Assembly: GCA_000002435.2 (NCBI GenBank)
Contig: CM018790.1
Reading direction: 5' to 3' (one strand)
DNA: 64,000 nt
DNA from: Giardia intestinalis
Lineage: Eukaryota
The notes under the pieces: generated by a model
Databases searched by the model: none
What the model saw: only the letters and a program-made list of their open reading frames with translations
What the model was told of the DNA's origin: nothing
Part shown: positions 1 to 64,000 of the stretch, in pieces
Layout: each line of letters begins with the position of its first letter
How positions within the stretch are numbered: the first letter of the stretch is position 1
Translations under genes and position numbers: made by a program

Positions 1-636
1 TCTTCGGCATTTTCGGTGAGAAATAACCCTTTCATTTCACCCTGGCGGAAAGTGGCTCGTTTGCTCAGTCGCTTGTTTGCGCGCGACCTCTGTCCAATGA
101 GTGACCGCCTCACCTCTAGGTTCGTACCCATCAGCAGCTGCGCATAGTGAGCATATAAATCTGTATTCATTGCAAAATTACTTTGTTTGTCTAATCAGTA
201 GTTCTTTGAAATCTCTCGGCGCGCTAGAGCAATAGATAAAAGGGAAGTGTGTCCGAAGAAACGTGCACGGAAATTCATAGTCAGAATAAGCCTTGGTCAC
301 CTTAGTACTGTAGCTGCTACCAACAAGGAAGCTCCGTACTGTCTCTATGCTTCCTTGCAATATGTATACAAAGTCTATACATTCGTTACTAGCATTGCTA
401 GATCTATGCATACTAACTTGGTTTCTATTCTGAGTTTCTATTCTGAGATAGATACTCTTTCAGAGTTGTGCCGTTAACAGAGTGTTACAGTGGTCAACAG
501 CCCATATGCTCCAATGCATTAAGCGATGTATGAGTCTGCAAGTCTAGAGTTCCTCCATAACGACTCTTAGATGCTAAATTGATGTGCCAACAGCCTTCCA
601 GTTATGGCATGGATCTAACGTGGATCTTAAAAAAAC

Positions 637-1401
637 ATGAGCGAAGAGGGCGGACAGGTGACTGTGTTGGGCTCGTTTCTATTGGCCAACGAGACTCGTC
701 TGCCATTAGCCTACAGAAACAAGGAGCGTCTTGGTGCAGCAATGCTACGCAGATGCGCTAACGAGATAGGAGGCGAGTTCGACACAGACTCCGCAGATAT
801 TGCTCATTTAGGACCGGTGGATGATCTCTCCGCACGAGAAGATGAAATCCTCTTAGACAGGGATGTTGCTGCGCTGATGAACATGGACGAGCTCGACCTT
901 CAGAGACTGCTGGAAGACCTCGAGCAAGAGGTTGACCGCACTTTCAGCTCTGATGTTCTCGTCCAGTGGGCTGCCCGACGCCCAGAAGCAGTCGCTTTTG
1001 CCCAAGATGACGAGAACTACAAGATGGCAACGGAGTCCATCAGGGATAGCGCTGGAACAATTTGCATGAAAATGTATGAAGATATAAGGGAGAAGAATAC
1101 TCTGGAAAAGGACCTTGTGCGGGTGTTAGATCAAAATATAGCAGAACTTCAGTCAGCCGCTCTTCAGCTGACTTCTCAACAAACAAGCGACGTAGTCGGG
1201 AATGTACGTCACTCGCTCATACACATAAAAATGCGTCTCGATGAGCGCCGCAGACAATCTACCTCGAGGCGGGCGTGTCGGGTTAAGAAGGCCGAAAGGA
1301 AAGAAATGTACTTAGCCGTGGCACCAAGTGACCAAGAGGCCCGCTTGCACGAGCTGAGACAACGGGTTGCACACTATATAGCAGCTGATGCAGGCGTGTA
1401 A
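637..1401 (+). CDS. hypothetical acidic/coiled-coil protein (254 aa)
   Basis: True ATG at 637 directly after AT-rich 'cttaaaaaaac'; uninterrupted ORF; charged heptad-like composition; no family recognised. Converges on the Cpn60 stop with a 21-bp gap. Confidence 0.45.
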   Translation: MSEEGGQVTVLGSFLLANETRLPLAYRNKERLGAAMLRRCANEIGGEFDTDSADIAHLGPVDDLSAREDEILLDRDVAALMNMDELDLQRLLEDLEQEVDRTFSSDVLVQWAARRPEAVAFAQDDENYKMATESIRDSAGTICMKMYEDIREKNTLEKDLVRVLDQNIAELQSAALQLTSQQTSDVVGNVRHSLIHIKMRLDERRRQSTSRRACRVKKAERKEMYLAVAPSDQEARLHELRQRVAHYIAADAGV

Positions 1402-1422
1402 CACGTCCTAAAATAAATTGTA

Positions 1423-3066
1423 CTATTTATTTTTAAACAGATTGGTGTCGGTGGGAATTGGTTGAACAACTGCGTCTGTGTTCAAAAGAACAGACGAAAC
1501 TCCCAGTGCAGAATCAAGTGCAGTTGTAACTACTTTGGTTGCATCCAGTATGCCTGCTTTCTCCATGTTAACAAATTGCCCATTCAGGGCATCAAAGCCA
1601 TAGAAGTTGTCCGGAGAGTTCTTTATGGCTTCAGCCACAACGTGGCCACTTGCTCCTGCACTTTCAGCGATGATCCGGGCAGGTTCATGAAGGGCAGCGA
1701 TGAGGGCTTTGTGTGCTGCGATAGTCACCGGGTCTGCTACCTTTCCTTCGGCAAGCTTTCGCTCCATTACCTGTGCTGCACGCAGAAAAGCTACTCCACC
1801 ACCCGGCAAAAGTCCTCCCTCAAGAGCAGCCCGGGCTGCAGAGAGAGAATCTATATATCTATCTTTCTTTTCCTCTGCCTCAAGCTCTGTTTTCGCGCCT
1901 ATGCGGATAGTACACACCTTACCCAATAGTCTGCCTATACGTTCATTTAACTTACTCCGTTGATAGTTGGTGAGGTTATTCGATTCTAAAAGAGAACGCA
2001 GACCCGCGACACGTCCACGGATAAGTGAGTTGCAGTTCTTGTCGTCATTGAAGTGTAAAACTGTATTTGCTGGTGTTATGATTGCTTTGTGACAGGATCC
2101 AATATTAGAAAGAACCGCGCTTCCCGGAGCACTGGCAGTGTGGAGCTCATCTGAGATATACGTCGGTATCCCCACTACTGCTGCAAGATCCTCCAGTACG
2201 CCCTTCTTAACGTCTCCGTAGCCTGGAGCGCGGACGGCACAGCAACGCACAGTACCTTTGAGTGTATTGATTGCGAGTGTACTTAATGCGTCCCCTGTCA
2301 CATCCGATGCTATAATAAGAAGTGGTCTTTTCTCTTTCACGCAACGTTCCAGAATAGAAACAAGAGGAGCTGCTGAGGACAGAACTGTGTCGGTAATGAC
2401 CACCAACGGGTTGGTGAGCTCAAGGTAACGGGAGCCTCCCAGAGCGAAATAAGGAGACAAAAACCCACTTGGAATGGAGCATCCGTCGGTAACGTTAAGC
2501 GTGTCAATGTCTGTATATCCATCCTCGACAGTTATTGTTCCTTCTCGGCCAACAGCCGCAAATGCGTCAGAAACAACCTTACCAATTTTGGGGTCGTTGT
2601 TGGCTGCAATTGTGGCCACGCTATAAAGCATCTTATTGCTCTCAATGGCTCTGGATTGCTTTCTTAGAGATTGGAGGCAATCTACACCAGCTGAATTGAG
2701 AGCCTGGAGTAACTGGAGATTCCCTAACCCACTTAATGCATACTTGTTCATCTCATTGACTAGTTTGCCGGAGAGAATAAGAGAAGTTGTGGTTCCATCC
2801 CCTGCCATGGTATTTGTACGAAGAGACGCATCTTTAATGAGGTCGGCACCCACGCCTTCCAGTCCAGATAAATTAATTGCTCGTGCAACTGAGACCCCAT
2901 CCTTCGTCACCTTCGTGGTGCCAGATGCACTTCCATCTGCCAGAATAACTGCGCGTCCTCGGGGGCCGAGTGTGGTAGCCACAACATCTGCAATGGTCTT
3001 AATCCCTCGGAGAAGTCCCGACCGCGCATCCTCTCCACTAATGACGGAGGTATAATGCTGGAGCAT
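1423..3066 (-). CDS. cpn60: chaperonin Cpn60 (HSP60/GroEL family), mitosome-type
   Basis: 547-aa ORF with GroEL-family signatures (GPRGRAVIL, AGDGTTTS, GGGVAF..., TKDGVSVA). ATG at 3066-3064, preceded on its strand by AT-rich 'ctttaaagcatataa'. Confidence 0.9.
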   Translation of the reverse strand: MLQHYTSVISGEDARSGLLRGIKTIADVVATTLGPRGRAVILADGSASGTTKVTKDGVSVARAINLSGLEGVGADLIKDASLRTNTMAGDGTTTSLILSGKLVNEMNKYALSGLGNLQLLQALNSAGVDCLQSLRKQSRAIESNKMLYSVATIAANNDPKIGKVVSDAFAAVGREGTITVEDGYTDIDTLNVTDGCSIPSGFLSPYFALGGSRYLELTNPLVVITDTVLSSAAPLVSILERCVKEKRPLLIIASDVTGDALSTLAINTLKGTVRCCAVRAPGYGDVKKGVLEDLAAVVGIPTYISDELHTASAPGSAVLSNIGSCHKAIITPANTVLHFNDDKNCNSLIRGRVAGLRSLLESNNLTNYQRSKLNERIGRLLGKVCTIRIGAKTELEAEEKKDRYIDSLSAARAALEGGLLPGGGVAFLRAAQVMERKLAEGKVADPVTIAAHKALIAALHEPARIIAESAGASGHVVAEAIKNSPDNFYGFDALNGQFVNMEKAGILDATKVVTTALDSALGVSSVLLNTDAVVQPIPTDTNLFKNK

Positions 3067-3173
3067 TTATATGCTTTAAAGCATTGGAAGGTGTCAGCAT
3101 CTGATAAAATTTACACCTCCACAGTAGTAGCGACGATAGTTGATTGATCGAGCAAACCAATCCCACTGCCATT

Positions 3174-3610
3174 TCAGTGCTGCCCGTGCCTTTTCTTCTC
3201 TTCGCTTGCAAGAATGTCACTTTCGCTAAGGACGTTCTTGTTAAAGGAGGGTATGCGTACTGTCGCTCCCTCCAGCATGCTACTGAGTTTTACTGCACAC
3301 GAAAGCCGCGATGTGGGCTTGGGGTTGGGTACCTGATCTAGGAGAACCGCTTCTTCCTTTGTCGCTCGCGGAATACGCTTGTACGTCTTTTTGTCCAAAT
3401 AAACACCGCAGGTACCACAGCCAAGGTGTCCTTCGCACGCGTCCTGAATGGGGATATGCGCAGCCTTGATGGCATCTAGTAAGCTCTGGCCGACAGCACC
3501 TGAAACTGTGTGTTCCACGCCCTGTTGGACCACTCGGAACGTTATGAAGCGCCCTGTGTGTTAGTTGTTTGGGTGGTTCTCAACATAGTTATTGACGATA
3601 GTAGAGACAT
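3174..3610 (-). CDS. [2Fe-2S] ferredoxin (adrenodoxin-type), two exons: 3589..3610 and 3174..3553
   Basis: Exon 2 carries the 2Fe-2S cysteine motif CEGHLGCGTCGV...SRLSC, but it has no in-frame ATG; the ORF track's 'M' at 3533 is a GTG. An upstream ATG at 3610 plus a 35-nt intron joins in frame to give MSLLSSIRRFITFRVVQQGVEH... (402 nt = 133 aa + stop). Confidence 0.8.
3554..3588 (-). other. 35-nt spliceosomal intron (5' CT...AG 3') in the ferredoxin gene
   Basis: Minus-strand sequence is ctatgttgagaaccacccaaacaactaacacacag. It ends in the Giardia intron 3' consensus ACTAACACACAG (branch point fused to the 3' splice site). The 5' end CTATGTT is the non-canonical CT variant of GTATGTT. Removing it restores the frame and the start codon. 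Confidence 0.8.
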
Positions 3611-3738
3611 GGAGTCTCAAGTTTTAAAATGTTCATGGTTTTTGTGGTAGGCTAAAATTGCCAAACGTTACGTCAAAGTGTATGACAGTATAGGTTAACA
3701 CTGGCCTCAGTCGGCCATAAAGATTCGAGTCATAAAAA
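3611..3738. promoter_or_regulatory. bidirectional AT-rich promoter region (ferredoxin on - / 3123-aa gene on +)
   Basis: 128-bp divergent intergenic spacer. Both ATGs are abutted by A/T-rich initiator-like sequence (…cataaaaaATG on +). Confidence 0.4.
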
Positions 3739-6700
3739 ATGCTTCCAACTTTGTTTGTTAAGGTAGATAACGCACAGAAATGGAGCACAACTGATATAAA
3801 ACAGCCCATAGAAAGTGAAGTACTTGATGTTGATATGGTCAGAAGGGTACTAGGGCGGGCTTTTGATCTAAGCAAGTGTCCCCCTAAGCCTACCATTATG
3901 CATGTGGCTAGCTCTGCGCTGTGCAGGGATCCCGTTCCCAGTAGTGTGCTTACTCGGTACGAACAACTCTCAGACCCGCCAATTCTTCTCCGGTCTGTCA
4001 TCGAGCTATTAACGAGAAAATCGGCGATTTGTGTATGGCCACGGCCTAACCCCTCCATAAATTGCGTCAGATTCCAGTTGTCAGCTTCTGAGATGGATGA
4101 GTTGATAGCTCCCCAGCATTCTAACAATATACATCGAGCCACAGATGCAATCCTTAGCGGCCAGCCGGCCTTTCTCCCTGTACGCTATCCCTCTTATTCT
4201 AGCGGATCTTTAGAAGCCTTAGGCGATTTGTCAGGCTATAGCATGGTTCCTAGGAGCTTACGGTCCCCTGGGGGTTCTCGGCGGCCTTGCCTCCACCTTC
4301 TCATTGATATTACCAATGTAACCTATGGAGACACGAATAAGCAACGATATGAGCCTCTCTGGGGCTCCCTAGCGGTTTATCTACGGCGCACAACCGATTC
4401 AAAGCTTACCCTTCACAAGGTCAGTGAAAGCGCACACTTCGACTTCACTACAAAGGATGTGCTAAGTTTAATGGGTCATGAGTCCTCCGGGAGGGACGTA
4501 ACTGCAATTGCTGAGGCCAGCAGGCTTGTTGAGCTTAGGTTTCCCTTGGATTGCGACTACAATTTGGCAGATTTAGTCCTGGTCATGCAACTGGAACAGC
4601 TCTGGCACAATGAACACCAAACAAGGCACGCAATCTATTCTAAGATCATGTCTCAGGAAGGAAAGCAATCTTCCAAAGGCGCGGCGAGAGAGGCAGCCAA
4701 GATGGCCACAGCCAGTATAATTGCAGCCAGCACAGCAAGTGTGGTGAATACGGGGGGTGAAAAGAAGACGCTTTTTGATACTGTCGGCTCTAATGGCTCT
4801 GTAGTGATGACAGAACTTCAGAAGAAGGATCAGAACTCTATTTGCTCACGGGCTGCCAATGTATGGAAGCGTGCTGGTGCAGTGAGGACGCCTGTAGCTT
4901 TCGGCTTTGCATCTCTGGACTTGTCGTCTCTCCTCCTCTCTCCACAGCCAATTTTGGATGGTGTTCATAAGCCATCTTCCGATAAGCTCATGCAGTACAT
5001 TCTGAAATCACACGCACCTATTCTCAGCGGAGATAAAATTCTCATTACACCGCTTTCTAGATACAATCATGGACCAGCGTGGCACTTCGTCCTCTTAGAT
5101 CAAAGTTATGAAGATTTCTTGACTAACTCGGAGGGATTCCACGAACTTCTGGAGGAGCACTACCGTGAATGGTTACGCAAGAACATACCCGAAGTCCACT
5201 ACATCCATGCTTCGCTCACAGTGCAGTTTCTCAACTTGGGAGTCTTCCACCGGTCCAAGAGCATTCTCACTATCTTTTCGGAGCTCTTTTCTTCTACCTC
5301 ACTCAACCCAGACATGACAATCAACCAGACAGTTGCGAGGCAGAGATATCTGCGCAAAGCCTACAACTCGAGCGTGTCATCCTCTTCGGCAAACGATACA
5401 CCTTATTTCCAGGGCACTGATGGTATGAGCTATCCTACTGAGCTGGCTGCTCTTTTATCTGGGGCAGCAGACTGCAGTGCTCCAATTACAGCAGATGACC
5501 TGGTGCGGCTACTCTCAACGAACAGCGAGGCAAACCTGGCACGGGGTATAATGGACTTAGAGGTAGGTGCTACAAGCATCTCCCAGCAAGCAACTACGGC
5601 CCATGGGATTGTGTATTCTGCAGAGCTCGATAACTTCTTCAACAAGCATGCATTTCTGTCACCACTGAACACAGGAATGTTCAACAATAGAATGTATTTA
5701 TATATGAGCAAGTGCTACATCCGACGTAAGTTCACTGGGAACCTGCTTGTGCGTGTGGAACTGCGTGATAGTGATGACTTGTCGTCATATACTATTATTC
5801 AGTCGTTTTACTCTCGGTACACAGATAACTACAACCCAACAAATGCACCATCCTCGAGCATATTTTGCAGTTCTGTCGTCCAGCTGACTGGCTATGAAAG
5901 CTCCAGAGTTGCTCAGCTAGGCGTCAATACTGTGGACCTTCCCCTCTTGCTTCCATCCCAATTAACTTGCTGTGCACCCCACACCAAGGCAGCGTACTTT
6001 GGTACTGAATTCAAGTTGGAACTTCCTTTAGTTATTACAGAGGGCATGCATTTCTTTTTCACGATATATTCGGTCAATGCCTTGCACGGCGATAAGCAAG
6101 ACCGGCTTGTATCACTTGATGACACGATACTCAGCCATGCCAGCAGTGCGTCTGGTATCACTCTAGGGGCATCCAATTTTTCCACATCCATGTCCACAGC
6201 GAGCACTATCTATCGATCCTCTCGGCAGCCAGATTCCACAACAAAGTCTGCGACCACGCACCGTGCTGTCAAGAACGACGCCTTCACCCCTATAGGCTAT
6301 GCCTATCTCCCGCTTCAACAGTTTGACTCTGCACACAACCGCATGTACCATCTCTCTGCCGACTATCTCTCCCTACGAGTGTTTGAGACAGATTTGTCTT
6401 CAGGGTATCTTTCTGCTTCTCCAATCGGAGACCGCACAAGCTCTCACCTAGTCGTAAAGTGCACATCTCAAAGCTCCATTTTCACTCAGAATGTTAATGT
6501 TTTTCAAGTCCTAGAGCAGTACAGTCTGATTGATCAAAGCATCTCCCGCGCGACTGGCTCCATTGCCGGAACCGTGGCAAGCTCGGGCTCCTCTGCCTAT
6601 GAGATAGAGCTTTCTCCCCTAGAGCTTTCCAAATTACTAACTTCTCTTAATGCCAGGCTGCAGGATCTTCTCGAGGTTCTCCAGAAAGGTGAGGACCCGG

Positions 6701-9700
6701 ATCTAATGGTGTCTCTTCTTCACTATCTTCCGGTGTTTATAACAATGCATTCTACTATTCAGTCACGCATACTTCTAATAAGGGAAGTGACTGAGAGCTC
6801 TGTTGTGCTTACAAGTATGGCTCGTGGGCTTTCTCTTTTAGTGCTGATAACACGAACTTTTGAGAGAGACCAGCCATCGAGCCACGACGCTGCTCTTTCT
6901 TATGCACAACGAATTCTCTTTAGTGCATGTGTCTTTCGAAGTAAGCCTCAGTATGACGCATTGCTCCGCGACCAGACGCAGTATGGAAAATTGGTGTCAC
7001 CGTTCCTTCCTTTGGAGCCGGAGCTCAATGCTAATAAGGCTTCAAGGCTGGAAAGGCTGGAAAACATTTCAAAGTTGCAGGAACCGTGGAAGAAAGTATC
7101 TACTACGTCTGCCTATTCCCTTTCATTTCTTCTAGATAGTCGGACCTGTTTTAACAACCCTGTGCCTTCTTTTTACACTAAGCCTTGTACTGACGAAGTA
7201 CCCTCGATCGTTGCCAATGCCGTTTATAAAAGTGCCTACCCAGAGACTCTCTCCGAGCTTACGGGCTTCGTGGAAGCTGCCCTTCTTCACCTAGACGCAG
7301 ACACATCTCTTGGTGCTGCTCTGCAGGCCTCATGGTATAGCCTTCAGCAAATTGAGAAGTCTCTTGCCTTTATATTTGCCGAAACAGAGTGCACTCTGGA
7401 GCACCGATTCTATGAGGCGCTTACACCAGGAGGCCTTCTTTCTCCGATGTCCCAGTCTAAGAGTAGCCCATCAGACGGCGCTAATGCATATGTTCCCCTG
7501 TCACCTCTTAATAGCAAACAAACACCTGTTCTTTCGAGTACTAAATCCCCAGCAACTGTACACACAGATGCTGATCTTCTTTATCTTCAGAGCAGCCTAC
7601 AGAGACTACTGATCATCCTAGGGCGAAAAATGCTGGTCTATATTGCTAGGACCTTAGATAAAGCCGGAGTTCTCCCGGATGTCTCTCGCTCAATTGCCCG
7701 AGTGATATCAGTGTGCCACGCCTTTCATTACGATACTCTAGGCTCGGTACTTACTACTTGTTTCTGTGGCCAAGTGCTACCTACATTAGTCGACACCTCA
7801 TGGTCTTATGGCGAGTTCAAGCAGTTCCAGATCTTCACAAGCATTCAGGACCAAATCAAGGATATGCACTCCACTAACTTTATGTGGAACACCATTGAAG
7901 CAGAGACGCTGGCCAGCATAGAGACCCCTGAACCTGTTGCAAAGATTCTGACCCACTGCTACAAGAACATCTATTATCCCTTCTTTTCCGAAATGTTCTC
8001 TTTAGGGCTACCATATATTCACTTTTCCTACAACCAGTTTCGTCGCTATTCTAAAGCTGGCCGTATAGAAAGCGAAATTGCGCCAGTTCCTCCAGATAAC
8101 TTGGTCTCTATTCGCGAACTTGCCCGTGCACCCGAGGTTCGGTCAGACTCTGTGTCCTCTCACGCTCTGACAAATATGGCTACTAAGCAAGTGCTTCCAC
8201 CATCTTCTCCCACGCAACGAGCTTCTAGTACTTCCACTCCTGTCCCTGGCAGCATTGTTAGAACGATCCCCTCAGCAGCTATTGGGGGCTTTTCTCCACC
8301 TCAAACTCCCGTTTTCCCATCTACGGATAAGTCCTCGCAGCCTGATAAGCAGCGCCAAGATCTATTTAATTCTATTGAGCGCCTGACCACCGAGCAACTC
8401 GTCCCTCCTCTTCTCAAGTATTTTCAGGAAGTGCTGGTTCACTGTCTTATGCGATGTGACAGTGCCACAGTGCAGTTGATAGTGATGTTTATGAAGGAGC
8501 TACTGTTAGACATTCCCTTTTTCACCACAGACGCATTCTTCGGAGGCTGGGACAAGTATACTCATCATACAGCCTTCTTGGTTCGGCCAGTGTTTTATGC
8601 TCTTATCATGACCTTTACCAGAGTAATCTCGCTCTCCTATTCTGCTGATCTACCACAGGCAGTGGGAGCTGCTGCGATAACACAGAGAGCAGAGGCAAGT
8701 GTTTCCGTGGAGGAACGGAAGGTTGACCTCACCTATGGAGAGTCAAGTGATCCGTCAATTCCTGGCTTACAGGCTCAAGACAGTGCGAATCTCCGGGTCG
8801 CTAAAATACAATCTGCGTCCATGGAGCCCAGTAACATCTCCACAATGTCCGGGACACCAAATCTTCAGTTGGGCCGCCTCCCGACCAACATTGCAGCAAC
8901 AAACGCACCAGATAGAGCTATCTCTACAGTTATTGTGCGAACGGTCATCCATCTTATCCTATTTGCGCTTGTCTACGACCGTGACGTCTTAAGTCTCACC
9001 ACCACGTCTCTTGATCATCTAGCTACTGTCTGTCAATGCATTTCTATGATTCCAAAATATTATTCGAGTGACTCGTTGGCCTCCTCGCACTTTCTATCCG
9101 TAGGATCAATGAGCTTTCTGGATCATCACATGGCTAACATATATCAAGCGGCAACGCGGTACGAGATGGACTATATTGTGAAAAGCAGTGAGTTCCACAG
9201 CGCTACAGATAAGATGGCGTGTTTGGTTGGTGTATATCTCAGACAGCTTGAACTTCTTTATTCCCCTTCCCATATTTCAACAAGTCCACAAGTCGATTTG
9301 GCCGCTATAAAATCCCGGCACCAGAGACGGCCGATTAAAGCAAAGATATTTCGTAACCTGTTTGCTAAGAAGCGTTCCGCTAGCTCAACAAAGGGCCTGG
9401 GTCATAATGGGGAACTGGATCTGCTTGAGACGAGTACACTAGCAACCCCCAGTGAGCGCCAGGACAGGTCTCCCATCCGAAAGAGTCTGTTCGATAGCAA
9501 CGCAACGCCTCCGCGAAGCAAGAACGCATTTGTAACGGGCAGAAAGCGTGTCTCCATGCGATCGAAGTCTAAAGGGGGGCAATTGGACAAAATACCAGTG
9601 CAGGAGGCTTCTCAAGACGGAGTGACTGGAGACTATAGCGATATGGATGAGTTTTCTGCCCTGCAGGCATCCCTACTAATCAGCAGTGTTAGGAGCTCGT

Positions 9701-12700
9701 TCCGCAATAGCGGAAGGCTGGGACTATTAGAAGCATCAACAGAAAGCAGTATTCTATTTGATAATCAGTCAGATTCCACCGTATTTCAGCTATATACCAT
9801 AGCTGATTTGGCCACGGATACCTCTGCAAACCAGGCACTTCAAAAGGTAGACGAGCAATGTATCGCTCATCTAGGTCATATTATCCTCGTGCTCGGACTG
9901 TCGTATTTCAAGCGCGTTTTTCACCAATTCCGTATCCTCATTTCCACTATCAAAGGACACGGCGACTACAGGCGCATCATTTCTGGGGGTCCCTTTTATC
10001 CTACTCTTTTAGGTCCTGATAGCTTGCGGCACTCCCCACTCGCTACCAGAGAGCTGGGCAACGTGCAGAATTCCACTGTAATAAAACGAAAGTCGATTGA
10101 TCCGGCAGACAAGTCGTCTGAGCAGGCAAGGCAGAATACCTCCTTCAAGCGCTTAGAAGATGTACCCAACTCGCATACCCTGGTGTGCATGATCGCTAGA
10201 ATGGTGTGGGCGGTGCATCTTACTATTTATAACTTTATTCCTTGCCCCTTATTTACTGATCAACTCAGAATTAAGCTCTTGGATTATGCACGTGACTTCG
10301 TGAGCGGGTATAAGGACTACTTGTATATAGATTCACGGTACTCATCCATTGAGCCGATGTTTGCGTACTTTAACATATATAGGGTTCTATTCCGTTTAGC
10401 AATGGAAAGTAGGGGAGCCCTGCAGAATAAGTCGCTCGCTCCTGCAAAGGACAATAACGATGATCAGCATAAGAAGGCAGTTGAACTCGCAATCGAAGGC
10501 AAAGAAAAACTGTATAAAAAGTCAGTTGAGCTTGTCAGAATGCTGCTTCGAGAAGAGAGCTATCGCATAAATAGGGTTAACAACGTTAGTCTAGTCCAGA
10601 TATCCACTCTTTTCTCAAGTCTAGTCACGAATAAGAACGAGTACGAGACCATGCTCATTGTGATTGATGATATAACTAGAGATAGCAACGCACTGGCTAA
10701 TATATCTGAGAAGCTGCGTCAGATTTTACTGGATCGAAACCATATAAATAACATGGCATTCTGCATCAATCCACATACCGGAAAGCAGTGCTACCAACTG
10801 GATTATCTTTTGAACCTGTACTTTGACCAGGCAGAGCTCTACTTTCAGCAACCAGAGATGCGCTTTGAAGCATTACACGCGTTGTTCCATCTTTTACTGG
10901 AGCATGACAGGCAAATTGAGGCAGCCCACATGGCAATTTTAATGTGCAGCCTCATTTCTGAGTTGACCCACCGAGAGGCCACTATAAGCGACTCCTATGA
11001 CGTGGAACTGCGTTATGCGATCATTCCTGGTCTTCTGATAAGCTCCAAATCGTCGAGGTCTGCCCTTTTGTCGCCAAGGTCTGGCTCACAGGCGCTCTAT
11101 CAAAACATTGTTGATTCTCCGACAATTTCTAGCGTAATTTCGCAAATACCCTATCGGCTGGAGCAAATATGGTTGTTCAGGGAGTGCATCCATGACTTCC
11201 GGCGTATTCTCCCAGGTCTCACGATACAGACGGAAAAAGATGTGATCCAGAGAATGTTTGATCAGAGTGCTTCTCCCTTCTCTCTACACGATTTTTTTGG
11301 ACATCTGGCCACAGCAGGCGAGATCTTTTTAAAGAGCAACTATTTTTGGCAAGCGTCTGTTGTATTCAGTCTGCTACTGCAGCTACATAACAAGTTTGGG
11401 AACATTAACAAAGCAATCGAAGCAGCAGAGCTATACACCAAATCTATCAAGCAATACCTGGCAGGCGAACAAGTGACCAAGTCACGGATGTACCTCGTGT
11501 CATTCCATAACTTCAGTGAAGATGTGGACGTTGAGGAATACATATACTGTAATAACCTCAGTCCAGATGACTTCCGCCTCAATCTGAGAACATTCTATAC
11601 CGCTAAGTACCCTGACGTTATTATTTGCGGCCAGGGCTCGAGACTTGATTCAGACCAAATAAAAGCAAAGACGATACGCATAGCAAATGTGACACCCATC
11701 ACACTCATACCAGGGACAGATTTGACAGAGTCAATCTTGAATCGAATTCAAACATCGCTGCTAGCATACTTTTCCAGGATAATCGGCTCCACGCCAGCAT
11801 CCAACCAACATCACTCGCATGGCCTCAGGAACGTTGCTGTCAATTCTACTGCGAGTGCAATCACCGAAGACTCGCCTCTTAGACCATTGTCGCCTGTTCC
11901 CAGGTTTTCTCAACAAAGACTCGATGCTGCTGGATTTAATGTACATAGATATATTGCTCTAGTTCTTTCGTACGTCTGTGGAGCGACTGGACCCAACTAT
12001 TCCTCCTTAGATCTAAAAGTTAGGCATCCAGACATACAAAAGCAAGGTGCACATCTTTACTCTTTCGTCTTCAAGTACTCGTATGCGGATACACACGAGG
12101 TGGATAGGAGACAAGATGGGAAAACAGCCGTATACGGACAAATAGATCGGTATTGCTTCGTTCCTTACGCATTTCCTTCTTACAAGACTCGTCAGATAGT
12201 AATAGGCTCGTACAGTAACAAGATTCCTCCCATAGTCGCAAGCGCGTTTAGGGTTCTTGAAAAGGCTGCGGCCATCACTCAGCACGTGCAGAATAAGGAT
12301 CCGCTCGGACAGATCCAGCTTACGCTTTCTGGCATGCTTATGGCATTTGTCAACAAAGGACCCGTGCATCTAGCCGAGCTATTCCTGAAGAGAATCGTCC
12401 CAGCCGAGCATAACACTATGCCTAAAGACTTGCACTCCAATCGAACCCAAACCCCTGTCTTGAGTAATGCACTGAGCATAGGCAATCTTAGCATTGCACG
12501 GGTGATATCTCAACGTGCCATCGAGGGAACTCCTCAGGCACAGACTCTACAAGTCTCTATAACCGCGGAAAGTGACACCACGCAGGGGCGCTTCAGTGGA
12601 GCCTTTGGGGCTCTGTATCCCGGTCTCCCAGGAACCACAGTGGGAGCGGGCGCAAGCTATGACACGCTTACACGCTGCAGTATAAGGAATGATGAGCCGT

Positions 12701-13110
12701 CAATGGAGAGTAGAATCAGCCGCGCTTATCGCACAAGTGGATATCTTACATGTCCAGATTTTTCAAGTAATAGGGAGTCTGTGGCAAGCGTTGCCTTCAG
12801 TGACGGCGGGCTTGTGATAGAGTCAAACGCAACCTGTCCTGAGTCTCTCCTGTCTAGCTGGGAAGAGTTCGAACCCTCGGAATACCTGAGTATCAGCTTG
12901 AAGTATATGATGGACCGGATAGTTCTTGGCTTGAGATATTCTACCGAGCTGTGCAAACATGGGATGAATGAGATAACCCTACAAAAAACGCTTATGCAGC
13001 GATGCATCGAGATGATTAACGCCCTTAAATTTTACATTGACGGTTGGGACTACAACCCACTAATTGATCAATGTGTGGCGCTGGCTTCCCTATTAGAAAT
13101 TATTTCCTAG
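3739..13110 (+). CDS. hypothetical giant protein (3123 aa), no recognisable domain
   Basis: 9.4-kb uninterrupted ORF with a true ATG after 'cataaaaa'; Giardia-like composition; Ser/Thr-rich linkers; no kinase/BEACH/chorein motifs seen. Confidence 0.6.
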   Translation: MLPTLFVKVDNAQKWSTTDIKQPIESEVLDVDMVRRVLGRAFDLSKCPPKPTIMHVASSALCRDPVPSSVLTRYEQLSDPPILLRSVIELLTRKSAICVWPRPNPSINCVRFQLSASEMDELIAPQHSNNIHRATDAILSGQPAFLPVRYPSYSSGSLEALGDLSGYSMVPRSLRSPGGSRRPCLHLLIDITNVTYGDTNKQRYEPLWGSLAVYLRRTTDSKLTLHKVSESAHFDFTTKDVLSLMGHESSGRDVTAIAEASRLVELRFPLDCDYNLADLVLVMQLEQLWHNEHQTRHAIYSKIMSQEGKQSSKGAAREAAKMATASIIAASTASVVNTGGEKKTLFDTVGSNGSVVMTELQKKDQNSICSRAANVWKRAGAVRTPVAFGFASLDLSSLLLSPQPILDGVHKPSSDKLMQYILKSHAPILSGDKILITPLSRYNHGPAWHFVLLDQSYEDFLTNSEGFHELLEEHYREWLRKNIPEVHYIHASLTVQFLNLGVFHRSKSILTIFSELFSSTSLNPDMTINQTVARQRYLRKAYNSSVSSSSANDTPYFQGTDGMSYPTELAALLSGAADCSAPITADDLVRLLSTNSEANLARGIMDLEVGATSISQQATTAHGIVYSAELDNFFNKHAFLSPLNTGMFNNRMYLYMSKCYIRRKFTGNLLVRVELRDSDDLSSYTIIQSFYSRYTDNYNPTNAPSSSIFCSSVVQLTGYESSRVAQLGVNTVDLPLLLPSQLTCCAPHTKAAYFGTEFKLELPLVITEGMHFFFTIYSVNALHGDKQDRLVSLDDTILSHASSASGITLGASNFSTSMSTASTIYRSSRQPDSTTKSATTHRAVKNDAFTPIGYAYLPLQQFDSAHNRMYHLSADYLSLRVFETDLSSGYLSASPIGDRTSSHLVVKCTSQSSIFTQNVNVFQVLEQYSLIDQSISRATGSIAGTVASSGSSAYEIELSPLELSKLLTSLNARLQDLLEVLQKGEDPDLMVSLLHYLPVFITMHSTIQSRILLIREVTESSVVLTSMARGLSLLVLITRTFERDQPSSHDAALSYAQRILFSACVFRSKPQYDALLRDQTQYGKLVSPFLPLEPELNANKASRLERLENISKLQEPWKKVSTTSAYSLSFLLDSRTCFNNPVPSFYTKPCTDEVPSIVANAVYKSAYPETLSELTGFVEAALLHLDADTSLGAALQASWYSLQQIEKSLAFIFAETECTLEHRFYEALTPGGLLSPMSQSKSSPSDGANAYVPLSPLNSKQTPVLSSTKSPATVHTDADLLYLQSSLQRLLIILGRKMLVYIARTLDKAGVLPDVSRSIARVISVCHAFHYDTLGSVLTTCFCGQVLPTLVDTSWSYGEFKQFQIFTSIQDQIKDMHSTNFMWNTIEAETLASIETPEPVAKILTHCYKNIYYPFFSEMFSLGLPYIHFSYNQFRRYSKAGRIESEIAPVPPDNLVSIRELARAPEVRSDSVSSHALTNMATKQVLPPSSPTQRASSTSTPVPGSIVRTIPSAAIGGFSPPQTPVFPSTDKSSQPDKQRQDLFNSIERLTTEQLVPPLLKYFQEVLVHCLMRCDSATVQLIVMFMKELLLDIPFFTTDAFFGGWDKYTHHTAFLVRPVFYALIMTFTRVISLSYSADLPQAVGAAAITQRAEASVSVEERKVDLTYGESSDPSIPGLQAQDSANLRVAKIQSASMEPSNISTMSGTPNLQLGRLPTNIAATNAPDRAISTVIVRTVIHLILFALVYDRDVLSLTTTSLDHLATVCQCISMIPKYYSSDSLASSHFLSVGSMSFLDHHMANIYQAATRYEMDYIVKSSEFHSATDKMACLVGVYLRQLELLYSPSHISTSPQVDLAAIKSRHQRRPIKAKIFRNLFAKKRSASSTKGLGHNGELDLLETSTLATPSERQDRSPIRKSLFDSNATPPRSKNAFVTGRKRVSMRSKSKGGQLDKIPVQEASQDGVTGDYSDMDEFSALQASLLISSVRSSFRNSGRLGLLEASTESSILFDNQSDSTVFQLYTIADLATDTSANQALQKVDEQCIAHLGHIILVLGLSYFKRVFHQFRILISTIKGHGDYRRIISGGPFYPTLLGPDSLRHSPLATRELGNVQNSTVIKRKSIDPADKSSEQARQNTSFKRLEDVPNSHTLVCMIARMVWAVHLTIYNFIPCPLFTDQLRIKLLDYARDFVSGYKDYLYIDSRYSSIEPMFAYFNIYRVLFRLAMESRGALQNKSLAPAKDNNDDQHKKAVELAIEGKEKLYKKSVELVRMLLREESYRINRVNNVSLVQISTLFSSLVTNKNEYETMLIVIDDITRDSNALANISEKLRQILLDRNHINNMAFCINPHTGKQCYQLDYLLNLYFDQAELYFQQPEMRFEALHALFHLLLEHDRQIEAAHMAILMCSLISELTHREATISDSYDVELRYAIIPGLLISSKSSRSALLSPRSGSQALYQNIVDSPTISSVISQIPYRLEQIWLFRECIHDFRRILPGLTIQTEKDVIQRMFDQSASPFSLHDFFGHLATAGEIFLKSNYFWQASVVFSLLLQLHNKFGNINKAIEAAELYTKSIKQYLAGEQVTKSRMYLVSFHNFSEDVDVEEYIYCNNLSPDDFRLNLRTFYTAKYPDVIICGQGSRLDSDQIKAKTIRIANVTPITLIPGTDLTESILNRIQTSLLAYFSRIIGSTPASNQHHSHGLRNVAVNSTASAITEDSPLRPLSPVPRFSQQRLDAAGFNVHRYIALVLSYVCGATGPNYSSLDLKVRHPDIQKQGAHLYSFVFKYSYADTHEVDRRQDGKTAVYGQIDRYCFVPYAFPSYKTRQIVIGSYSNKIPPIVASAFRVLEKAAAITQHVQNKDPLGQIQLTLSGMLMAFVNKGPVHLAELFLKRIVPAEHNTMPKDLHSNRTQTPVLSNALSIGNLSIARVISQRAIEGTPQAQTLQVSITAESDTTQGRFSGAFGALYPGLPGTTVGAGASYDTLTRCSIRNDEPSMESRISRAYRTSGYLTCPDFSSNRESVASVAFSDGGLVIESNATCPESLLSSWEEFEPSEYLSISLKYMMDRIVLGLRYSTELCKHGMNEITLQKTLMQRCIEMINALKFYIDGWDYNPLIDQCVALASLLEIIS

Positions 13111-13557
13111 ATGAGTGTGAATCCACTGTTTACTTTGTGGGTGTAAATTTAGGTTATAATCACCAGATCAGCGGCCTAGCCCTTACTGCACCATGTATCA
13201 ATTTAGTACTACGGAAGCCATGGGTCTTCAGCAGTCTTCATCTTATGAGACTACCTTACCATCCTGTAAATATTTGGACATTATCAACTGATGCAAAAGC
13301 CCTATGTGGCCTTGAGTAAAGGACCTTTGGTGTGTAGATGTGTTTACTCGCCATCAGGATGGAAAGTATAGATACGTCAGCATTAGAGTAGGATGCTAGG
13401 ATGATCGAGAAACAGCGTCACTGTGGTGGCAAAAAGTTTGTTCAAGATTGATGGGGAGTATGTTGTAAAGGAGCATATCGTCCACAAGTATTAATATTTC
13501 CAAAATAGTGGTGGAAGATACAATGATTTAAACAAATTAAACAAATTAAAAAAGCAA

Positions 13558-16500
13558 ATGATCTGCTTGACCTGGCTTCTAGTCCTTAGCCTCACTGAAG
13601 AGTGCCAGCGTCGCGATACCACGATAGGCATCTATAGCGAAAGCGATTTTAACAAAATCAGGGACTGTCCTTGCTGCGATTATGCAATAGGTGCAGACAT
13701 CGCCTTTCAGCGCCCCATAGTCCCCATTCCTGTTTTTACCGGTAGCCTCTATGGTCAGAATCACACGCTGAGCAATATACGGTTTGATCTTAGCGGAACG
13801 CCTAATGAGTACGTTAACTGCGGAATATTTGGATTTCTGGACCAGGGGACTGTTGCAGCAGTATCCCTTGTTATCAGTCATACAATGGTTGACAGCAAAA
13901 TCCTGAACTTGGGCACTGTGGCAGGGTATGCCTACAAGCCACGACTATACATGATCAATGTAACTGGAACCATCGAAGGCACCTTTTCCACACCTTCTAG
14001 CTCAAGCGAACACCCTTATCTGGACAAAGGATCCTCCATCGGAGGCATCGTTGGCCTTTTAGAGAATGAAAACGGGGAGCCCATCACCGAGATGAGGGGC
14101 TTTGTTAATGTCTCTCTCAGCAACGTTAACAGTGTATACTATCCTCTTAATATCGGCAGCTTCTTCGGTAGATTCGAAAGCGATACCCCACTGCAGCACT
14201 TCATCATACACTGGTCGTCTACTATGCAGGTCGCTCTTAAGAGTAACACTACGGCATATGTCGGTGGCGCTGTGGGGTACTGTGCTGCAGACGTGGTGCA
14301 CGCCACAATAGGAACTAACCAGACCTCTGGAACTATAACTGGAAAGGGTACTCCAACCCTGTTTCTCGGCGGCGCGTTTGGCTCCGTCGGAGGCCTGTAC
14401 AAAATACTGAGTTGGAACAAGAACACTACCTGTGCTGCTGAAGAGGGAACTTGTGTCTCTGGCGCGATAGCCGGAATGGTCTCCACAAGGAAAGCGGTAT
14501 ATAATTTAACCTTTGGCGGCCCCTCAACCGTTAGTTGTGATGCACTGTCATGCACAACTGGTGGGGTGATAGGCAGTGCAGACGCAGGGAAGTTTGATAC
14601 GATGCTGTTCAACGGATCTGTCAGCTGCAAAGCACGCGATACAGTAACGTGTGGTGGGGTGTTTGGTCATGTCTTTTCATCCCTTGATAGGATCTATTCA
14701 TATGCACAGAGCGTTGTAGCATCTTCAGTTGCTAGCTCTTCAGACATGATCATGGCTGTAGGAGGCCTTGCCGGTATTATTGGAGGAGACTCACTGAACG
14801 GGGAAATGCTCGTTATCAATTCCAGTGTTTCCAATGTAACAACTGTTAGTGGAACCGGTCCTGGCTCTATCTTCATAGGCGGGTTTGCAGGAAAAATAGC
14901 AATGCAAGCAGTGAGACTCATACGGATTTACTCATGTGCAGCATACAGCAATACAGTCAATGCAACAGAGACGTCCTCTAGTTACGCAATTAGCAATCAT
15001 GCTACAGCAGGCGGTTTTGTCGCGTTCTCCAAAATGGCAAAGTACGATTTTTCCTACTCGTACAATAGCCAGAATATATCAGCGGAAAGTAAGCTTTCAT
15101 CTGCTGCTGCCGGCGGCTTTGTCGGAGACGGGCTTGAAACGCACGGAAATCATATGATGATATACAACGCATACATAAATGGCACCAGTGGCGGGCCAGA
15201 ACAGGCATCTGTCCGTGTAGGCGGGTTCGGTGGGGGACTAGAAGGGAATGCCTTGGTTCGCTATACTGGTGCTTTCAGTAAAGCTCTAATTGGAAAGTCG
15301 GTAGCCCAAGCAGCTCTCAATGTAGGAGGGTTTGCTGGGATTCTCCAGGGAGCTCACTCTTACGGCGGGTTTTGCGAGGCCGACATCATTGATGTGACAG
15401 CCACTGGGGATGCTGGTCGCTATTCTGTAGGGGGGTTTGTTGGGACACTGAATGGTGTGACATCATACGTCAACGGAGCGTGGGCAAAAGCCAACATCAA
15501 AGTAACTAATCCTGGTAGTGCAGCTTTCGACTCTAAAAAGGGTATGAGGATTGGTGGCTTTGTAGGGACAATGGAGAGCTCGTCAGTCTTAAACTCAACT
15601 CAGGCTTTTGGATCGATCACGCTGAGCCAAGCCCAATCAGCTAAGGCTGGTGCGATGGTGGGTGCAGCACATACAGCAAACATATCAGCATGCATGAGCA
15701 ATGTAACATTCTCCTCGTCTCCATCACAATCCGATCCCTTCAAGATGGTGGGATACTCGGACGGGACGATCAGCATGGACGATGGCTCGATGAACTTCCA
15801 AATTGTAGAAACAGAAGGACAGGCAAGCGAAACCAACGTGACGTATTTGACCTGGGACAAGGCGAAGAAGAACAGCAGCTATCAAACTACATCAGGTAGC
15901 TATTATCACGGGTTCAATTTAAACAACCCTAGTAGGCGCCAATATCTCATTAAGTACGAGAACGAGTACCCAGGCCTTCAAGTTTTACCCAACCCTTGCT
16001 CGGTAGATAATCCGCGCTGGAGGGAGGGCAACTATTGCATCTTTGTGGAGTTCAACGTCAACATAACACTGTCCAGTGAGTACATGGATGGCAAGCCTTT
16101 CGTTGCAGCGCATGTAGCGCCAGACACGTGCCCGGACTTCTCCGTCTGCCGGGGGCACTACACTAGTCCTCTTACCGTTGACTGCAATCCTGGCTTTGGA
16201 GGGTTGCGCTGTGGAAATTGCACCACCGACTCAGCATGTGCTCATGGAGGTAGCTGTGACAAGTCCTTTGGTTCTTCATATGGATCGTGCAAGTGTGTTC
16301 GGGGTTACAAAGGTGTCGACTGCACATACGAAACCTGCGGGGGGTATAAGAACGATCAATGTAATGGATTGGGCATGTGTACCTATGTCAATGATGGCTT
16401 TTATATCTGTGATTGCCCATCCAAGGAGTACTACATCAAGAATCAGCTCTGTGCCAAGGGGTGCATGGGCCTCACAACCGGCATGTGTGTAGGTCCGCCC

Positions 16501-16824
16501 TCCAACTTAGATAGAAATATACTCTGTCCTCCAGGGCAATCCTATAAAACGTTCTGTGGATCACAATCAGGCGTAAATCAGAGCGGGTATATTGCATCCA
16601 TCAGCATTATGACGATAATCGCCGTAGTTGCGGTCATTCTTCTGGTCCTAGTTGCGCTGGGGAAGGTTTCCTTTACCTGTTGCAAAGCCAACGGAGGCCA
16701 CCAGAGAGATCTGGGAGATTCCATGCCACTGGCAGATCGTGAAATGGTCAACAGCATCCACTCACCACTGGACGCAAGTGTTCGCCGTATCCAAAGCGTT
16801 AGTGGTGGGGTGTCAATCCTCTAA
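13558..16824 (+). CDS. secreted/type-I membrane protein: N-terminal ~15 x [IV]GG[FIV][VA]G beta-helix-like repeats (GLUG-like), Cys-rich EGF-like modules, single C-terminal TM
   Basis: Signal peptide MICLTWLLVLSL. Periodic GGFVG/GGFAG/GGLAG repeats every ~30-35 aa. EGF-like CxCxxGYxGxxC modules at 1000-1070. TM IMTIIAVVAVILLVLVALG followed by a short cytoplasmic tail. True ATG after 'aaaaaagcaa'. Confidence 0.65.
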   Translation: MICLTWLLVLSLTEECQRRDTTIGIYSESDFNKIRDCPCCDYAIGADIAFQRPIVPIPVFTGSLYGQNHTLSNIRFDLSGTPNEYVNCGIFGFLDQGTVAAVSLVISHTMVDSKILNLGTVAGYAYKPRLYMINVTGTIEGTFSTPSSSSEHPYLDKGSSIGGIVGLLENENGEPITEMRGFVNVSLSNVNSVYYPLNIGSFFGRFESDTPLQHFIIHWSSTMQVALKSNTTAYVGGAVGYCAADVVHATIGTNQTSGTITGKGTPTLFLGGAFGSVGGLYKILSWNKNTTCAAEEGTCVSGAIAGMVSTRKAVYNLTFGGPSTVSCDALSCTTGGVIGSADAGKFDTMLFNGSVSCKARDTVTCGGVFGHVFSSLDRIYSYAQSVVASSVASSSDMIMAVGGLAGIIGGDSLNGEMLVINSSVSNVTTVSGTGPGSIFIGGFAGKIAMQAVRLIRIYSCAAYSNTVNATETSSSYAISNHATAGGFVAFSKMAKYDFSYSYNSQNISAESKLSSAAAGGFVGDGLETHGNHMMIYNAYINGTSGGPEQASVRVGGFGGGLEGNALVRYTGAFSKALIGKSVAQAALNVGGFAGILQGAHSYGGFCEADIIDVTATGDAGRYSVGGFVGTLNGVTSYVNGAWAKANIKVTNPGSAAFDSKKGMRIGGFVGTMESSSVLNSTQAFGSITLSQAQSAKAGAMVGAAHTANISACMSNVTFSSSPSQSDPFKMVGYSDGTISMDDGSMNFQIVETEGQASETNVTYLTWDKAKKNSSYQTTSGSYYHGFNLNNPSRRQYLIKYENEYPGLQVLPNPCSVDNPRWREGNYCIFVEFNVNITLSSEYMDGKPFVAAHVAPDTCPDFSVCRGHYTSPLTVDCNPGFGGLRCGNCTTDSACAHGGSCDKSFGSSYGSCKCVRGYKGVDCTYETCGGYKNDQCNGLGMCTYVNDGFYICDCPSKEYYIKNQLCAKGCMGLTTGMCVGPPSNLDRNILCPPGQSYKTFCGSQSGVNQSGYIASISIMTIIAVVAVILLVLVALGKVSFTCCKANGGHQRDLGDSMPLADREMVNSIHSPLDASVRRIQSVSGGVSIL

Positions 16825-16886
16825 TTGACCAGCCGTCACTAATCTCATCTTTAGCGGAGAATAGCCGTAAAGATAGGAATAAGTAC

Positions 16887-16893
16887 ATTCACT
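16887..16893 (-). promoter_or_regulatory. putative Giardia polyadenylation signal AGTGAAT overlapping the PITP stop codon
   Basis: Minus-strand aAGTGAATg matches the AGTRAAY consensus, with the TGA stop embedded in it. Confidence 0.35.
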
Positions 16894-17926
16894 TGTCATC
16901 GGCCTTATCGGCATCCTCGACAACTTCGTCGTCATCATCATCTCCAGTGGACTCTTCTTCCTTGGAGTCATTGTTTGCTGCCTCGCGCTCCGCAATGGTC
17001 CTCTTCAAGGCCTCGGCCGCGTCATTCTCCATCTTTTTGATGTCATCCATAGTCATTCCTTTCCACTCATCCCACCAGATACAGCACTTCTTGTGTGTTT
17101 CTGTGAACACCGACTCCATCTTCTTCCCTAGTATGCCTTCGATGAGCTTCTCGCCTGGAAAAGCCGTATGGACCTTCAGGATTTTGTAGACTATGCAATG
17201 GTCGCCGTTGTTTTCCTTAGAGATACGCTTAATGTCTGCCTTCAGAGGGCCCTCACTGAGAGCCTTCGGTGCTTCCCTGTTCTCCTTGGCAGCAAGCTTC
17301 TTCTCCTTAGCTTCCTTTTTCTTGTCTATCTTCAGAGGCTGTGTGACATCGCAATACACACGCTCGATGACACCCCCCTTGGCCTCTGCAAACTCTAGCT
17401 TCGAAATATCCTCTGTATCTTTGCGCTCTTTAAGGGCCTCCTTGTCCTTCTTCAGCGATTCCTTATCTTTCTTCTCAAGAGTAAATGACTCCGGTATACT
17501 CTTGCGAACCTCCTCGGGGAGGTCGAAGGTCTCGGCGTATGATGCGTTCTTCGGAGCACTATAGACCCAGGTCTCAACCGACATCGCCAGCTTATCGGGG
17601 TACCCGGGGTTATGGTAGGACGTAACCGTGTGGGGGAAGGCGTTGTAACAGGTCTCCTCCATCTTGAGACCCTTCTTGGGAATCAGATTTGCAATGGCCT
17701 TGGGTACCATTTTGGACAAGTGAAGCAGCTTAAAGGTATAGATGCCGGATTCCTCCTGTCCTGAGGGGAGTGTGCGAGTGTACGGCTCATTTTTGAGAAT
17801 CTCAAACCCATCAGAAGACTTCTTGGAGCTCTCTTCTAAGGTAGATCTGGCAACCATGTAGAGCTGCCCGAGTTTATACTTCTCGATCGAGAAGGGAAGG
17901 GGGATGGCAAACACATAGTAGCGCAT
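16889..17926 (-). CDS. phosphatidylinositol transfer protein (PITP alpha/beta class) with acidic C-terminal tail
   Basis: N-terminus [29 protein letters not shown] aligns to PITP [44 protein letters not shown] aligns to PITP DKWVDLTMDDIRRME. The ORF-track start at 17962 is a TTG; the first ATG is at 17926. Confidence 0.8.
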   Translation of the reverse strand: [345 protein letters not shown]

Positions 17927-17998
17927 GTATTTTTGTTGTCGAATATTGTTTTTAAGACACAAAATTTTGAATTTCCCAACTTCGTATTTTCAAAAAGC
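17927..17998. promoter_or_regulatory. 72-bp AT-rich bidirectional promoter (PITP - / PF16 +)
   Basis: Divergent ATGs 72 bp apart; sequence gtatttttgttgtcgaatattgtttttaagacacaaaattttgaatttcccaacttcgtattttcaaaaagc. Confidence 0.4.
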
Positions 17999-19507
17999 AT
18001 GGCAACTAATCGCTTCGTCGTAGCGCACTTCGAGGCCTATCAGAAAGCACGGCAAGATTTTGTTCAGGGGCTAGCAGAATTAGCACAGCATCCCCAGAAT
18101 GTGGAAACGATAAAATCTCTCGGTGGTGTGGCTCTCTGCAGATCTTTGTTAATGGATAATGTGCCATCCATACAGCACTCTGCGGCCACAGCTCTAGGGA
18201 GAATTGCTAACTTTTCCGAGGAGATGGCCGAACTGGTCGTTGCGAACGATGTTCTTCCTCAGTTGGTATTCTCTCTCGCGGAACGGAATCGGCACTACCA
18301 AAAAGCCGCAGCATTTGTGCTTCGCAGTGTCGCCCGTCACTCTCCGTCTCTGGCCCAGGCTGTGGTTGATGCAGGATCTTTAGAGCCTCTTGCAATCTGT
18401 TTGGACGAGTTTGATCCGTGTGTCAAGGAGGCTGCAGCTTGGGCACTGGGGTACATTGCACGTCATAACGAGCACTTAGCGCAAGCAGTTGTTGATGCTG
18501 GCGCTGTTCCTTTTCTCATTGCTGCTGCACAAGAACCTGAGCTGAGCCTGAAACGCATCGCTGTTTCGGCTCTTTCAGACATATCTAAACACACACCAGA
18601 ACTCGCACAAGCAGTCGTGGACGCTGGGGCTATCTCCTACATCAGTCCTCTAATCTCGTCTAAGGATGCGAGGGTGCGACGCCAGGTGTGCTCCGCCTTG
18701 TCTCAGCTGGCCAAGCACTCAGTGGAACTGGCAGAGCTCTGCGTTGAAGGTGAGATATTTCCACGTGCCCTTCTTCTTCTTCGGGACAAGGACAGTATTA
18801 CTTCGCGCAACGCGGCGACACTTGTTCGCGAGGTGGTAAAGCACACAGCAGAGTTGGCTCAGCTAGTCGTTAATGCTGGAGGCATTGGTGCCCTCGTTGA
18901 GTTCATATCTGTGACGCGAGGACCAGACCGGCTTCCAGGAATAATGGCTCTGGGCTTTATAGCAGCCTTTAGCGAAACTTTGGCCCTCTCCATTATAGTT
19001 GCAAAGGGGGTGACGCCGTTAGTCAGTTGCCTGGTCTCTGAAGTAGAGGATCATGTGCTGGCTGCAACTGTTTGGACCTTGGGGCAGATAGGCCGTCACT
19101 CCCCCGACCATGCGAAAGCCATCTGTGACGCAAACGTTCTGCCCAAACTTCTGGCTCTATTCATCAGTGAGAGCTCCAGTGACGACCTAAGACAAAAGGC
19201 GAAGAGAAGTATCAAGTTCACTGTACAAAAGACAACAGCGCTCCCTGCCCTTGACCCCCTGCTCTTCCAGAGTCCACCGTCCATACTGAAGCACGTCGTG
19301 GCTCAGTATGCAAAGATACTCCCCAAGGATGTAGAGTCCAGGAGACAATTTGTTACATCCGGCGGATTGCAGAAAATACAATCCATCGCATGTGAGCCGG
19401 GAACAAAACTTTATGAAGCCATCGAGCAATGCAATGCGTGCTTCCCAGACGAAATAGTTAAGTACTACACCCGAAAGCCAGAGAATATGCTCGATCTGAT
19501 CAAGTAA
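17999..19507 (+). CDS. PF16: axonemal central-pair armadillo-repeat protein PF16/SPAG6
   Basis: Near-collinear match to SPAG6/PF16 (FEAYQKARQDFVQ..., AAFVLRSVARHSP, KEAAAWALGYIARHN, AQAVVDAGAVPFL, NAGGIGALVEFI...). The ORF-track start at 17933 is a TTG; the ATG is at 17999 (MATNRFVVAHFEAYQ). Confidence 0.88.
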   Translation: MATNRFVVAHFEAYQKARQDFVQGLAELAQHPQNVETIKSLGGVALCRSLLMDNVPSIQHSAATALGRIANFSEEMAELVVANDVLPQLVFSLAERNRHYQKAAAFVLRSVARHSPSLAQAVVDAGSLEPLAICLDEFDPCVKEAAAWALGYIARHNEHLAQAVVDAGAVPFLIAAAQEPELSLKRIAVSALSDISKHTPELAQAVVDAGAISYISPLISSKDARVRRQVCSALSQLAKHSVELAELCVEGEIFPRALLLLRDKDSITSRNAATLVREVVKHTAELAQLVVNAGGIGALVEFISVTRGPDRLPGIMALGFIAAFSETLALSIIVAKGVTPLVSCLVSEVEDHVLAATVWTLGQIGRHSPDHAKAICDANVLPKLLALFISESSSDDLRQKAKRSIKFTVQKTTALPALDPLLFQSPPSILKHVVAQYAKILPKDVESRRQFVTSGGLQKIQSIACEPGTKLYEAIEQCNACFPDEIVKYYTRKPENMLDLIK

Positions 19508-19562
19508 ATGAACCCAAGTCCGGGTACCAAGTATAGCGTTCTAAGGACTGCAGCATGGCAGC

Positions 19563-20156
19563 TCACCAAATAGCAGTCTCCAGGTTGTCGTCTTCACGTG
19601 CATTGCCGCTATCGATAAGGAGCTCCGAGAGAAGCCATGAGAAAGCCTCATCGAGGCCCTGGCGACTCATAGCAGAACAGGGAAGCACAGCCCACTTTCT
19701 ATTACTGCATAGAGCATCTAGGGTAATGGCAGCAGAAATCTCTTCAACAGACAAGGCTGAAGGTATGTCCTGCTTGTTGCATAGGATCATCACAGGGCAG
19801 CCCTGGAGGCGCTCGGCATGAAGAACTTCGCTGAGTGCCTTTCTACATGTGTCCATCCTTCGCCGGTCTGTGGAATCGACCACCCAAATAAGCGCATCCG
19901 TGGATGAAAAGTAGTTGCGCCAGTATGTTCTGATGGTCTGCTGTCCACCAACATCCCAAAGCGCAACGGCCATAGAGGTGTTCTGGGGTCGCCACGTGCT
20001 GATTTTGAAACCAAGAGTCGGTGCAATCTCTGTAAGTGGCTTTCCCAGAAGAGAGCTGACGATAGTGGTCTTGCCAGAGCAGTCCAGCCCAACAACTAAG
20101 ACTCGTGCTTCATTTTCAGAGGCTTTGATGGCGCGCAAGACGGAGAGAAAGCCCAT
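19563..20156 (-). CDS. ARL2: ARF-like small GTPase ARL2
   Basis: MGFLSVLR...VVGLDCSGKTTI...WDVGGQQTIRTYWRNYF...NKQD. Collinear with ARL2 over the full length; true ATG at 20156. Confidence 0.85.
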   Translation of the reverse strand: MGFLSVLRAIKASENEARVLVVGLDCSGKTTIVSSLLGKPLTEIAPTLGFKISTWRPQNTSMAVALWDVGGQQTIRTYWRNYFSSTDALIWVVDSTDRRRMDTCRKALSEVLHAERLQGCPVMILCNKQDIPSALSVEEISAAITLDALCSNRKWAVLPCSAMSRQGLDEAFSWLLSELLIDSGNAREDDNLETAIW

Positions 20157-20204
20157 AAGATTGTCCTAAATCTGGTTAACAAGAATAAGATTTTTTCACA
20201 TCAA
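20157..20204. promoter_or_regulatory. 48-bp AT-rich bidirectional promoter (ARL2 - / kinase +)
   Basis: Divergent ATGs separated by ttgtcctaaatctggttaacaagaataagattttttcacatcaa. Confidence 0.4.
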
Positions 20205-21842
20205 ATGAGCGTAGAGTACACTTATACAGACGCCAAGGAGCTCTCCAGTGGTGCCTTTAGCTCTGTCTTCTGCGCAGTGCAACGAAATGCAGCAGGAAAT
20301 CCTGTCCGGCTGGTTGCCCTCAAGCGGCTGAACAAAATCCCAGAGAATGACAGAAATATACTTTCAAACGACCCTCATCGGGAGAAGATGTTTCTGGAGG
20401 CTCTCTGTCATGAAAATGTTGTGGAGTTGCTTGATTTTTTCGAGTCAATGCCTTACAGTCACTCTCGGAAAGGGTCTCGCTTCATAGCCAATAGTGATTC
20501 TGAAGAGCTACACTGTACAGCAACATCGGACGGAGAGGAGTCCTCAGAGGAGTCCTTCGAAGAGGAGAATCGACAGGAGTTGAGAAGGGCTTTAAGTCAG
20601 GCACCACTTGCAGATGTGCTCGAGTGCGATTCGCAGGTACTAGCATCTAACATGTATAACGTCTCAAACATGTCGAATAGAACCACAACTGAGAGCATTC
20701 CGAGGCTTACAGATGAGCACGACTTAACAGAGGAAGACTTGAGCATAGTACCCCTCAGCACCGGGGCCACGTCACCCCACTCAGCCCAGTTAAATAGTTC
20801 AGATACCTTGCTGGGCAGCCAATCAAGCGTTGCTGAGTCCATTGAGAAACAGCGAAGAAGTAGGGGTCCATCTGGAAGCGTGCGATCACGGTCATCGCAC
20901 ATTACATCACGCTCTGGTGCCCGTCTCACAAAAGTGTACTTTATAGTGATGGCATATTTTCCGTACAACCTTCACGATCTCCTGTATTGCAATGATGTCC
21001 GGTTCCATCTGCCCCAGCGCCTTCCCATTGCTATAGCCAAGAACATCTGTTTGCAAATGGCCCGGGGGGTCGCATACGTCCATAGCCGCAACATTATCCA
21101 TAGGGATCTGAAGTTGCTAAACTTTCTACTTGCAGCAGATGGCACAGTCAAGCTGGGTGACTTTGGACAGTCGTGCCATATCTCGGAGGCAAAGCTTTCT
21201 AATTCTGGCACACGTAACTACAGGGCAATAGAGTTGTGTCTGGGCCGGACAGACTACGACTACTGTGTCGATGTGTACTCATTGGGCTTGCTCTTCTTTG
21301 AGGTTATATGTGGGAGGCCTCTGTTTAGCTGTTCTAACGACATAGAATACGTTTACAAAACAAACCAGCTTCTGGGGCCGCTGTCGCCGTTCGAATCGGT
21401 ATATTCTGCTCCCGACTTCGACAAGCTTGTACTGACATCAGAGCATGAATTTCAATCTGGTTTGCTGTCCCTTCTAAATAAATACTATCCTGAGATACCG
21501 GAAGGGTTCTACTCTGAGAGCTTCTTTGCAGCACCCGAGCGGTCACGTCAGCTACCCCAACTGCATTCTAATCCTGCCACCATTAAGAAGCCTAAGATGG
21601 TACAATCAATGAACACCATAGTAGACGGTGTGTCCAGCAAAAGTGCCAGGAGCGATGGGGGCAACAAAGGCTCCCTCTTCTGTAACTTATTGTGCGGTAT
21701 GTTGCACCCCAACATAAAGCAGCGGCTCAAAATGCCCGAGGTACTGTCGCATCCATGGTTTCGAGACGGTATAGGATCAACAGAACTAGTAGCCAAGTTC
21801 ATTAAACTCTCTGATGCAGCCACCGTGGACAAAGATCGATAA
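20205..21842 (+). CDS. CMGC-group Ser/Thr protein kinase (CDK/GSK3-like C-lobe) with a ~190-aa acidic/Ser-rich insert in the N-lobe
   Basis: VALKRL (beta3 Lys), HRDLKLLNFLL, DFGQS, and GTRNYRAIELCLGRTDYDYCVDVYSLGLLFFE (CMGC 'YRAPE' block with P->I); true ATG at 20205. Confidence 0.7.
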   Translation: MSVEYTYTDAKELSSGAFSSVFCAVQRNAAGNPVRLVALKRLNKIPENDRNILSNDPHREKMFLEALCHENVVELLDFFESMPYSHSRKGSRFIANSDSEELHCTATSDGEESSEESFEEENRQELRRALSQAPLADVLECDSQVLASNMYNVSNMSNRTTTESIPRLTDEHDLTEEDLSIVPLSTGATSPHSAQLNSSDTLLGSQSSVAESIEKQRRSRGPSGSVRSRSSHITSRSGARLTKVYFIVMAYFPYNLHDLLYCNDVRFHLPQRLPIAIAKNICLQMARGVAYVHSRNIIHRDLKLLNFLLAADGTVKLGDFGQSCHISEAKLSNSGTRNYRAIELCLGRTDYDYCVDVYSLGLLFFEVICGRPLFSCSNDIEYVYKTNQLLGPLSPFESVYSAPDFDKLVLTSEHEFQSGLLSLLNKYYPEIPEGFYSESFFAAPERSRQLPQLHSNPATIKKPKMVQSMNTIVDGVSSKSARSDGGNKGSLFCNLLCGMLHPNIKQRLKMPEVLSHPWFRDGIGSTELVAKFIKLSDAATVDKDR

Positions 21843-22031
21843 ATATCTTCACTAACTTTATTAATTTTTGACGTCCAAAGGCTGCAGGCTTGTAGATTTG
21901 TGGAGCTGATGGAGTCAGCAAGTCGACACCGTAGAACACCTCTTACTTACTTCTTCCATTCCTTTTACCTTTGCATGCACTTTGTGTTGATAGAATGTAT
22001 TTATTAAACGCAACACAGGTGTCCTCAAAAA

Positions 22032-22922
22032 ATGCCACAACATCTTGAATGTACATTAGAGCAAAAACAGATCCTGCAGGGTCTGGCGGCCAATGTTGTG
22101 CGTGTGCGCGGAGGGGCTTTCACAGTGGAGGAACTTCTTGCCAATCCCGTCCTGCTACACGAACAAGTTTCTAGCATCCGTGTGAGCTGGGACGCGATAG
22201 TGAAGCATCTCAATATAAGCAGGAACAGCGCATATCACTGGTATCACGAAACTTATGTTCGCCACATTACAGGAACAAAAGTCACGCCGGTTGATAAAGC
22301 TATAATTAGAAACACGATATTGCGAGGCATAGAAGACCGTTCAATCCTGCTCGACGAGTTCAGGTCAAAGCTGAAGGCGTCGTTGAGTCGGAATTATCAT
22401 AGGGCAGAGTTCACTATGACGTACAACAATCTTTTGCGCAGTCGCTGTGTGCAGACAGCCATGGCGAACGCAGGAATAACCCTCCCTTCTCGCAGGTCTA
22501 CTAGGCCCAACCAAAACAGCGCTCAGAAAACTGCCCAGAAGGGGGTTGTCCCTGTTCTCCCAGATAAGGCTGATTTCACAGCACAACTCAACGCCCCGTT
22601 CAGTGCACAGCCAGCACAGCCAGTCTACAAGCCACCGCCTCCCTTATACATGGAGGCTCCGGACCGCATTCTGTCCACACCTGTTTTTGCCCCCATACAA
22701 AACAACTTTATCACAAATCTTCCATTCATATCCACTGCGCCCGTCATGTCCTTCTCATATCCCAAAAATGCCCACACAGAAGGCGTTACTTCTACCGCCC
22801 CGCTGACTAACAATCCAATCTCATATGAGCTGCTGAGCATCCCCCCTCCTTGCCTGCCACAATGGGGCACACCCTTTTCTATTCAGCAAATACCGAGCAG
22901 CTCCATTCTGCCGGCGAAGTAG
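22032..22922 (+). CDS. Myb/SANT-like HTH protein with Pro-rich C-terminus (paralog A)
   Basis: W..IVKHLNISRNSAYHWYHETY fits the Myb third-helix pattern W..IA..L.GR...QC..RW; a second degenerate repeat follows. About 35% identical over ~150 aa to ORF 41992..42945. True ATG after 'cctcaaaaa'. Confidence 0.5.
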   Translation: MPQHLECTLEQKQILQGLAANVVRVRGGAFTVEELLANPVLLHEQVSSIRVSWDAIVKHLNISRNSAYHWYHETYVRHITGTKVTPVDKAIIRNTILRGIEDRSILLDEFRSKLKASLSRNYHRAEFTMTYNNLLRSRCVQTAMANAGITLPSRRSTRPNQNSAQKTAQKGVVPVLPDKADFTAQLNAPFSAQPAQPVYKPPPPLYMEAPDRILSTPVFAPIQNNFITNLPFISTAPVMSFSYPKNAHTEGVTSTAPLTNNPISYELLSIPPPCLPQWGTPFSIQQIPSSSILPAK

Positions 22923-23298
22923 ATGAGGCAAAATATCTAATTCTAACACTGTTCAGCTCTTGTGCTTAACCTTGGAGCTGATCTAAGTTGTGAATTTGTA
23001 ATGTTTTTGTAATGTTTTGATGGAGATATATGGAATAGAGGGGGATTGAGACTGTTCATGGTTATCTTTTGCTTACATTACACATGCTAATGTATGTATC
23101 TTGCTAGAGTAGAGTGAGTGAACTGATTTTATGTATGTGTGTACATGTATGCGTCTTTATCCACAATTGTGCTTCGCCAAATGTCGAGATTATGATCTAG
23201 AGCGATTAGCTTCTTCCTCACGCCACGTTGTCCATCGTTCCTTGTCTTTCCTGTGGGCGTTTATGTAGATGGCTAGTTAAAAACATAATCTACGAAGG

Positions 23299-24909
23299 AT
23301 GTTCTTTACTTTCGTATGGACTACGGTAACTATATTGAGCTCGGAAACAAATACAATAGACTCTTCTGAACCGTACCGTAATGGTTTTGGAGATACTTGC
23401 CGTGCTGGACAGGTAGGCTCTTGCGTTAGTAACAAGTGTATCAACATAGGAAGATTCGCTAACGTTTGCACAGAGTGTCAGGGGGACAAGGTTCCTATCA
23501 ACGGTGTTTGTAGTGATGGTTCTGGACGCGACCAGAACCCAGATACCTCTATGTGTGTGAAGGTGACTAAGAACGGGTCATCATACTGTACAGGCTGTAA
23601 CGCAAAGTCTGCAAGTGACAATACGTTCTTTCTTTTCTATGGGGGATGCTATGATACTAAGGATTTCCCTGGATCGAACATTTGCTCTACGGCTAGCAAC
23701 GGAGTTTGTTCATCGTGCAATCCCAATAGTAGATTTGTGTTTGTTAATCCAAACAATCAAGCACCTGAGAAGTGCATCCTGTGCTCTGACAATGTTGGAT
23801 TCAGTGGAAATCAAGGTGTAGCAGGTTGTGCAGTGTGTCTCGAGGGCTCTTGGAAGCACGCACCATTCCAGGACGCCGGTGTCCAGTGCACTGTTTGTTT
23901 CTTGAAAGAATATGCCCCCATAGATGGCTCGTGCAAGGAGTTTAACCCGCACATCTGTAGCGATGGATATTGCACATACTGCTATAAGACACACATATAT
24001 CACAATGGCGGATGCTACGATAGAAATCAGCAGTACAGTGCTTCAATCTGCTCCCCAGAAAATCAGTTTGTTCTTGGAGATTATACAGGTTGCAAAGAGT
24101 GTGCAAATGAAAACGAAGTACCACGTGAGGGGGGCTGCAAGCGGACACTGAATGTTGATAATTGTTCTAAGGACGCTGCGAAGGGTATGTGTCTCGACTG
24201 CCGAAAGCATAACCCTGGCACCACCGTCTTTCTATACATGGGAGGCTGCTACAACACCACTGAACGCATGGGACAGCAGGTATGTTCGTCAGCTTCAAAC
24301 GGAGTCTGCACAACATGCGCCATCAGCGGGTGTACTAAGTGTGACCTTCAGTCGACCGTGATTCAGTGTAACGACTGTGGGTCAGGCTATCTCAGTTTGG
24401 ATAAGTCTATGTGCCTCCAGTCGTGCCCAGCACCGAGTCAGCGGCCAGCAGCGGGCTCTCCCAACAAATGCGAATGCAGTGATGGCTATGTTTTTAATCA
24501 AGTCAGTACAACGTGCGATTCAGTAACTAATTGCCCAGCTAGCGTCACCGGCTGTTCCACCTGTGATAATGCTGGCTTGTGCCTGACCTGTGTGTATCCT
24601 GCGTACAGCATTCAGCCAGATAGGCGGTCGTGTTCCTTGGGATGCCCAGACAATTTTATCGGAGTGGCTGGAGAAATGTGCCGTTGCAAAGACGGATACA
24701 TTTTGCAGGGGAGTACATGCATTGCCATGTCCAATAAGGCAGGCCTTGCTACTGGGTCAGTAGTCGCCATAGTGGTCGTGGTCTTAGTTCTCTTGGTGGT
24801 TGCTGGTGTCCTTTGCTGGTTCTTCCTCAAGAAGAAGAAGGTAATCAAGAATAAGCCCACACACTCGCTAGAAAATCTCGGTTTGGTATCTGCTGTAGAT
24901 ACGCTGTAA
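23299..24909 (+). CDS. high-cysteine membrane protein (HCMP; VSP-like ectodomain, non-VSP tail)
   Basis: Signal peptide, numerous CxxC and GGCYD/GGCYN motifs, C-terminal TM VVAIVVVVLVLLVVAGVLCWFFL plus a 25-aa basic tail (KKKKVIKNKP...) with no CRGKA. Confidence 0.7.
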   Translation: MFFTFVWTTVTILSSETNTIDSSEPYRNGFGDTCRAGQVGSCVSNKCINIGRFANVCTECQGDKVPINGVCSDGSGRDQNPDTSMCVKVTKNGSSYCTGCNAKSASDNTFFLFYGGCYDTKDFPGSNICSTASNGVCSSCNPNSRFVFVNPNNQAPEKCILCSDNVGFSGNQGVAGCAVCLEGSWKHAPFQDAGVQCTVCFLKEYAPIDGSCKEFNPHICSDGYCTYCYKTHIYHNGGCYDRNQQYSASICSPENQFVLGDYTGCKECANENEVPREGGCKRTLNVDNCSKDAAKGMCLDCRKHNPGTTVFLYMGGCYNTTERMGQQVCSSASNGVCTTCAISGCTKCDLQSTVIQCNDCGSGYLSLDKSMCLQSCPAPSQRPAAGSPNKCECSDGYVFNQVSTTCDSVTNCPASVTGCSTCDNAGLCLTCVYPAYSIQPDRRSCSLGCPDNFIGVAGEMCRCKDGYILQGSTCIAMSNKAGLATGSVVAIVVVVLVLLVVAGVLCWFFLKKKKVIKNKPTHSLENLGLVSAVDTL

Positions 24910-25036
24910 TGGAGGTACTGCTTGTGCCTTGATTCTTGTGGCCTCCGCCTTCGTTTGGTAATATTGGTAAAGTCCTTTATGAATAAATTTTCCCAGAGCT
25001 TGCCTTCACTTCCTTGCTAATTTGAAAATAATTGTT

Positions 25037-26158
25037 ATGTCTCTGGCCGATAAGATAGCCGAGGTTGAGGCGGAGATAGCGCGCACCCAGAAGAACAAAG
25101 CGACAGAGTTCCACATCGGCCGCCTCAAGGCCAAGTTGGCCCAGCTCCGCCGTGACCTGATAGGGACAACCACCAAGAGGGGTGGCACCGGGGGGATAGG
25201 GTTTGACGTGTCTAAGACGGGCCATGCGCGCGTTGGCCTTGTTGGCTTTCCGTCTGTTGGAAAAAGTACCCTCCTGACAAAGCTTACTTCAGCGAAGTCT
25301 GAGGTGGCTGAGTATGAGTTCACAACGTTGACAGCGATTCCAGGGACCTTTGTCCATAAGAACACTAAGATACAGCTTGTGGACTTGCCTGGGATAATCG
25401 AAGGTGCTGCAGACGGCCGGGGTAAGGGTCGTCAAGTAATAGCTACAGCTCGCACTTCCGACTTAATCCTGATAGTCCTGGACGCAACAAAGTCCTTAGC
25501 AATGAAGCGCAAGATAGAGAGGGAGCTTGAAGGCTTTGGAATACGACTTAATAAGCGCCCTCCCTTGATCAAGGTGGACAGGAAAGACAGAGGTGGCATC
25601 ACCTTCTCGATTGGGATACCTGGAGGTGAAGAGCTAAAGAATCTCTCAGAAGCTCTTGTTACTTCCATCCTCAGCGAGTATAAAATCCACAATGCAGATG
25701 TCACTATTCAGGATGCAAACGTCACCGTCGACGATCTCATTGACGTAATAGAAGGCAATCGTGTCTACATGCCGGCGCTCTATGTGGTCAACAAGATAGA
25801 TAGCATCACCATAGAGGAGCTGGATCTCTTTGATGAGCTTCCAAACTGGGTACCCATTTCCAGTGAGCACGAGTGGAATTTGGATGAGCTTCTTGACAGA
25901 ATATGGGAGAAGCTGGGCATCATACGCGTTTATACAAAGCCGCGCGCTGGAAAGGTTGACTTTGAGGAGCCAGTCATCATCCGAGTTCGCAAAGAAGAGC
26001 CGACGGTTGAGACATTCTGCCGTCATATCCACAAGGAGATACTCAATCGGATGAAGTCGGCGATTGTCTATGGAACCAGTGCAAAACATTTGGGGCAACA
26101 GGTGGGAAAGGCCCATGTCCTTCACGACGAAGATGTTGTCACTATTTTGACTAGTTGA
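25037..26158 (+). CDS. DRG: developmentally regulated GTP-binding protein (DRG, Obg family) with C-terminal TGS domain
   Basis: [39 protein letters not shown]; G1 GFPSVGKST; G3 DLPGIIEGA; G4 NKID. The ORF-track start at 25022 is a TTG; the ATG is at 25037. Confidence 0.85.
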
Positions 26159-26473
26159 TAGTAGGGTTTGCGCGACTTGTGTCTGGCCATTTACTTATAC
26201 ATATTAAAAGGATGTCGCCAGAATGACTAGTCTCGTTTTCGCTTATCCCACTTAGGGTGCAGTAAAATCTACTAGAGTGGCACGATTTATCCTATTCTAT
26301 TCTATCTTACTATACACTACACTACAGTGCACAAAGGGTTAGTAAACGAACTTTTGTTGCCTGACAGTTTAACAATTGAGGGTAATACTTGAGAGATTGG
26401 ATTAAAAAAAATTGTTAATCCCCGCCAGGAGCAGGCTCGAAAAGCCTCACCCCAGCATCACAGCGAAAAGACT

Positions 26474-29400
26474 ATGAAGACTGCGGCGCTATCTATTGAA
26501 CATACACTATATTACCAGCTCAGGAATGATGGGCGCAACGCCGTGGAGATTAGTCTTGAGGATGGGGCCGAGCTAACACACATGGGAGAAACCCCTGACG
26601 ATGTGCTTGTTCTACTGAAAAAGATCAATGCACATGCCTCCACGGCTCAGGGCTCTCATCTTACAATTCAAGTTCGTGGACAGACCCCTTCTGGTGCACA
26701 CACTAAGACTCCGTTGCATCTGCCACCGTTAGTCACCATTGGAGTCATGAAGCTGCCTGACTCATTACTGCTTGGTGAGTTCAACTACTTTAACGTTTTC
26801 ATGAATAATCCCCGTACCGCCAATGACCTATCTGATAGTCAAGTTCTCTGTGCTATAGACTCCCCAGGAATCTTCTGGGACGTCATTCAAGATAAAATAA
26901 AGCAACTAGACATGCTTAGATTCTTTGACACTGACGTTGTTACTCTGTTAGCAACGTATAGTGCTCAAGAGCTCTCTTTCTCACTGGCTATCAACGGAGT
27001 CGTCAAGCCTTTGTTTTGTAATTATCGCTTAACATCTCCACAGGCACAGGGGCATGTCAGCCCTTTCTTTTTTATCCAATTCAATAATATCAGCCTTAAA
27101 GTCGTTGGCAATATAGCTAGTGTACAGGCCAGCCTTCCAAATCCGAAAAAGACGTTTAGTCCTTTTTCTCACTATCTCCAAAATAATTTTACTTCCAATC
27201 TTATCACTCCCCTGCTTTCCAAGATTGAACCACCACTTAACGAGCCGCCTGGTCTCTGTGCACCCACGCCCCCACTACCTGGTGTGTCAGCCACTGCTAC
27301 CATAGCTTTTTCTACCACTCCACAGCAGCCACAACAGGTCGTGCTCTCTTCGGAGAAGATTATGTACAAACACACTGCTAGCAAGCCTTCTCCAAAGCCA
27401 GCTGTGCTACCTTTCAAACCCACAACTTCTACTGTGGAACAGCACATGCAATTCGTGCAGTCTGCGCCGCCTGTTTGGGATAAACTTACTGGAGTTAGAA
27501 AGCCCGTTGAACTGTCGAACATTTATGGTTTCGGTAAGCAGATGGGCAACCATACGGTGTGCGCTGATGAATCGACTATTTATGTAGAAGTAGACTTGGG
27601 AGCTCTTAATGTTTCAGCAAACCAGAAGCCAATCCAGCAATATAACTTTTCAACTACAGCCACTGAGTCATCACTGGAAAACTTAGATGCATCACAGTTT
27701 TCTCTTGCTGTCTTCTCGCTTGTTAAGACCTTGGGATCTCTATCTTCCATGGTGATCAATACACGCTCTTCGGACCTTATCAAGCCTAATGTGAGACTAA
27801 TATGTGTCCACAAAGAAGTTCTCAAGGCATTACCTTTATGTGCATTGTTTCCCATTTTCTTGTCTTCTAACGTCATTGAACCCGAGATACCATCTATTAG
27901 GTCCTCTGGACTTTATGATTTCTTAGTAAGTGAAAACGGCGTGGAAATGCAGTCGCACCGCGACGGCACTCTCATTAAGATTGACAGGTTTATACTCAGA
28001 ACTTTTGACAATCTTTCTCAATTCTTTGACAAGGATTTCTATGAGAAAATGGTATCGTTGGAAAGCAACCTAATCAGTGATCGACCTCCCCTTGATCTTC
28101 AGATTAGTTCGTATGTCCTCTGTATCTCTATCAACACTGCGTGCATTAGCGTTCTCCAGCACACAGATGAGCGCCGTACAAAAGTACTCGCGTCGATGAG
28201 TAATGCACAAGTTCAGAGCTGGTTTTCGTTGTCTCAGCTATCTACACCACTCGCTTGGCACAGAGTAGCTGAAGTTATGTACAGGCAAATGCCTGACAAT
28301 GCCTCCTATTCCAATGGCTTCCGGTTTCTTCGAAACACTCTGGGATTTATGGGCTTTATCGACTTGTCCTACAGAATTGCCACTATAGACACTGAGGGCG
28401 TTGCAATAACAACCCCTATTCCCCTGGCCGATCCTCGACTCACCACAACCGATACCTTGGAGACCCCCGTATCCATCTGTGGAGTATCCATGCCCAAGGG
28501 ATGCACTCTTCAACTGGTGACGTACGACATTTCAAGGGATAGAAAGCTGGGAGGACATAAAAACATTTCACAGGACTACTTCCTTAATCCGCCGGGAAAA
28601 TCATCGTATCTGGATTATTCTACCTTTAATCGTGGGGTATACCAAAGCGAAGCGATAAAAACTTATGAATTTCTATATGAAAACGTTTTTGCTAAGAAAG
28701 GCGACAAGCGAGCCGCTGACAACAAGGCACATGCTATGGACACTGCCCTCAAACACACCCTAAGTGAGCTTTTGTCGTTGCTTGACACACACCATGACCT
28801 ACTAGATGCTGCAGCTTCCCATTTAAGCAGTCCAGACTATCTTTATGATGTCTTCATAAGCAGAGAGCTGGATAGGGTCCAGTCTCCGGTCAGATCTTCT
28901 GTCATTAGGCACGCATGTTCATTTCATACTGATATTAGAAGGATTGATGCCTCGATTGATAGTGTGAAAAACTCTATAGACATATGGAACAAGCTTAAAT
29001 CCATAGTGGAGGCAGGCCTTCCTTTTTGGATCTTCTTCGACGAAATAACCAACGTGACGAGAAGCCAATCTGAAGCGCACGAACAGGATTTTGTAGTGAC
29101 GAACAATTCCCCCTCTTTCAACGGCCGTGAATTCATAATTGTTGCGCATCGAGTGGGTGCCCGTATCCTCTATGTTTTATATGCTGATGGAACTCCTGTG
29201 CAAACGGTCCTCACAGCTAAACCAATCAATGTCATGTTGGCGTTCGACTCTCCCTGGGCCATGAACTCCAAATATTATCTCTGCAAATCACCCGTATATT
29301 CGCCCAATTATTTGAGGTTGACATCGTGGAAAGAGTGCTTCCAAAAGCCTATTCCATTCACTCCCTATCTTCCCTCCCACTTAGAAATGATCCCGCTGAC

Positions 29401-31318
29401 ATCGTCTCTAAATTTGGAAATGGGGTCTTCTATGCTTAGCAACAGCAATAGCAGCGCTGAGTCGTTGTCACTGTATAACAACGTCGCCAACAAGATGTCT
29501 CATTGGGAAAGCCTACTATTTGTGGGATCGAACTCCCTTGTCACCCCTCAGACCACCAATATTTATATCTCTATCTATTCGCCGTACCACCCTGACGATG
29601 ACAATCTGTCAATTCTCCACCACTCACTGGTTAGACAGTATGGCAGCAAGAGCCCCAGAGGCTCATACGAGGAGGGGAACTACATAAGCCTCGTAGCATC
29701 TCAGTACCGTCAGCGTGTATCTAGCCATGTCGGTCTCCACAGCTTCAGCAATAGAAGCTCTACGCGTAGACTTGACATCGACACCACCATGCTTAATCTT
29801 AGCAAGAAAGACATTGAGAAAGCGCCAAAGAACGACCATGTTCTCAACAACATCTCTATGTATCGGTTGGGAAAGGCTGCAAAGGCAGAGCTATTGGCTA
29901 ATATTACGAATCAATATTACATGGATGGATACAAGTTTGATGGCGTAAACAATCCGCTTCTAGAGGATAAATCCATTGAAAGATTGAAAAAGAGTATCCA
30001 TGCACCGGAGAGTTACAGGTTTAGCTGGCAGGATTTGAAGGCATCTCTTGGGGGCCTTTATGAAGAGCCCATCCTTTTGTTTCTATGCATGGGGCATTGT
30101 ATTGATTATACACACATGTTCAACACAGAAGAACTGTTCTATGGAGAAAATGATACGGATACCATTGTCTGGAACCTTCTACTATTGATATTTGGCGGTG
30201 GAAACATCTACAAGCCGTGTATCCCGGTGGTCAATTTTCTGATAAATGGTATAAATGAACGAGCAACCCGTCTACAGAGTCCAACCAATCCAGAACTTTT
30301 AATGAACGGAAACGTTGGACCCATTAAGAGGCCAATCAATCCCAAAACCCTATTGGATATATCTTTTCCACCAAATATATTGCGAGATGAGTATCGCTCT
30401 TTCTATAACTATGACAAGCTGTGTTATGCATATGCAAGTAATGCGTTTGAAGCGTACCACTTTGGGGAGAGCCTAAGGTCTGTTGAAACTAGCCAAGACA
30501 CGAGGATAACGTCCACTGTTTCTCTTGCTCCTACGTGCAATCCTCCTGCGTCTGTCTATGTTCGGTTTGAGTATATCTATGTCCCTAGAATATCTACTGG
30601 TTCCATTGATGAAATACTGCTCCACGAGAGTGAGAGAGTCAACAAGGTGATAGACGACCTTCACAACGTTGCAAGTGGACAGGATGACAACTGCGAGGCT
30701 TCTTTCCCCCAATTTGAACTGGTCAATACCGCGACATCGAAGCCATTATATGCATCTTTTCAGCGAACCAATGTCACCACAGTGGTACCATATGCAGCCT
30801 CAAAAAGCAACAGGTCCACAATGCAGCTGTCCAACAAGCCAACGACTTCATTTGTCCCAAGCGTCGATGGCAATAGCAACAAGGATATTAACAGAGAGAT
30901 GAACATGTACACGGTTTCCAACAATGGATACGCCGTTGACGCTACAAACCTGGACATCTGTGTGCTTCTCAGTGAGATGCTTCCAAACAGGCCTCTCTAT
31001 TCTCATTGCTTAAAAGTAGTTGTGCGATTCCAAGGAAAGTATGGTCGCTTTATGATCGACAGATATAGCTCTACATTTTCGTGCGCACGATTCACTGGAG
31101 ATGATCGCACAAAAAAGAAGTACATGGAAATGCACGGCGAAATGCGGGTGACCATCATCCTGGATTACAAGCAGATGTTCATCTTTATGTTTCTGCAGGA
31201 CCTTCTCTCAAACAGCCAGACAAATGCCCAACGTGTGCCGTGGAAAATCAACTGGCCTGTTCGCTTCATGGTTCTTCTTCATCACGCTTCTGCAGAGATC
31301 ACTACCTTGGAAAACTGA
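26474..31318 (+). CDS. hypothetical large protein (1614 aa), no recognisable domain
   Basis: 4.8-kb uninterrupted ORF, true ATG, Giardia-like composition. Confidence 0.55.
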   Translation: MKTAALSIEHTLYYQLRNDGRNAVEISLEDGAELTHMGETPDDVLVLLKKINAHASTAQGSHLTIQVRGQTPSGAHTKTPLHLPPLVTIGVMKLPDSLLLGEFNYFNVFMNNPRTANDLSDSQVLCAIDSPGIFWDVIQDKIKQLDMLRFFDTDVVTLLATYSAQELSFSLAINGVVKPLFCNYRLTSPQAQGHVSPFFFIQFNNISLKVVGNIASVQASLPNPKKTFSPFSHYLQNNFTSNLITPLLSKIEPPLNEPPGLCAPTPPLPGVSATATIAFSTTPQQPQQVVLSSEKIMYKHTASKPSPKPAVLPFKPTTSTVEQHMQFVQSAPPVWDKLTGVRKPVELSNIYGFGKQMGNHTVCADESTIYVEVDLGALNVSANQKPIQQYNFSTTATESSLENLDASQFSLAVFSLVKTLGSLSSMVINTRSSDLIKPNVRLICVHKEVLKALPLCALFPIFLSSNVIEPEIPSIRSSGLYDFLVSENGVEMQSHRDGTLIKIDRFILRTFDNLSQFFDKDFYEKMVSLESNLISDRPPLDLQISSYVLCISINTACISVLQHTDERRTKVLASMSNAQVQSWFSLSQLSTPLAWHRVAEVMYRQMPDNASYSNGFRFLRNTLGFMGFIDLSYRIATIDTEGVAITTPIPLADPRLTTTDTLETPVSICGVSMPKGCTLQLVTYDISRDRKLGGHKNISQDYFLNPPGKSSYLDYSTFNRGVYQSEAIKTYEFLYENVFAKKGDKRAADNKAHAMDTALKHTLSELLSLLDTHHDLLDAAASHLSSPDYLYDVFISRELDRVQSPVRSSVIRHACSFHTDIRRIDASIDSVKNSIDIWNKLKSIVEAGLPFWIFFDEITNVTRSQSEAHEQDFVVTNNSPSFNGREFIIVAHRVGARILYVLYADGTPVQTVLTAKPINVMLAFDSPWAMNSKYYLCKSPVYSPNYLRLTSWKECFQKPIPFTPYLPSHLEMIPLTSSLNLEMGSSMLSNSNSSAESLSLYNNVANKMSHWESLLFVGSNSLVTPQTTNIYISIYSPYHPDDDNLSILHHSLVRQYGSKSPRGSYEEGNYISLVASQYRQRVSSHVGLHSFSNRSSTRRLDIDTTMLNLSKKDIEKAPKNDHVLNNISMYRLGKAAKAELLANITNQYYMDGYKFDGVNNPLLEDKSIERLKKSIHAPESYRFSWQDLKASLGGLYEEPILLFLCMGHCIDYTHMFNTEELFYGENDTDTIVWNLLLLIFGGGNIYKPCIPVVNFLINGINERATRLQSPTNPELLMNGNVGPIKRPINPKTLLDISFPPNILRDEYRSFYNYDKLCYAYASNAFEAYHFGESLRSVETSQDTRITSTVSLAPTCNPPASVYVRFEYIYVPRISTGSIDEILLHESERVNKVIDDLHNVASGQDDNCEASFPQFELVNTATSKPLYASFQRTNVTTVVPYAASKSNRSTMQLSNKPTTSFVPSVDGNSNKDINREMNMYTVSNNGYAVDATNLDICVLLSEMLPNRPLYSHCLKVVVRFQGKYGRFMIDRYSSTFSCARFTGDDRTKKKYMEMHGEMRVTIILDYKQMFIFMFLQDLLSNSQTNAQRVPWKINWPVRFMVLLHHASAEITTLEN

Positions 31319-31521
31319 GGATCGACAGCCTTGTCCAATCTTGCCCCTAATGTTTAAATGAACTGGAACAGATTTTATTTTTTTACAATCAGATTTACCT
31401 GCTCATTTTTTTGAATTAAAAAATAAAAACCCAGATTTAAACAACATTAAACAACACGGCAAGAGTATTACATCGAGCAGAGGAGACGGTAGTCTCTGTG
31501 CAAGGAGTCTACGAAGTGGGG

Positions 31522-32241
31522 ATGAAACACCTTCTTCTTCTGCGGCCAGCAGACCCATACGACTTCCTTTACAGATACTATAGGACTCTGGCTCAGGAGT
31601 CTGTTCCCATCAAGCTGATTCTCGATATGATATCAGAGCTTCCGCTGGATGCGGTTGATATCTTCTGTCTCTATATGAGTCGTCTATTTTCAATCCTGAA
31701 GGATAACCAGGTGTATGTAGAGGGCATTTGCAACGCGTCGAGCCACTACATTCTCACGAACAAGCTCGTTAACGAGGAAGGCCGGCTGCTACTATCGCAA
31801 ACGAGCATGCACAAAGTGCTGCCTCTCTGCATGATCCAGAATGTTCCACACGTTGACTTTTCATTGTTTCTGGCAAAGATACGAGCAGCATTTGTTATAA
31901 ACAAGGTGATCCGACTGCTATACAATGTCCTGCAGGACCTGTCTGTCAATGGAAGAGTTCCTGAGAGCGCCATAAAGGTTTTGGCATACTATATTCCGAT
32001 AGCACAATCCTTTTCCTTGAGCTTCTTACCACCGTCCTCTCTGGAGATAGACACGGAGCTTCACAAGGATGCAGGACTAGGAGAGAAGGAGGAACAGCCT
32101 ATTGAGTCTGCGATGGAGGTACTGGTGAAGATGATTCTACGTACCGATGCCCTACTAGTTCACTGCGACACCGACGACCGCTATGAGAAGACGGATCTCC
32201 AACTCATCCACGTGGCCTCTGACTTCTGGGGCATGATCTAG
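31522..32241 (+). CDS. small protein with N-terminal RIIa/DPY-30-like dimerisation-docking motif
   Basis: MKHLLLLRPADPYDFLYRYYRTL resembles the PKA-RII motif [20 protein letters not shown]. The ORF-track start at 31498 is a GTG; the first ATG is at 31522. Confidence 0.4.
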   Translation: MKHLLLLRPADPYDFLYRYYRTLAQESVPIKLILDMISELPLDAVDIFCLYMSRLFSILKDNQVYVEGICNASSHYILTNKLVNEEGRLLLSQTSMHKVLPLCMIQNVPHVDFSLFLAKIRAAFVINKVIRLLYNVLQDLSVNGRVPESAIKVLAYYIPIAQSFSLSFLPPSSLEIDTELHKDAGLGEKEEQPIESAMEVLVKMILRTDALLVHCDTDDRYEKTDLQLIHVASDFWGMI

Positions 32242-32355
32242 CGCAGCTGTCCTTCTGATCTGTCTCACACTTGAACCTGAGCCAGGTACTTGAGCCAGGT
32301 ACCAGTGCTGTTCTTTGTGCAGTAAATTTAGTCTTGTTAATTCAAATTTCAGAAA

Positions 32356-35300
32356 ATGGCGTCCACGGGGGAACAGCAGCTCAGTATACATCAACTCCTG
32401 TGCAAGAAAGTGGCGCAACTAACTAAAGTGGTTTATCAATTGAACGTAAAGAGCGAGGATAGGGACATAGACCTCAACCTTATTGCTAAGTCCTATGAGG
32501 CACAGATCGATCAGATGGCCACAGACAACGAGCAAAAGGTGCGCCAGGTACAGGAGCAATTTAGGAAGCATCAGCAGGACCTGGAGGCCGAGGTCACTAA
32601 GCTTTTAGGTGATATCAAGCGTTTAGAGAAGGAGAAAATGCAGTTCCTCAGCAAGATGAACGAATACAAGAAGGAAAACGAGGAGAGAATGACCCGCTTC
32701 AAGGATGTCACGAAGCAGCGGATCGATCAGCTCATTCTCGAGGTGGACGCTCTTCGCAGAGATAACGTTGATGATGTGCGGAACAGCCGCAAAGCCGCAA
32801 AAGATGAGCTTGCACGCGTATCTGCTGAGCTGCGGGGCCAAAACGAAGCCCTTGCGGCCCAGTTATCCCAAATGACAGCGGCTCGCGATAGATTGCAGAA
32901 GGAGTTAGACGCCGTCCGTGCAGATCTAGACAAATCTACACGGGACGTAGATGATCTAAAGCAGCAACTGAATGCGGCACTAAAAGACAAGCTCAGTTTA
33001 AGTGATGTTACGCAAAAGAAGATAGCAGCCCTAGAAAAACAGTTGGAAGAAGCACGTTCTCAGTCCCTCAATAGCGGGGACCAAATAAACAAGCTAGTAA
33101 AGCGAATAGATAGCCTGGAAGCAGAACTTAAGACAGCACAAGCAAACTATAAACAGGAAGTCAGCACCTCTACAGAGTTGAAAAAGGAGATAGCTCAGCT
33201 GAAAACTGAGATTGCTAATTGGAAGCAAGCATCTGATGAGCATGCTGCAGGGTCTAGAGAGCTAGAAAAAAAGCTGAGAGAACTCGAGACCAGGTGTGCT
33301 GGGCTCGATAAAGCTGTGGGGGAGAAGGACTTACTGTTAAAACAACTACAGCAAGATAAGTCACAGCTTAATACAGAAATTGACGGACTCAGAAAACGTA
33401 TAGAGGACCTCCAGTCTAAGAGCACTGCCTCTTCGGAGTCTGAGCGGAAGCTCCAGCTATCTCTTGAAAATGCCACTAAGGAAGCATCGTTCTTCCGGAC
33501 ACAGCTCTCTGATGCTAACGCAAAGATAGATGAATTAAAGATGCAGCTGGCCGCCGAGCGCACTGCTAAAGAAAAGGCTCAAACAGAGCTTACTGCCGCA
33601 TCTGCACAGGTGGTCAAGTTAGAAACGGAATTGCAGCGTCTTCGAGATGAATTTATTACTGCCCAATCCAGCGAGTCCAATAAATATAACCAACTGGAAG
33701 CAAAGCTCAGGACACTAATACAGGAGCTTGAGCAATCATTGGTAGAAGAAAAGATAAATCATGAGAAGGCTCTACAAGCGCAGAGAGATACTCATGAAGC
33801 AGAATCTGCAGCACTAAAAGCGCACATTTCTGACCAGGAGAAGCTACATCAGGAGAAGGTGGAACGATTAGAACAGAAGATTTCAGAACTGGAGACAGAA
33901 TTATCAAAAAGTCTCAGTGGACTGAGTTCTGCACAAGAGCTGAACGCGTCTCTCATGCAGAAGACACAGGATGAAATAGAAGCACTAAAGACTAAGGTTA
34001 TGAAGTACAAACTGTTAGTGGATAGTATCCAGGTGGAGATAAAGCAGTTCTGCGGCTCAACGAAAGAGACATGCAAGCTATTGCTCGATGCCCTGGAGTT
34101 ATCCCAGAGAGATATTTCATCATTACTAGATTCACAAGCAGAAACAATATTATTGCGCGTCTCACAGTATATTACCAGCATGCGGAACGAGGCTGACTCC
34201 AGTAACACTATGAAACGAGAGTACGAAGAATTGGTAGGTGGCCTTCGGCGACAGATTGATGGCTTGAATGCCGAGCTTGGGAAAAAGACAGAACAGACGG
34301 CTACACTAACAAGTGAGATAGAAAATCTCAAACAATTACTGGAAAATTATCGTTTGGAGTTAGGTTCTGTAAGGTCAGATTTAGATTGTAAAGTGCGTGA
34401 ACTGGCGGAGATTACCCAAAGATATCAAGACGAGATTAGAAAAGCTGATTTGTCTTCCAAAGAAATAAAAGAATTGAGCAAGAAAATCAAATGCCTGGAG
34501 GAACAAATAGCCGAGATGGAGAACACTCTGGGCAGTACCCTCAATACAACGTCAGCAGAGGCTATTCAATTGAAAAAACAAATAACTGAATTAGAGGCAA
34601 GACTTGCACGAGAGATGGAAGCAGGTCACAAGCTGGCAGCAGAGAAAGATCAGCAAATAGATACGATGAAGAGTGAGCTCAAGTCTGCACAAGAGAAGTA
34701 CCTTAGTCGTGACCGTGAATATAAGGATCTAATGGAAAAACTAAATATCACCATAGCAGATAACAACGCTCGAACAGCACTTCTACAGAAAGAGCACGAC
34801 GAGCAACTGGCAAAAGAGCAGGAAAAGATTAAAAAGCTTTCAGATGAAAACTTATTATTATCTGGTGAGCTAGAGCGTAGCAAACAAGCTCTAGCCTCGC
34901 TGACTGATATGCATGAAAAGGAGATTCGAGCGCTCCGAAAAGAACTTGCAATTAACCAGGAGGCTCTTGAAAGCATGCGCGAAAGCCAGCGGCTGTCCCA
35001 TGAGAAGATACAAGGTCTCGAGGCACGCCTTCAACATGTAACAGCTGACGCTGGACGCAAACTAGACGAAGAGTTTAGAAAGCACCAGGAAGCGTTGGCC
35101 GCCCTCAAAAAGGAACACCAGGAAAAGATCAATAGCCTGATTAGCGAGTATGAGGGCAGACTAACTTCTGCAAACGAGCAGTTGGCACAGGCCATGGCAG
35201 AGGCTGAGAAGTCAAGAAATGAGCTCTTGTTTGAGATCGAAGGTTTAAAGGCAGAGTTCAAAAACAGGCCTAGTCGTCTAGAAGATGTGGAGCTAATTAA

Positions 35301-35712
35301 TCAGCTTCGGGCACTGTTAGATAAGCGCGAACAAGAGCTGGATGCAGCGGCCAAAGCAGTCGCTTATTATAAACGAGAGCTTCTAGCACGAGAAGAGTCC
35401 TACAACAAGCGATTTCATAAGGAGAACAGCCGAGTGGGAACTATGCAGATACCGGGCGTCCCTGCACACGCAATGAACGCCCAGCAAAACTCTATCGTAG
35501 GCAATATGATTGGAGCGCCACTGGGAACCGCGGGCCTCAGTGCGGGGGGCGTACCCATGGGATCCTTCAGTCAGACTGGTCCGCTCACGGGCCGTGTGAG
35601 TAAGGGGTCTGCTAGTCCAAAGGCTAAGCGTCCACTATCTAACAATGGGCTGGGCCCAAAGGGAGCTATAGGCCCCATCAGTATGCCAAAACACCTCCCA
35701 GCACCTCTTTAA
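32356..35712 (+). CDS. long coiled-coil protein (1118 aa) with Gly/Pro-rich C-terminal tail
   Basis: About 1000 aa of continuous heptad-type E/K/L/Q-rich sequence; true ATG after 'tttcagaaa'; tail GAPLGTAGLSAGGVPMGSF. Confidence 0.65.
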   Translation: MASTGEQQLSIHQLLCKKVAQLTKVVYQLNVKSEDRDIDLNLIAKSYEAQIDQMATDNEQKVRQVQEQFRKHQQDLEAEVTKLLGDIKRLEKEKMQFLSKMNEYKKENEERMTRFKDVTKQRIDQLILEVDALRRDNVDDVRNSRKAAKDELARVSAELRGQNEALAAQLSQMTAARDRLQKELDAVRADLDKSTRDVDDLKQQLNAALKDKLSLSDVTQKKIAALEKQLEEARSQSLNSGDQINKLVKRIDSLEAELKTAQANYKQEVSTSTELKKEIAQLKTEIANWKQASDEHAAGSRELEKKLRELETRCAGLDKAVGEKDLLLKQLQQDKSQLNTEIDGLRKRIEDLQSKSTASSESERKLQLSLENATKEASFFRTQLSDANAKIDELKMQLAAERTAKEKAQTELTAASAQVVKLETELQRLRDEFITAQSSESNKYNQLEAKLRTLIQELEQSLVEEKINHEKALQAQRDTHEAESAALKAHISDQEKLHQEKVERLEQKISELETELSKSLSGLSSAQELNASLMQKTQDEIEALKTKVMKYKLLVDSIQVEIKQFCGSTKETCKLLLDALELSQRDISSLLDSQAETILLRVSQYITSMRNEADSSNTMKREYEELVGGLRRQIDGLNAELGKKTEQTATLTSEIENLKQLLENYRLELGSVRSDLDCKVRELAEITQRYQDEIRKADLSSKEIKELSKKIKCLEEQIAEMENTLGSTLNTTSAEAIQLKKQITELEARLAREMEAGHKLAAEKDQQIDTMKSELKSAQEKYLSRDREYKDLMEKLNITIADNNARTALLQKEHDEQLAKEQEKIKKLSDENLLLSGELERSKQALASLTDMHEKEIRALRKELAINQEALESMRESQRLSHEKIQGLEARLQHVTADAGRKLDEEFRKHQEALAALKKEHQEKINSLISEYEGRLTSANEQLAQAMAEAEKSRNELLFEIEGLKAEFKNRPSRLEDVELINQLRALLDKREQELDAAAKAVAYYKRELLAREESYNKRFHKENSRVGTMQIPGVPAHAMNAQQNSIVGNMIGAPLGTAGLSAGGVPMGSFSQTGPLTGRVSKGSASPKAKRPLSNNGLGPKGAIGPISMPKHLPAPL

Positions 35713-35796
35713 TTGTTTTAATTAGATAGAAACTTTTGCTGAATAAAATGTATAGAGTTGATAAAAAGACGGCCACTTTGGCTTTCTGCTCTAACG

Positions 35797-37158
35797 ATGA
35801 CTACAATGAGCGGCTCCGTCAGTACTGCCCTTGGCGAGTCGCACTACAAAGAGAACATTAACATGGCTATTTCCGCCACAGACCAGGTTTCTAATTCCGT
35901 GAATCCGGCCACCATCGTCGTTGAATTCCCTCGTGATAGCCCTTTCATTGACCGGGGGTCGGTCTGTAAAAGACTATCTATCGGTTTTTCGTTGTCACTT
36001 CTTGACTTTGTGTTGGGCTATGCCGCTTCAGTATTGTTTGCAGTGTTTACATTTATTGTCTTAGGGCTCAATAAGTCTCTCATGAATGAAATAGGAGGGG
36101 GACTCCATGCTCATTTCGGTGTGGCGTCCATTTCACTGTTCTTTGGGCTTCTAGATGATAGGTTTATCAGTTGGACGCAGAAGAAAAACATTCCAGTCCC
36201 CATGTTTAACTTCATATTCCTGCTTATTTGCTTAGTAACATACGTTCCTCTATACCTTCTAGAATACTTAACTATAGCAGCTGTATTCCAGGTTGATCGC
36301 TCGACTAACCACATGCCTGCGGTGTGGGCTATCACGTTTAGAGAACAGCTGCTCTTTCTTATCTTCAATATGACTAATGCGTTTTTGGGTGGCAATGTTA
36401 TCCCTGGCCTATCTGGCTGGCGTTACATGGTCTTTGTACATGCAGTTTCCTTCTTCATCTGGTTCCTTTTTGTTGATAAGATACTAACCCAGACGCTGTT
36501 CTGGACACCGGAGCTACCCAGGTTTACCGATTATGAAGGATACAAGCTCCTGGGTGGGATGATGCAGACTTTTGTGATGGGAACACTGAGCTTTCTATCA
36601 ATACACCGCTTCCTAGTGCGAGAGGTCTTGAGCAAACTGTCACCGGGAAAGCGGCTGAGTTATGTTCTTCCTCCGTTCCTAGGATATGCTGTTCTACAGT
36701 GGGCCACTCTGTATGGAATTAACGTCCTTGCGTTTCCAAAGGCGACGCTCTACGCGCGAGCGAATGCTGTGTGGAGCAATATTTCCATGAGCTGGGTGGG
36801 CTTCCAGATTGTTGGCTTCCGTTTGTCTGGGCCTATGTGGCACGGTCTCTGTCGTGTCTACGACCCGTTTACTAATCAACTACGTCACAATAGGTACGGT
36901 ATCGTTCTTTACATCTTCTTTTCTGTGATACTGGGGCATCTCTACGGCTTCTTCTTTTACCTTCTTTTCCACTACGTCTCTTGGCCATATATCTGGTCGA
37001 GGTTCTTTGGGATGACGTTTGCTGACGACGATATGCTTGCGCGTTTGGATTATACTCTACCGTTCTCATTAGGCACCATCCTTCTGGCAGTTTATAACAA
37101 CGATGTCTATTACAAACGGGGAAACTGGGGCCGTTTTCAGCTCAACTGCGAGGAATAA
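35797..37158 (+). CDS. hypothetical multipass membrane protein (~10 predicted TM segments)
   Basis: Repeated hydrophobic 20-aa stretches. The ORF-track start at 35758 is a TTG; the first in-frame ATG is at 35797 after AT-rich sequence. Confidence 0.45.
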   Translation: MTTMSGSVSTALGESHYKENINMAISATDQVSNSVNPATIVVEFPRDSPFIDRGSVCKRLSIGFSLSLLDFVLGYAASVLFAVFTFIVLGLNKSLMNEIGGGLHAHFGVASISLFFGLLDDRFISWTQKKNIPVPMFNFIFLLICLVTYVPLYLLEYLTIAAVFQVDRSTNHMPAVWAITFREQLLFLIFNMTNAFLGGNVIPGLSGWRYMVFVHAVSFFIWFLFVDKILTQTLFWTPELPRFTDYEGYKLLGGMMQTFVMGTLSFLSIHRFLVREVLSKLSPGKRLSYVLPPFLGYAVLQWATLYGINVLAFPKATLYARANAVWSNISMSWVGFQIVGFRLSGPMWHGLCRVYDPFTNQLRHNRYGIVLYIFFSVILGHLYGFFFYLLFHYVSWPYIWSRFFGMTFADDDMLARLDYTLPFSLGTILLAVYNNDVYYKRGNWGRFQLNCEE

Positions 37159-37195
37159 TTGCTAATGACATTTTAGTGATTTGCTAACAGCTTTA

Positions 37196-37834
37196 CTACT
37201 TGTGTTGAGATAAAAAAGCCGTCAATTTGCTATTTAGATTGAAGAATTGTTTGATGACCTCTGCCTGTAAACACGACAGCTGGGCCTTGACATGGTCCAG
37301 CTCTCCTTGCAGTCTGCGGAGCGTTTCATTCTCTTCCGTGAGTACAGGTGGTGTCTGCGTCCCCACAGAGTGTGCACCGAGGCGCCTCGGAGGCTCTTCC
37401 TTGTAGTGCTCAATGGCTTCAGAGATCTTGACGTTCTTCTCTGCTTTCTCTATCGGAGTCTGACCTTTGGCTAGTCCCATTGGCAATACCTGTTGAGACT
37501 TTTGATCTCCTGCTTCTCTATTTCTATGACCGTCCTCTTTCTTAACGGAGACATCTGCTCCCATTGTTCTGGGAAGAATTGCAGGCCTCTCACCGGGCCT
37601 GGCTGTTCCAGGTGACGAACCTGATATCTCTGGCGCCAAAGATCCGCTATACTTCGTTGCTGGCTGGAGCTCTGTCGACCCAGGGGCAGCCACAGCTTCA
37701 GCAATATTTGTATGCACGGGCTGCTGATCTACCCTTTCGTTAGCCCGAGATAGAGCGCTGTCTAATGTCGCCTGTATTTGTGGGGCCACTCTATATTTGG
37801 CCAGCAAGCTCTGAAGGTCATCATTGGAGGGCAT
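37196..37834 (-). CDS. hypothetical protein with C-terminal coiled coil
   Basis: ORF-track start codon is ATT (non-ATG); the first ATG is at 37834 (MPSNDDLQSLLAKY...), preceded on its strand by 'cattaaaaatttcaagattgcattttagaaat'. Confidence 0.35.
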   Translation of the reverse strand: MPSNDDLQSLLAKYRVAPQIQATLDSALSRANERVDQQPVHTNIAEAVAAPGSTELQPATKYSGSLAPEISGSSPGTARPGERPAILPRTMGADVSVKKEDGHRNREAGDQKSQQVLPMGLAKGQTPIEKAEKNVKISEAIEHYKEEPPRRLGAHSVGTQTPPVLTEENETLRRLQGELDHVKAQLSCLQAEVIKQFFNLNSKLTAFLSQHK

Positions 37835-37959
37835 ATTTCTAAAATGCAATCTTGAAATTTTTAATGAAGTTAAGTGACCAAATCATTGGGGCTTTTAAAA
37901 CCCTCTAATCATGACCCCCCCTAAATGCCCCGGTTTACTTGTCTATTGCACACTCTATC

Positions 37960-39378
37960 CTACATCCCGATATACTCAAGGTAGTCCTTGCTTTCTGCAG
38001 CCTCATACTCCTTACTTAGAGATGTACATACAGCTTGTGCATCCGTGAACTGCTCTAAAATTTCAGGCTCTCCTCCGGTTACCATGCTGTCGATGTAGTT
38101 TTGCAGATAGGCCCTCTTACTGAACAATTGTGTAAATGTATTGTTGATATTGTCAAAGATTTTACGGATAGCTGTGTGATTGGCCAGCATAAGACCGGAC
38201 ACCTTATGTGCTTCGTTAGTAAATGGAGAACGCTTGGATAAGGCCATCTGCATGTTACTTGGGCCCCAGTCAATAAACTTAACATCCCTGCCCTCCTTAA
38301 TCTGCTGAAGTGACTTATAAAGCTGATTGCTTTCGGCTTCACCCTGTACAATGTTCAGTAGAGAGATGTACTTTCCATCTCGGCCACAGCTCACCATCCC
38401 ATTTGTTGGGTGGAGAAGGCGTTTAACCAGCTGAACGATAGAATCTGTGTGGACCTGCCTGCGGGTGGCGCCAGCTGCGGCCCCTGCTACCGCTCCTGAC
38501 CCTGCCTCCTGGTCCTTCGTGTGTTCTTTTACATTCAAGCTTGATGAAGTTATGGGTGTATATGAACTCATCAAGAAGTGAAGGCGGGGAGTGGGCACCA
38601 GGCTGGACACCAGGCTAAGCAGGTCGTTGGACATAAACCCAGGAAGTCTCAAGGTGCTGGTGCTGGCTGCCATAACGGTGCTAACCAAGGAGTTGACGTG
38701 TTCAAACGGATTGGTAAGTAGCTCATTGGGTATATGATTAGTAATTATCCGATCGAGTGCGGTATTGTCCAGAACAACAACTGCATCCGCGCACAGTGCC
38801 AGGCGCTGAAGAGTTAGTATGCTATTGTAAGGCTGCACAATGATATCTGCCGTAGTGTTGGGGAAGACACTATAGGTCTGCAGCAGCGCCTTGGGATACC
38901 GATCAGAAAGTCTGTCAAGCAAGAAGCTGCCCATACCAGACCCTGTGCCACCGGCGATACTGTGGGTTAGAGAAAAGCCGGCCAATGAGTCCGCTCCGTC
39001 TGCTTCTCTATCAATAATTTCAACTATTTTCTCAAAGCCAGCTTCTCCACACTGGAACCCCTTCGTCCATATGTTGCCAGCTCCCCCACCCGTAGAATCA
39101 ATGTAAACGTTCTCAGGGTTGATCAACTCTTTGATAGGCCCGTTACGAATGTGACTGATCACGCCTGGCTCTGTATCTAGTAGGATGGCCCGGGGAACGT
39201 AGTGCTCGTCATCAGACTGATAGAAAAAGACATCCTTCCTGTCATTGAAGGTGTACGCCTCTGGCCTGAGAGTCCCGTCGGGATTTATGCCGTGTTCAGT
39301 GCACAACCTATTCCAGAAGACCTCGCCTATCTGGTTTCCACACTGGCCGCACTGAATCGTAATAACTTCTCTCGGCAT
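37960..39378 (-). CDS. TUBG: gamma-tubulin
   Basis: [18 protein letters not shown]...[11 protein letters not shown]...GGTGSGMGS is collinear with gamma-tubulin. An upstream in-frame ATG at 39435 would add a 19-aa extension not seen in the family, so the ATG at 39378 is preferred. Confidence 0.85.
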
Positions 39379-39478
39379 ATAAAACGCACTTACAAAGTTG
39401 CAGAATTGCTTCAAATTTTCAATATAAACGCACATTGCGAAGAGAAAAGGTACTTGTGTGTTGTTTTTGCGTCTTAAG
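39379..39478. promoter_or_regulatory. AT-rich bidirectional promoter (gamma-tubulin - / 554-aa ORF +)
   Basis: Divergent ATGs about 100 bp apart, separated by AT-rich sequence. Confidence 0.35.
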
Positions 39479-41140
39479 ATGCAGGAGGAGGACTCTGCAG
39501 ACGCTCTGTTCCTCTCGCCAAATGCGAAGGGTTACATGGACAGCCTGCGTAAGGAGGGTCTCATAGTCAAACGAGATACAAACATAAAGCACCTCAACAA
39601 CTCTCCCTTGTACTACACCATCCGCCTCATCCTAATTATCTACCTAGTCACCTTCATTTTAGCAACCATTTATAACGCATCCGATTTGCTTTTTTGTTAC
39701 CTCCAGGCGCCAGTTCACAGCATTCGCATAAGAAATACTTCCCTGCCTACGGAGAATAAAGGCTTCCTGTTTAACGCATCAAGCTATCACCCAGGAGAAA
39801 CTATAGCATATTATTTGCAAGGATACCTGAAGGACGTCAACATCGTTGTTCTCGAGCCGTATGGTTTGAATACCAACTACGAACCCAACAGTATTGAGGA
39901 AAAACAAAATTATCTAATTAACATCGATCCAAATGTTACCCCACGCTTGATTCAAGGAGCGTTTCCAATGGCTATCGTGATGAACGGCACCAATAGTGCA
40001 GATCCTGCACACAGCATATGCATGGACTCCCTGTGGTTTACCACGTTTCCAAAGGCATCTGTCAGGCCCACAGATGGCGGTATTGCGGCTAGTGTCGATA
40101 TCCTCAACCCTAACAGAAAGCGTATATGGGTTAACTCCATGTGGTATAGCTTCTCATATTGGAGTAGCGTGGAGAGCATATACAGCGACACCAGGTTTAC
40201 GGACGACCAGAAGAAAGCACATGGTATACCAAATCTTTCAGACGTCCCCAAGACTAATTATTACTGTACAACACAAATATCCAGCATTCTTCCCAGTCAG
40301 TACAACAAGTCTAATGTTCCCATCTGGTTTATGAACCTTAGCGAAGCTTCTACTGCTAGACTAAAGGGAATTATCTGCTCTAGTAACTATGGATTAGTCC
40401 TCAATTTATCAACGTGGTTCTGCATTTCGCCTCTTCTAATTTATGACTTACGCCTGAAAAAAGTTATGCTATCTAATGTAACCTTTAACGGTAACTTAGT
40501 TTTAGATTTTAGAACAGACGAAAAAGATTCATCTATTACTCCCGAGACATTTTCCTGCTTACATCCTGAGGAATTCTATATACCATATAACTTAATATTG
40601 AATAACTCTTCTCTTAGAATCATGACGGTAACAAAAGACATTAAAGAGCTCGTCATAGACTCCTTTGGCCAATCCAGTTTTACATTCACTATTCCAAAGC
40701 GTGTGCTTACGTGTACACCAGGTAACATTTCACTTGGGGCACCCATTGCTGCCAACGAAGAGCCGTGCAGGCTAGAATTCAGTGGAATCTCTGGCGAGTC
40801 CTACTTTACTGGAGACTTTCACAGATACTACTCGGCTAGATACATAGCACCCTTGAACAAGCTCACTGAGCTCACGGTTGTTGTTAATCTCCATGTCTTG
40901 GACGATTTGACTCTTTCATTTCCATTTTGTTCGTCAAAGGTTACCCCAAAGTTTCCTTTGAACGTAATGGACTCTAGAAATAATGCAATTTTTTCACTTG
41001 ATTATGTTGAGGATGCAGAGATTGTATTTAAGGGTGCTTCTTCTAACACAGTAGGCCAACACTTTGTTGCTACAGTCACCTGCGACGGGGCGGGGCGGGG
41101 GTTCACGCTCGCGCTCCGGGCGCAGCCAGCCAGGCAGTAA
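39479..41140 (+). CDS. hypothetical type-II-like membrane protein (N-terminal TM, N-glycosylation-site-rich ectodomain)
   Basis: ORF-track start is a GTG; the ATG is at 39479 ([11 protein letters not shown]). [24 protein letters not shown]. The last ~20 codons run into the GC-rich block. Confidence 0.45.
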
Positions 41141-41218
41141 ACGAGGACACGAGGCGCCGCTCCCGGGCCACACAACACGGTACTCTGCCATCTGTTCTGG
41201 TATTTTTCTCCGCTCCGA

Positions 41219-41291
41219 GGGCGGTTAGCTCAGTTGGTAGAGCGCTTGCCTAGCATGCAAGAGGCCGGGGGTTCAAATCCCTCATCGTCCA
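41219..41291 (+). tRNA. tRNA-Ala (anticodon AGC)
   Basis: Hand-folded cloverleaf. Acceptor gggcggt/atcgtcc with G3:U70 (the Ala identity pair). D-arm gctc-agttggtag-agcg. Anticodon stem cttgc/gcaag with loop cTAGCAt. T-arm ggggg-ttcaaat-ccctc. Discriminator A. Confidence 0.8.
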
Positions 41292-41991
41292 CTTTCCGTC
41301 CCGCTCCACCGCACGGCCTGCAGCTCAGCGCGCCCTTGTGGGGCCTTGTCGTGCTCGCTGGGGCGCTTCCTGTTAATTTCTGGGGCCTTGCTCTTCGCCG
41401 TAAATGACCGACCTTGACCATGTGTGCTGTTCTGTACATGCAGCAGCTAGTTGTGAGCCGCGCCATCACCCCGTGGACGACCGTGGTCTGCAGCTTGTTC
41501 AGCGCAGCTTTCACTCGTTCTTGTAAGTATAAAGGCGCGCAAATCATCTCCCTGTTAGTCAATATACTCAGCTAGTGGGTCTACAGTGTGCCGAGACTAA
41601 AGCTCGTTGTAGAATTTATTGCAGGCATACTTAGAAGCACACAGGATCTTCACAGCGCACAGCACGAGTCTAAACTTATCTAGTGCTAAACTTTCGAAAA
41701 AAGACTGACAGTAGACTCGCTATCCCTGGTAAACGGGCATATATGTGTGAATAAAATACCAGTAAGGCTATGCAGAGCAGGGTCTACGTTGAAGAGGCCT
41801 GGATCTCGAAATGGAAAGAGAAAATAGAGCAAAAAAGTGAAGAATATTCTTCGAAAACAAGCGGCAGAAATAGTCCTAGATGCTAGATGAAGCATATCCT
41901 GGTCACAGAAGCCGCCGGCGACGCCAAATCACAACCGTTACGCTATATTAATGCATCAGATTGTGGCCATATATAATATTTGCAGAAGACC

Positions 41992-42945
41992 ATGGTTGGC
42001 TGCTGTCTATCACCCGCTGACCAAATTGAGGTCCTTCGTAAGCTAGCTGAAGAAGTTATCAGGGTACGAAAGATCCAAGAGACTGCAAATGATCTTGTTG
42101 CAAATCCTTACAGACTTTATACTTACGTTATAAAAACGTCTGTAAACTGGCGCAAAATTGCCACGGAGATCAACCAAAATCGCAACAGGATCTACCACTG
42201 GTACCGTGAAACGCATCTAAGAAACATTCTGAACATAAAGATGACAGAAGAAGATCGTCAGATTATCCGTGGAATTATCATAGATGGGATTGAAAGCAGA
42301 AGGATTGTGAGAGAAGACATCTATGGAAAGGTTCGCGAGAAATTTGGGAAAAAGTATCCACGCCAAGAATTGCGGATGACTTATAACAATATAATCAACA
42401 GCCGTAGTATCAAAACCCTCTTCAAGAAGTGCGGTATTCAGCATTCCTCGAGACGCAGCAGATCATGTGCGGCCATCCATCACCCATCTAGCGCAGAGCA
42501 GTGCCTCCCTAACGAGGAGGTGTTTAAACCACCCGTATTTCGCCTACCTGGTTACAATGATGAAACCCCATCTTCTCCTCAGGACGAAGACGAAACAGGG
42601 ACGTCTGTACCTGAGAACTCGCTATCTGCGCCACCAGAGTCTGTTGCTTGCAGCATTGTCGAGCCAAGGAACCTACCATCCAGCCTTTCCTTGGTTCCGC
42701 CCTTCGCGCCCACTCCTAGCGCTGCTCCGAATGTTTATCCGATCCCGGGTGTCTATCCGGCCCCTGGTGCCGTCCCTTATCTCCAGGCGTCGGGGGTGCT
42801 CAGTCTACAGCCGACGCCCTACCCCTTCGGCTTCGGGGTGCCGCTGACATACGTCCCTGTTCTGATACAATCGCCAGGACATACTGGCGGATGGCCCGTG
42901 GGCACGGGTGACGGTCCGCTCGGAAGGCCGACCAGGCAGCCCTGA
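41992..42945 (+). CDS. Myb/SANT-like HTH protein with Pro-rich C-terminus (paralog B)
   Basis: VNWRKIATEINQNRNRIYHWYRETHL and TEEDRQIIRGIIIDGIESRR. Paralogous to 22032..22922 (shared blocks IRVR, LVANP, YHWY.ET, MTYNN, SSRRS). The ORF-track start is a TTG; the ATG is at 41992. Confidence 0.5.
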   Translation: MVGCCLSPADQIEVLRKLAEEVIRVRKIQETANDLVANPYRLYTYVIKTSVNWRKIATEINQNRNRIYHWYRETHLRNILNIKMTEEDRQIIRGIIIDGIESRRIVREDIYGKVREKFGKKYPRQELRMTYNNIINSRSIKTLFKKCGIQHSSRRSRSCAAIHHPSSAEQCLPNEEVFKPPVFRLPGYNDETPSSPQDEDETGTSVPENSLSAPPESVACSIVEPRNLPSSLSLVPPFAPTPSAAPNVYPIPGVYPAPGAVPYLQASGVLSLQPTPYPFGFGVPLTYVPVLIQSPGHTGGWPVGTGDGPLGRPTRQP

Positions 42946-45104
42946 GCCCCTGCTGCACCGCCTCGCACCAGAGGAGGAATCACGGTCTACAGCCAGAAGG
43001 GCAAAAGAGGCGCGTGGGTGGAAGCGCTCTCCCGATTTTCTTTTCGAGCTCGAACAGAACAGCCGTAGAGACTGTACGAAAACATCCTACAGTACCATCG
43101 AGGCCTCGCACGGAGGGGTTCTGAATGGACGAACGCCTAGGCTGGGAGCCATTCTAGAGCCGATTCTGGCCGAGGAAGGGGCTCCCCGCTTACGGGGGCA
43201 TGGCGGCTCCGCTGGCCACGTACGGCGACAGTTGCCGGGTCAGCGGCCCAGCCAAACCAGCGATGCCGCTGCGGAAGCCACCCCCGGCCCTGTCCCACAC
43301 AGTCGATGCCCTTGGCAGCCGCCTGCTCCAGTCCAGATCCACCCCACCGGCTGCGTGCCAGGGCCAGACATCTAGCAACCACAGAGACACGTCCACCGAG
43401 GCCGACACTGGCTGCACACACCGACCGGCGCGTCGATTCGAGGCACAGACGCGCATTTTTTCTTTTGTCCGGCGAGATTCCGGGCTGCGCTGGCTGCACG
43501 GATGCACGCAGCTGTTCCGCGCCGGCCGGGGCTTTCCGAGGCAGGCCTTGCGCGAGAACGCGACGTCTCGTGCAGGTCCACCGACCCTCTGGCGGGCCCA
43601 CGGCCGCGGAGTGTCCGTCCCTGTTGCGATGCAGTGCACACGGCTTTGTAGCACGTGCAGAGACCCAGTTGCCCTGCCCTGGCTGTGGCTCCTGCGCGCT
43701 GCGGCCAGCCACTGAGACCAGCCCCCATTGGAGCAGGCCACGGCAGGGCCCGCCGGACAAGCTCTCTACATGAGCACATGCTGCACAGCTTAGAGGCGAA
43801 CGCTGCACAGCCCGGCTAGTGCTCGCTGCCCCTATCGCTGCGTGGTACCTCTTCGTGAGACGACTGCGCAAGGCCACCCGATCGAGGGCTACGGCAGGAC
43901 GCAAAGAGTGGACTAGTTCAGGGCGTTGTGCATCTAGTAGGCCTGTGAGTACGCCTAGGTCGTGTATAGCTATTACATCAACATACTCATGTAGGTGGAT
44001 ACAACTGATTGCTCCGAATGGACTGGTTCTTGATGGCGTGGGCTGATGGAAGGACGCATTTGTATTACAGGTCCAAGCATAGAGGGTGGCAGCAGGAAAC
44101 GAAAAGTGGCCTGATTGCTGGTGTGCAGGTAAATGCAGCTATTTACATTTGACTTACCTAGCATACTGGATGATCATACTGATTGGATTCCGATAAAATG
44201 CATGCACGAGACTTACTGGTGTCTACTGATTTAAGAATTGAATGAGCAAACGCTAGGATAAGCTTGGTATGCCAATAGATAAATCACATTTAGGGAGGTA
44301 ACAATGAAATTTGTAGGAATAAAGAGACGCTCATAATATGCTGTTTCGATGATAGTAAAGGCTCTAGCACGAAGTTCATTAATCTATTATCAACAGAGAT
44401 AATAAGAAATCCAGGAGAAATGATAGCGAATCTATAATACACCCCATAAAAGGCTATAAGCACTATGGGATAATTAAGAAATGTGAAGGATATACCAGAG
44501 AATGTTATTTAAAAGGAAAGAAGTGCGTATTCAAAATCAGCAATAGTAACAAGGATAGCCTCGTTGCCAAGGATTCCATCACTGTCATCCTTATTGTCAA
44601 CCTTTCTGTCAGAGGTTCTTTTACTGTAGGAAAGTATAAACATAATCATCTATTTAAGTGGTAAACGCATCGTCTAACATCTGCTCAGCAGCCTTACACA
44701 GAAGTCCCGAAATAAGTAGTCACGGGGCAGAGTCTCCTGACGCTGCCAAATAAGCATATATAGTGCTCCCTCTGCATGGAGCACTGGAGGCCCGGCACGG
44801 AGTGGCCACAACTTCTCGTGGATACAGGCTGGTCGAAGCCGCTGGTGGCTGTATCCTCCAACCCCCTGCTTCAGAGCGTGGCTGCGCATGCTCTGCACGG
44901 CGCCTTCTCCTGCAGTGTCCGTGCGCTCGCCGGATGGAGCGAACCCAGCTAGCTACGCGGCCGCCACTGCAGGCCCCTCTTCACCCTGTATGCAGAAGCG
45001 CTGACCCGGGAAGAGGTGTCCCAGGGAGCCACGGGCAGCTGGTTGGAGTGAAACACGTTGGGACTTTTTGAAAATGGCCCTGTCCCGTGCCGGCCACGCG
45101 GCCT

Positions 45105-45725
45105 CTAGACCAGCGAGGCGAGGAGCTTCTTGATCCCTGGGCGCGCACGGTAGCCATCAGATAGCTCGCGCAGCGGTGGAAACTGGTCCACGAGCTCCGG
45201 ATACTCTGCGTCCGCATAATACAGGACCTCCAGGACCGCGTAGTCCGAATAGAGCGGCTCGGGAGCCAGGCTCCGGAGGCTCAGCACGTCCCGGGTCAGA
45301 ACGGTCAATCCCGGAAGGATCCTGTTCTGTCGGTAGGCCGCGATGCACTCCGAGCGCGTCATCTCTGCCCCAGCGGCAAGGGCCTCTGCCACGGCTTCGG
45401 GCTCCTTCCAGACGGCGGCAAGAAGATCCTCACAGAAGAGCACCAGGGCCCGCGCAGCAGCCTGCACCTGCAATGACGTGCTGTACCGCCCCAGGCTCGC
45501 CCCCAGGTACTCTAGAATGACCATGCCCCCGGCCACCCGCGCTGCGCTGTCTTCCCACACGGGGAGCGTGCACGATGGTGCACCTACCTTCGCCGCGGCC
45601 ACCTGCTCAGCGCTCGCCAAGGGCGCCCACTCGTACCGTATCTCCAGGTCTGCGAGCAGGAGCCGGCACTTCAATGCGGTGCCCCGGGCGTCGTAGTACG
45701 TGAGTCTCGGCGGAACTACGTCCAT
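45105..45725 (-). CDS. glutathione S-transferase-fold protein (sigma/alpha-like cytosolic GST), GC-rich codon usage
   Basis: MDVVPPRLTYYDARGTALKCRLLLADLEIRYE...LPVWEDSAARVAGGMVILEYL aligns to the sigma-GST N-domain (KLTYFNMRGRAEIIRYIFAYLDIQYE...IPILEVDG..SLAIARYL). The C-domain aligns too. The ORF-track start is a TTG; the ATG is at 45725, preceded by 'gggaagtaaa'. Confidence 0.5.
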   Translation of the reverse strand: MDVVPPRLTYYDARGTALKCRLLLADLEIRYEWAPLASAEQVAAAKVGAPSCTLPVWEDSAARVAGGMVILEYLGASLGRYSTSLQVQAAARALVLFCEDLLAAVWKEPEAVAEALAAGAEMTRSECIAAYRQNRILPGLTVLTRDVLSLRSLAPEPLYSDYAVLEVLYYADAEYPELVDQFPPLRELSDGYRARPGIKKLLASLV

Positions 45726-46813
45726 TTTACTTCCCCGGTGGGCTCGTATCAACCGTGCCAAGGTGCGAGGCAACCCCTGGCACGCGGGCCGCCTCTCCCA
45801 GGGGGAGATCCTTGGGTTTCAGTTTACAACCTGAGCACCAGCTTCGTGTAGCTGCTATGCATTGCTAGCTACTACTGCCTGCATAGATAGTGGTGGGGTT
45901 GGGGTGGACACTAGGCTGGCGCGGTTTATGGAGGTCGTCTGCCTCCCGGGTCGCTTGAACCTAGCCGGAGTCTTCCCATTGGACCCTCTAAGTCATATCA
46001 CGAATCATAGGACGGATAAACTAGCCCCTAGCGGGTCAAAAGGGTCGGCAGTGATCGCAGCCACTGTGTCACTCGAGGACCTGTTGAGGCCCGGGACTCT
46101 GCAGAAGCCCCTCACTAGCTCGGTCTTGAAGTCCACGCTCTTGTGTGCCAAGATCCACGTCTTGTTATGCGTGCCGTGCTTTCCAGTACAATCGTGCTTA
46201 TACTTGTCGCCCTCTCTAATGCAGCTTCTAATGCTACCATGACGGGAGTTCTCGCTGTTTTGTACTTCATGTTTGTCAACACGGCCTAGGTGCCCTGCTG
46301 TCTGCTCTGCAGTCGCTTTATCTCCTGCTAAAAGGAAGTGAGAGCTCTTGGGTATCCGGTAAGACGTCCGGGCAAACGCGATAATGCTTCGATGAGTGTA
46401 CGTTAGTCGCATCGGCACAGAGCGCGTGCTAACCGGACGAAGCCATGTGCCTGCTGACTTCTATACAATATTCTAAGGCTATCCGGTCTCTGCATGGCAC
46501 CGCCAGGTGTGTAGTGGGGCCTGTGGCCATTAAGACCCAGAAGAGCCTCTTCTCCTACTTGGCTTCGGAGTCACTCCCAGTAGAGTATTGTTATGAGGCT
46601 GGTGTGCAGAGAAACACCGAATAGTTTGTACCGGTACACATGACCCCTTATCCCCAGACGGCACTCGCCATGGCTAGGCATTCGTAGAACCGCAGCATCG
46701 TGGGCTTGTGCACCGCTCACTGCCCATGCACGTGTAGCTGCAGACACACAAGCCAGTCGAGAGGCGCTTGCTTGCCCGGCTCCCTCATCACTGTTCAGAA
46801 CATCGAACTCCTT

Positions 46814-46893
46814 ATGCGAGCCACCGCCGCCCTGGGCAAGCGGGTCTCCCTCATCCCTGCATCAACCAAGATCAAAACCTAGAGTTCGAACTC
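46814..46893 (+). repeat. 80-bp repeat unit, copy A of an internal inverted pair
   Basis: atgcgagccaccgccgccctgggcaagcgggtctccc...ctagagttcgaactc. About 80% identical to the reverse complement of 48391..48465; the first 35 nt differ at 2 positions. Confidence 0.55.
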
Positions 46894-48390
46894 AGGTGTC
46901 AAGCGACTCTGGTGGGAGAAAAAGAACTTTTGTTCTGCCCTCTTCCCAAGAACGAGACAGGACAACCACGATCAGGGGACGATCATGATACGCTCCACAA
47001 GGCAGCCCCGAGCCGCCTGGAGACCAGACCCTGGCCTTCCTCGAGACCTAGCAGATTGCGTTCCACTGGATGTACATGGGTGGCGTTTGCATGGCGCAGG
47101 GAGACGCAGGCTGATGGGTACAGCGGTCTTGCTCGACATAATGAACTCCAACAGTAGACGGCCTCTGCCAGGCGAGTGTGCCCCGTCCCGAGGAGCTGCG
47201 TCGGGGCCTTCCTCCGGCTGCGACACACGAGGTATCTGGACTCGGTCCCTCAGGGCCCTGCGCATGCTTCTGTGCTGCGGGAGACAGAACCTGCTCGCCA
47301 GGAGCTGAAGGAGAGGCCCCGCTCAGTACCCATGCCGACGACACATTCAGCTTCCATAGTGACGACAAGCCTGGCGAAACGCTATAGCTCGACGGTCAAC
47401 ACTGGGTGTGGGAGCACTGAGGGGCAGGAGGCCTCCTTTCTAACTAGTCTCGAAGGAGCTTCCAAGACAACGAAGAGCCGAAGCTAGTGATGATGCGCCG
47501 ATCATTTGCCACGCTTGTCGAGATGGACCCACACGTGACCTATGTGAATCCCTCGACAGGCAAGTCGGCCCTTGGGGTGCTTGGCTGACAGAGGCGGACT
47601 GATCCCGACCGCACCGAAGAGTGGTAGCGGCTTGGACCACCTGCCGGGCGTCTGCCGCAGTAGCTGGCAGTGTCTGACATCCTCGAGTAGATGGGCGCCA
47701 AGCGAGACGGCCTGAGGGTGAACCAGTCCTGACCGCTCCCGGTGTCTCAGACGACGCCTCTTAGAGAGGTGGCCCTGGACCGACGCCTCGACAGACCGAA
47801 GCATCACCCCAGGTGTGCTGTGCGGTGTGAAGACGGACGTAGTCCGCATCGTCAGCTGAGCCAGACGCACTGCACAGGGTGAGCGTCGACATGATCTCGT
47901 GCTAGGTGATGGACCACCTGCAAGAGCGCACTGCGATCCATGGGCAGAGGGATGGGCCTCTTCCCCGACACCACCGCATGGGATTACTCCATCGGCATCC
48001 ATGAACGCGTACTCTGACTCCAAGACAGAGGCGTACGGGGGGCGCGCTCTCCCGGTCATACTCGGGACCGATGATACAATCCACGAGGAGACGAAGAGGC
48101 ACCCCGAGGAACGGGGTAGACACCCGGGGTCGTGGCGTATCCCATCTTCGTCGTAGAGCATCAGCGCCACAAAGCTACTCCGGAGTACATGGCCAGAGTC
48201 AAGCTTCCAAGGCCAGATCCTGTGACCGACGGCAGGCCCTGATATAGCGGGTGTCCACCCAGGTGCCAGACGATAGTTGACTCCGATGGGTCAGAGGAAG
48301 GGAAGTCCTAGAGGGCACCGCGAGGAGCGGCAGCTTCCAGGGGAAGCGGGAATAGGAGTTCTTCCGCCGGGATCAAGGGCATCCGCCTCT

Positions 48391-48465
48391 CGAACTCTGG
48401 ATTTGGATCTCGGCTGGTACAGGGGCGAGAGAGACTCGCTTGCCCAGGGTGGCGGTGGCTCGCAT
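48391..48465 (-). repeat. copy B (inverted) of the same repeat; with copy A brackets a ~1.5-kb segment
   Basis: The reverse complement reads atgcgagccaccgccaccctgggcaagcgagtctctctcgcccctgtaccagccgagatccaaatccagagttcg. Confidence 0.55.
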
Positions 48466-51400
48466 GGGAAGATTACTCAGATAGCAGGCGACAGCCCCAC
48501 CCCGGCTAAAAAACTTGAGGCAGCCGTTGCACCCGCCGCCCCCAGGACAGAGCTTCTGCACGCATGGCCAGCTGCCCTCGTCAGTCCGGTCTACTGGTCC
48601 AATAGTCTGGGGACCCTTTACGCCGTTTTCTGGCATACGATGTATCGCAACTGCTCATGGGAGTAAGCAGTATGAAAAGGCAATTGCATGTGTGGACAGC
48701 GTGTTATGCTCGTCTCAGAGGACCGATGTGTCTAAATACGGATCGCTGTACTGAGCCACACGCCCCACTGTCTTGCGCCAGTGACTGCCTCCACCACTGC
48801 ACTTGCTACAATGGAGCTGTGTCGGCCCAACAGATTGAACATGCCCCATATCGGCTCCCTCTGACGATGCGTACACGCCGCATAAGGTCTGATAGTAGAG
48901 CGGACACCGTGTGCCGAGGCGTCTGCCATTGATGGGAGACAGCACTTGGTTGCACCAGAGGTGCCTTTATGTAGGCCTACAATCTCTGTGCCTGCCCATC
49001 CACCGGTTGTAATGACAACTGCACACTCGGAAAGGCGCTATGGAAAGCTGCCTTTCAAGATGAGACGTAAACCCACATATAAAGCCAGAAGCAGAACCTT
49101 GTGCACAAACTGTTATGATCCTAGTGTGGTGACCGGTTTGGACTGCGGCACGCTCCTCGCCTATCTTATGTTCGTTTGCATGGTCGCTGCTAATGTTGAA
49201 CAGGACTGCGAGGAGATCTGTCTTTGGCTGCGCTCATCTTATAACACTTACCCCTTGATGACACACCTTAGCAAAGGAGGATGTCAGCCAGGTGCGTAGA
49301 AGGCTGCCCGTGCATGACGATTCCTGGAGAACTGGTTCATACAGAGAAGGTAGAGGTGACTAGCGGACCAGTTGGGCAAGGCTGACACCAGAGAGGCCAG
49401 CCACCGACCTGGATTGCAATAGGGACGCCTGTAGTGTCTTTCTTCCCTTCGGGTGTAGAAAGGTCGTGAGGCCCGCGGACAAGCTAGACGCTGCTTTCTG
49501 ATTTTATGCATTTGTAGCAGCATAGTGTTTATAGGGGTCTGCTTTGCCTGAGGCCGAGGACGTTCGCTTCCTCCTCGTATACGGACGAAGATCGGTTATA
49601 AGGATACACTGTGCAGGCTGGTACCAGTCGACGTGGTTGCTGTCCACAAATGTCTCGCCTGCGTCTTCTCATGGCAGATGATTACTAGCAGCGCTCTCAG
49701 CCCACGTGGCTAAGTCTACGGTGCATCTCCATTTCGGTCAAGGGTTGTATACGCATTACGTAGTCTGATTGATCATCAGCCAGGATAGTGTGGTCCACTC
49801 CTGTCCCCTGCTTGTCCATCTCGTGCAACTACTGCTGATGGCTTTTCTGGGTCAGTGGGTGCTTCCGTCAGTCCCACAAAGGAATGTGTCATGCAGACGG
49901 CCACTACAGGCAAGAGTCTTGTCTATCAAGAAAAGGGTCAATCGGTTTACTGCGTGGGGATCCTCTGTGCGTCTCATATAAGCCCGGCAGACCTTGTGCC
50001 CCCAGTATCTCCTCACAAGCCCCACCAGGCTCTTTTACCGTCTGGAATATCGCTACTGCCAAGCACCTTAGCTTCACTTGGCCACCCAGGGCGTTGACCC
50101 TTTGCAGCGCACTGTGGGCGTACTCACTGTGGGAGATGCACAATCAGCATTGGTCTTCTCAGCTCATCGTCTGTATGGTACTATGCTGCTTCTCAGCACA
50201 ACCCATTCTGTCGACCAGCAGGCCTTCAGACCAGGCAGCATCCCACCAAGGGGCGGTAGCAGGGACCGTGACGCGTATCTCCACCAAGGCACGGCCTCCT
50301 GGGGCATGAAGCGGGACCTCTGCCATCCTGTGGCCCTACTGATTCCTCGGATAGCAGAGATCGGAGCAGCCTAGGCTAGCGCCTTTGGGTCTCCATCTGT
50401 TCTCGTTGTCTGAGGTATACTTGACTCCAGAGACTCAGAAGGGTGCTGTACTATGTTCGTGCCTACGAGTCTTAGCCAGGCAGGGCTACCCTCTTGGAGA
50501 TTGCGCTGAGGTAGCCACATACCTGGAGCTCACCACAGCGGACCCACAGGGTCCAATCCATGGAACCCTTACCTGTCGAATGCAGGCCGTAATTGCAGCC
50601 CCACTGGTGCAGACTTTCTTAGAATAACCGGTCGACTATAGAGCCCCCCCCCACTCAGTCCACGTGAATGGACCACTCTCATCGATGGCCTACCTTGCAC
50701 GCCGAACGATCCCTACAGGCGAACAAAAATCATCCAGCCCGTAGCAGTGGACATCCTCTACACCGATGAATGGATGATCACAGCAGCCGCTTTCCTATTG
50801 AAGATTCTCCAGCCACTGAGGCCCAGGCCGGCCTCCTGCAGGATTCTTAGCAGGATCGTGCCCGATGCATGTTTGTGGCACTCCCCTCAAGGTGTATTCT
50901 GTTGGACCTTCGCTTCCTATACTGGCCTGCGAACATCGAGCCCTTCTAGCGGGGCCATACTGGAGATCACAAGGATATGGTGTCTTCGGAGACTATCCGG
51001 CTTCTGAGCCACACAATAGGGGCCCACTTCTCGCAGCAGCATCACGGAGAGGTGTATAGAGCTATACCATACCCTCTACCAGGTGACATGATGCATAAAT
51101 TAAGGGTAGGACACTTACACCGATCGGCATATCTACCCATGACCAGACACAGATTGGCCCGAAGGTAGCAATTAAATGTTGCTCGACACCCTTATCAGTG
51201 GATGGGCGCCCAACTACCCTGGTACCCGTACGAGGCCACAAGGGGCGCTGGGTCATAGATCTACTTAATGGCTGAGAAAGCGGCATGGACGCATCAGACC
51301 CCCATTCTTTCTATTCAAGTAGCCCACGACAGAGAGCCCTTTGACACTCCACACCCACAGGTTCGGGGTGCTGCGGGCAATCGTACTCCACTATTGCTTG

Positions 51401-52223
51401 CAGCGGATGGCATCAGGATAACCTTGGGTGGGAGAGAGTTGACTGGCCCAGAAAGCAGCGGTTTGGATAGCGTTTCCTCTCTGCCCAGGCTTGGAAGGTC
51501 TAGCCTGCGCCTTCTGCGCTTCACCTGACACCTCGTTGTGTACTGGGGTGGCTTATTAGTATTTACTCCAAAAGATCAAAACTAGCGCCATGTGCACTTA
51601 GCAGGCCGGTGCGCCTCGTTAGCTAGTTTATGCTGGCTTACGCCTTCCACAGACTCTAGCGGCTGCTGGGATCTTCTCTCGGGATCCAGCAAAGGTTTGT
51701 CTTTGAGCGTAGCTCCCCTGCGACAGCAAAGGGTCGCGGGCATGATCTGGTGGGTGGGAATACTAGGAGCGGATAGGAGAGTGCCGGCATACATGGGCCC
51801 GTAGAGCTCTAACCAGCGCAGGGAAGTGCAGGTGTCTGGCTCTCCGGAAATGCAGAGGCGCCGGTAGCGGGCATGGGCACAGTGGGGGCGCCCGGGCTGT
51901 CCTCCGATTGGCCGCGGAGAAGGGGGATGCCCGGCGCACGGGACGGTTCTGCTGTTTGCTTTTAGAATTTCTACTTCCTTGCGTGCTTTGCAAGGAGTGC
52001 GGGGCTCCTCGGATGTCGCTTGGCCAGGCCTGGAGGGCCCGCGATGGACGAGGTGGTGGGCTTATATAATGAACGCGTTTGGCATTCGCTGGGCTCCTCC
52101 TTCCTAGACCGAGGTATCGTAGGAGTAGGGTCTCTTCGGACTACCTGCATAGCACAGTCAGATAGACGTTTTTAGCTCTAACTATCGGACTCTTATCTAT
52201 GTAATAAGCCGAGAGGGATATCA

Positions 52224-52991
52224 ATGTTACTCATAGCCTTCTACCTTGTGCTAAGTACGCTCGCTGTCCGGCATACAACAAATCACCACTCTGAATATCT
52301 ACGCTCGGGATCTCGGTCTAATAGAGATACAGGCAATCGTGATAATGCATATGCTGCAGGGAACTGCAAGGACGGGATGGAAGAGCAGGTCGGCGCGGAT
52401 ACCGTGTGCAAGCAGTGCAACGCAGGGTTTGTCCCCATAAACGGAGTCTGCACCGCACAGGGCACCCCATCAATTGCGACCGCAGGGTGCAAGCTGGCCA
52501 ATAATGACCCTCCTGGACAGGACTCCACTGTGTGTGAGCAGTGCGGAACAGACGCCACTTACTTCCTATACAAGGGCGGATGCTACGACGCCAGCACAGG
52601 CGTGGGGCAGAGCCTTTGTAAGCGCGCATCTAACGGAGCCTGCACAGAGGCGGGAGAAGGCTACTTTGCTGCACCAAACGCCAAGGCTACCGAGCAGTCT
52701 GTTATCCCGTGCTCGGACACGACAGGGGTGACTCTCACCGGAGATAAGCAATACGTGGGGGTGGAGAACTGCGCGACGTGTGATGCTCCAGCTGGAGATG
52801 AAACGGTAGCAAAATGTAAGACATGTAGTGACAGATTCAGTTTAAGAGACAACCAATGTGTGCCTTCTAGCGTCAACAAGAGCGGCCTTTCTACCGGCGC
52901 CATTGCGGGCATCGCCGTGGCTGCTGTCATAGTTGTTGGTGGTCTCGTTGGGTTCCTCTGCTGGTGGTTCCTCTGCCGGGGCAAGGCGTAG
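52224..52991 (+). CDS. VSP: variant-specific surface protein (VSP), short 255-aa member
   Basis: Signal peptide MLLIAFYLVLSTLAV, CxxC motifs, GGCYD motif, TM AIAGIAVAAVIVVGGLVGFLCWWFL and the invariant C-terminal CRGKA. True ATG at 52224. Confidence 0.85.
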   Translation: MLLIAFYLVLSTLAVRHTTNHHSEYLRSGSRSNRDTGNRDNAYAAGNCKDGMEEQVGADTVCKQCNAGFVPINGVCTAQGTPSIATAGCKLANNDPPGQDSTVCEQCGTDATYFLYKGGCYDASTGVGQSLCKRASNGACTEAGEGYFAAPNAKATEQSVIPCSDTTGVTLTGDKQYVGVENCATCDAPAGDETVAKCKTCSDRFSLRDNQCVPSSVNKSGLSTGAIAGIAVAAVIVVGGLVGFLCWWFLCRGKA

Positions 52992-53003
52992 ATGTACTTA
53001 GGT

Positions 53004-53010
53004 AGTAAAC
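53004..53010 (+). promoter_or_regulatory. putative polyadenylation signal AGTAAAC (AGTRAAY) 13 nt after the VSP stop
   Basis: tag atgtacttaggtAGTAAACgcg; mirrored on the minus strand at 55693..55699 for the second VSP copy. Confidence 0.45.
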
Positions 53011-55711
53011 GCGTTACTTTATGTAGCTTATGTAGATGTGCTGCTAGGCTCACTTGCTGGTGTGTCCAGAAGTTTCACGAGTAAATCCTCGTTCAAGTCC
53101 TGGCTGTCCAAAGACGAGAACTGATTGTGGATAACATGACGGAGAGTCCTCTCCAGTGATGCATCCAGAGCCTGGTGCGCTCCTCTGCCGTTTCGCAGGC
53201 GTGTGCTCAGGCTGAGTATGCACGTCGGTCCTTTCGGGGTTCAGGCCTTCTCGTGGACTCTCTGCTCTACCAGCGGTGTCTCTCCTTGGTCTTCCTTCAC
53301 GGTGGGTGAAGCTTGGATCGCCGTCTTTTTTAGATGCCCCGTCTGTCAGGGGCTGCCATCGGGCTCTCCGCTGGCCGCCCCTCGGTGTCCGTCCGGCTGT
53401 GTCCCGGGTCAGCGCTTCTACAGTCGCGGTCACGTAGGTCTCAGTGGGCCAGCTGGGGGGTGGGGCGGGGGTATGGGCGGTGAGGCTGGAGGGGACCGGG
53501 TGGGGGCTGAGGTGGGGTGTCCGTATGTGATCCTGGGTCCGGTGGGTCATTGCGGTGGTGGGTGATCCCCGCTCTGTTTGCTAAGGTGGTTGTGTCTGAT
53601 CACCAGCCTGCGTTGCACTCCCGAGACAGAGGCACCGACGATCGTGTCGTGTCCCCCGACTGAGCGCCTCCCTTAGCCCCTGCATGTCTCAGGCAGTACT
53701 GCTGCTCTGTCTGGCTGGTGCGTGAAGGGTGAGGCAGGCCATCGCAGCCCCTCCTGATGCTCTGCGCGGGTCTGCTGAGCCCCTGGCATGCCCTGTCCAG
53801 TGCCTCGACGGGGAGTTCGCCTCGGGCCAGCAGGGGTGTGGATGACCTTGTGAATGGGATGGGGTTCTCTCAGGCCTCTAGTGTGATGGCCCAGAAGACT
53901 GGCACGGTGGGGCACCAGTGACTGCACTGTCCCCGTGGTCAGCTGTGCTGCTCCTGGTGGGTCCTTGTCATGGAGCGCTGTGTGTTGTTCATAGGCAGAG
54001 GTGATCCCTCTTGGTCTCAAGATGCTCTACCAGCAGAGAGAAGCACGCTGAGGGTCACCCAACATCACCTGCTGTGTCCTCTTGGGAGTTCCCGATGTGA
54101 TCTATCAGGACCTTGACACCTCCTCGTGGCTCTGATGACCCCTCGGGGAGAGCCGGCATCCTATACTGAGGGGCGTACACCTTCCTGCATGAGCTGGGCC
54201 CCACTGCACTGCCCCCAAGGAGGTCTGCTATGAGAGGCAGTGGGATGATTGACAGCCCCTCAGAGTGCGGTGGAGGGTGCTCGTGGTCATCTCTGTGACC
54301 GGGCATCACTCATGATGGTCGGCTCTGTGCCTTATGGTGCTCAGAGACCACCTGTGCTCCATCGCCTGCTGGACAGCCGGGCCTCTTGTGGCGTCCGAAG
54401 GTCTCCTCACTCCTCTGGTCACTGCCCCCTCGGATCATCGGTGGAGGCCAGCGAGTCTTCGGAGTCTGGTGCCTGCCTGGGTGTCATGGGGGGCTGGCAG
54501 CTGTCAAGGCTCTGCCACTGCTCACCTGCCTGGAGTGTGCCTCCCTTGGGCCTGCTTTGCTGTGCTGCTTGAGTCCTCTGGCTTCTATCAGGCCCTGGTT
54601 GTGAGGGTGACCCCACCTGGCCTTCTGATGCCCCTGTGGATGAGCATAGCAATGTGTCTGGCTGGGGATCTCTAGTGCCCGTGTCTGTCACTGCCTCTCG
54701 GGTGCTCGGGTAGTTGCCTGGCGCTCTCGTATGGGCACACAGTCAGCGTATGTGGGTGGTCCTCCTGCACTCGTGTCCGTCTGTGTGCACTGTCACTCAG
54801 TCTCGAGAGCAGGCCAGTGCAGTCACCAGGGCTGCTGTCAGAGGGAGTCGTCTGCCACTACCATCGCTCGAGCAGCCCCTGCAGATCAGGCTGGTTGCTG
54901 TGCACCCTCATGGCAGGGCTGCTTGGCTCCCTTGGTCTCCTCTCTGTCCCGGTGTGCACGGCTCCTTCGGGTGGCTGACGGGGTAGTGGCCTCCGGTGAG
55001 TCTGCACTGGGAGGCACCGAGGAGGGAGGACAGCTAGGCTGGCACCACTCTCTGACTCCTGAGGGTTGCCTGGATGGAGGCACTCACGAGTCCACAGAGG
55101 GGTGAGTTATAGATACACAGCCCCCAGTCACCACAGCTGCGATCACCCCAGTCTATCGAGTGGCCAGGGGCACAGACAACACCGCTCCAATGGCCCACCA
55201 GTCCCCTCCAGCCTCACCGTCCCATACTCCCGCCCCACCCACCATCCGAACCCACTGAGACCCAGGTGACTGCGACCGTAGAGCGCTGACTCGAGTCACA
55301 GCCGGACGGACACCGAGGGGCCCAGCCAGGGGAGAGCCCCGACAGCAATCACCGAGTCAGACGGGGCATCTAAAAAAGACGGCGATCCAAGCTTCACCCA
55401 CCGTGAAGGAAGACCAAGGAGAGACACCGCTGGTAGAGCAGAGAGTCCACGAGAAGGCCTGAACCCCGAAAGGACCGACGTGCATACTCAGCCTGAGCAC
55501 ACGCCTGCGAAACGGCAGAGGAGCGCACCAGGCTCTGGATGCATCACTGGAGAGGACTCTCCGTCATGTTATCCACAATCAGTTCTCGTCTTTGGACAGC
55601 CAGGACTTGAACGAGGATTTACTCGTGAAACTTCTGGACACACCAGCAAGTGAGCCTAGCAGCACATCTACATAAGCTACATAAAGTAACGCGTTTACTA
55701 CCTAAGTACAT

Positions 55712-56479
55712 CTACGCCTTGCCCCGGCAGAGGAACCACCAGCAGAGGAACCCAACGAGACCACCAACAACTATGACAGCAGCCACGGCGATGCCCGCAA
55801 TGGCGCCGGTAGAAAGGCCGCTCTTGTTGACGCTAGAAGGCACACATTGGTTGTCTCTTAAACTGAATCTGTCACTACATGTCTTACATTTTGCTACCGT
55901 TTCATCTCCAGCTGGAGCATCACACGTCGCGCAGTTCTCCACCCCCACGTATTGCTTATCTCCGGTGAGAGTCACCCCTGTCGTGTCCGAGCACGGGATA
56001 ACAGACTGCTCGGTAGCCTTGGCGTTTGGTGCAGCAAAGTAGCCTTCTCCCGCCTCTGTGCAGGCTCCGTTAGATGCGCGCTTACAAAGGCTCTGCCCCA
56101 CGCCTGTGCTGGCGTCGTAGCATCCGCCCTTGTATAGGAAGTAAGTGGCGTCTGTTCCGCACTGCTCACACACAGTGGAGTCCTGTCCAGGAGGGTCATT
56201 ATTGGCCAGCTTGCACCCTGCGGTCGCAATTGATGGGGTGCCCTGTGCGGTGCAGACTCCGTTTATGGGGACAAACCCTGCGTTGCACTGCTTGCACACG
56301 GTATCCGCGCCGACCTGCTCTTCCATCCCGTCCTTGCAGTTCCCTGCAGCATATGCATTATCACGATTGCCTGTATCTCTATTAGACCGAGATCCCGAGC
56401 GTAGATATTCAGAGTGGTGATTTGTTGTATGCCGGACAGCGAGCGTACTTAGCACAAGGTAGAAGGCTATGAGTAACAT
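55712..56479 (-). CDS. VSP: variant-specific surface protein (VSP), identical second copy, convergent with 52224..52991
   Basis: Identical 255-aa translation ending ...FLCWWFLCRGKA on the minus strand. Confidence 0.85.
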   Translation of the reverse strand: MLLIAFYLVLSTLAVRHTTNHHSEYLRSGSRSNRDTGNRDNAYAAGNCKDGMEEQVGADTVCKQCNAGFVPINGVCTAQGTPSIATAGCKLANNDPPGQDSTVCEQCGTDATYFLYKGGCYDASTGVGQSLCKRASNGACTEAGEGYFAAPNAKATEQSVIPCSDTTGVTLTGDKQYVGVENCATCDAPAGDETVAKCKTCSDRFSLRDNQCVPSSVNKSGLSTGAIAGIAVAAVIVVGGLVGFLCWWFLCRGKA

Positions 56480-59400
56480 TGATATCCCTCTCGGCTTATT
56501 ACATAGATAAGAGTCCGATAGTTAGAGCTAAAAACGTCTATCTGACTGTGCTATGCAGGTAGTCCGAAGAGACCCTACTCCTACGATACCTCGGTCTAGG
56601 AAGGAGGAGCCCAGCGAATGCCAAACGCGTTCATTATATAAGCCCACCACCTCGTCCATCGCGGGCCCTCCAGGCCTGGCCAAGCGACATCCGAGGAGCC
56701 CCGCACTCCTTGCAAAGCACGCAAGGAAGTAGAAATTCTAAAAGCAAACAGCAGAACCGTCCCGTGCGCCGGGCATCCCCCTTCTCCGCGGCCAATCGGA
56801 GGACAGCCCGGGCGCCCCCACTGTGCCCATGCCCGCTACCGGCGCCTCTGCATTTCCGGAGAGCCAGACACCTGCACTTCCCTGCGCTGGTTAGAGCTCT
56901 ACGGGCCCATGTATGCCGGCACTCTCCTATCCGCTCCTAGTATTCCCACCCACCAGATCATGCCCGCGACCCTTTGCTGTCGCAGGGGAGCTACGCTCAA
57001 AGACAAACCTTTGCTGGATCCCGAGAGAAGATCCCAGCAGCCGCTAGAGTCTGTGGAAGGCGTAAGCCAGCATAAACTAGCTAACGAGGCGCACCGGCCT
57101 GCTAAGTGCACATGGCGCTAGTTTTGATCTTTTGGAGTAAATACTAATAAGCCACCCCAGTACACAACGAGGTGTCAGGTGAAGCGCAGAAGGCGCAGGC
57201 TAGACCTTCCAAGCCTGGGCAGAGAGGAAACGCTATCCAAACCGCTGCTTTCTGGGCCAGTCAACTCTCTCCCACCCAAGGTTATCCTGATGCCATCCGC
57301 TGCAAGCAATAGTGGAGTACGATTGCCCGCAGCACCCCGAACCTGTGGGTGTGGAGTGTCAAAGGGCTCTCTGTCGTGGGCTACTTGAATAGAAAGAATG
57401 GGGGTCTGATGCGTCCATGCCGCTTTCTCAGCCATTAAGTAGATCTATGACCCAGCGCCCCTTGTGGCCTCGTACGGGTACCAGGGTAGTTGGGCGCCCA
57501 TCCACTGATAAGGGTGTCGAGCAACATTTAATTGCTACCTTCGGGCCAATCTGTGTCTGGTCATGGGTAGATATGCCGATCGGTGTAAGTGTCCTACCCT
57601 TAATTTATGCATCATGTCACCTGGTAGAGGGTATGGTATAGCTCTATACACCTCTCCGTGATGCTGCTGCGAGAAGTGGGCCCCTATTGTGTGGCTCAGA
57701 AGCCGGATAGTCTCCGAAGACACCATATCCTTGTGATCTCCAGTATGGCCCCGCTAGAAGGGCTCGATGTTCGCAGGCCAGTATAGGAAGCGAAGGTCCA
57801 ACAGAATACACCTTGAGGGGAGTGCCACAAACATGCATCGGGCACGATCCTGCTAAGAATCCTGCAGGAGGCCGGCCTGGGCCTCAGTGGCTGGAGAATC
57901 TTCAATAGGAAAGCGGCTGCTGTGATCATCCATTCATCGGTGTAGAGGATGTCCACTGCTACGGGCTGGATGATTTTTGTTCGCCTGTAGGGATCGTTCG
58001 GCGTGCAAGGTAGGCCATCGATGAGAGTGGTCCATTCACGTGGACTGAGTGGGGGGGGGCTCTATAGTCGACCGGTTATTCTAAGAAAGTCTGCACCAGT
58101 GGGGCTGCAATTACGGCCTGCATTCGACAGGTAAGGGTTCCATGGATTGGACCCTGTGGGTCCGCTGTGGTGAGCTCCAGGTATGTGGCTACCTCAGCGC
58201 AATCTCCAAGAGGGTAGCCCTGCCTGGCTAAGACTCGTAGGCACGAACATAGTACAGCACCCTTCTGAGTCTCTGGAGTCAAGTATACCTCAGACAACGA
58301 GAACAGATGGAGACCCAAAGGCGCTAGCCTAGGCTGCTCCGATCTCTGCTATCCGAGGAATCAGTAGGGCCACAGGATGGCAGAGGTCCCGCTTCATGCC
58401 CCAGGAGGCCGTGCCTTGGTGGAGATACGCGTCACGGTCCCTGCTACCGCCCCTTGGTGGGATGCTGCCTGGTCTGAAGGCCTGCTGGTCGACAGAATGG
58501 GTTGTGCTGAGAAGCAGCATAGTACCATACAGACGATGAGCTGAGAAGACCAATGCTGATTGTGCATCTCCCACAGTGAGTACGCCCACAGTGCGCTGCA
58601 AAGGGTCAACGCCCTGGGTGGCCAAGTGAAGCTAAGGTGCTTGGCAGTAGCGATATTCCAGACGGTAAAAGAGCCTGGTGGGGCTTGTGAGGAGATACTG
58701 GGGGCACAAGGTCTGCCGGGCTTATATGAGACGCACAGAGGATCCCCACGCAGTAAACCGATTGACCCTTTTCTTGATAGACAAGACTCTTGCCTGTAGT
58801 GGCCGTCTGCATGACACATTCCTTTGTGGGACTGACGGAAGCACCCACTGACCCAGAAAAGCCATCAGCAGTAGTTGCACGAGATGGACAAGCAGGGGAC
58901 AGGAGTGGACCACACTATCCTGGCTGATGATCAATCAGACTACGTAATGCGTATACAACCCTTGACCGAAATGGAGATGCACCGTAGACTTAGCCACGTG
59001 GGCTGAGAGCGCTGCTAGTAATCATCTGCCATGAGAAGACGCAGGCGAGACATTTGTGGACAGCAACCACGTCGACTGGTACCAGCCTGCACAGTGTATC
59101 CTTATAACCGATCTTCGTCCGTATACGAGGAGGAAGCGAACGTCCTCGGCCTCAGGCAAAGCAGACCCCTATAAACACTATGCTGCTACAAATGCATAAA
59201 ATCAGAAAGCAGCGTCTAGCTTGTCCGCGGGCCTCACGACCTTTCTACACCCGAAGGGAAGAAAGACACTACAGGCGTCCCTATTGCAATCCAGGTCGGT
59301 GGCTGGCCTCTCTGGTGTCAGCCTTGCCCAACTGGTCCGCTAGTCACCTCTACCTTCTCTGTATGAACCAGTTCTCCAGGAATCGTCATGCACGGGCAGC

Positions 59401-60237
59401 CTTCTACGCACCTGGCTGACATCCTCCTTTGCTAAGGTGTGTCATCAAGGGGTAAGTGTTATAAGATGAGCGCAGCCAAAGACAGATCTCCTCGCAGTCC
59501 TGTTCAACATTAGCAGCGACCATGCAAACGAACATAAGATAGGCGAGGAGCGTGCCGCAGTCCAAACCGGTCACCACACTAGGATCATAACAGTTTGTGC
59601 ACAAGGTTCTGCTTCTGGCTTTATATGTGGGTTTACGTCTCATCTTGAAAGGCAGCTTTCCATAGCGCCTTTCCGAGTGTGCAGTTGTCATTACAACCGG
59701 TGGATGGGCAGGCACAGAGATTGTAGGCCTACATAAAGGCACCTCTGGTGCAACCAAGTGCTGTCTCCCATCAATGGCAGACGCCTCGGCACACGGTGTC
59801 CGCTCTACTATCAGACCTTATGCGGCGTGTACGCATCGTCAGAGGGAGCCGATATGGGGCATGTTCAATCTGTTGGGCCGACACAGCTCCATTGTAGCAA
59901 GTGCAGTGGTGGAGGCAGTCACTGGCGCAAGACAGTGGGGCGTGTGGCTCAGTACAGCGATCCGTATTTAGACACATCGGTCCTCTGAGACGAGCATAAC
60001 ACGCTGTCCACACATGCAATTGCCTTTTCATACTGCTTACTCCCATGAGCAGTTGCGATACATCGTATGCCAGAAAACGGCGTAAAGGGTCCCCAGACTA
60101 TTGGACCAGTAGACCGGACTGACGAGGGCAGCTGGCCATGCGTGCAGAAGCTCTGTCCTGGGGGCGGCGGGTGCAACGGCTGCCTCAAGTTTTTTAGCCG
60201 GGGTGGGGCTGTCGCCTGCTATCTGAGTAATCTTCCC

Positions 60238-60312
60238 ATGCGAGCCACCGCCACCCTGGGCAAGCGAGTCTCTCTCGCCCCTGTACCAGCCGAGATCCAA
60301 ATCCAGAGTTCG
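60238..60312 (+). repeat. mirror copy of repeat B in the right arm
   Basis: atgcgagccaccgccaccctgggcaagcgagtctctctcgcc... read directly at 60238. Confidence 0.55.
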
Positions 60313-61809
60313 AGAGGCGGATGCCCTTGATCCCGGCGGAAGAACTCCTATTCCCGCTTCCCCTGGAAGCTGCCGCTCCTCGCGGTGCCCTCTAGGACTT
60401 CCCTTCCTCTGACCCATCGGAGTCAACTATCGTCTGGCACCTGGGTGGACACCCGCTATATCAGGGCCTGCCGTCGGTCACAGGATCTGGCCTTGGAAGC
60501 TTGACTCTGGCCATGTACTCCGGAGTAGCTTTGTGGCGCTGATGCTCTACGACGAAGATGGGATACGCCACGACCCCGGGTGTCTACCCCGTTCCTCGGG
60601 GTGCCTCTTCGTCTCCTCGTGGATTGTATCATCGGTCCCGAGTATGACCGGGAGAGCGCGCCCCCCGTACGCCTCTGTCTTGGAGTCAGAGTACGCGTTC
60701 ATGGATGCCGATGGAGTAATCCCATGCGGTGGTGTCGGGGAAGAGGCCCATCCCTCTGCCCATGGATCGCAGTGCGCTCTTGCAGGTGGTCCATCACCTA
60801 GCACGAGATCATGTCGACGCTCACCCTGTGCAGTGCGTCTGGCTCAGCTGACGATGCGGACTACGTCCGTCTTCACACCGCACAGCACACCTGGGGTGAT
60901 GCTTCGGTCTGTCGAGGCGTCGGTCCAGGGCCACCTCTCTAAGAGGCGTCGTCTGAGACACCGGGAGCGGTCAGGACTGGTTCACCCTCAGGCCGTCTCG
61001 CTTGGCGCCCATCTACTCGAGGATGTCAGACACTGCCAGCTACTGCGGCAGACGCCCGGCAGGTGGTCCAAGCCGCTACCACTCTTCGGTGCGGTCGGGA
61101 TCAGTCCGCCTCTGTCAGCCAAGCACCCCAAGGGCCGACTTGCCTGTCGAGGGATTCACATAGGTCACGTGTGGGTCCATCTCGACAAGCGTGGCAAATG
61201 ATCGGCGCATCATCACTAGCTTCGGCTCTTCGTTGTCTTGGAAGCTCCTTCGAGACTAGTTAGAAAGGAGGCCTCCTGCCCCTCAGTGCTCCCACACCCA
61301 GTGTTGACCGTCGAGCTATAGCGTTTCGCCAGGCTTGTCGTCACTATGGAAGCTGAATGTGTCGTCGGCATGGGTACTGAGCGGGGCCTCTCCTTCAGCT
61401 CCTGGCGAGCAGGTTCTGTCTCCCGCAGCACAGAAGCATGCGCAGGGCCCTGAGGGACCGAGTCCAGATACCTCGTGTGTCGCAGCCGGAGGAAGGCCCC
61501 GACGCAGCTCCTCGGGACGGGGCACACTCGCCTGGCAGAGGCCGTCTACTGTTGGAGTTCATTATGTCGAGCAAGACCGCTGTACCCATCAGCCTGCGTC
61601 TCCCTGCGCCATGCAAACGCCACCCATGTACATCCAGTGGAACGCAATCTGCTAGGTCTCGAGGAAGGCCAGGGTCTGGTCTCCAGGCGGCTCGGGGCTG
61701 CCTTGTGGAGCGTATCATGATCGTCCCCTGATCGTGGTTGTCCTGTCTCGTTCTTGGGAAGAGGGCAGAACAAAAGTTCTTTTTCTCCCACCAGAGTCGC
61801 TTGACACCT

Positions 61810-61889
61810 GAGTTCGAACTCTAGGTTTTGATCTTGGTTGATGCAGGGATGAGGGAGACCCGCTTGCCCAGGGCGGCGGTGGCTCGCAT
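61810..61889 (-). repeat. mirror copy of repeat A in the right arm
   Basis: Reverse complement of gagggagacccgcttgcccagggcggcggtggctcgcat at ~61850-61889. Confidence 0.55.
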
Positions 61890-62977
61890 AAGGAGTTCGA
61901 TGTTCTGAACAGTGATGAGGGAGCCGGGCAAGCAAGCGCCTCTCGACTGGCTTGTGTGTCTGCAGCTACACGTGCATGGGCAGTGAGCGGTGCACAAGCC
62001 CACGATGCTGCGGTTCTACGAATGCCTAGCCATGGCGAGTGCCGTCTGGGGATAAGGGGTCATGTGTACCGGTACAAACTATTCGGTGTTTCTCTGCACA
62101 CCAGCCTCATAACAATACTCTACTGGGAGTGACTCCGAAGCCAAGTAGGAGAAGAGGCTCTTCTGGGTCTTAATGGCCACAGGCCCCACTACACACCTGG
62201 CGGTGCCATGCAGAGACCGGATAGCCTTAGAATATTGTATAGAAGTCAGCAGGCACATGGCTTCGTCCGGTTAGCACGCGCTCTGTGCCGATGCGACTAA
62301 CGTACACTCATCGAAGCATTATCGCGTTTGCCCGGACGTCTTACCGGATACCCAAGAGCTCTCACTTCCTTTTAGCAGGAGATAAAGCGACTGCAGAGCA
62401 GACAGCAGGGCACCTAGGCCGTGTTGACAAACATGAAGTACAAAACAGCGAGAACTCCCGTCATGGTAGCATTAGAAGCTGCATTAGAGAGGGCGACAAG
62501 TATAAGCACGATTGTACTGGAAAGCACGGCACGCATAACAAGACGTGGATCTTGGCACACAAGAGCGTGGACTTCAAGACCGAGCTAGTGAGGGGCTTCT
62601 GCAGAGTCCCGGGCCTCAACAGGTCCTCGAGTGACACAGTGGCTGCGATCACTGCCGACCCTTTTGACCCGCTAGGGGCTAGTTTATCCGTCCTATGATT
62701 CGTGATATGACTTAGAGGGTCCAATGGGAAGACTCCGGCTAGGTTCAAGCGACCCGGGAGGCAGACGACCTCCATAAACCGCGCCAGCCTAGTGTCCACC
62801 CCAACCCCACCACTATCTATGCAGGCAGTAGTAGCTAGCAATGCATAGCAGCTACACGAAGCTGGTGCTCAGGTTGTAAACTGAAACCCAAGGATCTCCC
62901 CCTGGGAGAGGCGGCCCGCGTGCCAGGGGTTGCCTCGCACCTTGGCACGGTTGATACGAGCCCACCGGGGAAGTAAA

Positions 62978-63598
62978 ATGGACGTAGTTCCGCCGAGACT
63001 CACGTACTACGACGCCCGGGGCACCGCATTGAAGTGCCGGCTCCTGCTCGCAGACCTGGAGATACGGTACGAGTGGGCGCCCTTGGCGAGCGCTGAGCAG
63101 GTGGCCGCGGCGAAGGTAGGTGCACCATCGTGCACGCTCCCCGTGTGGGAAGACAGCGCAGCGCGGGTGGCCGGGGGCATGGTCATTCTAGAGTACCTGG
63201 GGGCGAGCCTGGGGCGGTACAGCACGTCATTGCAGGTGCAGGCTGCTGCGCGGGCCCTGGTGCTCTTCTGTGAGGATCTTCTTGCCGCCGTCTGGAAGGA
63301 GCCCGAAGCCGTGGCAGAGGCCCTTGCCGCTGGGGCAGAGATGACGCGCTCGGAGTGCATCGCGGCCTACCGACAGAACAGGATCCTTCCGGGATTGACC
63401 GTTCTGACCCGGGACGTGCTGAGCCTCCGGAGCCTGGCTCCCGAGCCGCTCTATTCGGACTACGCGGTCCTGGAGGTCCTGTATTATGCGGACGCAGAGT
63501 ATCCGGAGCTCGTGGACCAGTTTCCACCGCTGCGCGAGCTATCTGATGGCTACCGTGCGCGCCCAGGGATCAAGAAGCTCCTCGCCTCGCTGGTCTAG
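62978..63598 (+). CDS. glutathione S-transferase-fold protein, second identical copy
   Basis: Mirror of 45105..45725 with identical translation. Confidence 0.5.
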   Translation: MDVVPPRLTYYDARGTALKCRLLLADLEIRYEWAPLASAEQVAAAKVGAPSCTLPVWEDSAARVAGGMVILEYLGASLGRYSTSLQVQAAARALVLFCEDLLAAVWKEPEAVAEALAAGAEMTRSECIAAYRQNRILPGLTVLTRDVLSLRSLAPEPLYSDYAVLEVLYYADAEYPELVDQFPPLRELSDGYRARPGIKKLLASLV

Positions 63599-64000
63599 AG
63601 GCCGCGTGGCCGGCACGGGACAGGGCCATTTTCAAAAAGCCCCAACGTGTTTCACTCCAACCAGCTGCCCGTGGCTCCCTGGGACACCTCTTCCCGGGTC
63701 AGCGCTTCTGCATACAGGGTGAAGAGGGGCCTGCAGTGGCGGCCGCGTAGCTAGCTGGGTTCGCTCCATCCGGCGAGCGCACGGACACTGCAGGAGAAGG
63801 CGCCGTGCAGAGCATGCGCAGCCACGCTCTGAAGCAGGGGGTTGGAGGATACAGCCACCAGCGGCTTCGACCAGCCTGTATCCACGAGAAGTTGTGGCCA
63901 CTCCGTGCCGGGCCTCCAGTGCTCCATGCAGAGGGAGCACTATATATGCTTATTTGGCAGCGTCAGGAGACTCTGCCCCGTGACTACTTATTTCGGGACT

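What the first reader, a model, noticed from the sequence alone, without database searches (positions are those of the whole stretch)
41080..41300. tRNA-Ala sits exactly at an abrupt compositional boundary
GC content jumps from ~47% to >60% about 140 bp upstream of the tRNA, inside the last 20 codons of the 554-aa ORF. From there it stays high for >22 kb. tRNA genes often act as chromatin boundaries or insertion targets. The neighbouring ORF's C-terminus (…[20 protein letters not shown]) looks as if it was overwritten by GC-rich sequence.
Basis: partly seen in the sequence, partly recalled or inferred. Interest (0 to 1): 0.5.

Follow-up and report, generated by a model that had tools for sequence, protein, structure and literature searches.

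The report
Edge of an ancient Giardia palindrome
The sudden rise in GC content next to the tRNA-Ala gene is real, but it marks the outer edge of an old inverted duplication carrying surface-antigen (VSP) genes, whose two copies keep correcting each other, and is not a recent insertion at the tRNA.

Summary
The window is Giardia intestinalis WB chromosome 2. tRNA-Ala(AGC) lies at 41219-41292, and maximum-likelihood segmentation puts a GC step at 41080|41081 (45.7% to 62.7%). GC does not stay above 60% afterwards. The right side averages 57% and has two conserved AT-rich troughs.

The step is a structural junction. From about 41071 rightwards, the last 22 codons of the 553-aa gene, the tRNA and a 317-aa gene also exist as a second, inverted copy. 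That copy abuts gene GL50803_0010979 in assemblages A, B and E. The window's perfect 8.6-kb inverted repeat (44703-53345 / 55358-64000) is cut by the window end. It surrounds the published VSP pair d117204/117204 and is most likely the inner part of the same palindrome.

The copies are identical within a lineage but 15-25% diverged between lineages, so they evolve in concert. GC steps up at both outer edges. GC-biased gene conversion between the arms is the likeliest cause, but this is inferred.

The ORF tail, the tRNA and the downstream genes are syntenic in A, E and B, no empty site exists, and the block contains conserved coding genes. GC-rich VSP islands and inverted VSP pairs are already published.

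The parts
39479..41140 (+). 553-aa membrane-protein gene, identical to WB GL50803_0061276. Its stop codon TAA (41138-41140) lies inside AGTAAAC, which matches the Giardia polyadenylation motif as I recall it.
   Evidence: 100% identity to P0005 over 553/553 residues. Orthologues occur in P15 (87%), assemblage B (76%) and G. muris (29%).
41071..41081 (.). Outer (left) edge of the inverted duplication, coinciding with the GC step.
   Evidence: Homology between the A-side and B-side copies begins at 41071 in assemblage A and at the 41080 equivalent in P15. The GC breakpoint is at 41080|41081. Megahit contig L003 stops at 41211, about 140 bp into the repeat; this would equal k-1 if k = 141, which I infer from the contig name k141.
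41072..41140 (+). Last 22 codons plus stop ([22 protein letters not shown]) of the 553-aa gene, lying inside the duplicated arm. GC is 74%.
   Evidence: A copy of this fragment sits upstream of the 330-aa gene in assemblage A (L009, L010), in P15 (L007) and in GS (the N-terminal extension of GL50581_1999).
41219..41292 (+). tRNA-Ala (anticodon AGC), 148 bp inside the arm.
   Evidence: It is 100% conserved in the A, E and B loci, and a second copy lies on the B side (L007, L009, L010).
41081..41520 (.). 440-bp GC-rich island (62.7%) around the tRNA, mostly intergenic.
   Evidence: The same GC profile is seen in P15 and in assemblage-B contigs. No Rfam family other than tRNA matches.
41992..42945 (+). 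Conserved 317-aa gene. Its N-terminal domain belongs to a multi-copy Giardia family and is AT-normal; its C-terminal half is Pro-rich and GC-rich.
   Evidence: Orthologues in P15 (82%) and assemblage B (69%). The WB-P15 alignment has no indels and mismatches concentrate at the third codon position (65/34/25).
42946..43960 (.). GC-rich (64%) non-coding arm DNA. The overlapping ORFs on both strands are spurious.
   Evidence: The WB-P15 alignment has 22 indels, 21 of them 1 nt long, and no codon periodicity. GC is 62-69% in both lineages at 68-82% identity. No Pfam hits.
43961..44720 (.). AT-rich trough (38.7%) inside the arm, also AT-rich in P15.
   Evidence: The arm homology in contig L009 ends here, at 44161.
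45105..45773 (-). GST-like gene (65% GC). The likely ATG is at 45725. A duplicate lies at 62930-63598 (+).
   Evidence: Pfam GST_N_2, E = 6e-6. It is syntenic in P15, with codon-periodic mismatches (54/17/27).
44703..53345 (.). Left arm of the perfect inverted repeat, as far as the window allows it to be seen.
   Evidence: 8643 nt, 100% complementary to 55358-64000. The pairing ends only because the window ends at 64000.
52224..52991 (+). VSP gene, 255 aa, with a CRGKA tail. It is the left member of the tail-to-tail pair.
   Evidence: Pfam VSP, E = 2e-30. It matches Xu 2020 Table 2: chromosome 2, d117204/117204, '-> <-', 255 aa, 2720 bp apart.
53346..55357 (.). Spacer between the arms (63% GC, T>A skew). 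The repeat continues at 94% identity to 53504/55194, leaving about 1.7 kb that is unique.
   Evidence: No Pfam hits.
55712..56479 (-). VSP gene, 255 aa, the identical right member of the pair.
55358..64000 (.). Right arm of the perfect inverted repeat, truncated by the window end.

Best explanation
The GC step at 41,071-41,081 is the outer edge of an ancient inverted segmental duplication (a palindrome) on Giardia intestinalis WB chromosome 2.

Layout. The left arm starts 22 codons before the stop of gene GL50803_0061276. It then carries tRNA-Ala(AGC), a conserved 317-aa gene, about 2 kb of GC-rich non-coding DNA, a GST-like gene and a 255-aa VSP gene. A spacer of about 2 kb separates it from the mirror-image right arm. 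The window shows only the inner 8.6 kb of that arm. By symmetry (x maps to 108703 - x), the right arm should end near 67,632, about 45 bp upstream of the ATG of GL50803_0010979.

Shown:
- The same two outer junctions exist in assemblages A, B and E, so the duplication predates their split.
- The two copies are identical or nearly identical within a lineage but 15-25% diverged between lineages, and they share lineage-specific substitutions and an indel. They therefore evolve in concert by arm-to-arm gene conversion.
- GC rises by 10-17 points at both outer edges. It stays at 62-69% in non-coding arm DNA in both A and E despite about 30% divergence.

Inferred:
- The GC enrichment is a by-product of GC-biased repair during the recurrent conversion.
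- The copy next to the 553-aa gene is the original, and the other arm merely carries a dead 22-codon fragment of that gene.
- WB's right arm reaches all the way to GL50803_0010979.
- The tRNA is a passenger 148 bp inside the arm, not the cause of the boundary.
For: Organism and locus:
- The ORF is 100% identical to WB GL50803_0061276.
- The VSP pair matches Xu 2020 Table 2 exactly: chromosome 2, 255 aa, 2720 bp apart.

Palindrome and second copy:
- The inverted repeat is perfect over 8643 nt and is cut off by the window end.
- P15 contig 55 (L007) carries the arm next to a 330-aa gene. It is 100% identical over 1099 bp to P15 contig 52 (L001), which carries the arm next to the 553-aa gene. Identity begins at the 41080 equivalent.
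- Assembly GCA_000498715.1 (L009) and metagenome contig L010 carry window 44161..41071 and 42649..41071 respectively, reverse-complemented, next to the same 330-aa gene, each with a tRNA-Ala.
- Five Logan contigs begin 75-87 bp upstream of that gene, which is where a repeat edge would break an assembly.
- WB GL50803_0010979 lies on the same 1,539,535-bp record as the ORF.

Assemblage B:
- The N-terminal extension of GS protein GL50581_1999 matches, over 37 residues with two mismatches, the reverse-strand translation of assemblage B's own ORF 3' end. The match includes the B-specific 3-nt deletion.

Concerted evolution:
- The AII-type A-side contig L003 shares the three AII B-side variants (41100C, 41167A, 41197T) against WB.
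- The P15 copies are 100% identical to each other but 77-85% identical to WB.

GC:
- WB: A flank 45.7%, arm 55.8%, spacer 63.2%.
- L009: arm 55.2%, B flank 46.3%, with a 100-bp step from 0.73 to 0.39 at the junction.
- P15: flanks 40-42%, arm 57.1%.
- The GC profiles of A, E and B superimpose.
- In two further lineages the B-side edge is recognisably homologous to the arm edge and is AT-richer than the homogenised copies of A, E and B. This fits decay after escape from homogenisation, but their A-side copies were not seen.
Against: - The window stops at 64000, so continuation of WB's right arm to GL50803_0010979 is inferred, not seen.
- In L009 the B-side arm homology ends at 44161 and is followed by a different VSP and by PGK. 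The interior therefore differs between isolates, or that contig is misjoined.
- Three AI-type Logan contigs (L004-6) run from the flank through the edge to 42624. A strict two-copy exact repeat should not allow this in a de Bruijn graph, and I cannot explain it.
- Evidence for GC-biased conversion is only correlative. Polarised substitution counts are small and do not separate the models. For AI versus AII with a P15 outgroup, the GC-rich arm segments show S>W 29 against W>S 21, with equilibrium GC 0.55-0.56 against 0.49 in the flank. For A versus E with a B outgroup, equilibrium GC is 0.46 in the arm against 0.40 in the flank.
- Two AT-rich stretches persist inside the arms in both A and E. 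Conversion bias alone does not set the composition.
- The G. muris tail gives only weak information on which copy is original.
Confidence: 0.72

Rival explanations
1. A GC-rich block (41.1-64 kb) was inserted at or next to the tRNA-Ala gene, used as an integration target, in this isolate or lineage. The insertion overwrote the C-terminus of the neighbouring ORF, and other isolates keep an empty site.
For: There is an abrupt GC step at 41080|41081 inside the ORF. The tRNA lies 138 bp away. Sequence beyond about 46.8 kb has no counterpart in the P15 locus.
Against: - The ORF tail, the tRNA and the 317-aa gene are syntenic in A, E and B with the same GC profile.
- Synteny with P15 runs to 46.8 kb and includes the GST-like gene.
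- No direct repeats of tRNA fragments were found, and only one tRNA lies in the window.
- No integrase or transposase domains occur in the arm ORFs.
- GC-rich non-coding DNA holds its GC level in two lineages that are about 30% diverged. It is not a decaying foreign relic.
Confidence: 0.03
2. Ancient overwriting. The original arm was the copy next to GL50803_0010979. Before the assemblages split, its inverted copy landed in the 3' end of the 553-aa gene and replaced the native tail. The gene now borrows its last 22 codons, its stop and its poly(A) signal from arm DNA.
For: - The last 22 codons have the composition of the arm (74% GC) rather than of the gene (about 43%), and the switch falls exactly at the duplication edge.
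- The G. muris orthologue has an unrelated, longer tail of 33 aa after the conserved Cys.
- The residues just after the edge vary between assemblages (DGAGRG, NEAERT, ESTERT).
Against: - The G. muris alignment continues about five residues into the arm (T-[VI]-[TA]-C-[DN]).
- FTLALRAQP is invariant in A, E and B.
- In two other lineages the fragment on the B side is AT-richer and diverged, as expected for a non-functional passenger copy.
- On the B side the fragment has no reading-frame context.
Confidence: 0.15
3. The high GC is a selected or functional property of VSP loci, for example chromatin or epigenetic control of VSP expression. It is not a by-product of gene conversion, and the coincidence with the duplication edge arises because the whole functional island was duplicated.
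For: - Franzen 2009 (PMC2723961) reports that WB regions carrying VSPs are high-GC islands and suggests a regulatory role.
- The fine-scale GC pattern, including the AT-rich troughs, is conserved between A and E. This looks more like local constraint than a uniform bias.
- The substitution tests do not demonstrate a bias.
Against: - GC-rich non-coding stretches evolve fast, at 68-82% identity with many 1-nt indels. Divergence between AI and AII is 2.7-4.7% in these stretches against 1.3% in the flank. That argues against sequence-level constraint.
- The GC step falls within 10 bp of both duplication edges.
- The B-side edges in the two further lineages, which look unhomogenised, are AT-richer.
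Confidence: 0.2
4. The palindrome and the boundary are assembly artefacts, such as a fold-back or chimeric long-read assembly or a collapsed repeat.
For: Identity of 100% over 8.6 kb is what an artefactual fold-back would give. Exact look-ups of WB proteins in the contig index failed, so the WB record itself could not be re-read.
Against: - A spacer of about 1.7-2.0 kb that is unique and compositionally asymmetric lies between the arms.
- The VSP pair is reported in the published optical-map-supported assembly. Inverted VSP pairs were already reported in the literature before genome assemblies (vsp1267, as cited in PMC2996952).
- Both outer junctions are seen independently in 454, Illumina and metagenome assemblies of several isolates.
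Confidence: 0.03

Closest known systems
Giardia VSP inverted identical gene pairs (vsp1267; Adam et al. 2010, PMC2996952; Xu et al. 2020, PMC7000408, Table 2)
   Same: Two identical VSP ORFs lie tail-to-tail, 2720 bp apart, with flanks identical up to an abrupt divergence point. This very pair (chromosome 2, d117204/117204) is listed by Xu 2020.
   Different: - Adam 2010 describes flank identity of only 139-729 bp and regards the pairs as probably recent. Here the perfect arms are at least 8.6 kb and most likely about 12.3 kb.
- The arms carry a tRNA and two non-VSP genes.
- The outer junctions are shared by assemblages A, B and E. The frame is therefore old and kept uniform by conversion.
High-GC VSP islands of the WB genome (Franzen et al. 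2009, PMC2723961)
   Same: The region around a VSP is gene-poor and has GC well above the genome average. Its inner part is absent from the syntenic locus of another assemblage.
   Different: Here the island's edge can be placed to within 10 bp and equated with a duplication edge. The outer 5.7 kb of the island is not isolate-specific and is conserved in assemblage E, with 1.9 kb also conserved in B.
Large palindromes with arm-to-arm gene conversion, such as the primate sex-chromosome ampliconic palindromes (from my own knowledge, not tested against a paper here)
   Same: Long inverted arms with about 100% identity surround a unique spacer. The arms are more alike within a lineage than between lineages, although the duplication predates the split. 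The arms are GC-enriched relative to the flanks.
   Different: This is a protist that is thought to be mostly asexual and tetraploid, the scale is much smaller (about 12 kb arms), and the cargo is an antigenic-variation gene. GC-biased conversion is not demonstrated here.
tRNA-gene-associated integration sites and tRNA insulators (bacterial genomic islands, Dictyostelium TRE and yeast Ty3 targeting, yeast tDNA barriers; from my own knowledge)
   Same: A tRNA gene lies within 150 bp of a sharp structural and compositional junction. From 65 tRNAs in 12.6 Mb, I estimate the chance of that for a random point at about 0.002.
   Different: There is no presence/absence polymorphism, no flanking tRNA-fragment repeats and no mobile-element genes. 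The tRNA lies inside the homogenised arm and so does not stop conversion.

Membership tests
Giardia VSP inverted identical pair | Two identical ORFs with VSP hallmarks (Pfam VSP domain, C-terminal CRGKA) in inverted orientation | tested here: met
   52224-52991 (+) and 55712-56479 (-) have identical translations ending in CRGKA. Pfam PF03302, E = 2e-30. Both lie in the 100% inverted repeat.
Giardia VSP inverted identical pair | 2-4 kb of non-coding DNA between the two genes | tested here: met
   2720 bp separate the ORFs, equal to the Xu 2020 Table 2 entry. The spacer ORFs have no Pfam hits.
Giardia VSP inverted identical pair | Flanks identical up to an abrupt point of divergence | tested here: met
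   The inner divergence is at 53345/55358, falling to 94% identity until 53504/55194. The outer divergence is inferred at 41071 from other isolates. This is far longer than the 139-729 bp in Adam 2010.
Palindrome maintained by arm-to-arm gene conversion | The duplication predates lineage splits (orthologous junctions in several lineages) | tested here: met
   The same B-side junction, 45-54 bp upstream of the 330-aa gene, is present in assemblage A, in E and in B. Two further lineages show a recognisable remnant.
Palindrome maintained by arm-to-arm gene conversion | Copies are more similar within a lineage than between lineages and share lineage-specific changes | tested here: met
   P15 copies are 100% identical over 1099 bp but 77-85% identical to WB. 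The AII A-side shares three AII B-side variants. Both copies in assemblage B share a 3-nt deletion. The WB arms are 100% identical over 8643 nt.
Palindrome maintained by arm-to-arm gene conversion | GC-biased fixation in the arms (excess of W>S over S>W relative to the flanks) | tested here: inconclusive
   A GC step at both edges is present. Polarised counts are too small: equilibrium GC is 0.55-0.56 in GC-rich arm segments against 0.49 in the flank, with n = 18-32 per segment, and the three-assemblage test gives 0.46 against 0.40.
tRNA-targeted insertion / genomic island | Presence/absence polymorphism with an intact empty site in relatives | tested here: not met
   A, E and B all have ORF tail, tRNA and 317-aa gene in the same order.
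tRNA-targeted insertion / genomic island | Duplicated tRNA fragment or target-site repeats at the island ends, and mobility genes inside | tested here: not met
   No direct repeats in 40-64 kb. Only one tRNA in the window. No integrase, reverse-transcriptase or transposase domains in the arm or spacer ORFs.
tRNA gene acting as chromatin boundary (tDNA insulator) | TFIIIC/Pol III-dependent separation of chromatin states on either side | not testable with these tools
   This needs ChIP, ATAC or expression data. From sequence alone, homogenisation and high GC extend 148 bp past the tRNA to the junction, so the tRNA does not coincide with the edge.
High-GC VSP island (Franzen 2009) | GC above the genome average around a VSP, gene-poor, and breaking synteny with other assemblages | tested here: met
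   The arm is 55.8% GC and the spacer 63.2%, against 45.7% in the flank. There are only 3 credible genes in 12 kb of arm. P15 synteny ends near 46.8 kb.

The most novel reading that the evidence does not exclude
Giardia's GC-rich VSP islands are made by GC-biased gene conversion inside long-lived palindromes. This locus would be a frame older than the split of assemblages A, B and E, whose outer edges have stayed fixed to within 10 bp. The inner cargo (VSP genes) is swapped lineage by lineage. The tRNA gene next to the edge, acting as a fork-stalling or fragile site, may have set the breakpoint at which the inverted duplication was originally sealed. If true, it would give direct sequence evidence for frequent intrachromosomal recombination shaping base composition and antigen-gene turnover in a putatively asexual, tetraploid protist.
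Probability: 0.2. Interest if true: 0.65.

Novelty: new member of a known kind. Interest (0 to 1): 0.42.

Why it matters
Practical consequences:
- The sharp GC step and the odd GC-rich tail of GL50803_0061276 are explained.
- It warns annotators. The GC-rich arm throws up long spurious ORFs on both strands. The 51-aa N-terminal extension of GS gene GL50581_1999 is antisense read-through into the arm.
- It explains why short-read assemblies of this locus break at the same points.

Biological consequences:
- At least one identical VSP pair sits in a duplication frame older than the assemblages, kept uniform by gene conversion. Adam 2010 regarded such pairs as probably recent.
- The locus offers a concrete, testable link between arm-to-arm conversion and the already-reported high-GC VSP islands.

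Tried and rejected
- Exact look-ups of the WB proteins failed: the 553-aa ORF, P0005 and the 255-aa VSP all returned nothing. WB sequence beyond the window could not be read.
- Two scans of JGI metagenome contigs, one for the B-side junction and one for the promoter of the 317-aa gene, returned nothing.
- Rfam at a permissive threshold over 40.9-45.2 kb found only the tRNA. No hidden ncRNA explains the GC island.
- Pfam scans of 16 ORFs in the GC-rich arm and spacer gave no credible domain. I treat these ORFs as spurious.
- Polarised W>S versus S>W counts were inconclusive, both for A/E with a B outgroup and for AI/AII with an E outgroup.
- Simple binary segmentation of GC gave only the 42446 split. 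I replaced it with optimal partitioning.
- I first assumed contigs L016-18 were assemblage B. Cluster names show that assemblage B is the P0029/P0058 cluster, so L016-20 are other, unnamed lineages.
- A search for the gene identifiers in the paper library, and for supplements of Xu 2020, found nothing.
- I considered horizontal transfer as the origin of the GC-rich block. I rejected it because the GST-like gene and its GC level are shared with P15 in synteny.
Full report
**Identity of the window.** The 553-aa ORF at 39479-41140 is 100% identical to Giardia intestinalis WB protein GL50803_0061276. Gamma-tubulin lies just upstream on the minus strand. Two identical 255-aa ORFs ending in CRGKA (52224-52991 +, 55712-56479 -) hit Pfam VSP at E = 2e-30. 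They are tail-to-tail and 2720 bp apart. This matches the entry 'chromosome 2, d117204/117204, -> <-, 255 aa, 2720 bp' in Table 2 of Xu et al. 2020 (PMC7000408). The window is therefore WB chromosome 2.

**The observation.**
- tRNA-Ala(AGC) is at 41219-41292.
- Optimal-partition segmentation of GC places a breakpoint at 41080|41081, with 45.7% before it and 62.7% for the next 440 bp.
- No 440-bp window in the left 41 kb exceeds 55.2%.
- The right side is not uniformly above 60%. It is a mosaic: 62.7% (41081-41520), 43.7% (41521-42620), 64.4% (42621-43960), 38.7% (43961-44720), 64.8% (44721-45800), then about 57%.
- The best single change-point for the whole window is 42446 (47.1% against 57.4%).

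The position of the step is right, 'exactly at the tRNA' is off by 138 bp, and 'stays high' is only partly right.

**Is the ORF tail overwritten, and is the block an insertion?** No, at least not within G. intestinalis.
- The tail ...TVTC(DGAGRG)[12 protein letters not shown] is conserved in P15 (assemblage E) and in assemblage B sequences.
- The tRNA is 100% conserved and in the same place in both.
- The next gene (317 aa, 41992-42945) is present full-length in E (82%) and B (69%).
- blastn aligns P15 contig 55 with window 41068-45710 colinearly at 77% identity, and again with 46074-46802.
- In that alignment the 317-aa gene and a GST-like gene (45105-45773, minus strand; Pfam GST_N_2) behave as coding sequence, with third-position mismatches and no frame-breaking indels.
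- 42946-43960 and 45774-46800 behave as non-coding, with almost only 1-nt indels and no periodicity. They nevertheless hold 62-69% GC in both lineages.
- The 100-bp GC profiles of A, E and B around the tRNA superimpose.

Beyond about 46.8 kb the P15 locus no longer matches. This is the usual behaviour of VSP regions.

**What the boundary really is.** The repeat finder shows a perfect inverted repeat, 44703-53345 against 55358-64000 (8643 nt, 100% identity), whose extent is limited only by the end of the window. It continues at 94% identity into the spacer as far as 53504/55194. The key result came from the P15 assembly.
- Contig 52 (L001) runs from the 553-aa gene through the tRNA.
- Contig 55 (L007) has the same 1099 bp at 100% identity, preceded by a different gene of 330 aa on the minus strand.
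- The identity starts at the equivalent of window 41080.

The 330-aa gene is GL50803_0010979 in WB, on the same 1,539,535-bp record as the ORF. Other assemblies confirm the second copy.
- In NCBI assembly GCA_000498715.1 (AHGT01000003; an assemblage A isolate, which I believe is DH/AII, from memory), window 44161..41071 lies reverse-complemented directly upstream of that gene at 97.4% identity, with a tRNA-Ala on the minus strand.
- A metagenome contig (L010) shows the same for 42649..41071.
- The junction alignment places the start of homology at window 41071 (TACAGTCACC...), 45 bp from the ATG of the 330-aa gene.
- Five Logan contigs start 75-87 bp upstream of that gene. Megahit contig L003 (name prefix k141) ends at 41211, about 140 bp into the repeat, which is what a repeat edge does to an assembler at that k.

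For assemblage B, the annotated GS protein GL50581_1999 has a 51-aa N-terminal extension. Thirty-seven of its residues ([36 protein letters not shown]) match, with two mismatches, the reverse-strand translation of assemblage B's own ORF 3' end. The match includes the B-specific 3-nt deletion.

Two more divergent lineages (L016-20) keep a recognisable remnant of the same fragment at the same place, and it is AT-richer.

The segment beginning at 41071 therefore exists twice, in inverted orientation, in A, B and E, and the event predates their split. By symmetry (x -> 108703 - x) the right arm in WB should end near 67,632. That part is inferred.

**Concerted evolution.**
- P15's two copies are identical to each other yet 15-23% different from WB.
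- An AII-type contig of the A side (L003) carries the same three variants (41100C, 41167A, 41197T) as the AII B-side copies, and differs from WB at all three.
- Both copies in B share the deletion.
- WB's visible arms are 100% identical.

This is the signature of recurrent arm-to-arm gene conversion.

**Composition.** GC steps up at both outer edges.
- WB: A flank 45.7%, arm 55.8%, spacer 63.2%.
- L009: arm 55.2%, B flank 46.3%, with a 100-bp drop from 0.73 to 0.39 at the junction.
- P15: flanks 40-42%, arm 57.1%.

The coincidence of the GC step with the duplication edge to within 10 bp on both sides needs explaining. So does the retention of high GC in fast-evolving non-coding arm DNA in two lineages, and the AT-richer state of the B-side edges in the two further lineages. 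GC-biased gene conversion is my preferred cause.

The evidence is correlative. Polarised substitution counts are too small to separate a maintained equilibrium from slow decay. With AI/AII and an E outgroup, GC-rich arm segments give S>W 29 and W>S 21, with equilibrium GC 0.55-0.56 against 0.49 in the flank. With A/E and a B outgroup, the values are 0.46 against 0.40. Two AT-rich stretches persist inside the arms. A functional or selected GC island, as Franzen et al. 2009 suggested for VSP regions (PMC2723961), remains a live rival.

**Which copy is original?** The G. muris orthologue (GMRT_14239) aligns through T-[VI]-[TA]-C-[DN], about five residues past the edge, and then has an unrelated 33-aa tail. 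Together with the AT-richer fragment on the B side in two lineages, this weakly favours the copy next to the 553-aa gene as the original. The other arm would then carry a dead 22-codon fragment. An ancient replacement of the tail is not excluded. I give it about 15%.

**Role of the tRNA.** The tRNA lies 148 bp inside the homogenised arm. It neither coincides with the edge nor stops conversion. There are no target-site or tRNA-fragment repeats and no mobility genes. With 65 tRNAs in 12.6 Mb, a random breakpoint would fall within 150 bp of a tRNA gene with probability of about 0.002. A causal role in the original rearrangement, for example fork stalling, is therefore possible. It is a single, post-hoc case. 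The chromatin-boundary idea cannot be tested here.

**What is already known.**
- Identical inverted VSP pairs separated by 2-4 kb (Adam 2010, PMC2996952; Xu 2020; also in G. muris, PMC7641422).
- Duplications of up to 20 kb, and gene-poor, SNP-rich VSP surroundings (Xu 2020).
- High-GC VSP islands (Franzen 2009).

I did not find the following in the searched literature: the age and conserved outer junctions of this palindrome, its concerted evolution across assemblages, or the equation of the GC step with the arm edge.

**Verdict.** This is a real and well-explained feature, an instance of a known kind with some new evolutionary detail, and of moderate interest.

**Caveats.**
- WB's right arm beyond 64 kb was not seen.
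- L009's interior differs from WB after 44161.
- Three AI-type Logan contigs cross the edge and all stop at 42624, next to the second GC rise. I cannot explain this.

Noticed in passing
window 44703-53345 and 55358-64000: An 8643-nt inverted repeat at 100% identity, truncated by the window end, surrounds a tail-to-tail pair of identical 255-aa VSP genes. It continues at 94% identity into the spacer as far as 53504/55194.
   Followed up: yes
window ~42624 (L004, L005, L006 ends) and 42649 (L010 end): Three Logan contigs from AI-type samples cross the duplication edge and all stop at 42624. A SPAdes contig coming from the other side stops at 42649. Both points lie right at the second GC rise (42620). 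The cause is unknown; it could be the start of exact arm identity, heterozygosity, or RNA-seq data.
   Followed up: partly
P0058 (GS GL50581_1999), residues 1-51; compare L008 3360-3520 reverse strand: The annotated 381-aa GS protein carries a 51-aa N-terminal extension. It is antisense read-through into the duplicated arm, covering the ORF fragment and the pre-tRNA spacer. This is almost certainly an annotation artefact; the real protein is 330 aa.
   Followed up: yes
L009 1-6862 (GCA_000498715.1, AHGT01000003): In this assemblage A assembly the B-side arm homology ends at window 44161, inside the AT-rich trough. It is followed by a 609-aa VSP, PGK, Cluap1 and a proteasome subunit rather than the GST-like gene. 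This is either a different interior or a misjoin.
   Followed up: partly
window 43961-44720: An AT-rich trough (38.7% GC, down to 33%) sits in the middle of the GC-rich arm. It is also AT-rich in P15 and is non-coding by its indel pattern. Its function is unknown.
   Followed up: partly
window 22050-22520; L007 17771-18583: The N-terminal domain (about 150 aa) of the 317-aa gene belongs to a multi-copy Giardia-specific family. One paralogue lies at 22 kb in the window (40% identity), and a very GC-rich paralogue lies in the P15 island. There is no Pfam match.
   Followed up: partly
window 41084-41101: Just inside the arm, WB reads DGAGRG where P15 has NEAERT and assemblage B has ESTERT or EPTGRT. 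The WB-specific residues come from GC-increasing changes (GAG to GGG, ACG to GGG).
   Followed up: partly
Xu 2020 Table 2 (PMC7000408): All 12 tail-to-tail VSP pairs in WB are 2526-2813 bp apart. This is a strikingly uniform spacing and suggests a common spacer element. In the window the spacer is 63% GC with a persistent T>A skew.
   Followed up: no
window 33000-38000: There is a strong AT skew of +0.28 to +0.32 at 33-35 kb and -0.19 to -0.25 at 36-38 kb. It probably reflects purine-rich coding strands of oppositely oriented genes, including the 1118-aa coiled-coil protein.
   Followed up: no
window 42946-43960 and 46-52 kb, both strands: Many overlapping ORFs of 100-255 aa occur on both strands of the GC-rich arm. 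They are Arg/Pro/Ala-rich, have no Pfam hits and are not conserved as coding sequence. They could easily be mistaken for genes.
   Followed up: yes

Follow-up and report, generated by a model that had tools for sequence, protein, structure and literature searches.

A putative large palindrome around an identical tail-to-tail VSP pair inside chromosome 2 of Giardia intestinalis WB

The window analyzed here is a 64,000-nt stretch of Giardia intestinalis WB C6 chromosome 2 (1,539,535 bp), identified by exact matches to WB proteins. Its composition changes at ~41,071, with a GC content of 0.471 over positions 1-41,070 and 0.569 over 41,071-64,000, and the proportion covered by accepted genes falls from 91% (1-41,140) to 16% (41,141-64,000). 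These values bear out the original prediction of a GC-rich, gene-poor block after ~41.1 kb. Its extent needs correction, as the left edge is at ~41,071 rather than 41,100 and the block runs on beyond the window end at 64,000. From the outside in, the block carries genes for tRNA-Ala, a hypothetical protein, and a GST-like protein, followed by ~6.5 kb of non-coding, GC-rich DNA and a gene for a variant-specific surface protein (VSP).

The tRNA-Ala (AGC) gene (41,219-41,292, plus strand; Rfam 68.4 bits, and found by ARAGORN) lies just within the outer edge of a repeated segment described below. The hypothetical protein gene GL50803_00117191/117192 (41,992-42,945, plus strand) matches a WB protein exactly, with a period-3 signal of 3.0-3.3 and an ordinary GC3 of 0.51; its divergence between WB and isolate DH is ~1%, compared with 2-5% in its flanks, and a paralogue lies within the core at 22,032-22,922. 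This gene had been called “Myb-like B”. The gene itself is genuine, judging from the WB match and the periodicity, but the Myb label finds no support in Pfam: the 41,992-42,945 gene has no Pfam family at E <= 5 and no detectable Myb/SANT repeat, and the paralogue has only a sub-threshold HTH_23 match (E = 0.012). Further inwards are a GC-rich non-coding patch (42,946-44,160; GC 0.63-0.67, period-3 0.3-1.2, no Pfam match), whose stacked open frames include those at 43,137-43,904, and an AT-rich patch (44,200-44,700; GC 0.35-0.43). The GST-like gene (WB protein KAE8302024/XP_001708273) occupies 45,105-45,725 on the minus strand, with its mirror copy at 62,978-63,598 on the plus strand; it has a period-3 signal of 5.1-6.8 and a GC3 of 0.79. 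Its product narrowly exceeds the Pfam GST_N_2 cut-off (27.2 vs 25 bits), stays under the cut-offs of GST_N and GST_C_3, and has relatives in Giardia only among 5.8 billion proteins. The 255-aa VSP gene lies at 52,224-52,991 (plus strand), and its second copy (55,712-56,479, minus strand) is convergent, or tail-to-tail, with the first. The protein matches the Pfam VSP family (PF03302) with 106.3 bits against a cut-off of 31.4 and ends in a CRGKA tail (...FLCRGKA); the gene has an Inr-like ATCAATGTT and, 3' of the stop codon, the extended polyadenylation signal ACTTAGGTAGTAAAC. The two inverted copies are identical at 255 of 255 aa, their ORFs are 2,720 nt apart, and the identity between their 3' flanks ends 354 nt beyond the stop codon.

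Three distinct genes in the block, namely the hypothetical “Myb-like”, GST-like, and VSP genes, carry a coding signal. Per-ORF codon-usage scores are positive only at 41,992-42,945, 45,105-45,725 (mirror 62,978-63,598), and 52,224-52,991 (mirror 55,712-56,479), and the period-3 signal is 3.0-6.8 in these genes and ~1 in the remaining block, compared with a core median of 3.7. Of 59 open frames in 42,946-52,223 with a length of at least 75 aa, one is that of the GST-like gene itself, and the other 58 had no match in a six-frame Pfam scan. The GenBank annotation is concordant, with consecutive accessions (KAE8302021-26) leaving no space for extra genes. Together, codon usage, periodicity, and the empty Pfam scans support the original prediction that most of the block is non-coding and that the named gene models alone are real. 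Translations of the non-gene ORFs are indeed rich in Arg, Ala, Gly, and Pro (39% in total vs 23% in core genes), and the stacked ORFs reported at 43,137-43,904 are present, where we counted six overlapping ORFs of at least 100 aa.

The largest non-coding segment (45,726-52,223, 6.5 kb) has a GC content of 0.56 and shows no gene relics by codon usage, period-3 signal, or Pfam; just 45.8-46.8 kb of it is alignable with isolate P15, with tblastx conservation in all frames. ORF stacking had been taken as the signature of high-GC non-coding DNA. The DNA is non-coding, but composition alone is insufficient at 45,774-52,223, where long open frames (at least 100 codons) number 22 vs 10-11 +/- 3 in mono- and dinucleotide shuffles. 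A purely compositional origin of the stacking at 45.8-52.2 kb was rejected on this two-fold excess, and hidden genes in the same interval were rejected given the lack of period-3 signal and codon bias and the conservation in all frames. Six-frame Pfam searches of the spacer (see below) and 42,946-52,223 detected no relics of reverse-transcriptase, NEK, ankyrin, or VSP genes. When two VSPs were used as tblastn queries, the non-coding DNA yielded no fragments of VSP pseudogenes, and a tandem repeat search returned nothing relevant.

The GST-fold and VSP genes had been noted as present twice. Both are, with one copy of each in either arm of an inverted repeat of 8,643 nt. The inverted-repeat structure itself was absent from that first description. 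The copies at 44,703-53,345 and 55,358-64,000 are identical at 8,642 of 8,643 nt, the right copy being cut by the window end, and they are separated by a spacer of 2,012 nt; polishing of long-read assemblies can homogenise repeat copies, which bears on this identity. The only difference between the arms is an A at 45,063 vs a G at the mirror position 63,640, 42 nt beyond the GST-like stop codon. The 317-aa product of 41,992-42,945 has two WB accessions (KAE8302022 and KAE8302025), and we infer that 41,071-44,702 is also duplicated, beyond position 64,000. The left arm would thus span 41,071-53,345 and the right arm would run from 55,358 to a predicted outer end at ~67,632, giving arms of ~12.3 kb, of which 8.6 kb is in the window, and a whole palindrome of about 26 kb around a “cryptic” VSP pair. 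The spacer (53,346-55,357; GC 0.63) is CpG- and TpA-depleted, and at its ends (53,361-53,504 and 55,194-55,339) the inverted repeat continues in decayed form, with 86% identity. No Pfam domain was found in a six-frame scan of the spacer, and six of its ORFs, concatenated as the query of a protein search, gave no matches.

The VSP pair is GL50803_00d117204/117204, or vsp47. Xu 2020 (PMC7000408) lists it in Table 2 from a PacBio assembly as 255 aa, convergent (-> <-), 2,720 bp apart, and on chromosome 2, and Adam 2010 (PMC2996952) lists vsp47 in Table 5 from a Sanger assembly with a 3' divergence at 354 nt and a spacing of 2,721 bp. Identical inverted VSP pairs, of which vsp1267 is another example, also occur in G. 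muris (PMC7641422). The block is therefore an ordinary, published feature of Giardia. The view that such low gene density is unusual for a compact genome finds no support, as Xu 2020 (PMC7000408), which also describes duplications reaching 20 kb, reports that VSP neighbourhoods tend to be gene-poor. A scarcity of genes is normal for these neighbourhoods and marks neither a foreign origin nor the end of a chromosome; the break in composition and gene density is a documented VSP-locus property that warrants no anomaly flag.

The outer junction at ~41,071 is common to WB (assemblage A1), DH (A2), and P15 (E), a conservation across assemblages that we did not find in the literature searched. In DH, the last position covered by contig AHGT01000045 is exactly 41,070 and homology to AHGT01000003 begins at 41,071; in P15, both junctions of the repeated segment R (61276-R and 10979-R) are found no more than ~15 nt from the breakpoint in WB. 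Over the 1,099 nt that can be compared, the P15 copies agree at every position (100%), whereas WB-P15 identity is 77-85%, and P15-specific substitutions occur in both copies; this comparison covers the outer 1.1 kb, where two contigs of the 454 era terminate and a collapsed repeat consensus could inflate identity. The GC-rich block is also present in both isolates, with a GC content in P15 of 0.47-0.70 vs 0.39-0.45 in the core, and the patch at 42,946-44,160 is kept at the DNA level in DH (97%) and P15. The interior differs: homology between WB and DH stops at 44,161, where AHGT01000003 departs from the WB arrangement, and the length of the arm may vary between isolates or the contig may be misjoined.

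We consider it probable (roughly 80%) that the block is a large, chromosome-internal palindrome around the tail-to-tail identical VSP pair, and that it is old and kept uniform by gene conversion. The inverted duplication would have arisen once, before assemblages A and E split, and arm-to-arm gene conversion, of the kind that acts in palindromes of the Y chromosome, would then have kept its arms near-identical. This conversion would end near the spacer, where the repeat has decayed to 86% identity, and the interior beside the VSP gene would turn over between lineages. The argument rests on the shared junction and on P15 copies that show no mutual difference but have diverged from WB by 15-23%, which indicates that the duplication is old and has been kept uniform. 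Copies alike within P15 (100% over 1,099 nt) and unlike those of WB (77-85%) are the pattern of concerted evolution, here in the outer 1.1 kb of draft contigs, and judging from the sequence arm-to-arm conversion is the most likely source of the uniformity.

The arms might alternatively be merely young, the product of one very recent inverted duplication (fold-back repair) in the WB lineage with no continuing conversion. Their 99.99% identity fits such an event, and Adam 2010 (PMC2996952) favoured recent duplication for identical pairs. We consider this unlikely, because both repeated-segment junctions lie at the same breakpoint in P15 and DH, P15-specific substitutions are common to both P15 copies, and inner ends decayed to 86% imply age. 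The earlier suggestion of a recently rearranged domain accordingly stands only in part: it fits the near-identity of the arms and an interior that varies from one assemblage to another, but the duplication itself most likely predates the A/E split.

Near-perfect palindromes are a known artefact of long-read assembly, and the right arm reaches the window edge, both of which would fit a chimeric fold-back read that created a false mirror image. Such an origin is very improbable here, as the Sanger assembly contains the same pair with the 354-nt divergence point and the 2,721-bp spacing (PMC2996952), and in the old assembly the 317-aa gene already occurred twice, on separate scaffolds (XP_001705511 and XP_001708272). 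In addition, one base differs between the arms, unique core genes come after the right arm, and the assemblies of DH and P15, which are independent, are interrupted at the same edge of the repeat.

A subtelomeric location had also been proposed, and a GC-rich, gene-poor block that carries a variant-antigen gene would suit it; we give this very little credence, since VSPs of G. intestinalis are dispersed along the chromosomes (including PMC7000408) and core genes flank the block on both sides in WB, DH, and P15. The WB accessions run in the order 61276, 117191, VSP, GST, 117192, 10979, 10978 ... Nbp35, which places GL50803_61276 on one side and GL50803_10979/10978...Nbp35 on the other. No TAGGG telomere repeats and no rRNA genes were found in the window, the tRNA being the sole Rfam match, and no reverse-transcriptase or retrotransposon relics were detected in the spacer and 42,946-52,223 by six-frame Pfam searches. 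From the accession order and the lack of telomere repeats and rRNA, the block lies inside chromosome 2 and is not subtelomeric. A horizontally acquired island marked by its GC content, which a 10-point GC jump beside a tRNA gene and a GST-fold gene in an organism that to our knowledge is not known to use glutathione might suggest, is scarcely credible, as all genes of the block are Giardia-specific: the VSP and the other genes belong to Giardia families (the 41,992 gene with a paralogue in the core), the GST-like protein has relatives in Giardia only, among them an orthologue from a distant lineage whose gene shares the low GC of its host genome, and A1, A2, and E all keep the GC-rich block at this locus, in assemblage E at the same junctions.

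Within the reading of an old, converted palindrome, a more speculative and unproven step is that GC-biased conversion could explain the GC-richness of the block, the high GC of its non-coding DNA and synonymous sites being a neutral by-product of GC-biased repair in repeatedly converted DNA. GC3 of the GST-like gene is 0.79 in WB, 0.94 in P15, and 0.37 in the orthologue from the distant, AT-rich Giardia lineage. Polarised WB/DH substitutions over 41,071-44,161 give an equilibrium GC of ~0.49, equal to that of the core, and thus no sign of ongoing GC-biased conversion in this outer part of the arm. The GC3 of 0.51 in the hypothetical gene within the arm also counts against this explanation.

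Specialist attention seems warranted for the ~26 kb palindrome itself, with breakpoints common to assemblages A and E and arms evolving in concert. If the same were true of the other 18 pairs, they would make mitotic gene conversion concretely accessible in a species without known sex and offer a neutral explanation of GC-rich, gene-poor islands. We only tentatively raise, and on balance doubt, the general proposal that Giardia VSP pairs are the cores of larger, old palindromes kept uniform via GC-biased conversion, whose convergent copies could yield read-through hairpin RNA. Were it true, GC-biased conversion of the arms would account for the combination of high GC and few genes around VSPs, and hairpin RNA across the 2-kb spacer could feed the RNAi pathway implicated in VSP silencing.

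The locus resembles other identical inverted VSP pairs of Giardia in its identical tail-to-tail ORFs 2.7 kb apart and in 3' flanks that diverge abruptly at 354 nt; the 2-4 kb of non-coding DNA between ORFs and the divergence point 139-729 nt from the ORF that are typical of such pairs both hold here. The published accounts cover the ORFs and near flanks, and the table of Adam 2010 leaves the 5' divergence point of tail-to-tail pairs blank, whereas identity here extends at least 7.5 kb upstream of the VSP gene, through another gene, and probably 11 kb. Subtelomeric variant-antigen domains (Trypanosoma VSG, Plasmodium var, and G. muris pseudo-VSP arrays) similarly carry antigen genes in fast-evolving, synteny-breaking DNA; the present block differs in its internal position, in having no telomere-associated repeats, and in containing one VSP pair instead of an array. 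The human Y palindromes P1-P8, among the ampliconic palindromes of primate sex chromosomes, are maintained by arm-to-arm gene conversion, for which a GC bias has been reported. Like them, the Giardia structure has inverted arms more than 99.9% identical (8,642 of 8,643 nt) around a unique spacer (2,012 nt), with arms closer within than between lineages. Its size falls below theirs by one to three orders of magnitude, and its host is a tetraploid protist without known meiosis. The likeness is thus one of mechanism only, with conversion in Giardia read from sequence comparison.

GC content was 0.471 in positions 1-41,070 (the core) and 0.569 in 41,071-64,000 (the block), and accepted genes covered 91% of the first 41 kb, a typical compact array of 18 such genes, versus 16% beyond 41,140, so the compositional break described in the original prediction is real. 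Its reading of most of the block as non-coding is also correct. A codon-usage log-odds score trained on core genes was clearly positive only at a gene for a hypothetical protein (41,992-42,945), a GST-like gene (45,105-45,725), a VSP gene (52,224-52,991), and the mirror copies (62,978-63,598 for the GST-like gene and 55,712-56,479 for the VSP gene). The period-3 Fourier signal was 3.0-6.8 in these three genes and about 1 in the remaining block (core median 3.7), and a Pfam scan of 58 of the 59 arm open frames of at least 75 aa (all but that of the GST-like gene) gave no match. Thus, three independent measures set the genes apart. The stacked, Arg/Ala/Gly/Pro-rich frames noted earlier were recovered as six overlapping ORFs of at least 100 aa on both strands at 42,908-43,904, and these four residues made up 39% of non-gene ORFs versus 23% of core genes. 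Between 45,774 and 52,223, open frames reaching 100 codons numbered 22, versus 10-11 ± 3 after mono- or dinucleotide shuffling, so GC content alone is insufficient to account for the stacking; stop trinucleotides were about 10% under-represented there. Despite this two-fold excess, the interval carried no period-3 signal, codon bias, or Pfam match.

The two genes previously called duplicated are the visible portion of a large palindrome. The stretch 44,703-53,345 is the reverse complement of 55,358-64,000, with a sole mismatch in 8,643 nt (A/G at 45,063/63,640). A 2,012-nt spacer lies between these arms, and the right arm is truncated at the window end. The outermost ~150 nt at either spacer end still pair at 86% identity, and the repeat therefore decays toward the centre with no clean stop. 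The spacer (53,346-55,357) gave no match in a six-frame Pfam scan; its CpG and TpA observed/expected ratios were 0.44 and 0.47 (0.71-0.83 and 0.90-0.95 in the arms), and a marked T>A skew, as low as -0.48, spans 53.2-55.0 kb. In the assemblage A2 isolate DH, contig AHGT01000045 terminates exactly at window position 41,070, while in contig AHGT01000003, GL50803_10979 precedes a stretch that matches 41,071-44,161 at 97.4%. These contigs place the outer arm boundary putatively at 41,071, which would give an arm of 12,275 nt (41,071-53,345) and a complete structure of ~26.6 kb. The GL50803_61276 ORF (39,479-41,140) crosses this boundary: its final ~23 codons, together with an AGTAAA signal that overlaps the stop, occupy 41,071-41,143, inside the duplicated segment. 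In the other arm, the same 61276-end sequence sits upstream of GL50803_10979.

Among the block genes, the VSP is a secure member of its family (Pfam 106 bits, CRGKA tail, Inr-like start, and extended polyadenylation signal), whereas the putative GST-like label is borderline, with GST_N_2 scoring 27.2 bits where the cut-off is 25. The label "Myb-like" for the 41,992-42,945 product found no support, the annotation in the reference isolate WB being hypothetical protein. This gene has a paralogue at 22,032-22,922 (40% amino acid identity across 153 residues), 3' of which lies a Cys-rich membrane protein of 536 aa that carries VSP domains (23,299-24,909); since both copies precede a Cys-rich surface protein, the module is present twice in the window, and it recurs in DH, with a 609-aa VSP after the hypothetical gene. 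Additional GST-like paralogues occur on the 4.0-Mb WB chromosome (KAE8304971 and KAE8304978). In the assemblage E isolate P15, a second GST-like copy (ACVC01000177.1, 1-2,156), 96.8% identical to that on the 10979 contig, lies beside the TOR/CPSF73 cluster within a 2-kb patch of GC 0.69-0.76; the contig starts with an inverted partial copy of the 5' end of this gene, and the patch looks like another small palindrome. In the core, the gamma-tubulin ORF (37,960-39,435, minus strand) has 491 aa counted from the first ATG, as in old WB and DH annotations, while the present annotation of WB begins at an internal codon (472 aa), like most other isolates.

Both palindrome junctions are present in P15. 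One contig carries gamma-tubulin, 61276, tRNA-Ala, and the start of the hypothetical gene (window 27,968-42,188, 84.7% identity), and another carries the GST-like gene, the hypothetical gene, and then 10979 (window 45,710-41,068, 77.4% identity), with weaker homology on to 46.8 kb. The P15 breakpoint lies within ~15 nt of that in WB and DH. In the 1,099 nt that these draft contigs allow to be compared, the P15 copies show 100% identity to each other and share P15-specific substitutions up to the unique flanks. WB-P15 identity was 78.8% in the repeated segment versus 85.3% in the core, and WB-DH identity 97.6% versus 98.6%. The common breakpoints, the clustering of copies by lineage, and the decayed inner ends point to a single, old inverted duplication with arms that probably evolve in concert, the P15 part of this comparison being short and from draft contigs; arm-to-arm gene conversion would be the obvious mechanism. 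The interior appears not to be conserved between isolates: the P15 contig cannot be aligned to WB over its inner 4 kb, where it bears a third hypothetical-gene paralogue, and the DH contig leaves the WB arrangement at 44,161. The suggestion of a recently rearranged domain gives way to an old palindrome, probably homogenised continually, whose interior changes fast. In DH (AHGT01000003.1, 9,091-14,500), a 609-aa VSP follows the 41,071-44,161 homologue, and then PGK, Cluap1, and proteasome alpha-7. In WB, the latter genes (KAE8301970-72) are found ~50 genes further left along the chromosome that holds the block. Either ~110-135 kb has been inverted, with one breakpoint at 44,161, or the DH contig is misjoined via the repeat. 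In the aligned core (27,972-41,070), GC was 0.397 in P15, 0.456 in WB, and 0.454 in DH, with 58 AT>GC versus 37 GC>AT changes on the WB branch and a balanced 35 versus 40 in DH.

As for the GC-richness, enrichment at both non-coding and synonymous sites points to a neutral process. Third-position GC (GC3) of the GST-like gene was 0.79 in WB and 0.94 in both P15 copies, and its orthologue in an AT-rich Giardia lineage (Logan ERR3333381, beside TOR/CPSF73 genes) had a GC3 of 0.37, like its neighbours. GC-biased gene conversion, suggested for the GC-rich rDNA of Giardia (PMC10123126), is a candidate cause in repeatedly converted DNA, although we regard it as somewhat doubtful: polarised WB/DH changes in 41,071-44,161 gave an equilibrium GC of ~0.49, equal to the core and not supporting such bias, and the hypothetical gene inside the arm has ordinary GC3, both of which count against it. 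Acquisition of the domain from elsewhere was not borne out, as the GST-like gene had no relatives outside Giardia among 5.8 billion proteins searched, and the block is GC-rich in P15 too (0.47-0.70 versus 0.39-0.45 in the P15 core), which argues against recent import.

The proposed subtelomeric location was likewise rejected. By exact look-up, every tested protein belongs to the 1,539,535-bp chromosome of Giardia intestinalis WB C6 (GCA_000002435.2). The 317-aa product of 41,992-42,945 has two WB accessions (KAE8302022 and KAE8302025), and the series KAE83020xx runs 61276 (-21), 117191 (-22), VSP (-23), GST-like (-24), 117192 (-25), GL50803_10979 (-26), 10978 (-27), and on to Nbp35 (-30); therefore, the palindrome reaches past the hypothetical gene on both sides and core genes flank it left and right. 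With core genes on either side and neither telomere repeats nor rRNA found in the window, the block is chromosome-internal.

The convergent VSP pair (255 aa, 2,720 nt between ORFs) corresponds to d117204/117204, a chromosome 2 entry in Table 2 of Xu et al. 2020 (PMC7000408), and to vsp47 in Table 5 of Adam et al. 2010 (PMC2996952), whose published 3' divergence (354 nt) and distance (2,721) agree with our measurements. As both entries match, the palindrome centre was recovered by two different sequencing technologies, and together with the one arm difference and the unique genes past the right arm, this makes a fold-back assembly artefact extremely improbable. Tail-to-tail VSP pairs have strikingly uniform spacing (2,526-2,813 bp; Xu et al. 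2020, Table 2, PMC7000408), which hints at a spacer element common to pairs. The surroundings of VSP genes are described in that paper as generally poor in genes. The long arms, conserved breakpoints, and probable concerted evolution would be modest additions to the published picture, and the gene-poor, GC-rich VSP neighbourhood itself is an instance of a property already in the literature.

What the first reader, a model, noticed from the sequence alone, without database searches (positions are those of the whole stretch)
44703..64000. Giant palindrome: near-perfect inverted arms of at least 8.6 kb around a ~2-kb spacer
Every ORF-track entry between 44.7 and 53.0 kb reappears with identical translation on the opposite strand, at mirror position 108703-x. 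I confirmed direct reverse-complement identity at both ends of the arms. I found a single mismatch (45063 a vs 63640 c, which shows as V/A in the mirrored ORFs). The arms carry VSP, GST-fold and nested-repeat copies in mirror order. A hairpin-capable structure of this size is rare. It could mediate gene conversion, amplification or chromosome breakage at a VSP locus. It could also be an assembly fold-back artefact.
Basis: seen in the sequence. Interest (0 to 1): 0.85.

Follow-up and report, generated by a model that had tools for sequence, protein, structure and literature searches.

The report
Known Giardia inverted VSP gene pair
The giant palindrome is real. It is one of about twenty published mirror-image duplications around surface-antigen (VSP) genes in the Giardia WB reference genome, so it is neither an assembly error nor a new kind of structure.

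Summary
Arms 44703-53345 and 55358-64000 (8,643 nt) are reverse complements with one mismatch, around a 2,012-nt spacer.

The window is chromosome 2 of Giardia intestinalis WB C6. The arms carry the identical tail-to-tail pair vsp47.1/47.2 (GL50803_00d117204/00117204, 255 aa). Adam et al. 2010 list this pair (3' divergence 354 nt, ORF distance 2721). Xu et al. 2020 list it too (255 aa, 2720 bp). My measurements are 354 and 2720. A fold-back artefact is therefore very unlikely.

The right arm is cut by the window end. A 317-aa gene at 41992-42945 exists in two identical copies on this chromosome, with accessions in mirror order. Independent contigs break at about 41.07-41.2 kb. The arms are therefore probably about 12.3 kb long.

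Inside the spacer, about 150-190 nt at each end form a decayed inverted repeat (78-86% identity). Related contigs show the same "3' flank, conserved non-coding core, inverted 3' flank" module beside a different VSP. The perfect arms are therefore younger than this module. They were made or homogenised by recombination anchored in it. That step is inferred, not shown.

Novelty: already known. Interest: low to moderate.

The parts
44703..53345 (.). Left arm of the palindrome, the part whose partner lies inside the window
   Evidence: 8,643 nt, one mismatch to the reverse complement of 55358-64000.
55358..64000 (.). Right arm, cut off by the window end
41071..44702 (.). Probable outer continuation of the left arm. 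This is inferred, because its mirror copy would lie beyond 64000, at about 64001-67632.
   Evidence: the 317-aa protein of 41992-42945 has two identical copies on the same 1.54-Mb contig. Accession order is KAE8302022 (317 aa), 2023 (VSP), 2024 (GST-like), 2025 (317 aa), which is mirror order; contigs L007 and L008 start at 41071, L002 ends at 41100 and L001 ends at 41194. Against this, L006 runs through that point (40502-44748).
53346..55357 (.). Spacer (2,012 nt), non-coding and 58-60% GC
   Evidence: No Pfam match, no Rfam match, no excess RNA folding. Reading frames are not kept between versions.
53361..53536 (.). Decayed inverted repeat at the left end of the spacer
   Evidence: 53361-53504 against 55194-55339, 86% identity over 148 columns; 78% over MAFFT columns 73-255.
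55162..55339 (.). Decayed inverted repeat at the right end of the spacer
53575..54975 (.). Conserved non-coding core of the spacer module
   Evidence: 88-97% identity per 100 nt to L009, except in two windows (about 77% and 79%) and the window holding the 47-nt indel. The VSP 3' flank is 71-87% identical; also present in L010 and L011; at least 8 distinct versions in metagenome assemblies.
52224..52991 (+). VSP gene, left copy (vsp47 pair; 255 aa)
   Evidence: PF03302 at E=2e-30; ends in CRGKA; identical to KAE8302023/KAE8302558 and XP_001708276/XP_001708278; initiator CAATGTT at 52222-52228 and VSP poly(A) motif ACTTAGGTAGTAAAC at 52996-53010.
55712..56479 (-). VSP gene, right copy. It converges on the left copy, with 2,720 nt between the ORFs.
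   Evidence: Xu Table 2: d117204/117204, 255 aa, 2720 bp.
45105..45725 (-). GST-like gene, left copy (206 aa)
   Evidence: GST_N_2 at E=6e-6; identical to KAE8302024/XP_001708273, 'Glutathione S-transferase-like protein'.
62978..63598 (+). GST-like gene, right copy
   Evidence: Mirror of 45105-45725.
41992..42945 (+). Hypothetical 317-aa gene (GL50803_00117191/117192), in the inferred outer part of the arm
   Evidence: No Pfam match.
41219..41292 (+). tRNA-Ala(AGC), about 150 nt inside the probable outer boundary
   Evidence: (68 bits).
46814..48465 (.). Nested 1.65-kb segment bracketed by a 76-nt inverted repeat of 84% identity. Its mirror copy is at 60238-61889.
   Evidence: Contigs of related lineages break at it.
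45063..45063 (.). The only arm difference: A on the left, G on the right at mirror site 63640
   Evidence: The related lineage (L007/L008) has G, so the A is the derived state.

Best explanation
This is the published tail-to-tail identical VSP pair vsp47.1/47.2 (GL50803_00d117204/00117204) on chromosome 2 of Giardia intestinalis WB C6. It is a real inverted segmental duplication. The duplicated unit is much larger than the VSP gene. It covers at least 8.6 kb and probably about 12.3 kb per arm. It carries the VSP with about 6.5 kb of gene-poor GC-rich upstream DNA, a GST-like gene, a 317-aa hypothetical gene and probably a tRNA-Ala.

Between the copies lies a module shared with other VSP loci. 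The module is a roughly 0.5-kb VSP 3' flank, a conserved non-coding core of about 1.4-1.7 kb, and the same flank inverted.

Inferred mechanism: this module, with its old and diverged inverted repeat, came first. Homologous recombination between its two repeat copies (arm-to-arm gene conversion, or a fold-back break-induced replication event) then copied one flank onto the other side. That produced or re-homogenised the perfect arms, with the inner crossover at 53345/55358 inside the old repeat. The result is two identical copies of the antigen gene and its neighbours. With a 2-kb spacer it should behave as a fairly stable inverted repeat and not as a cruciform. The stability point rests on general knowledge from yeast inverted-repeat studies.
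For: Identity of the locus:
- Exact protein matches to WB C6 accessions on a 1,539,535-bp contig.
- Xu et al. 2020 Table 2 lists chr 2, d117204/117204, '-> <-', 255 aa, 2720 bp.
- Adam et al. 2010 Table 5 lists vsp47 with 3' divergence 354 and distance 2721. Their Additional file 1 gives vsp47.1/47.2 = GL50803_117203/117204, chr 2, 255 aa.
- I measure 354 and 2720.

Real, not an artefact:
- Two independent assemblies agree.
- The spacer is unique.
- L004 crosses the left arm-spacer junction, L009 spans flank, core and inverted flank in one contig, and L011 covers the right side.

Arm extension:
-.

Older repeat and younger arms:
- The arms differ at 1 of 8,643 sites, while the adjacent 150-190 nt are only 78-86% identical.
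- In that stretch L004 groups with the WB left side (83%) and not the right side (75%). The left/right split is therefore at least as old as the split between the lineages.

Shared module:
- L009 has a different VSP on the left and a Mec-17 acetyltransferase gene on the right, yet the same flank, core and inverted flank. Its own inverted repeat is 87% identical and its core is 88-97% identical to WB.
- The 2022 bioRxiv paper reports highly conserved intergenic regions between two other pairs.
- The twelve tail-to-tail pairs in Xu Table 2 all have 2526-2813 bp between ORFs.

Recurrent homogenisation:
- The chr 5 GST-like paralogues are 205/206 identical to each other but 96% identical to the chr 2 pair.
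- Gene-conversion tracts in assemblage A Giardia are GC-rich and enriched for VSPs. The arms are 54-60% GC against 44-49% in the left flank.
Against: - The sequence beyond 64000 was not available, so the outer boundary and the mirror copy of the 317-aa gene are inferred from accession order and contig ends. One Logan contig (L006) runs uninterrupted through the proposed boundary at 41.07-41.2 kb and stops at 44748.
- I could not show that the spacer module is multi-copy within WB itself. All extra versions come from metagenome assemblies, and they could be orthologues from other assemblages.
- Ongoing conversion and a single recent copying event cannot be told apart from one genome.
- L009 could be a decayed former pair and not the ancestral solo state.
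Confidence: 0.8

Rival explanations
1. A single, very recent inverted duplication with no ongoing arm-to-arm exchange. The arms are identical only because they are young. Adam et al. 2010 proposed 'gene duplication and transposition events'.
For: There is only one difference in 8,643 nt, and it is the derived state. Adam et al. consider the pairs recent duplications. The boundary inside the decayed repeat is also what one template switch between the old repeat copies would leave.
Against: About twenty such pairs in WB and seven in G. muris are all at or near 100% identity. Without homogenisation that would need many simultaneous recent events. The chr 5 GST-like pair shows the same pattern of higher identity within a locus than between loci. 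The decayed inner repeat shows that the inverted arrangement itself is old.
Confidence: 0.3
2. Assembly artefact: a fold-back or chimeric long read, or a collapsed dispersed repeat placed twice.
For: The arms are perfect, and short reads cannot be placed uniquely in them. The 2022 preprint notes that duplicated VSPs were once doubted as artefacts of the older assembly.
Against: The same pair with the same measurements appears in the Sanger and the PacBio/optical-map assemblies. PacBio read N50 was 12.7 kb, 10% of reads exceeded 20 kb, coverage was 200x, and no misassemblies were seen in split-read checks. A 2,012-nt unique spacer with a decayed inverted repeat is not what a missed-adapter fold-back gives. 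Related-lineage contigs contain the junctions. According to Adam et al. 2010, the vsp1267 pair had already been reported in the literature as an inverted tail-to-tail pair before genome sequencing.
Confidence: 0.02
3. A functional hairpin locus. Read-through from the convergent identical VSP genes would give antisense or hairpin RNA, which would feed the RNAi pathway that silences VSPs.
For: The identical genes converge and are 2.7 kb apart. RNAi involvement in VSP control is established knowledge (Prucca et al. 2008, from my own knowledge; alluded to).
Against: Each copy has its own VSP poly(A) motif directly after the stop codon. Paired VSPs can be the dominant expressed antigen, for example VSP1267 and the 50229 pair. 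Seven pairs are head-to-head, where this logic does not apply. No RNA data were examined here.
Confidence: 0.08
4. The spacer module is, or was, a mobile foldback-type element with roughly 0.5-kb terminal inverted repeats. It inserts 3' of VSP genes and drives pair formation.
For: The module is found beside different VSPs with different right flanks. It has its own inverted repeats. There are several diverged versions. The 2022 preprint reports transposon relics around pairs.
Against: There is no transposase or any Pfam domain in the core or the arms. No target-site duplications were looked for or seen. The repeat begins within the VSP 3' flank, which fits duplication of VSP-adjacent DNA as well as it fits an element terminus.
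Confidence: 0.15

Closest known systems
Identical inverted VSP pairs of Giardia intestinalis WB (vsp1267; Adam et al. 2010 BMC Genomics 11:424; Xu et al. 2020 Sci Data 7:38; bioRxiv 10.1101/2022.03.07.483299)
   Same: This is that very locus (vsp47.1/47.2 = d117204/117204). [quoted passage not shown]
   Different: There is no difference in kind. The papers tabulate the genes and the spacing, and Adam et al. left the 5' divergence of tail-to-tail pairs undetermined. Here the arm extends more than 7.5 kb upstream of the VSP, through a GST-like gene, and probably to about 12.3 kb. Xu et al. mention multi-gene duplications of up to 20 kbp, and the preprint mentions duplicated hypothetical proteins near duplicated VSPs.
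Identical head-to-head and tail-to-tail VSP pairs of Giardia muris (PMC7641422)
   Same: Identical VSP genes in inverted pairs, which shows the arrangement is a feature of the genus.
   Different: In G. muris the intervening DNA carries NEK, ankyrin or zinc-finger genes or pseudogenes. Here the spacer is non-coding.
Large palindromes kept identical by arm-to-arm gene conversion, such as human Y-chromosome palindromes P1-P8 (Skaletsky et al. 2003 and Rozen et al. 2003, from my own knowledge)
   Same: Kilobase-scale arms at about 99.99% identity around a unique spacer, and multi-copy genes carried in the arms.
   Different: These arms are far smaller (about 12 kb against 9 kb to 1.45 Mb). Conversion here is inferred from a decayed inner repeat and paralogue patterns. 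It has not been shown by cross-species comparison of both arms.
Inverted duplications formed by fold-back priming or template switching at short or diverged inverted repeats (Tetrahymena rDNA palindrome, yeast and tumour palindromic amplification; from my own knowledge)
   Same: A pre-existing inverted repeat lies at the centre, and the perfect arms start inside it.
   Different: There is no evidence here of amplification beyond two copies, of a break site, or of a telomere-proximal position. The outer boundary needs a second switch that I could not examine.

Membership tests
Giardia identical inverted VSP pair (tail-to-tail type) | Two VSP ORFs with identical coding sequence, each with a VSP domain and a CRGKA tail | tested here: met
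   52224-52991(+) and 55712-56479(-) are identical, match PF03302 at E=2e-30 and end in CRGKA.
Giardia identical inverted VSP pair (tail-to-tail type) | Convergent orientation with 2-4 kb of intervening DNA (2.5-2.8 kb in the tail-to-tail pairs of Xu Table 2) | tested here: met
   2,720 nt between the ORFs.
Giardia identical inverted VSP pair (tail-to-tail type) | Flanks identical up to an abrupt divergence point 139-729 nt from the coding region | tested here: met
   divergence 354 nt after the stop codon, the value tabulated for vsp47.
Giardia identical inverted VSP pair (tail-to-tail type) | The locus is one of the catalogued pairs of WB C6 | tested here: met
   accessions KAE8302023/KAE8302558; chr 2 d117204/117204; vsp47.1/47.2 = GL50803_117203/117204.
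Palindrome maintained by arm-to-arm gene conversion (Y-chromosome type) | Arms nearly identical within a genome while the orthologous arms of a related lineage are clearly diverged, with the palindrome predating the split | tested here: inconclusive
   WB arms are 99.99% identical, while related-lineage contigs are 88% (L004/L005) and 96% (L007) identical to them. The decayed inner repeat predates the split. Both arms of the other lineage could not be obtained.
Assembly fold-back artefact | Seen in one assembly only, with no spacer or a very small one, and junctions not found in independent data | tested here: not met
   (two assemblies and an optical map). (2,012-nt unique spacer). (junctions in independent contigs of related lineages).
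Foldback or terminal-inverted-repeat transposable element (for the spacer module) | Sharp common termini, target-site duplications, and a transposase or many copies with unrelated flanks | tested here: inconclusive
   Inverted repeats and two different flank contexts were seen. No transposase domain was found. Termini and target-site duplications were not examined, and copy number in WB could not be tested with these tools.

The most novel reading that the evidence does not exclude
The roughly 2.4-2.7-kb module between tail-to-tail VSP genes is a conserved non-coding core of about 1.4-1.7 kb flanked by an old inverted repeat of about 0.5 kb. On this reading it is a dedicated cis-acting element. 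It would sit 3' of VSP genes, also beside solo VSPs, and repeatedly nucleate and re-homogenise large palindromes. That would make it the engine that duplicates Giardia surface-antigen loci. The core would be conserved because it does something, for example as a fork barrier, an origin, a terminator or a recombination hotspot.
Probability: 0.2. Interest if true: 0.6.

Novelty: already known. Interest (0 to 1): 0.27.

Why it matters
It settles that a striking 19-kb (probably about 26.5-kb) palindrome in the Giardia reference genome is a catalogued, genuine feature of the antigen-gene repertoire and not a misassembly.

The smaller additions are these:
- The duplicated unit reaches far beyond the VSP gene.
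- A decayed inverted repeat lies just inside the perfect arms.
- The spacer core is a conserved non-coding module that is also found beside a different VSP.

These points give a concrete, testable model for how Giardia makes its identical VSP pairs and keeps them identical. The original authors called these pairs 'an interesting, but cryptic observation'.

Tried and rejected
- Exact-protein look-ups for the VSP, the GST-like gene, a tubulin gene and the TTG-start form of the 317-aa ORF found no gene positions. The NCBI Giardia chromosomes appear not to be in the position index. I therefore could not fetch sequence beyond 64000 or any other VSP pair of WB.
- None of 16 ORFs lying in or overlapping the spacer is in the protein collection by exact sequence.
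- The ORF that crosses the arm-spacer boundary has no homologues.
- The profile search with spacer ORFs returned only metagenome proteins, so copy number within WB stayed untested.
- Two scans of JGI metagenome contigs with conserved spacer words found nothing.
- Pfam on spacer and arm ORFs, Rfam, and RNA folding of the most conserved spacer block gave nothing. A protein-coding or structured-RNA reading of the spacer is therefore rejected for now.
- The tandem-repeat search found nothing relevant.
- I considered whether the window end is a chromosome end, which would make this a terminal palindrome. I rejected that because a second identical copy of the 317-aa gene lies on the same chromosome, in mirror accession order after the right-hand GST-like gene.
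- The bacterial promoter/terminator scan is not meaningful for Giardia and was not used.


Full report
**1. The observation**

The repeat finder reports one inverted repeat, with arms 44703-53345 and 55358-64000. Each arm is 8,643 nt and they are 2,012 nt apart. A base-by-base comparison finds exactly one mismatch: 45063 A against the complement of 63640, which is G. Ungapped mirror identity falls to the random level at once inside 53346/55357. The window has no Ns. Since 44703 pairs with base 64000, the arm length is a lower bound set by the window end.

**2. What the arms carry**

- ORF 52224-52991(+) and its mirror 55712-56479(-) are a 255-aa Giardia variant-specific surface protein. It matches PF03302 at E=2e-30 and ends in CRGKA. 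It has the VSP initiator CAATGTT at the start codon and the VSP polyadenylation motif ACTTAGGTAGTAAAC five bases after the stop.
- ORF 45105-45725(-), mirrored at 62978-63598(+), is a 206-aa GST-like protein.
- The rest of the arm has no Pfam-recognisable coding capacity.
- The arms and spacer are GC-rich (54-60%), against 44-49% in the gene-dense left flank.
- A nested 76-nt inverted repeat of 84% identity brackets 1.5 kb at 46814-48465 and is mirrored in the other arm.

**3. Source and prior knowledge**

Exact-sequence look-up places the VSP, the GST-like protein and a 317-aa hypothetical protein in Giardia intestinalis WB clone C6, on a 1,539,535-bp contig.

- Xu et al. 2020 (PMC7000408), Table 2, list on chromosome 2 the pair d117204/117204, '-> <-', 255 aa, distance 2720 bp. 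I measure 2,720 nt between the ORFs.
- Adam et al. 2010 (PMC2996952), Table 5, list vsp47 as a tail-to-tail identical pair with 3' divergence 354 nt and distance 2721. Their Additional file 1 gives vsp47.1/47.2 = GL50803_117203/117204, chromosome 2, 255 aa. I measure 354 nt from the stop codon to the end of the arm.
- WB has 19-20 such pairs, 12-13 of them tail-to-tail with 2526-2813 bp between ORFs.
- A 2022 preprint notes that the pairs were once doubted as artefacts and are confirmed in the long-read assembly. It notes that hypothetical proteins near duplicated VSPs are duplicated too. It also notes that the intergenic regions of two other pairs are highly conserved with each other.
- G. 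muris has seven identical pairs.

The finding is therefore a catalogued feature.

**4. Artefact or real**

Two independent assemblies give the same structure and the same measurements. One is the 2007 Sanger assembly. The other is the 2020 PacBio assembly, built at 200x with read N50 12.7 kb and 10% of reads over 20 kb, checked against optical maps and by split-read alignment.

A missed-adapter fold-back would give no spacer. Here there is a unique 2-kb spacer with a decayed repeat at its ends.

Metagenome contigs of related Giardia lineages contain the junctions:
- L004 runs from the VSP through the WB arm end and 287 nt into the left side of the spacer.
- L009 spans VSP 3' end, flank, core and inverted flank in one contig.
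- L011 covers the right half of the core, the inverted flank and an inverted VSP 3' end.

I give the artefact reading about 2%.

**5. True extent of the arms (inferred)**

The 317-aa protein encoded at 41992-42945, left of the visible arm, has two identical copies on the same chromosome (GL50803_00117191/117192). The GenBank accessions run KAE8302022 (317 aa), 2023 (VSP), 2024 (GST-like), 2025 (317 aa). The 'd'-tagged left VSP copy is numbered out of this run (KAE8302558), and I assume the same holds for the left GST-like copy. On that reading, this is the order expected if the right arm continues past 64000 through a mirror copy of that gene.

Independent contigs end or start at 41071 (L007, L008), 41100 (L002) and 41194 (L001). 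A boundary near 41071 would give arms of about 12.3 kb and a palindrome of about 26.5 kb. A tRNA-Ala(AGC) at 41219-41292 would lie just inside it.

One Logan contig (L006, 40502-44748) crosses this point without a break, so the boundary is not proven. Its end at 44748 may reflect homology to the chromosome 5 GST-like paralogues. That is a guess.

**6. The spacer is a module with its own, older inverted repeat**

- A gapped comparison shows 53361-53504 and 55194-55339 are inverted copies at 86% identity. This is 78% over the wider MAFFT block.
- In that block the related contig L004 is closer to the WB left side (83%) than to the right side (75%). The left/right copies therefore split at least as long ago as the two lineages did.
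- The arms next to this block differ at 1 site in 8,643. At that site the other lineage has the right-arm base, so the left-arm A is a new mutation.
- L009 carries a different VSP on the left. On the right it has no VSP, but a Mec-17-type acetyltransferase gene and a cysteine-rich protein gene. It still has the same flank, core and inverted flank. Its own inverted repeat is 87% identical.
- Between WB and L009 the core 53575-54975 is 88-97% identical per 100 nt, apart from two windows at about 77% and 79% and the window holding the 47-nt indel. This is more conserved than the VSP 3' flank (71-87%), apart from a 47-nt and an approximately 80-nt indel.
- The reading frames are not kept between versions. 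No Pfam, Rfam or RNA-folding signal was found. The core is conserved non-coding DNA of unknown role.
- At least eight distinct versions of its most conserved block occur in metagenome assemblies. That fits a multi-copy family better than a single locus, but it does not prove one.

**7. Mechanism**

*Shown:*
- The inverted duplication exists.
- It is larger than the gene.
- An older, diverged inverted repeat lies directly inside the perfect arms.
- The same module occurs in another VSP context.

*Inferred:* recombination between the two old repeat copies copied one side onto the other, with the inner crossover at 53345/55358. This could be repeated arm-to-arm gene conversion. It could also be a fold-back break-induced replication event.

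*Support for recurrence:*
- All of the roughly 20 pairs are at or near identity.
- The two GST-like paralogues on chromosome 5 are 205/206 identical to each other but 96% identical to the chromosome 2 pair.
- A 2025 population study finds gene-conversion tracts in assemblage A to be GC-rich and enriched for VSPs.

From one genome I cannot separate ongoing conversion from one recent event.

A regulatory hairpin-RNA role is unlikely. Each copy has its own poly(A) motif, and paired VSPs can be the dominant expressed antigen.

From general knowledge of inverted repeats in yeast, a 2-kb spacer makes cruciform extrusion and breakage far less likely than for short-spacer palindromes.

**8. Verdict**

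The finding is already known. The modest additions are the arm length, the decayed inner repeat and the conserved spacer core. These are worth a genome-wide check, but they do not change the classification.

Noticed in passing
window 41219-41292 (+): A tRNA-Ala(AGC) gene sits about 150 nt inside the place where several independent contigs break (41071-41194). That place is the probable outer edge of the palindrome. If so, the tRNA is duplicated with the arm.
   Followed up: partly
window 46814-48465 (mirror 60238-61889); L005:1-163, L004 start, L007 end: A 1.5-kb segment is bracketed by a 76-nt inverted repeat of 84% identity. Contigs of a related lineage break exactly at this repeat. L005 joins the reverse complement of 46890-46976, through a repeat copy that resembles the left one (71/76), to 48466 onward. 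This is either an inversion polymorphism of the segment or an assembly-graph mis-join.
   Followed up: partly
window 53575-54975; L009:1000-2580, L010, L011: The spacer core is 88-97% identical per 100-nt window (two windows at about 77-79%) between this locus and a contig carrying a different VSP. It includes blocks of about 60 nt with one or two differences across four versions. Reading frames are broken, and no Pfam, Rfam or RNA-folding signal was found. It is conserved non-coding DNA of unknown function.
   Followed up: partly
proteins P0001 and P0007 (WB chromosome 5, 4.02-Mb contig): Two further GST-like genes lie on chromosome 5, with accessions KAE8304971 and KAE8304978. They are 205/206 identical to each other and 96% identical to the chromosome 2 pair. 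They may flank another VSP palindrome.
   Followed up: no
window about 41200-42400: There is a sharp compositional change, from 44-49% GC in the gene-dense left flank to 54-60% GC across the arms and spacer. This agrees with published remarks that VSP surroundings are gene-poor and GC-rich, and with GC-biased gene conversion.
   Followed up: no
window 45063 / 63640: The single arm difference lies 42 nt downstream of the GST-like stop codon, next to a run of G. The related lineage (L007/L008) has G, so the left-arm A is either a new mutation or a consensus error that short-read polishing cannot resolve inside a perfect repeat.
   Followed up: yes
L009:3101-3697 (-) and 4266-6071 (+): In the metagenome contig L009 the spacer module is followed by a Mec-17/alpha-tubulin acetyltransferase-like gene (PF05301, E=3e-30) and a cysteine-rich VSP-like gene, not by a second VSP copy. 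This is either a solo VSP plus the module, or a decayed former pair.
   Followed up: partly
window 23299-24909 (+): A 536-aa cysteine-rich protein with weak VSP-domain matches (E=1e-14) lies in the unique left flank. It has no partner copy and no spacer module nearby.
   Followed up: no

What the first reader, a model, noticed from the sequence alone, without database searches (positions are those of the whole stretch)
45105..45725. GST-fold gene with alien codon usage, duplicated in both palindrome arms
The product aligns along its length to sigma/alpha-class cytosolic GSTs. The match covers the N-terminal LTYY-ARG beta1-alpha1 motif, the cis-Pro/LE..G/YL block and the C-domain. It is extremely Ala-rich and ~66% GC, unlike the Giardia housekeeping genes 5 kb away. 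Giardia relies on cysteine rather than glutathione, so a canonical GST is unexpected. Candidate explanations are horizontal acquisition, a repurposed GST-fold protein, or a decaying copy.
Basis: partly seen in the sequence, partly recalled or inferred. Interest (0 to 1): 0.6.

Follow-up and report, generated by a model that had tools for sequence, protein, structure and literature searches.

The report
Native, GC-enriched Giardia GST-like gene
This is an already-annotated Giardia gene for a glutathione-S-transferase-fold protein. It was inherited from Giardia's own protist ancestors, not acquired from outside, and its odd GC- and alanine-rich make-up arose recently inside duplicated, recombining parts of the genome.

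Summary

It is not new. The sequence is exactly XP_001708273.1/A8BBE3, "Glutathione S-transferase-like protein" of Giardia intestinalis WB.

It is not alien. An exhaustive search of 1.8 billion proteins found G. muris, then other fornicates (Dysnectes, Kipferlia, Chilomastix), then eukaryotic sigma GSTs. No named hit is bacterial. The G. muris ortholog and the one in an AT-rich Giardia lineage have the composition of their own genomes. GC3 rises only in assemblages B (0.60), A (0.79) and E (0.94). The rise coincides with duplicated, near-identical tracts and hits all three codon positions, which points to GC-biased gene conversion.

It is not decaying: dN/dS is 0.09-0.16.

However, five of eight canonical glutathione-contact side chains are changed. 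Whether the protein uses glutathione, another thiol or none is untested. Interest is low to moderate.

The parts
45105..45725 (-). GST-like coding sequence, copy 1 (206 aa plus stop). It is identical to XP_001708273.1 / KAE8302024.1 / UniProt A8BBE3.
62978..63598 (+). GST-like coding sequence, copy 2, 100% identical to copy 1, in the second palindrome arm.
44703..53504 (.). Palindrome arm 1. It is 100% identical to arm 2 up to 53345, then 99.6% overall to 53504. The outer edge at 44703 is set by the window end, not by the biology.
55194..64000 (.). Palindrome arm 2, truncated by the end of the window.
53505..55193 (.). Unique, non-palindromic centre. GC is 0.62 and the + strand is strongly A-poor. 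No ORF here matched a protein family.
52224..52991 (+). Small variant-specific surface protein gene (255 aa, CRGKA tail) at the inner end of arm 1.
   Evidence: PF03302, 106 bits
55712..56479 (-). Mirror copy of the small VSP gene in arm 2. It is convergent with the first copy.
41980..42945 (+). Last gene of the conserved core ('MVGCCLSP...'). It is tail-to-tail with the GST-like gene. This arrangement is conserved in assemblage E, which anchors the locus as orthologous. The GC-rich block begins right after it.

Best explanation
The ORF is a native, vertically inherited Giardia gene under purifying selection. It encodes a cytosolic GST-fold protein of the Tyr-type sigma/pi/alpha group. It belongs to a small, very divergent eukaryotic subfamily found in Giardia species and other fornicates.

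Its 'alien' composition is a recent, lineage-specific change rather than a sign of foreign origin. In the G. duodenalis complex the gene sits at the edge of variable, VSP-bearing regions. There it exists in several copies, often as inverted duplicates, and the copies keep each other nearly identical by ectopic gene conversion. The inference is that GC-biased repair of those conversion tracts, or an equivalent local GC drive, pushed GC upward at all three codon positions. That raised GC3 to 0.79 in assemblage A and 0.94 in E, and dragged the protein toward GCN (Ala) codons.

At the protein level, the likely mechanism is as follows. The thioredoxin-like N-domain presents Tyr10 at the end of beta1, Lys46, and the cis-Pro55 loop to bind and activate a thiol. 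A clade-invariant Trp106, with the Cys98-Glu99-Asp100 motif on helix alpha4, lines the second-substrate pocket. The thiol is most plausibly glutathione or its precursor gamma-Glu-Cys, both of which Giardia can make. The gamma-glutamyl-binding side chains are remodelled, so affinity or specificity must differ from canonical GSTs.

Shown here: identity, fold, phylogenetic neighbourhood, composition by lineage, selection, synteny and the converted tracts.

Inferred here: that gene conversion causes the GC rise, and every statement about substrate and catalysis.
For: Identity: an exact match to XP_001708273.1 'Glutathione S-transferase-like protein' of G. intestinalis ATCC 50803, with two paralogs (96-97% aa) on the 4.0 Mb chromosome.

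Vertical descent: only 30 of 1.84e9 representative proteins reach E<=1e-3. In order they are G. muris (2e-52), two unnamed compact eukaryote contigs, Dysnectes, Ceratiomyxa, Kipferlia and Chilomastix, then sigma-type GSTs of animals and fungi.

Composition follows the host genome outside assemblages A, B and E:
- G. muris: GC3 0.54, neighbours 0.57-0.74.
- AT-rich Logan lineage: 0.37, neighbours 0.29-0.33.
- Assemblage B: 0.60, core neighbours 0.37-0.48.
- Assemblage A: 0.79, neighbours about 0.52.
- Assemblage E: 0.94, neighbours about 0.43.
- Ala rises from 8.8% to 10.4%, 16.4% and 19.1% across the Logan lineage, B, A and E.

Directional drive at all codon positions: derived AT-to-GC versus GC-to-AT changes are 80:18 in WB (26:4, 14:3 and 40:11 at positions 1, 2 and 3) and 87:5 in P15.

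Concerted evolution:
- The two P15 copies lie at different loci. Both loci are old: one is collinear with window 41068-46802, the other is syntenic with the Logan lineage next to TOR.
- The two P15 coding sequences are 98.8% identical to each other, yet only 86% identical to the WB ortholog.
- The shared tract is 787 nt, the gene plus about 70 nt on each side. In L002, GC drops from about 0.7 to 0.43 at the downstream end of that tract.
- One public protein (P0018) is a mosaic of the two WB paralog types.

Selection: dN/dS is 0.09-0.16.

Glutathione context: the GSH1 and GSH2 genes are present and regulated in Giardia and were lost in Hexamitinae (PMC6934886; PMC8700996; PMC7762791). No named hit comes from Hexamitinae.
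Against: Gene conversion is inferred from patterns of identity. No conversion event or AT-to-GC transmission bias was observed directly.

In WB, GC-rich DNA extends well beyond the gene, over non-repeated-looking sequence from 42946 onward. A regional mutational or recombinational bias tied to VSP regions could act without paralog conversion.

The polarisation of substitutions uses only two outgroups, and one of them is itself compositionally extreme.

On function, five of the eight pi-class glutathione-contact side chains are changed:
- Arg13 to Thr16
- Trp38 to Glu40
- Gln51 to Thr53
- Gln64 to Gly66
- Ser65 to Gly67 in WB (Ser in B, E and the Logan lineage; Ala in G. muris).

Published work states that Giardia has no GST and that cysteine is its main thiol (PMC5377010; PMC6934886).

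No canonical AGTRAAY polyadenylation signal follows the stop codon in any ortholog.

No expression data could be retrieved.
Confidence: 0.72

Rival explanations
1. Horizontal acquisition. The gene was recently imported into Giardia from a GC-rich donor, which would explain the foreign codon usage.
For: GC3 is 0.79, against 0.52 +/- 0.045 in neighbouring genes (z about 6), and Ala is 16.4%. The gene lies in a non-core, VSP-bearing region.
Against: The closest relatives are G. muris and other fornicates, then eukaryotic sigma GSTs. No bacterial hit appears among the named hits. Orthologs in G. muris and the AT-rich lineage are embedded among housekeeping genes and have native composition. The GC rise is graded across assemblages and affects the flanking non-coding DNA.
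Confidence: 0.03
2. A decaying or non-functional copy. The duplicated gene in a junk-like palindrome is a pseudogene in the making.
For: Several glutathione-contact residues are lost, including Ser to Gly67 specifically in assemblage A. There is no canonical polyadenylation signal. The gene sits in a gene-poor 6.5 kb stretch. Pfam scores are marginal.
Against: The full-length ORF is intact in every assemblage, in G. muris and in other fornicates. dN/dS is 0.09-0.16. The model folds with pLDDT 93.9. The start context is conserved. The missing polyadenylation signal and the Gln-to-Gly change are shared by all orthologs, so they are old features and not recent decay.
Confidence: 0.04
3. A repurposed, glutathione-independent GST-fold protein. 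It keeps the fold but acts as a binding or scaffold protein, as S-crystallins and the eEF1B-gamma or AIMP GST domains do, or uses cysteine or another ligand instead of glutathione. This rivals only the functional part of the best explanation.
For: The side chains equivalent to Arg13, Trp38, Gln51, Gln64 and Ser65 of GSTP1 are replaced. Cysteine is the main low-molecular-weight thiol in Giardia (PMC6934886). The Kipferlia homolog has Phe in place of the catalytic Tyr and is fused to a ubiquitin-like N-terminus. The Pfam GST_N and GST_C_3 scores are below their cut-offs.
Against: Tyr10, Arg14, Lys46 and cis-Pro55 are retained. A clade-invariant Trp106 and a conserved Cys-Glu-Asp motif on alpha4 suggest a preserved ligand pocket. 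The Gly-Gly/Ser at the N-terminus of alpha3 could still bind a carboxylate through backbone amides, as the GG motif of glutaredoxins does (established knowledge, not tested here). Among named hits, the family is found in lineages reported to keep glutathione metabolism and not in Hexamitinae, which lost it.
Confidence: 0.35
4. Translational selection. The high GC3 reflects codon optimisation of a highly expressed gene, since highly expressed Giardia genes prefer G/C-ending codons.
For: GC3 (0.79) is much higher than GC2 (0.47). The link between expression and GC3 in Giardia comes from general knowledge and was not tested here.
Against: The AT-to-GC bias is equally strong at codon positions 1 and 2 (26:4 and 14:3), so it changes the amino-acid composition. 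Flanking non-coding DNA is also GC-rich: 0.71 upstream in P15 and 0.58-0.62 in WB. Orthologs in G. muris and the AT-rich lineage show no elevated GC3.
Confidence: 0.08
5. The palindrome, and hence the second copy, is an assembly artefact of long-read sequencing.
For: The arms are 100% identical over 8.6 kb. The public look-up lists only one contig for this exact protein.
Against: The centre is a unique 1.7 kb spacer, and the arms pick up mismatches near it (99.65% over 8809 nt). Hairpin-chimera artefacts do not look like that. An independent older assembly of assemblage E also shows a head-to-head inverted partial copy of this gene (L002 1-338). WB has two further copies a few genes apart on another chromosome.
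Confidence: 0.1

Closest known systems
Giardia 'Glutathione S-transferase-like protein' entries (XP_001708273.1/A8BBE3, KAE8304971.1, KAE8304978.1; G. muris TNJ27416.1)
   Same: The window protein is residue-for-residue XP_001708273.1. The others are paralogs (96-97% identity) or the G. muris ortholog (about 46% identity, E 2e-52).
   Different: Nothing differs; it is the same gene. The public entries are name-only annotations. No functional or evolutionary study turned up in the searchable literature.
Sigma-class GSTs / haematopoietic prostaglandin D synthase (e.g. 2wb9, 2hnl, 1m0u, 2gsq, 6w8h)
   Different: Identity is only about 18-20%. The second Arg (Arg14 of H-PGDS) is Thr16. The Gln-Ser pair at the start of alpha3 is Gly-Gly in WB and Gly-Ser in the other assemblages. 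The subfamily has its own Trp106 and Cys-Glu-Asp motif on alpha4.
Pi- and alpha-class GSTs (Onchocerca GST2 1tu7; human GSTP1, GSTA1)
   Different: Identity is 20-22%. The equivalents of Arg13/15, Trp38, Gln51/54, Gln64/67 and Ser65/Thr68 are replaced.
Cephalopod S-crystallins and the eEF1B-gamma GST-like domain (the Giardia EF1B-gamma studied in PMC5377010)
   Different: The window protein is a stand-alone protein of about 206 aa. It keeps the catalytic Tyr and is closer to active sigma/pi enzymes than to eEF1B-gamma. There is no evidence that it is structural.

Membership tests
Cytosolic GST superfamily (GST fold) | N-terminal thioredoxin-like beta-alpha-beta-alpha-beta-beta-alpha domain followed by an all-helical C-domain of about 200 aa | tested here: met
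Cytosolic GST superfamily (GST fold) | Significant match to curated GST sequence models | tested here: met
   GST_N_2 scores 27.3 bits against a cut-off of 25. GST_N (20.0 vs 20.9) and GST_C_3 (18.2 vs 21.6) fall just below theirs. The profile against PDB GSTs gives E 4e-7.
Cytosolic GST superfamily (GST fold) | Conserved cis-Pro loop before beta3, and an N-capping box Asp in alpha6 | tested here: met
   Leu54-Pro55 is invariant and Asp161 is at least 90% conserved across the family alignments. The cis geometry itself was not inspected.
Tyr-type GSTs (alpha/mu/pi/sigma) | Catalytic Tyr at the C-terminal end of beta1 | tested here: met
   Tyr10 aligns with Tyr9 of GSTA1 and Tyr7 of GSTP1. It is conserved in at least 90% of the clade, with Kipferlia (Phe) as the exception.
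Tyr-type GSTs (alpha/mu/pi/sigma) | Gamma-glutamyl-binding Gln/Glu-Ser/Thr pair at the beta4-alpha3 turn | tested here: not met
   Gly66-Gly67 in WB, Gly-Ser in assemblages B, E and the Logan lineage, Gly-Ala in G. muris, and His/Gly variants in other fornicates. The canonical sigma hits in the same alignment have Gln-Ser.
Tyr-type GSTs (alpha/mu/pi/sigma) | Second Arg of the R-G-R motif (Arg13 in pi, Arg15 in alpha, Arg14 in sigma) and the Gln before the cis-Pro (Gln51 in pi, Gln54 in alpha) | tested here: not met
   These positions are Thr16 and Thr53. Some bona fide sigma-like hits also lack the second Arg, so this feature defines the family only weakly.
Tyr-type GSTs (alpha/mu/pi/sigma) | Basic residue binding the glycyl carboxylate of glutathione (Lys44 in pi, Arg45 in alpha, Lys43 in sigma) | tested here: met
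   Lys46 lies nine residues before the cis-Pro, as in GSTP1. It is invariant in the G. duodenalis complex.
Functional glutathione transferase (enzyme) | Binds glutathione and catalyses thiol conjugation, reduction or isomerisation; forms a dimer | not testable with these tools
   No biochemical data were found in the literature. No complex or dimer model was made.
Horizontally transferred gene | Nearest relatives lie outside the host's own lineage, and the composition is foreign in all host relatives | tested here: not met
   The nearest relatives are Giardia and other fornicates. The composition is native in G. muris and in the AT-rich Giardia lineage.

The most novel reading that the evidence does not exclude
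Two linked readings remain open.

(a) The Giardia/fornicate proteins form an undescribed GST class. Its gamma-glutamyl pocket has been rebuilt: Gln-Ser has become Gly-Gly/Ser, the second Arg and the loop Gln have become Thr, and a new invariant Trp106 and Cys-Glu-Asp motif have appeared. This class would use a thiol other than glutathione, such as cysteine or gamma-Glu-Cys. It would give Giardia a cysteine-dependent 'GST' and a parasite-specific drug or redox target.

(b) The graded GC3 series of one orthologous gene (0.37, 0.54, 0.60, 0.79, 0.94), together with near-identical paralogs, would be a clean natural record of strong GC-biased gene conversion in Giardia. Recombination in Giardia has long been debated (my own background knowledge).
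Probability: 0.15. Interest if true: 0.6.

Novelty: already known. Interest (0 to 1): 0.27.

Why it matters
The practical result is a correction. The gene is not a foreign insertion and not a wreck. It is an annotated, conserved Giardia gene whose unusual composition was produced by the genome region it lives in. This is a useful caution against reading GC or codon outliers as horizontal transfer in genomes with recombining multi-copy regions.

Two points keep some interest alive:
- Published work on Giardia redox biology and on the GST inhibitor NBDHEX states that Giardia has no GST (PMC5377010). Yet a stand-alone, selectively constrained, multi-copy GST-fold gene with the catalytic Tyr exists beside the GSH1 and GSH2 genes. 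Its activity and thiol specificity are worth a simple biochemical test.
- The locus offers a compact case for studying gene conversion and GC drive near VSP regions.

Tried and rejected
- The first AlphaFold run used only five near-identical Giardia sequences and gave pLDDT 52. I discarded it. A 20-sequence alignment that included distant relatives gave 93.9.
- The word-indexed protein search found only four Giardia clusters. It missed even G. muris when repeated with a profile. The exhaustive search was needed.
- Exact-sequence contig look-ups for the WB proteins returned nothing. I could therefore not examine the DNA of the chromosome-5 paralogs, nor test their synteny with the TOR-adjacent locus of P15.
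- The afdb50 structural library was unavailable.
- Literature searches by accession number and by name, plus a search of the supplements of the encystation expression atlas, found no study or expression value for this gene. Most 'GST' mentions in Giardia papers refer to fusion tags or host proteins.
- Rfam and tandem-repeat scans of 41-64 kb found only one tRNA-Ala and one unrelated short repeat.
- A self-BLAST of the GC-rich block found no further diverged copies of the gene.
- ORFs on the opposite strand of the gene and in the flanking GC-rich DNA (e.g. 43137-43904, 47502-48170, 49884-50309) have no family match. I treat them as by-products of the GC-rich sequence.
- I considered that the unnamed close homologs P0037 and P0038 might be Hexamitinae. 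Their contigs use TAA and TAG as stop codons, which argues against the Hexamitinae with reassigned codons (my own knowledge), although the organisms remain unidentified.
Full report
**1. What is at the coordinates**

The ORF list gives 45105..45773 on the minus strand, 222 aa from an upstream TTG. The first ATG gives 45105-45725, 206 aa, starting MDVVPPRLTYYDARGT. Directly upstream is 'GTAAA ATG'. An A-rich context of this kind is conserved before the start codon of every ortholog I recovered.

The window holds one large inverted repeat, 44703-53345 against 55358-64000, 100% complementary. A gapped comparison extends it, with mismatches, to 53504 and 55194: 99.65% over 8809 nt. That leaves a unique centre of about 1.7 kb. 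The mirror copy of the ORF, 62978-63598(+), is identical to the first.

The outer edge of arm 1 (44703) is simply the mirror image of the window end (64000). The real extent of the palindrome is therefore unknown.

**2. Is it a GST-fold gene?**

Yes. The evidence is:
- Pfam GST_N_2 scores 27.3 bits against a cut-off of 25. GST_N and GST_C_3 fall just under their cut-offs.
- A profile of the Giardia sequences matches solved pi- and alpha-class GSTs at E about 4e-7, over almost the full length for GSTA1.
- A first structure prediction from five close sequences was poor, with pLDDT 52.
- With a 20-sequence alignment including distant relatives, the model reached pLDDT 93.9 and pTM 0.89. It shows the canonical beta-alpha-beta-alpha-beta-beta-alpha N-domain and a helical C-domain.
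- Foldseek against the PDB puts human GSTA1 and GSTP1 on top: E 3e-9, TM about 0.74, 21-23% identity.

**3. Is it new?**

No. The 206-aa product is present, residue for residue, in public databases as XP_001708273.1 / KAE8302024.1 / UniProt A8BBE3. It is named 'Glutathione S-transferase-like protein' of Giardia intestinalis ATCC 50803 and lies on a 1.54 Mb chromosome.

Other copies and orthologs:
- WB carries two more copies, KAE8304971.1 and KAE8304978.1, at 96-97% identity, a few genes apart on the 4.0 Mb chromosome.
- Assemblage E (P15) has two copies.
- Assemblage B (GS and others) has three or more accessions.
- A further lineage, known only from a sequencing run (ERR3333381), has a 69%-identical ortholog.

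**4. Is it alien?**

The composition claim is true locally. GC is 0.655, GC3 0.79 and Ala 16.4%. The 18 core ORFs in the window have GC3 of 0.516 +/- 0.045. Three lines of evidence nevertheless show the gene is native.

(a) Relatives. An exhaustive HMMER search of 1.84 billion representative proteins found only 30 hits at E<=1e-3. In order they are:
- G. muris 'Glutathione S-transferase-like protein' (2e-52);
- two unnamed proteins on compact, intron-poor-looking contigs that use all three standard stop codons;
- Dysnectes brevis, Ceratiomyxa, Kipferlia bialata and Chilomastix cuspidata;
- ordinary eukaryotic sigma-type GSTs, including mite, chytrid, octopus S-crystallin, scallop, and an entry named 'prostaglandin-H2 D-isomerase/glutathione transferase'.

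No named hit is bacterial.

(b) Composition of the orthologs.

| Lineage | GC3 of the gene | GC3 of neighbours | Ala |
|---|---|---|---|
| G. muris (single gene among housekeeping genes) | 0.54 | 0.57-0.74 | 10.9% |
| AT-rich Logan lineage | 0.37 | 0.29-0.33 | 8.8% |
| Assemblage B (next to VSP genes) | 0.60 | 0.37-0.48 (core) | 10.4% |
| Assemblage A (this window) | 0.79 | about 0.52 | 16.4% |
| Assemblage E | 0.94 | about 0.43 | 19.1% |

The 'foreign' look is therefore a derived state inside the G. duodenalis complex.

(c) The GC-richness is not confined to the coding sequence. In WB almost everything from 42946 to 64000 has GC 0.54-0.64, non-coding DNA included. In P15 the 1.4 kb upstream of the gene has GC 0.71.

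**5. What produced the composition**

The window locus is orthologous to P15 locus GLP15_4272. That contig aligns collinearly with window 41068-46802, running from the core gene 'MVGCCLSP...' through the GST-like gene.

The other P15 copy, GLP15_1665, sits four genes from TOR. It shares that synteny with the AT-rich lineage, so this second locus is also old.

Yet the two P15 coding sequences are 98.8% identical to each other and only 86% identical to the WB ortholog. That is the signature of concerted evolution. Further details support it:
- The shared tract is 787 nt, the gene plus about 70 nt on each side. In L002, GC falls from about 0.7 to 0.43 at the downstream end of that tract.
- The P15 contig also begins with an inverted partial copy of the gene's 5' end. 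Inverted duplication of this gene therefore recurs in WB (twice) and in P15.
- One public protein, P0018, is a mosaic of the two WB paralog types.

I polarised substitutions using sites where assemblage B and the AT-rich lineage agree. Derived AT-to-GC changes outnumber GC-to-AT changes 80:18 in WB and 87:5 in P15. The bias appears at codon positions 1 and 2 as well as 3. That explains the Ala enrichment and argues against selection on synonymous codons.

My inference is GC-biased gene conversion among the copies, or a closely related recombination-linked GC drive in VSP-bearing regions. This step is inferred, not shown.

**6. Is it decaying?**

No. dN/dS between assemblages is 0.09-0.16. The ORF is intact in all lineages, and the sequence folds confidently.

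**7. How it probably works**

I mapped positions onto GSTP1 and GSTA1 from the printed profile alignments, the spacing to the cis-Pro, and the model's secondary structure.

Retained:
- Tyr10 (equivalent to Tyr7 of pi and Tyr9 of alpha)
- Arg14
- Lys46 (equivalent to Lys44 of pi)
- Leu54-Pro55 (the cis-Pro loop)
- the alpha6 capping Asp161

Replaced:
- the second Arg of R-G-R, now Thr16
- the Trp38 equivalent, now Glu40 (mapped by spacing only)
- Gln51 of pi / Gln54 of alpha, now Thr53
- the Gln-Ser/Thr pair at the start of alpha3, now Gly66-Gly67 in WB (Gly-Ser in B, E and the AT-rich lineage; Gly-Ala in G. muris; His/Gly variants in other fornicates)

The ordinary sigma GSTs in the same alignment keep Gln-Ser. 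The subfamily has its own invariant Trp106 and a conserved Cys98-Glu99-Asp100 on helix alpha4.

I read this as a Tyr-type thiol transferase with a remodelled gamma-glutamyl pocket and a conserved, specific second-substrate pocket. I cannot decide computationally whether the thiol is glutathione.

In favour of a glutathione link:
- Giardia species encode glutamate-cysteine ligase and glutathione synthetase, both up-regulated during encystation (PMC8700996).
- Giardiinae and Kipferlia retain this pathway, while Hexamitinae lost it (PMC6934886; PMC7762791).
- No Hexamitinae protein appears among the named hits.

Against:
- the residue replacements listed above;
- the dominance of cysteine as the free thiol in Giardia (cited in PMC6934886).

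I put roughly 40-50% on a glutathione or gamma-Glu-Cys-dependent enzyme, about 35% on a glutathione-independent or binding role, and the rest on unknown.

**8. Context**

The inner end of each arm carries a small VSP gene of 255 aa with the CRGKA tail (PF03302, 106 bits). The two VSP copies converge on the unique centre.

In assemblage B the GST-like gene also lies beside VSP genes. In every draft assembly it sits at or near a contig end. This fits a position at the border between conserved core and variable, repeated DNA.

**9. Literature**

I found no paper on this gene, and no entry in the supplements of the encystation atlas. One paper on the GST inhibitor NBDHEX states that neither GST nor glutathione cycling is present in Giardia, and discusses only the GST-like domain of EF1B-gamma (PMC5377010). 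The stand-alone GST-like gene thus seems to have been overlooked functionally, although it is annotated.

**10. Verdict**

The fold call is right. Horizontal transfer and decay are rejected. Repurposing remains open.
- Novelty: already known as an annotated gene.
- Interest is low to moderate (0.27). What remains is the untested biochemistry of a remodelled GST in an organism said to lack GSTs, and the tidy case of recombination-linked GC enrichment.

Noticed in passing
window 52224-52991(+) and 55712-56479(-): A very short VSP gene (255 aa, CRGKA tail; PF03302, 106 bits) is present as a convergent, identical pair flanking the palindrome centre.
   Followed up: partly
window 53505-55193: The unique palindrome centre has GC 0.62 and is strikingly A-poor on the + strand (AT skew about -0.3). 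No ORF with a family match, RNA family or repeat was found. Its nature is unexplained.
   Followed up: partly
window 45800-52200 (and its mirror 56500-62900): About 6.5 kb has no convincing gene. The only ORF of 200 aa or more is 47502-48170, and it has no Pfam match. This is unusual for the compact Giardia genome. A 76-nt inverted repeat (84% identity) links 46814-46889 and 48390-48465.
   Followed up: partly
window 44101-44702: A sharp AT-rich island (GC 0.37) is embedded in the GC-rich block, just outside the measurable edge of the palindrome arm.
   Followed up: no
window 42946-45104: The 2.2 kb intergenic stretch between the last core gene and the GST-like gene is alignable with assemblage E (about 77% identity), yet no gene is called there in either genome. 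The 255-aa ORF 43137-43904(-) has no family match and looks like a by-product of the GC-rich sequence.
   Followed up: partly
L002 1-338 (P15 contig ACVC01000177.1): An inverted partial copy of the GST-like gene's 5' end and upstream region (90% identical to L006 4836-5179) lies about 1 kb upstream of GLP15_1665. It indicates a head-to-head inverted duplication in assemblage E as well, cut by the contig end.
   Followed up: partly
protein P0018 (Logan assembly, 206 aa): This sequence is a mosaic. Its N-terminal and C-terminal parts match the window paralog, and the middle (NLRSLAFEPLD...AEC) matches the 4.0 Mb-chromosome paralogs. It is either a gene-conversion product or a chimeric assembly.
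   Followed up: no
protein P0041 (Kipferlia bialata GIQ80603.1, 580 aa): Here the GST-like domain is the C-terminal 200 aa of a longer protein with what looks by eye like a ubiquitin-like N-terminus (not tested) and a long low-complexity linker. The catalytic Tyr is Phe. This could be a real fusion or a gene-model artefact.
   Followed up: no
window 41219-41292(+): A tRNA-Ala (AGC) gene lies between core genes, just before the GC-rich block (Rfam 68.4 bits; ARAGORN).
   Followed up: yes
window 37960-39435(-): A tubulin-family gene (491 aa; Tubulin and Tubulin_C domains) lies among the core genes. The 3123-aa ORF at 3739-13110 was not characterised.
   Followed up: no
window 45040-45095 and the P15 loci L002/L006, downstream of the stop codon: No canonical Giardia AGTRAAY polyadenylation signal follows the stop codon in any ortholog. 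A conserved 'GGGCCATTTTCAAAAAG' element lies about 25-45 nt downstream in assemblages A and E.
   Followed up: partly
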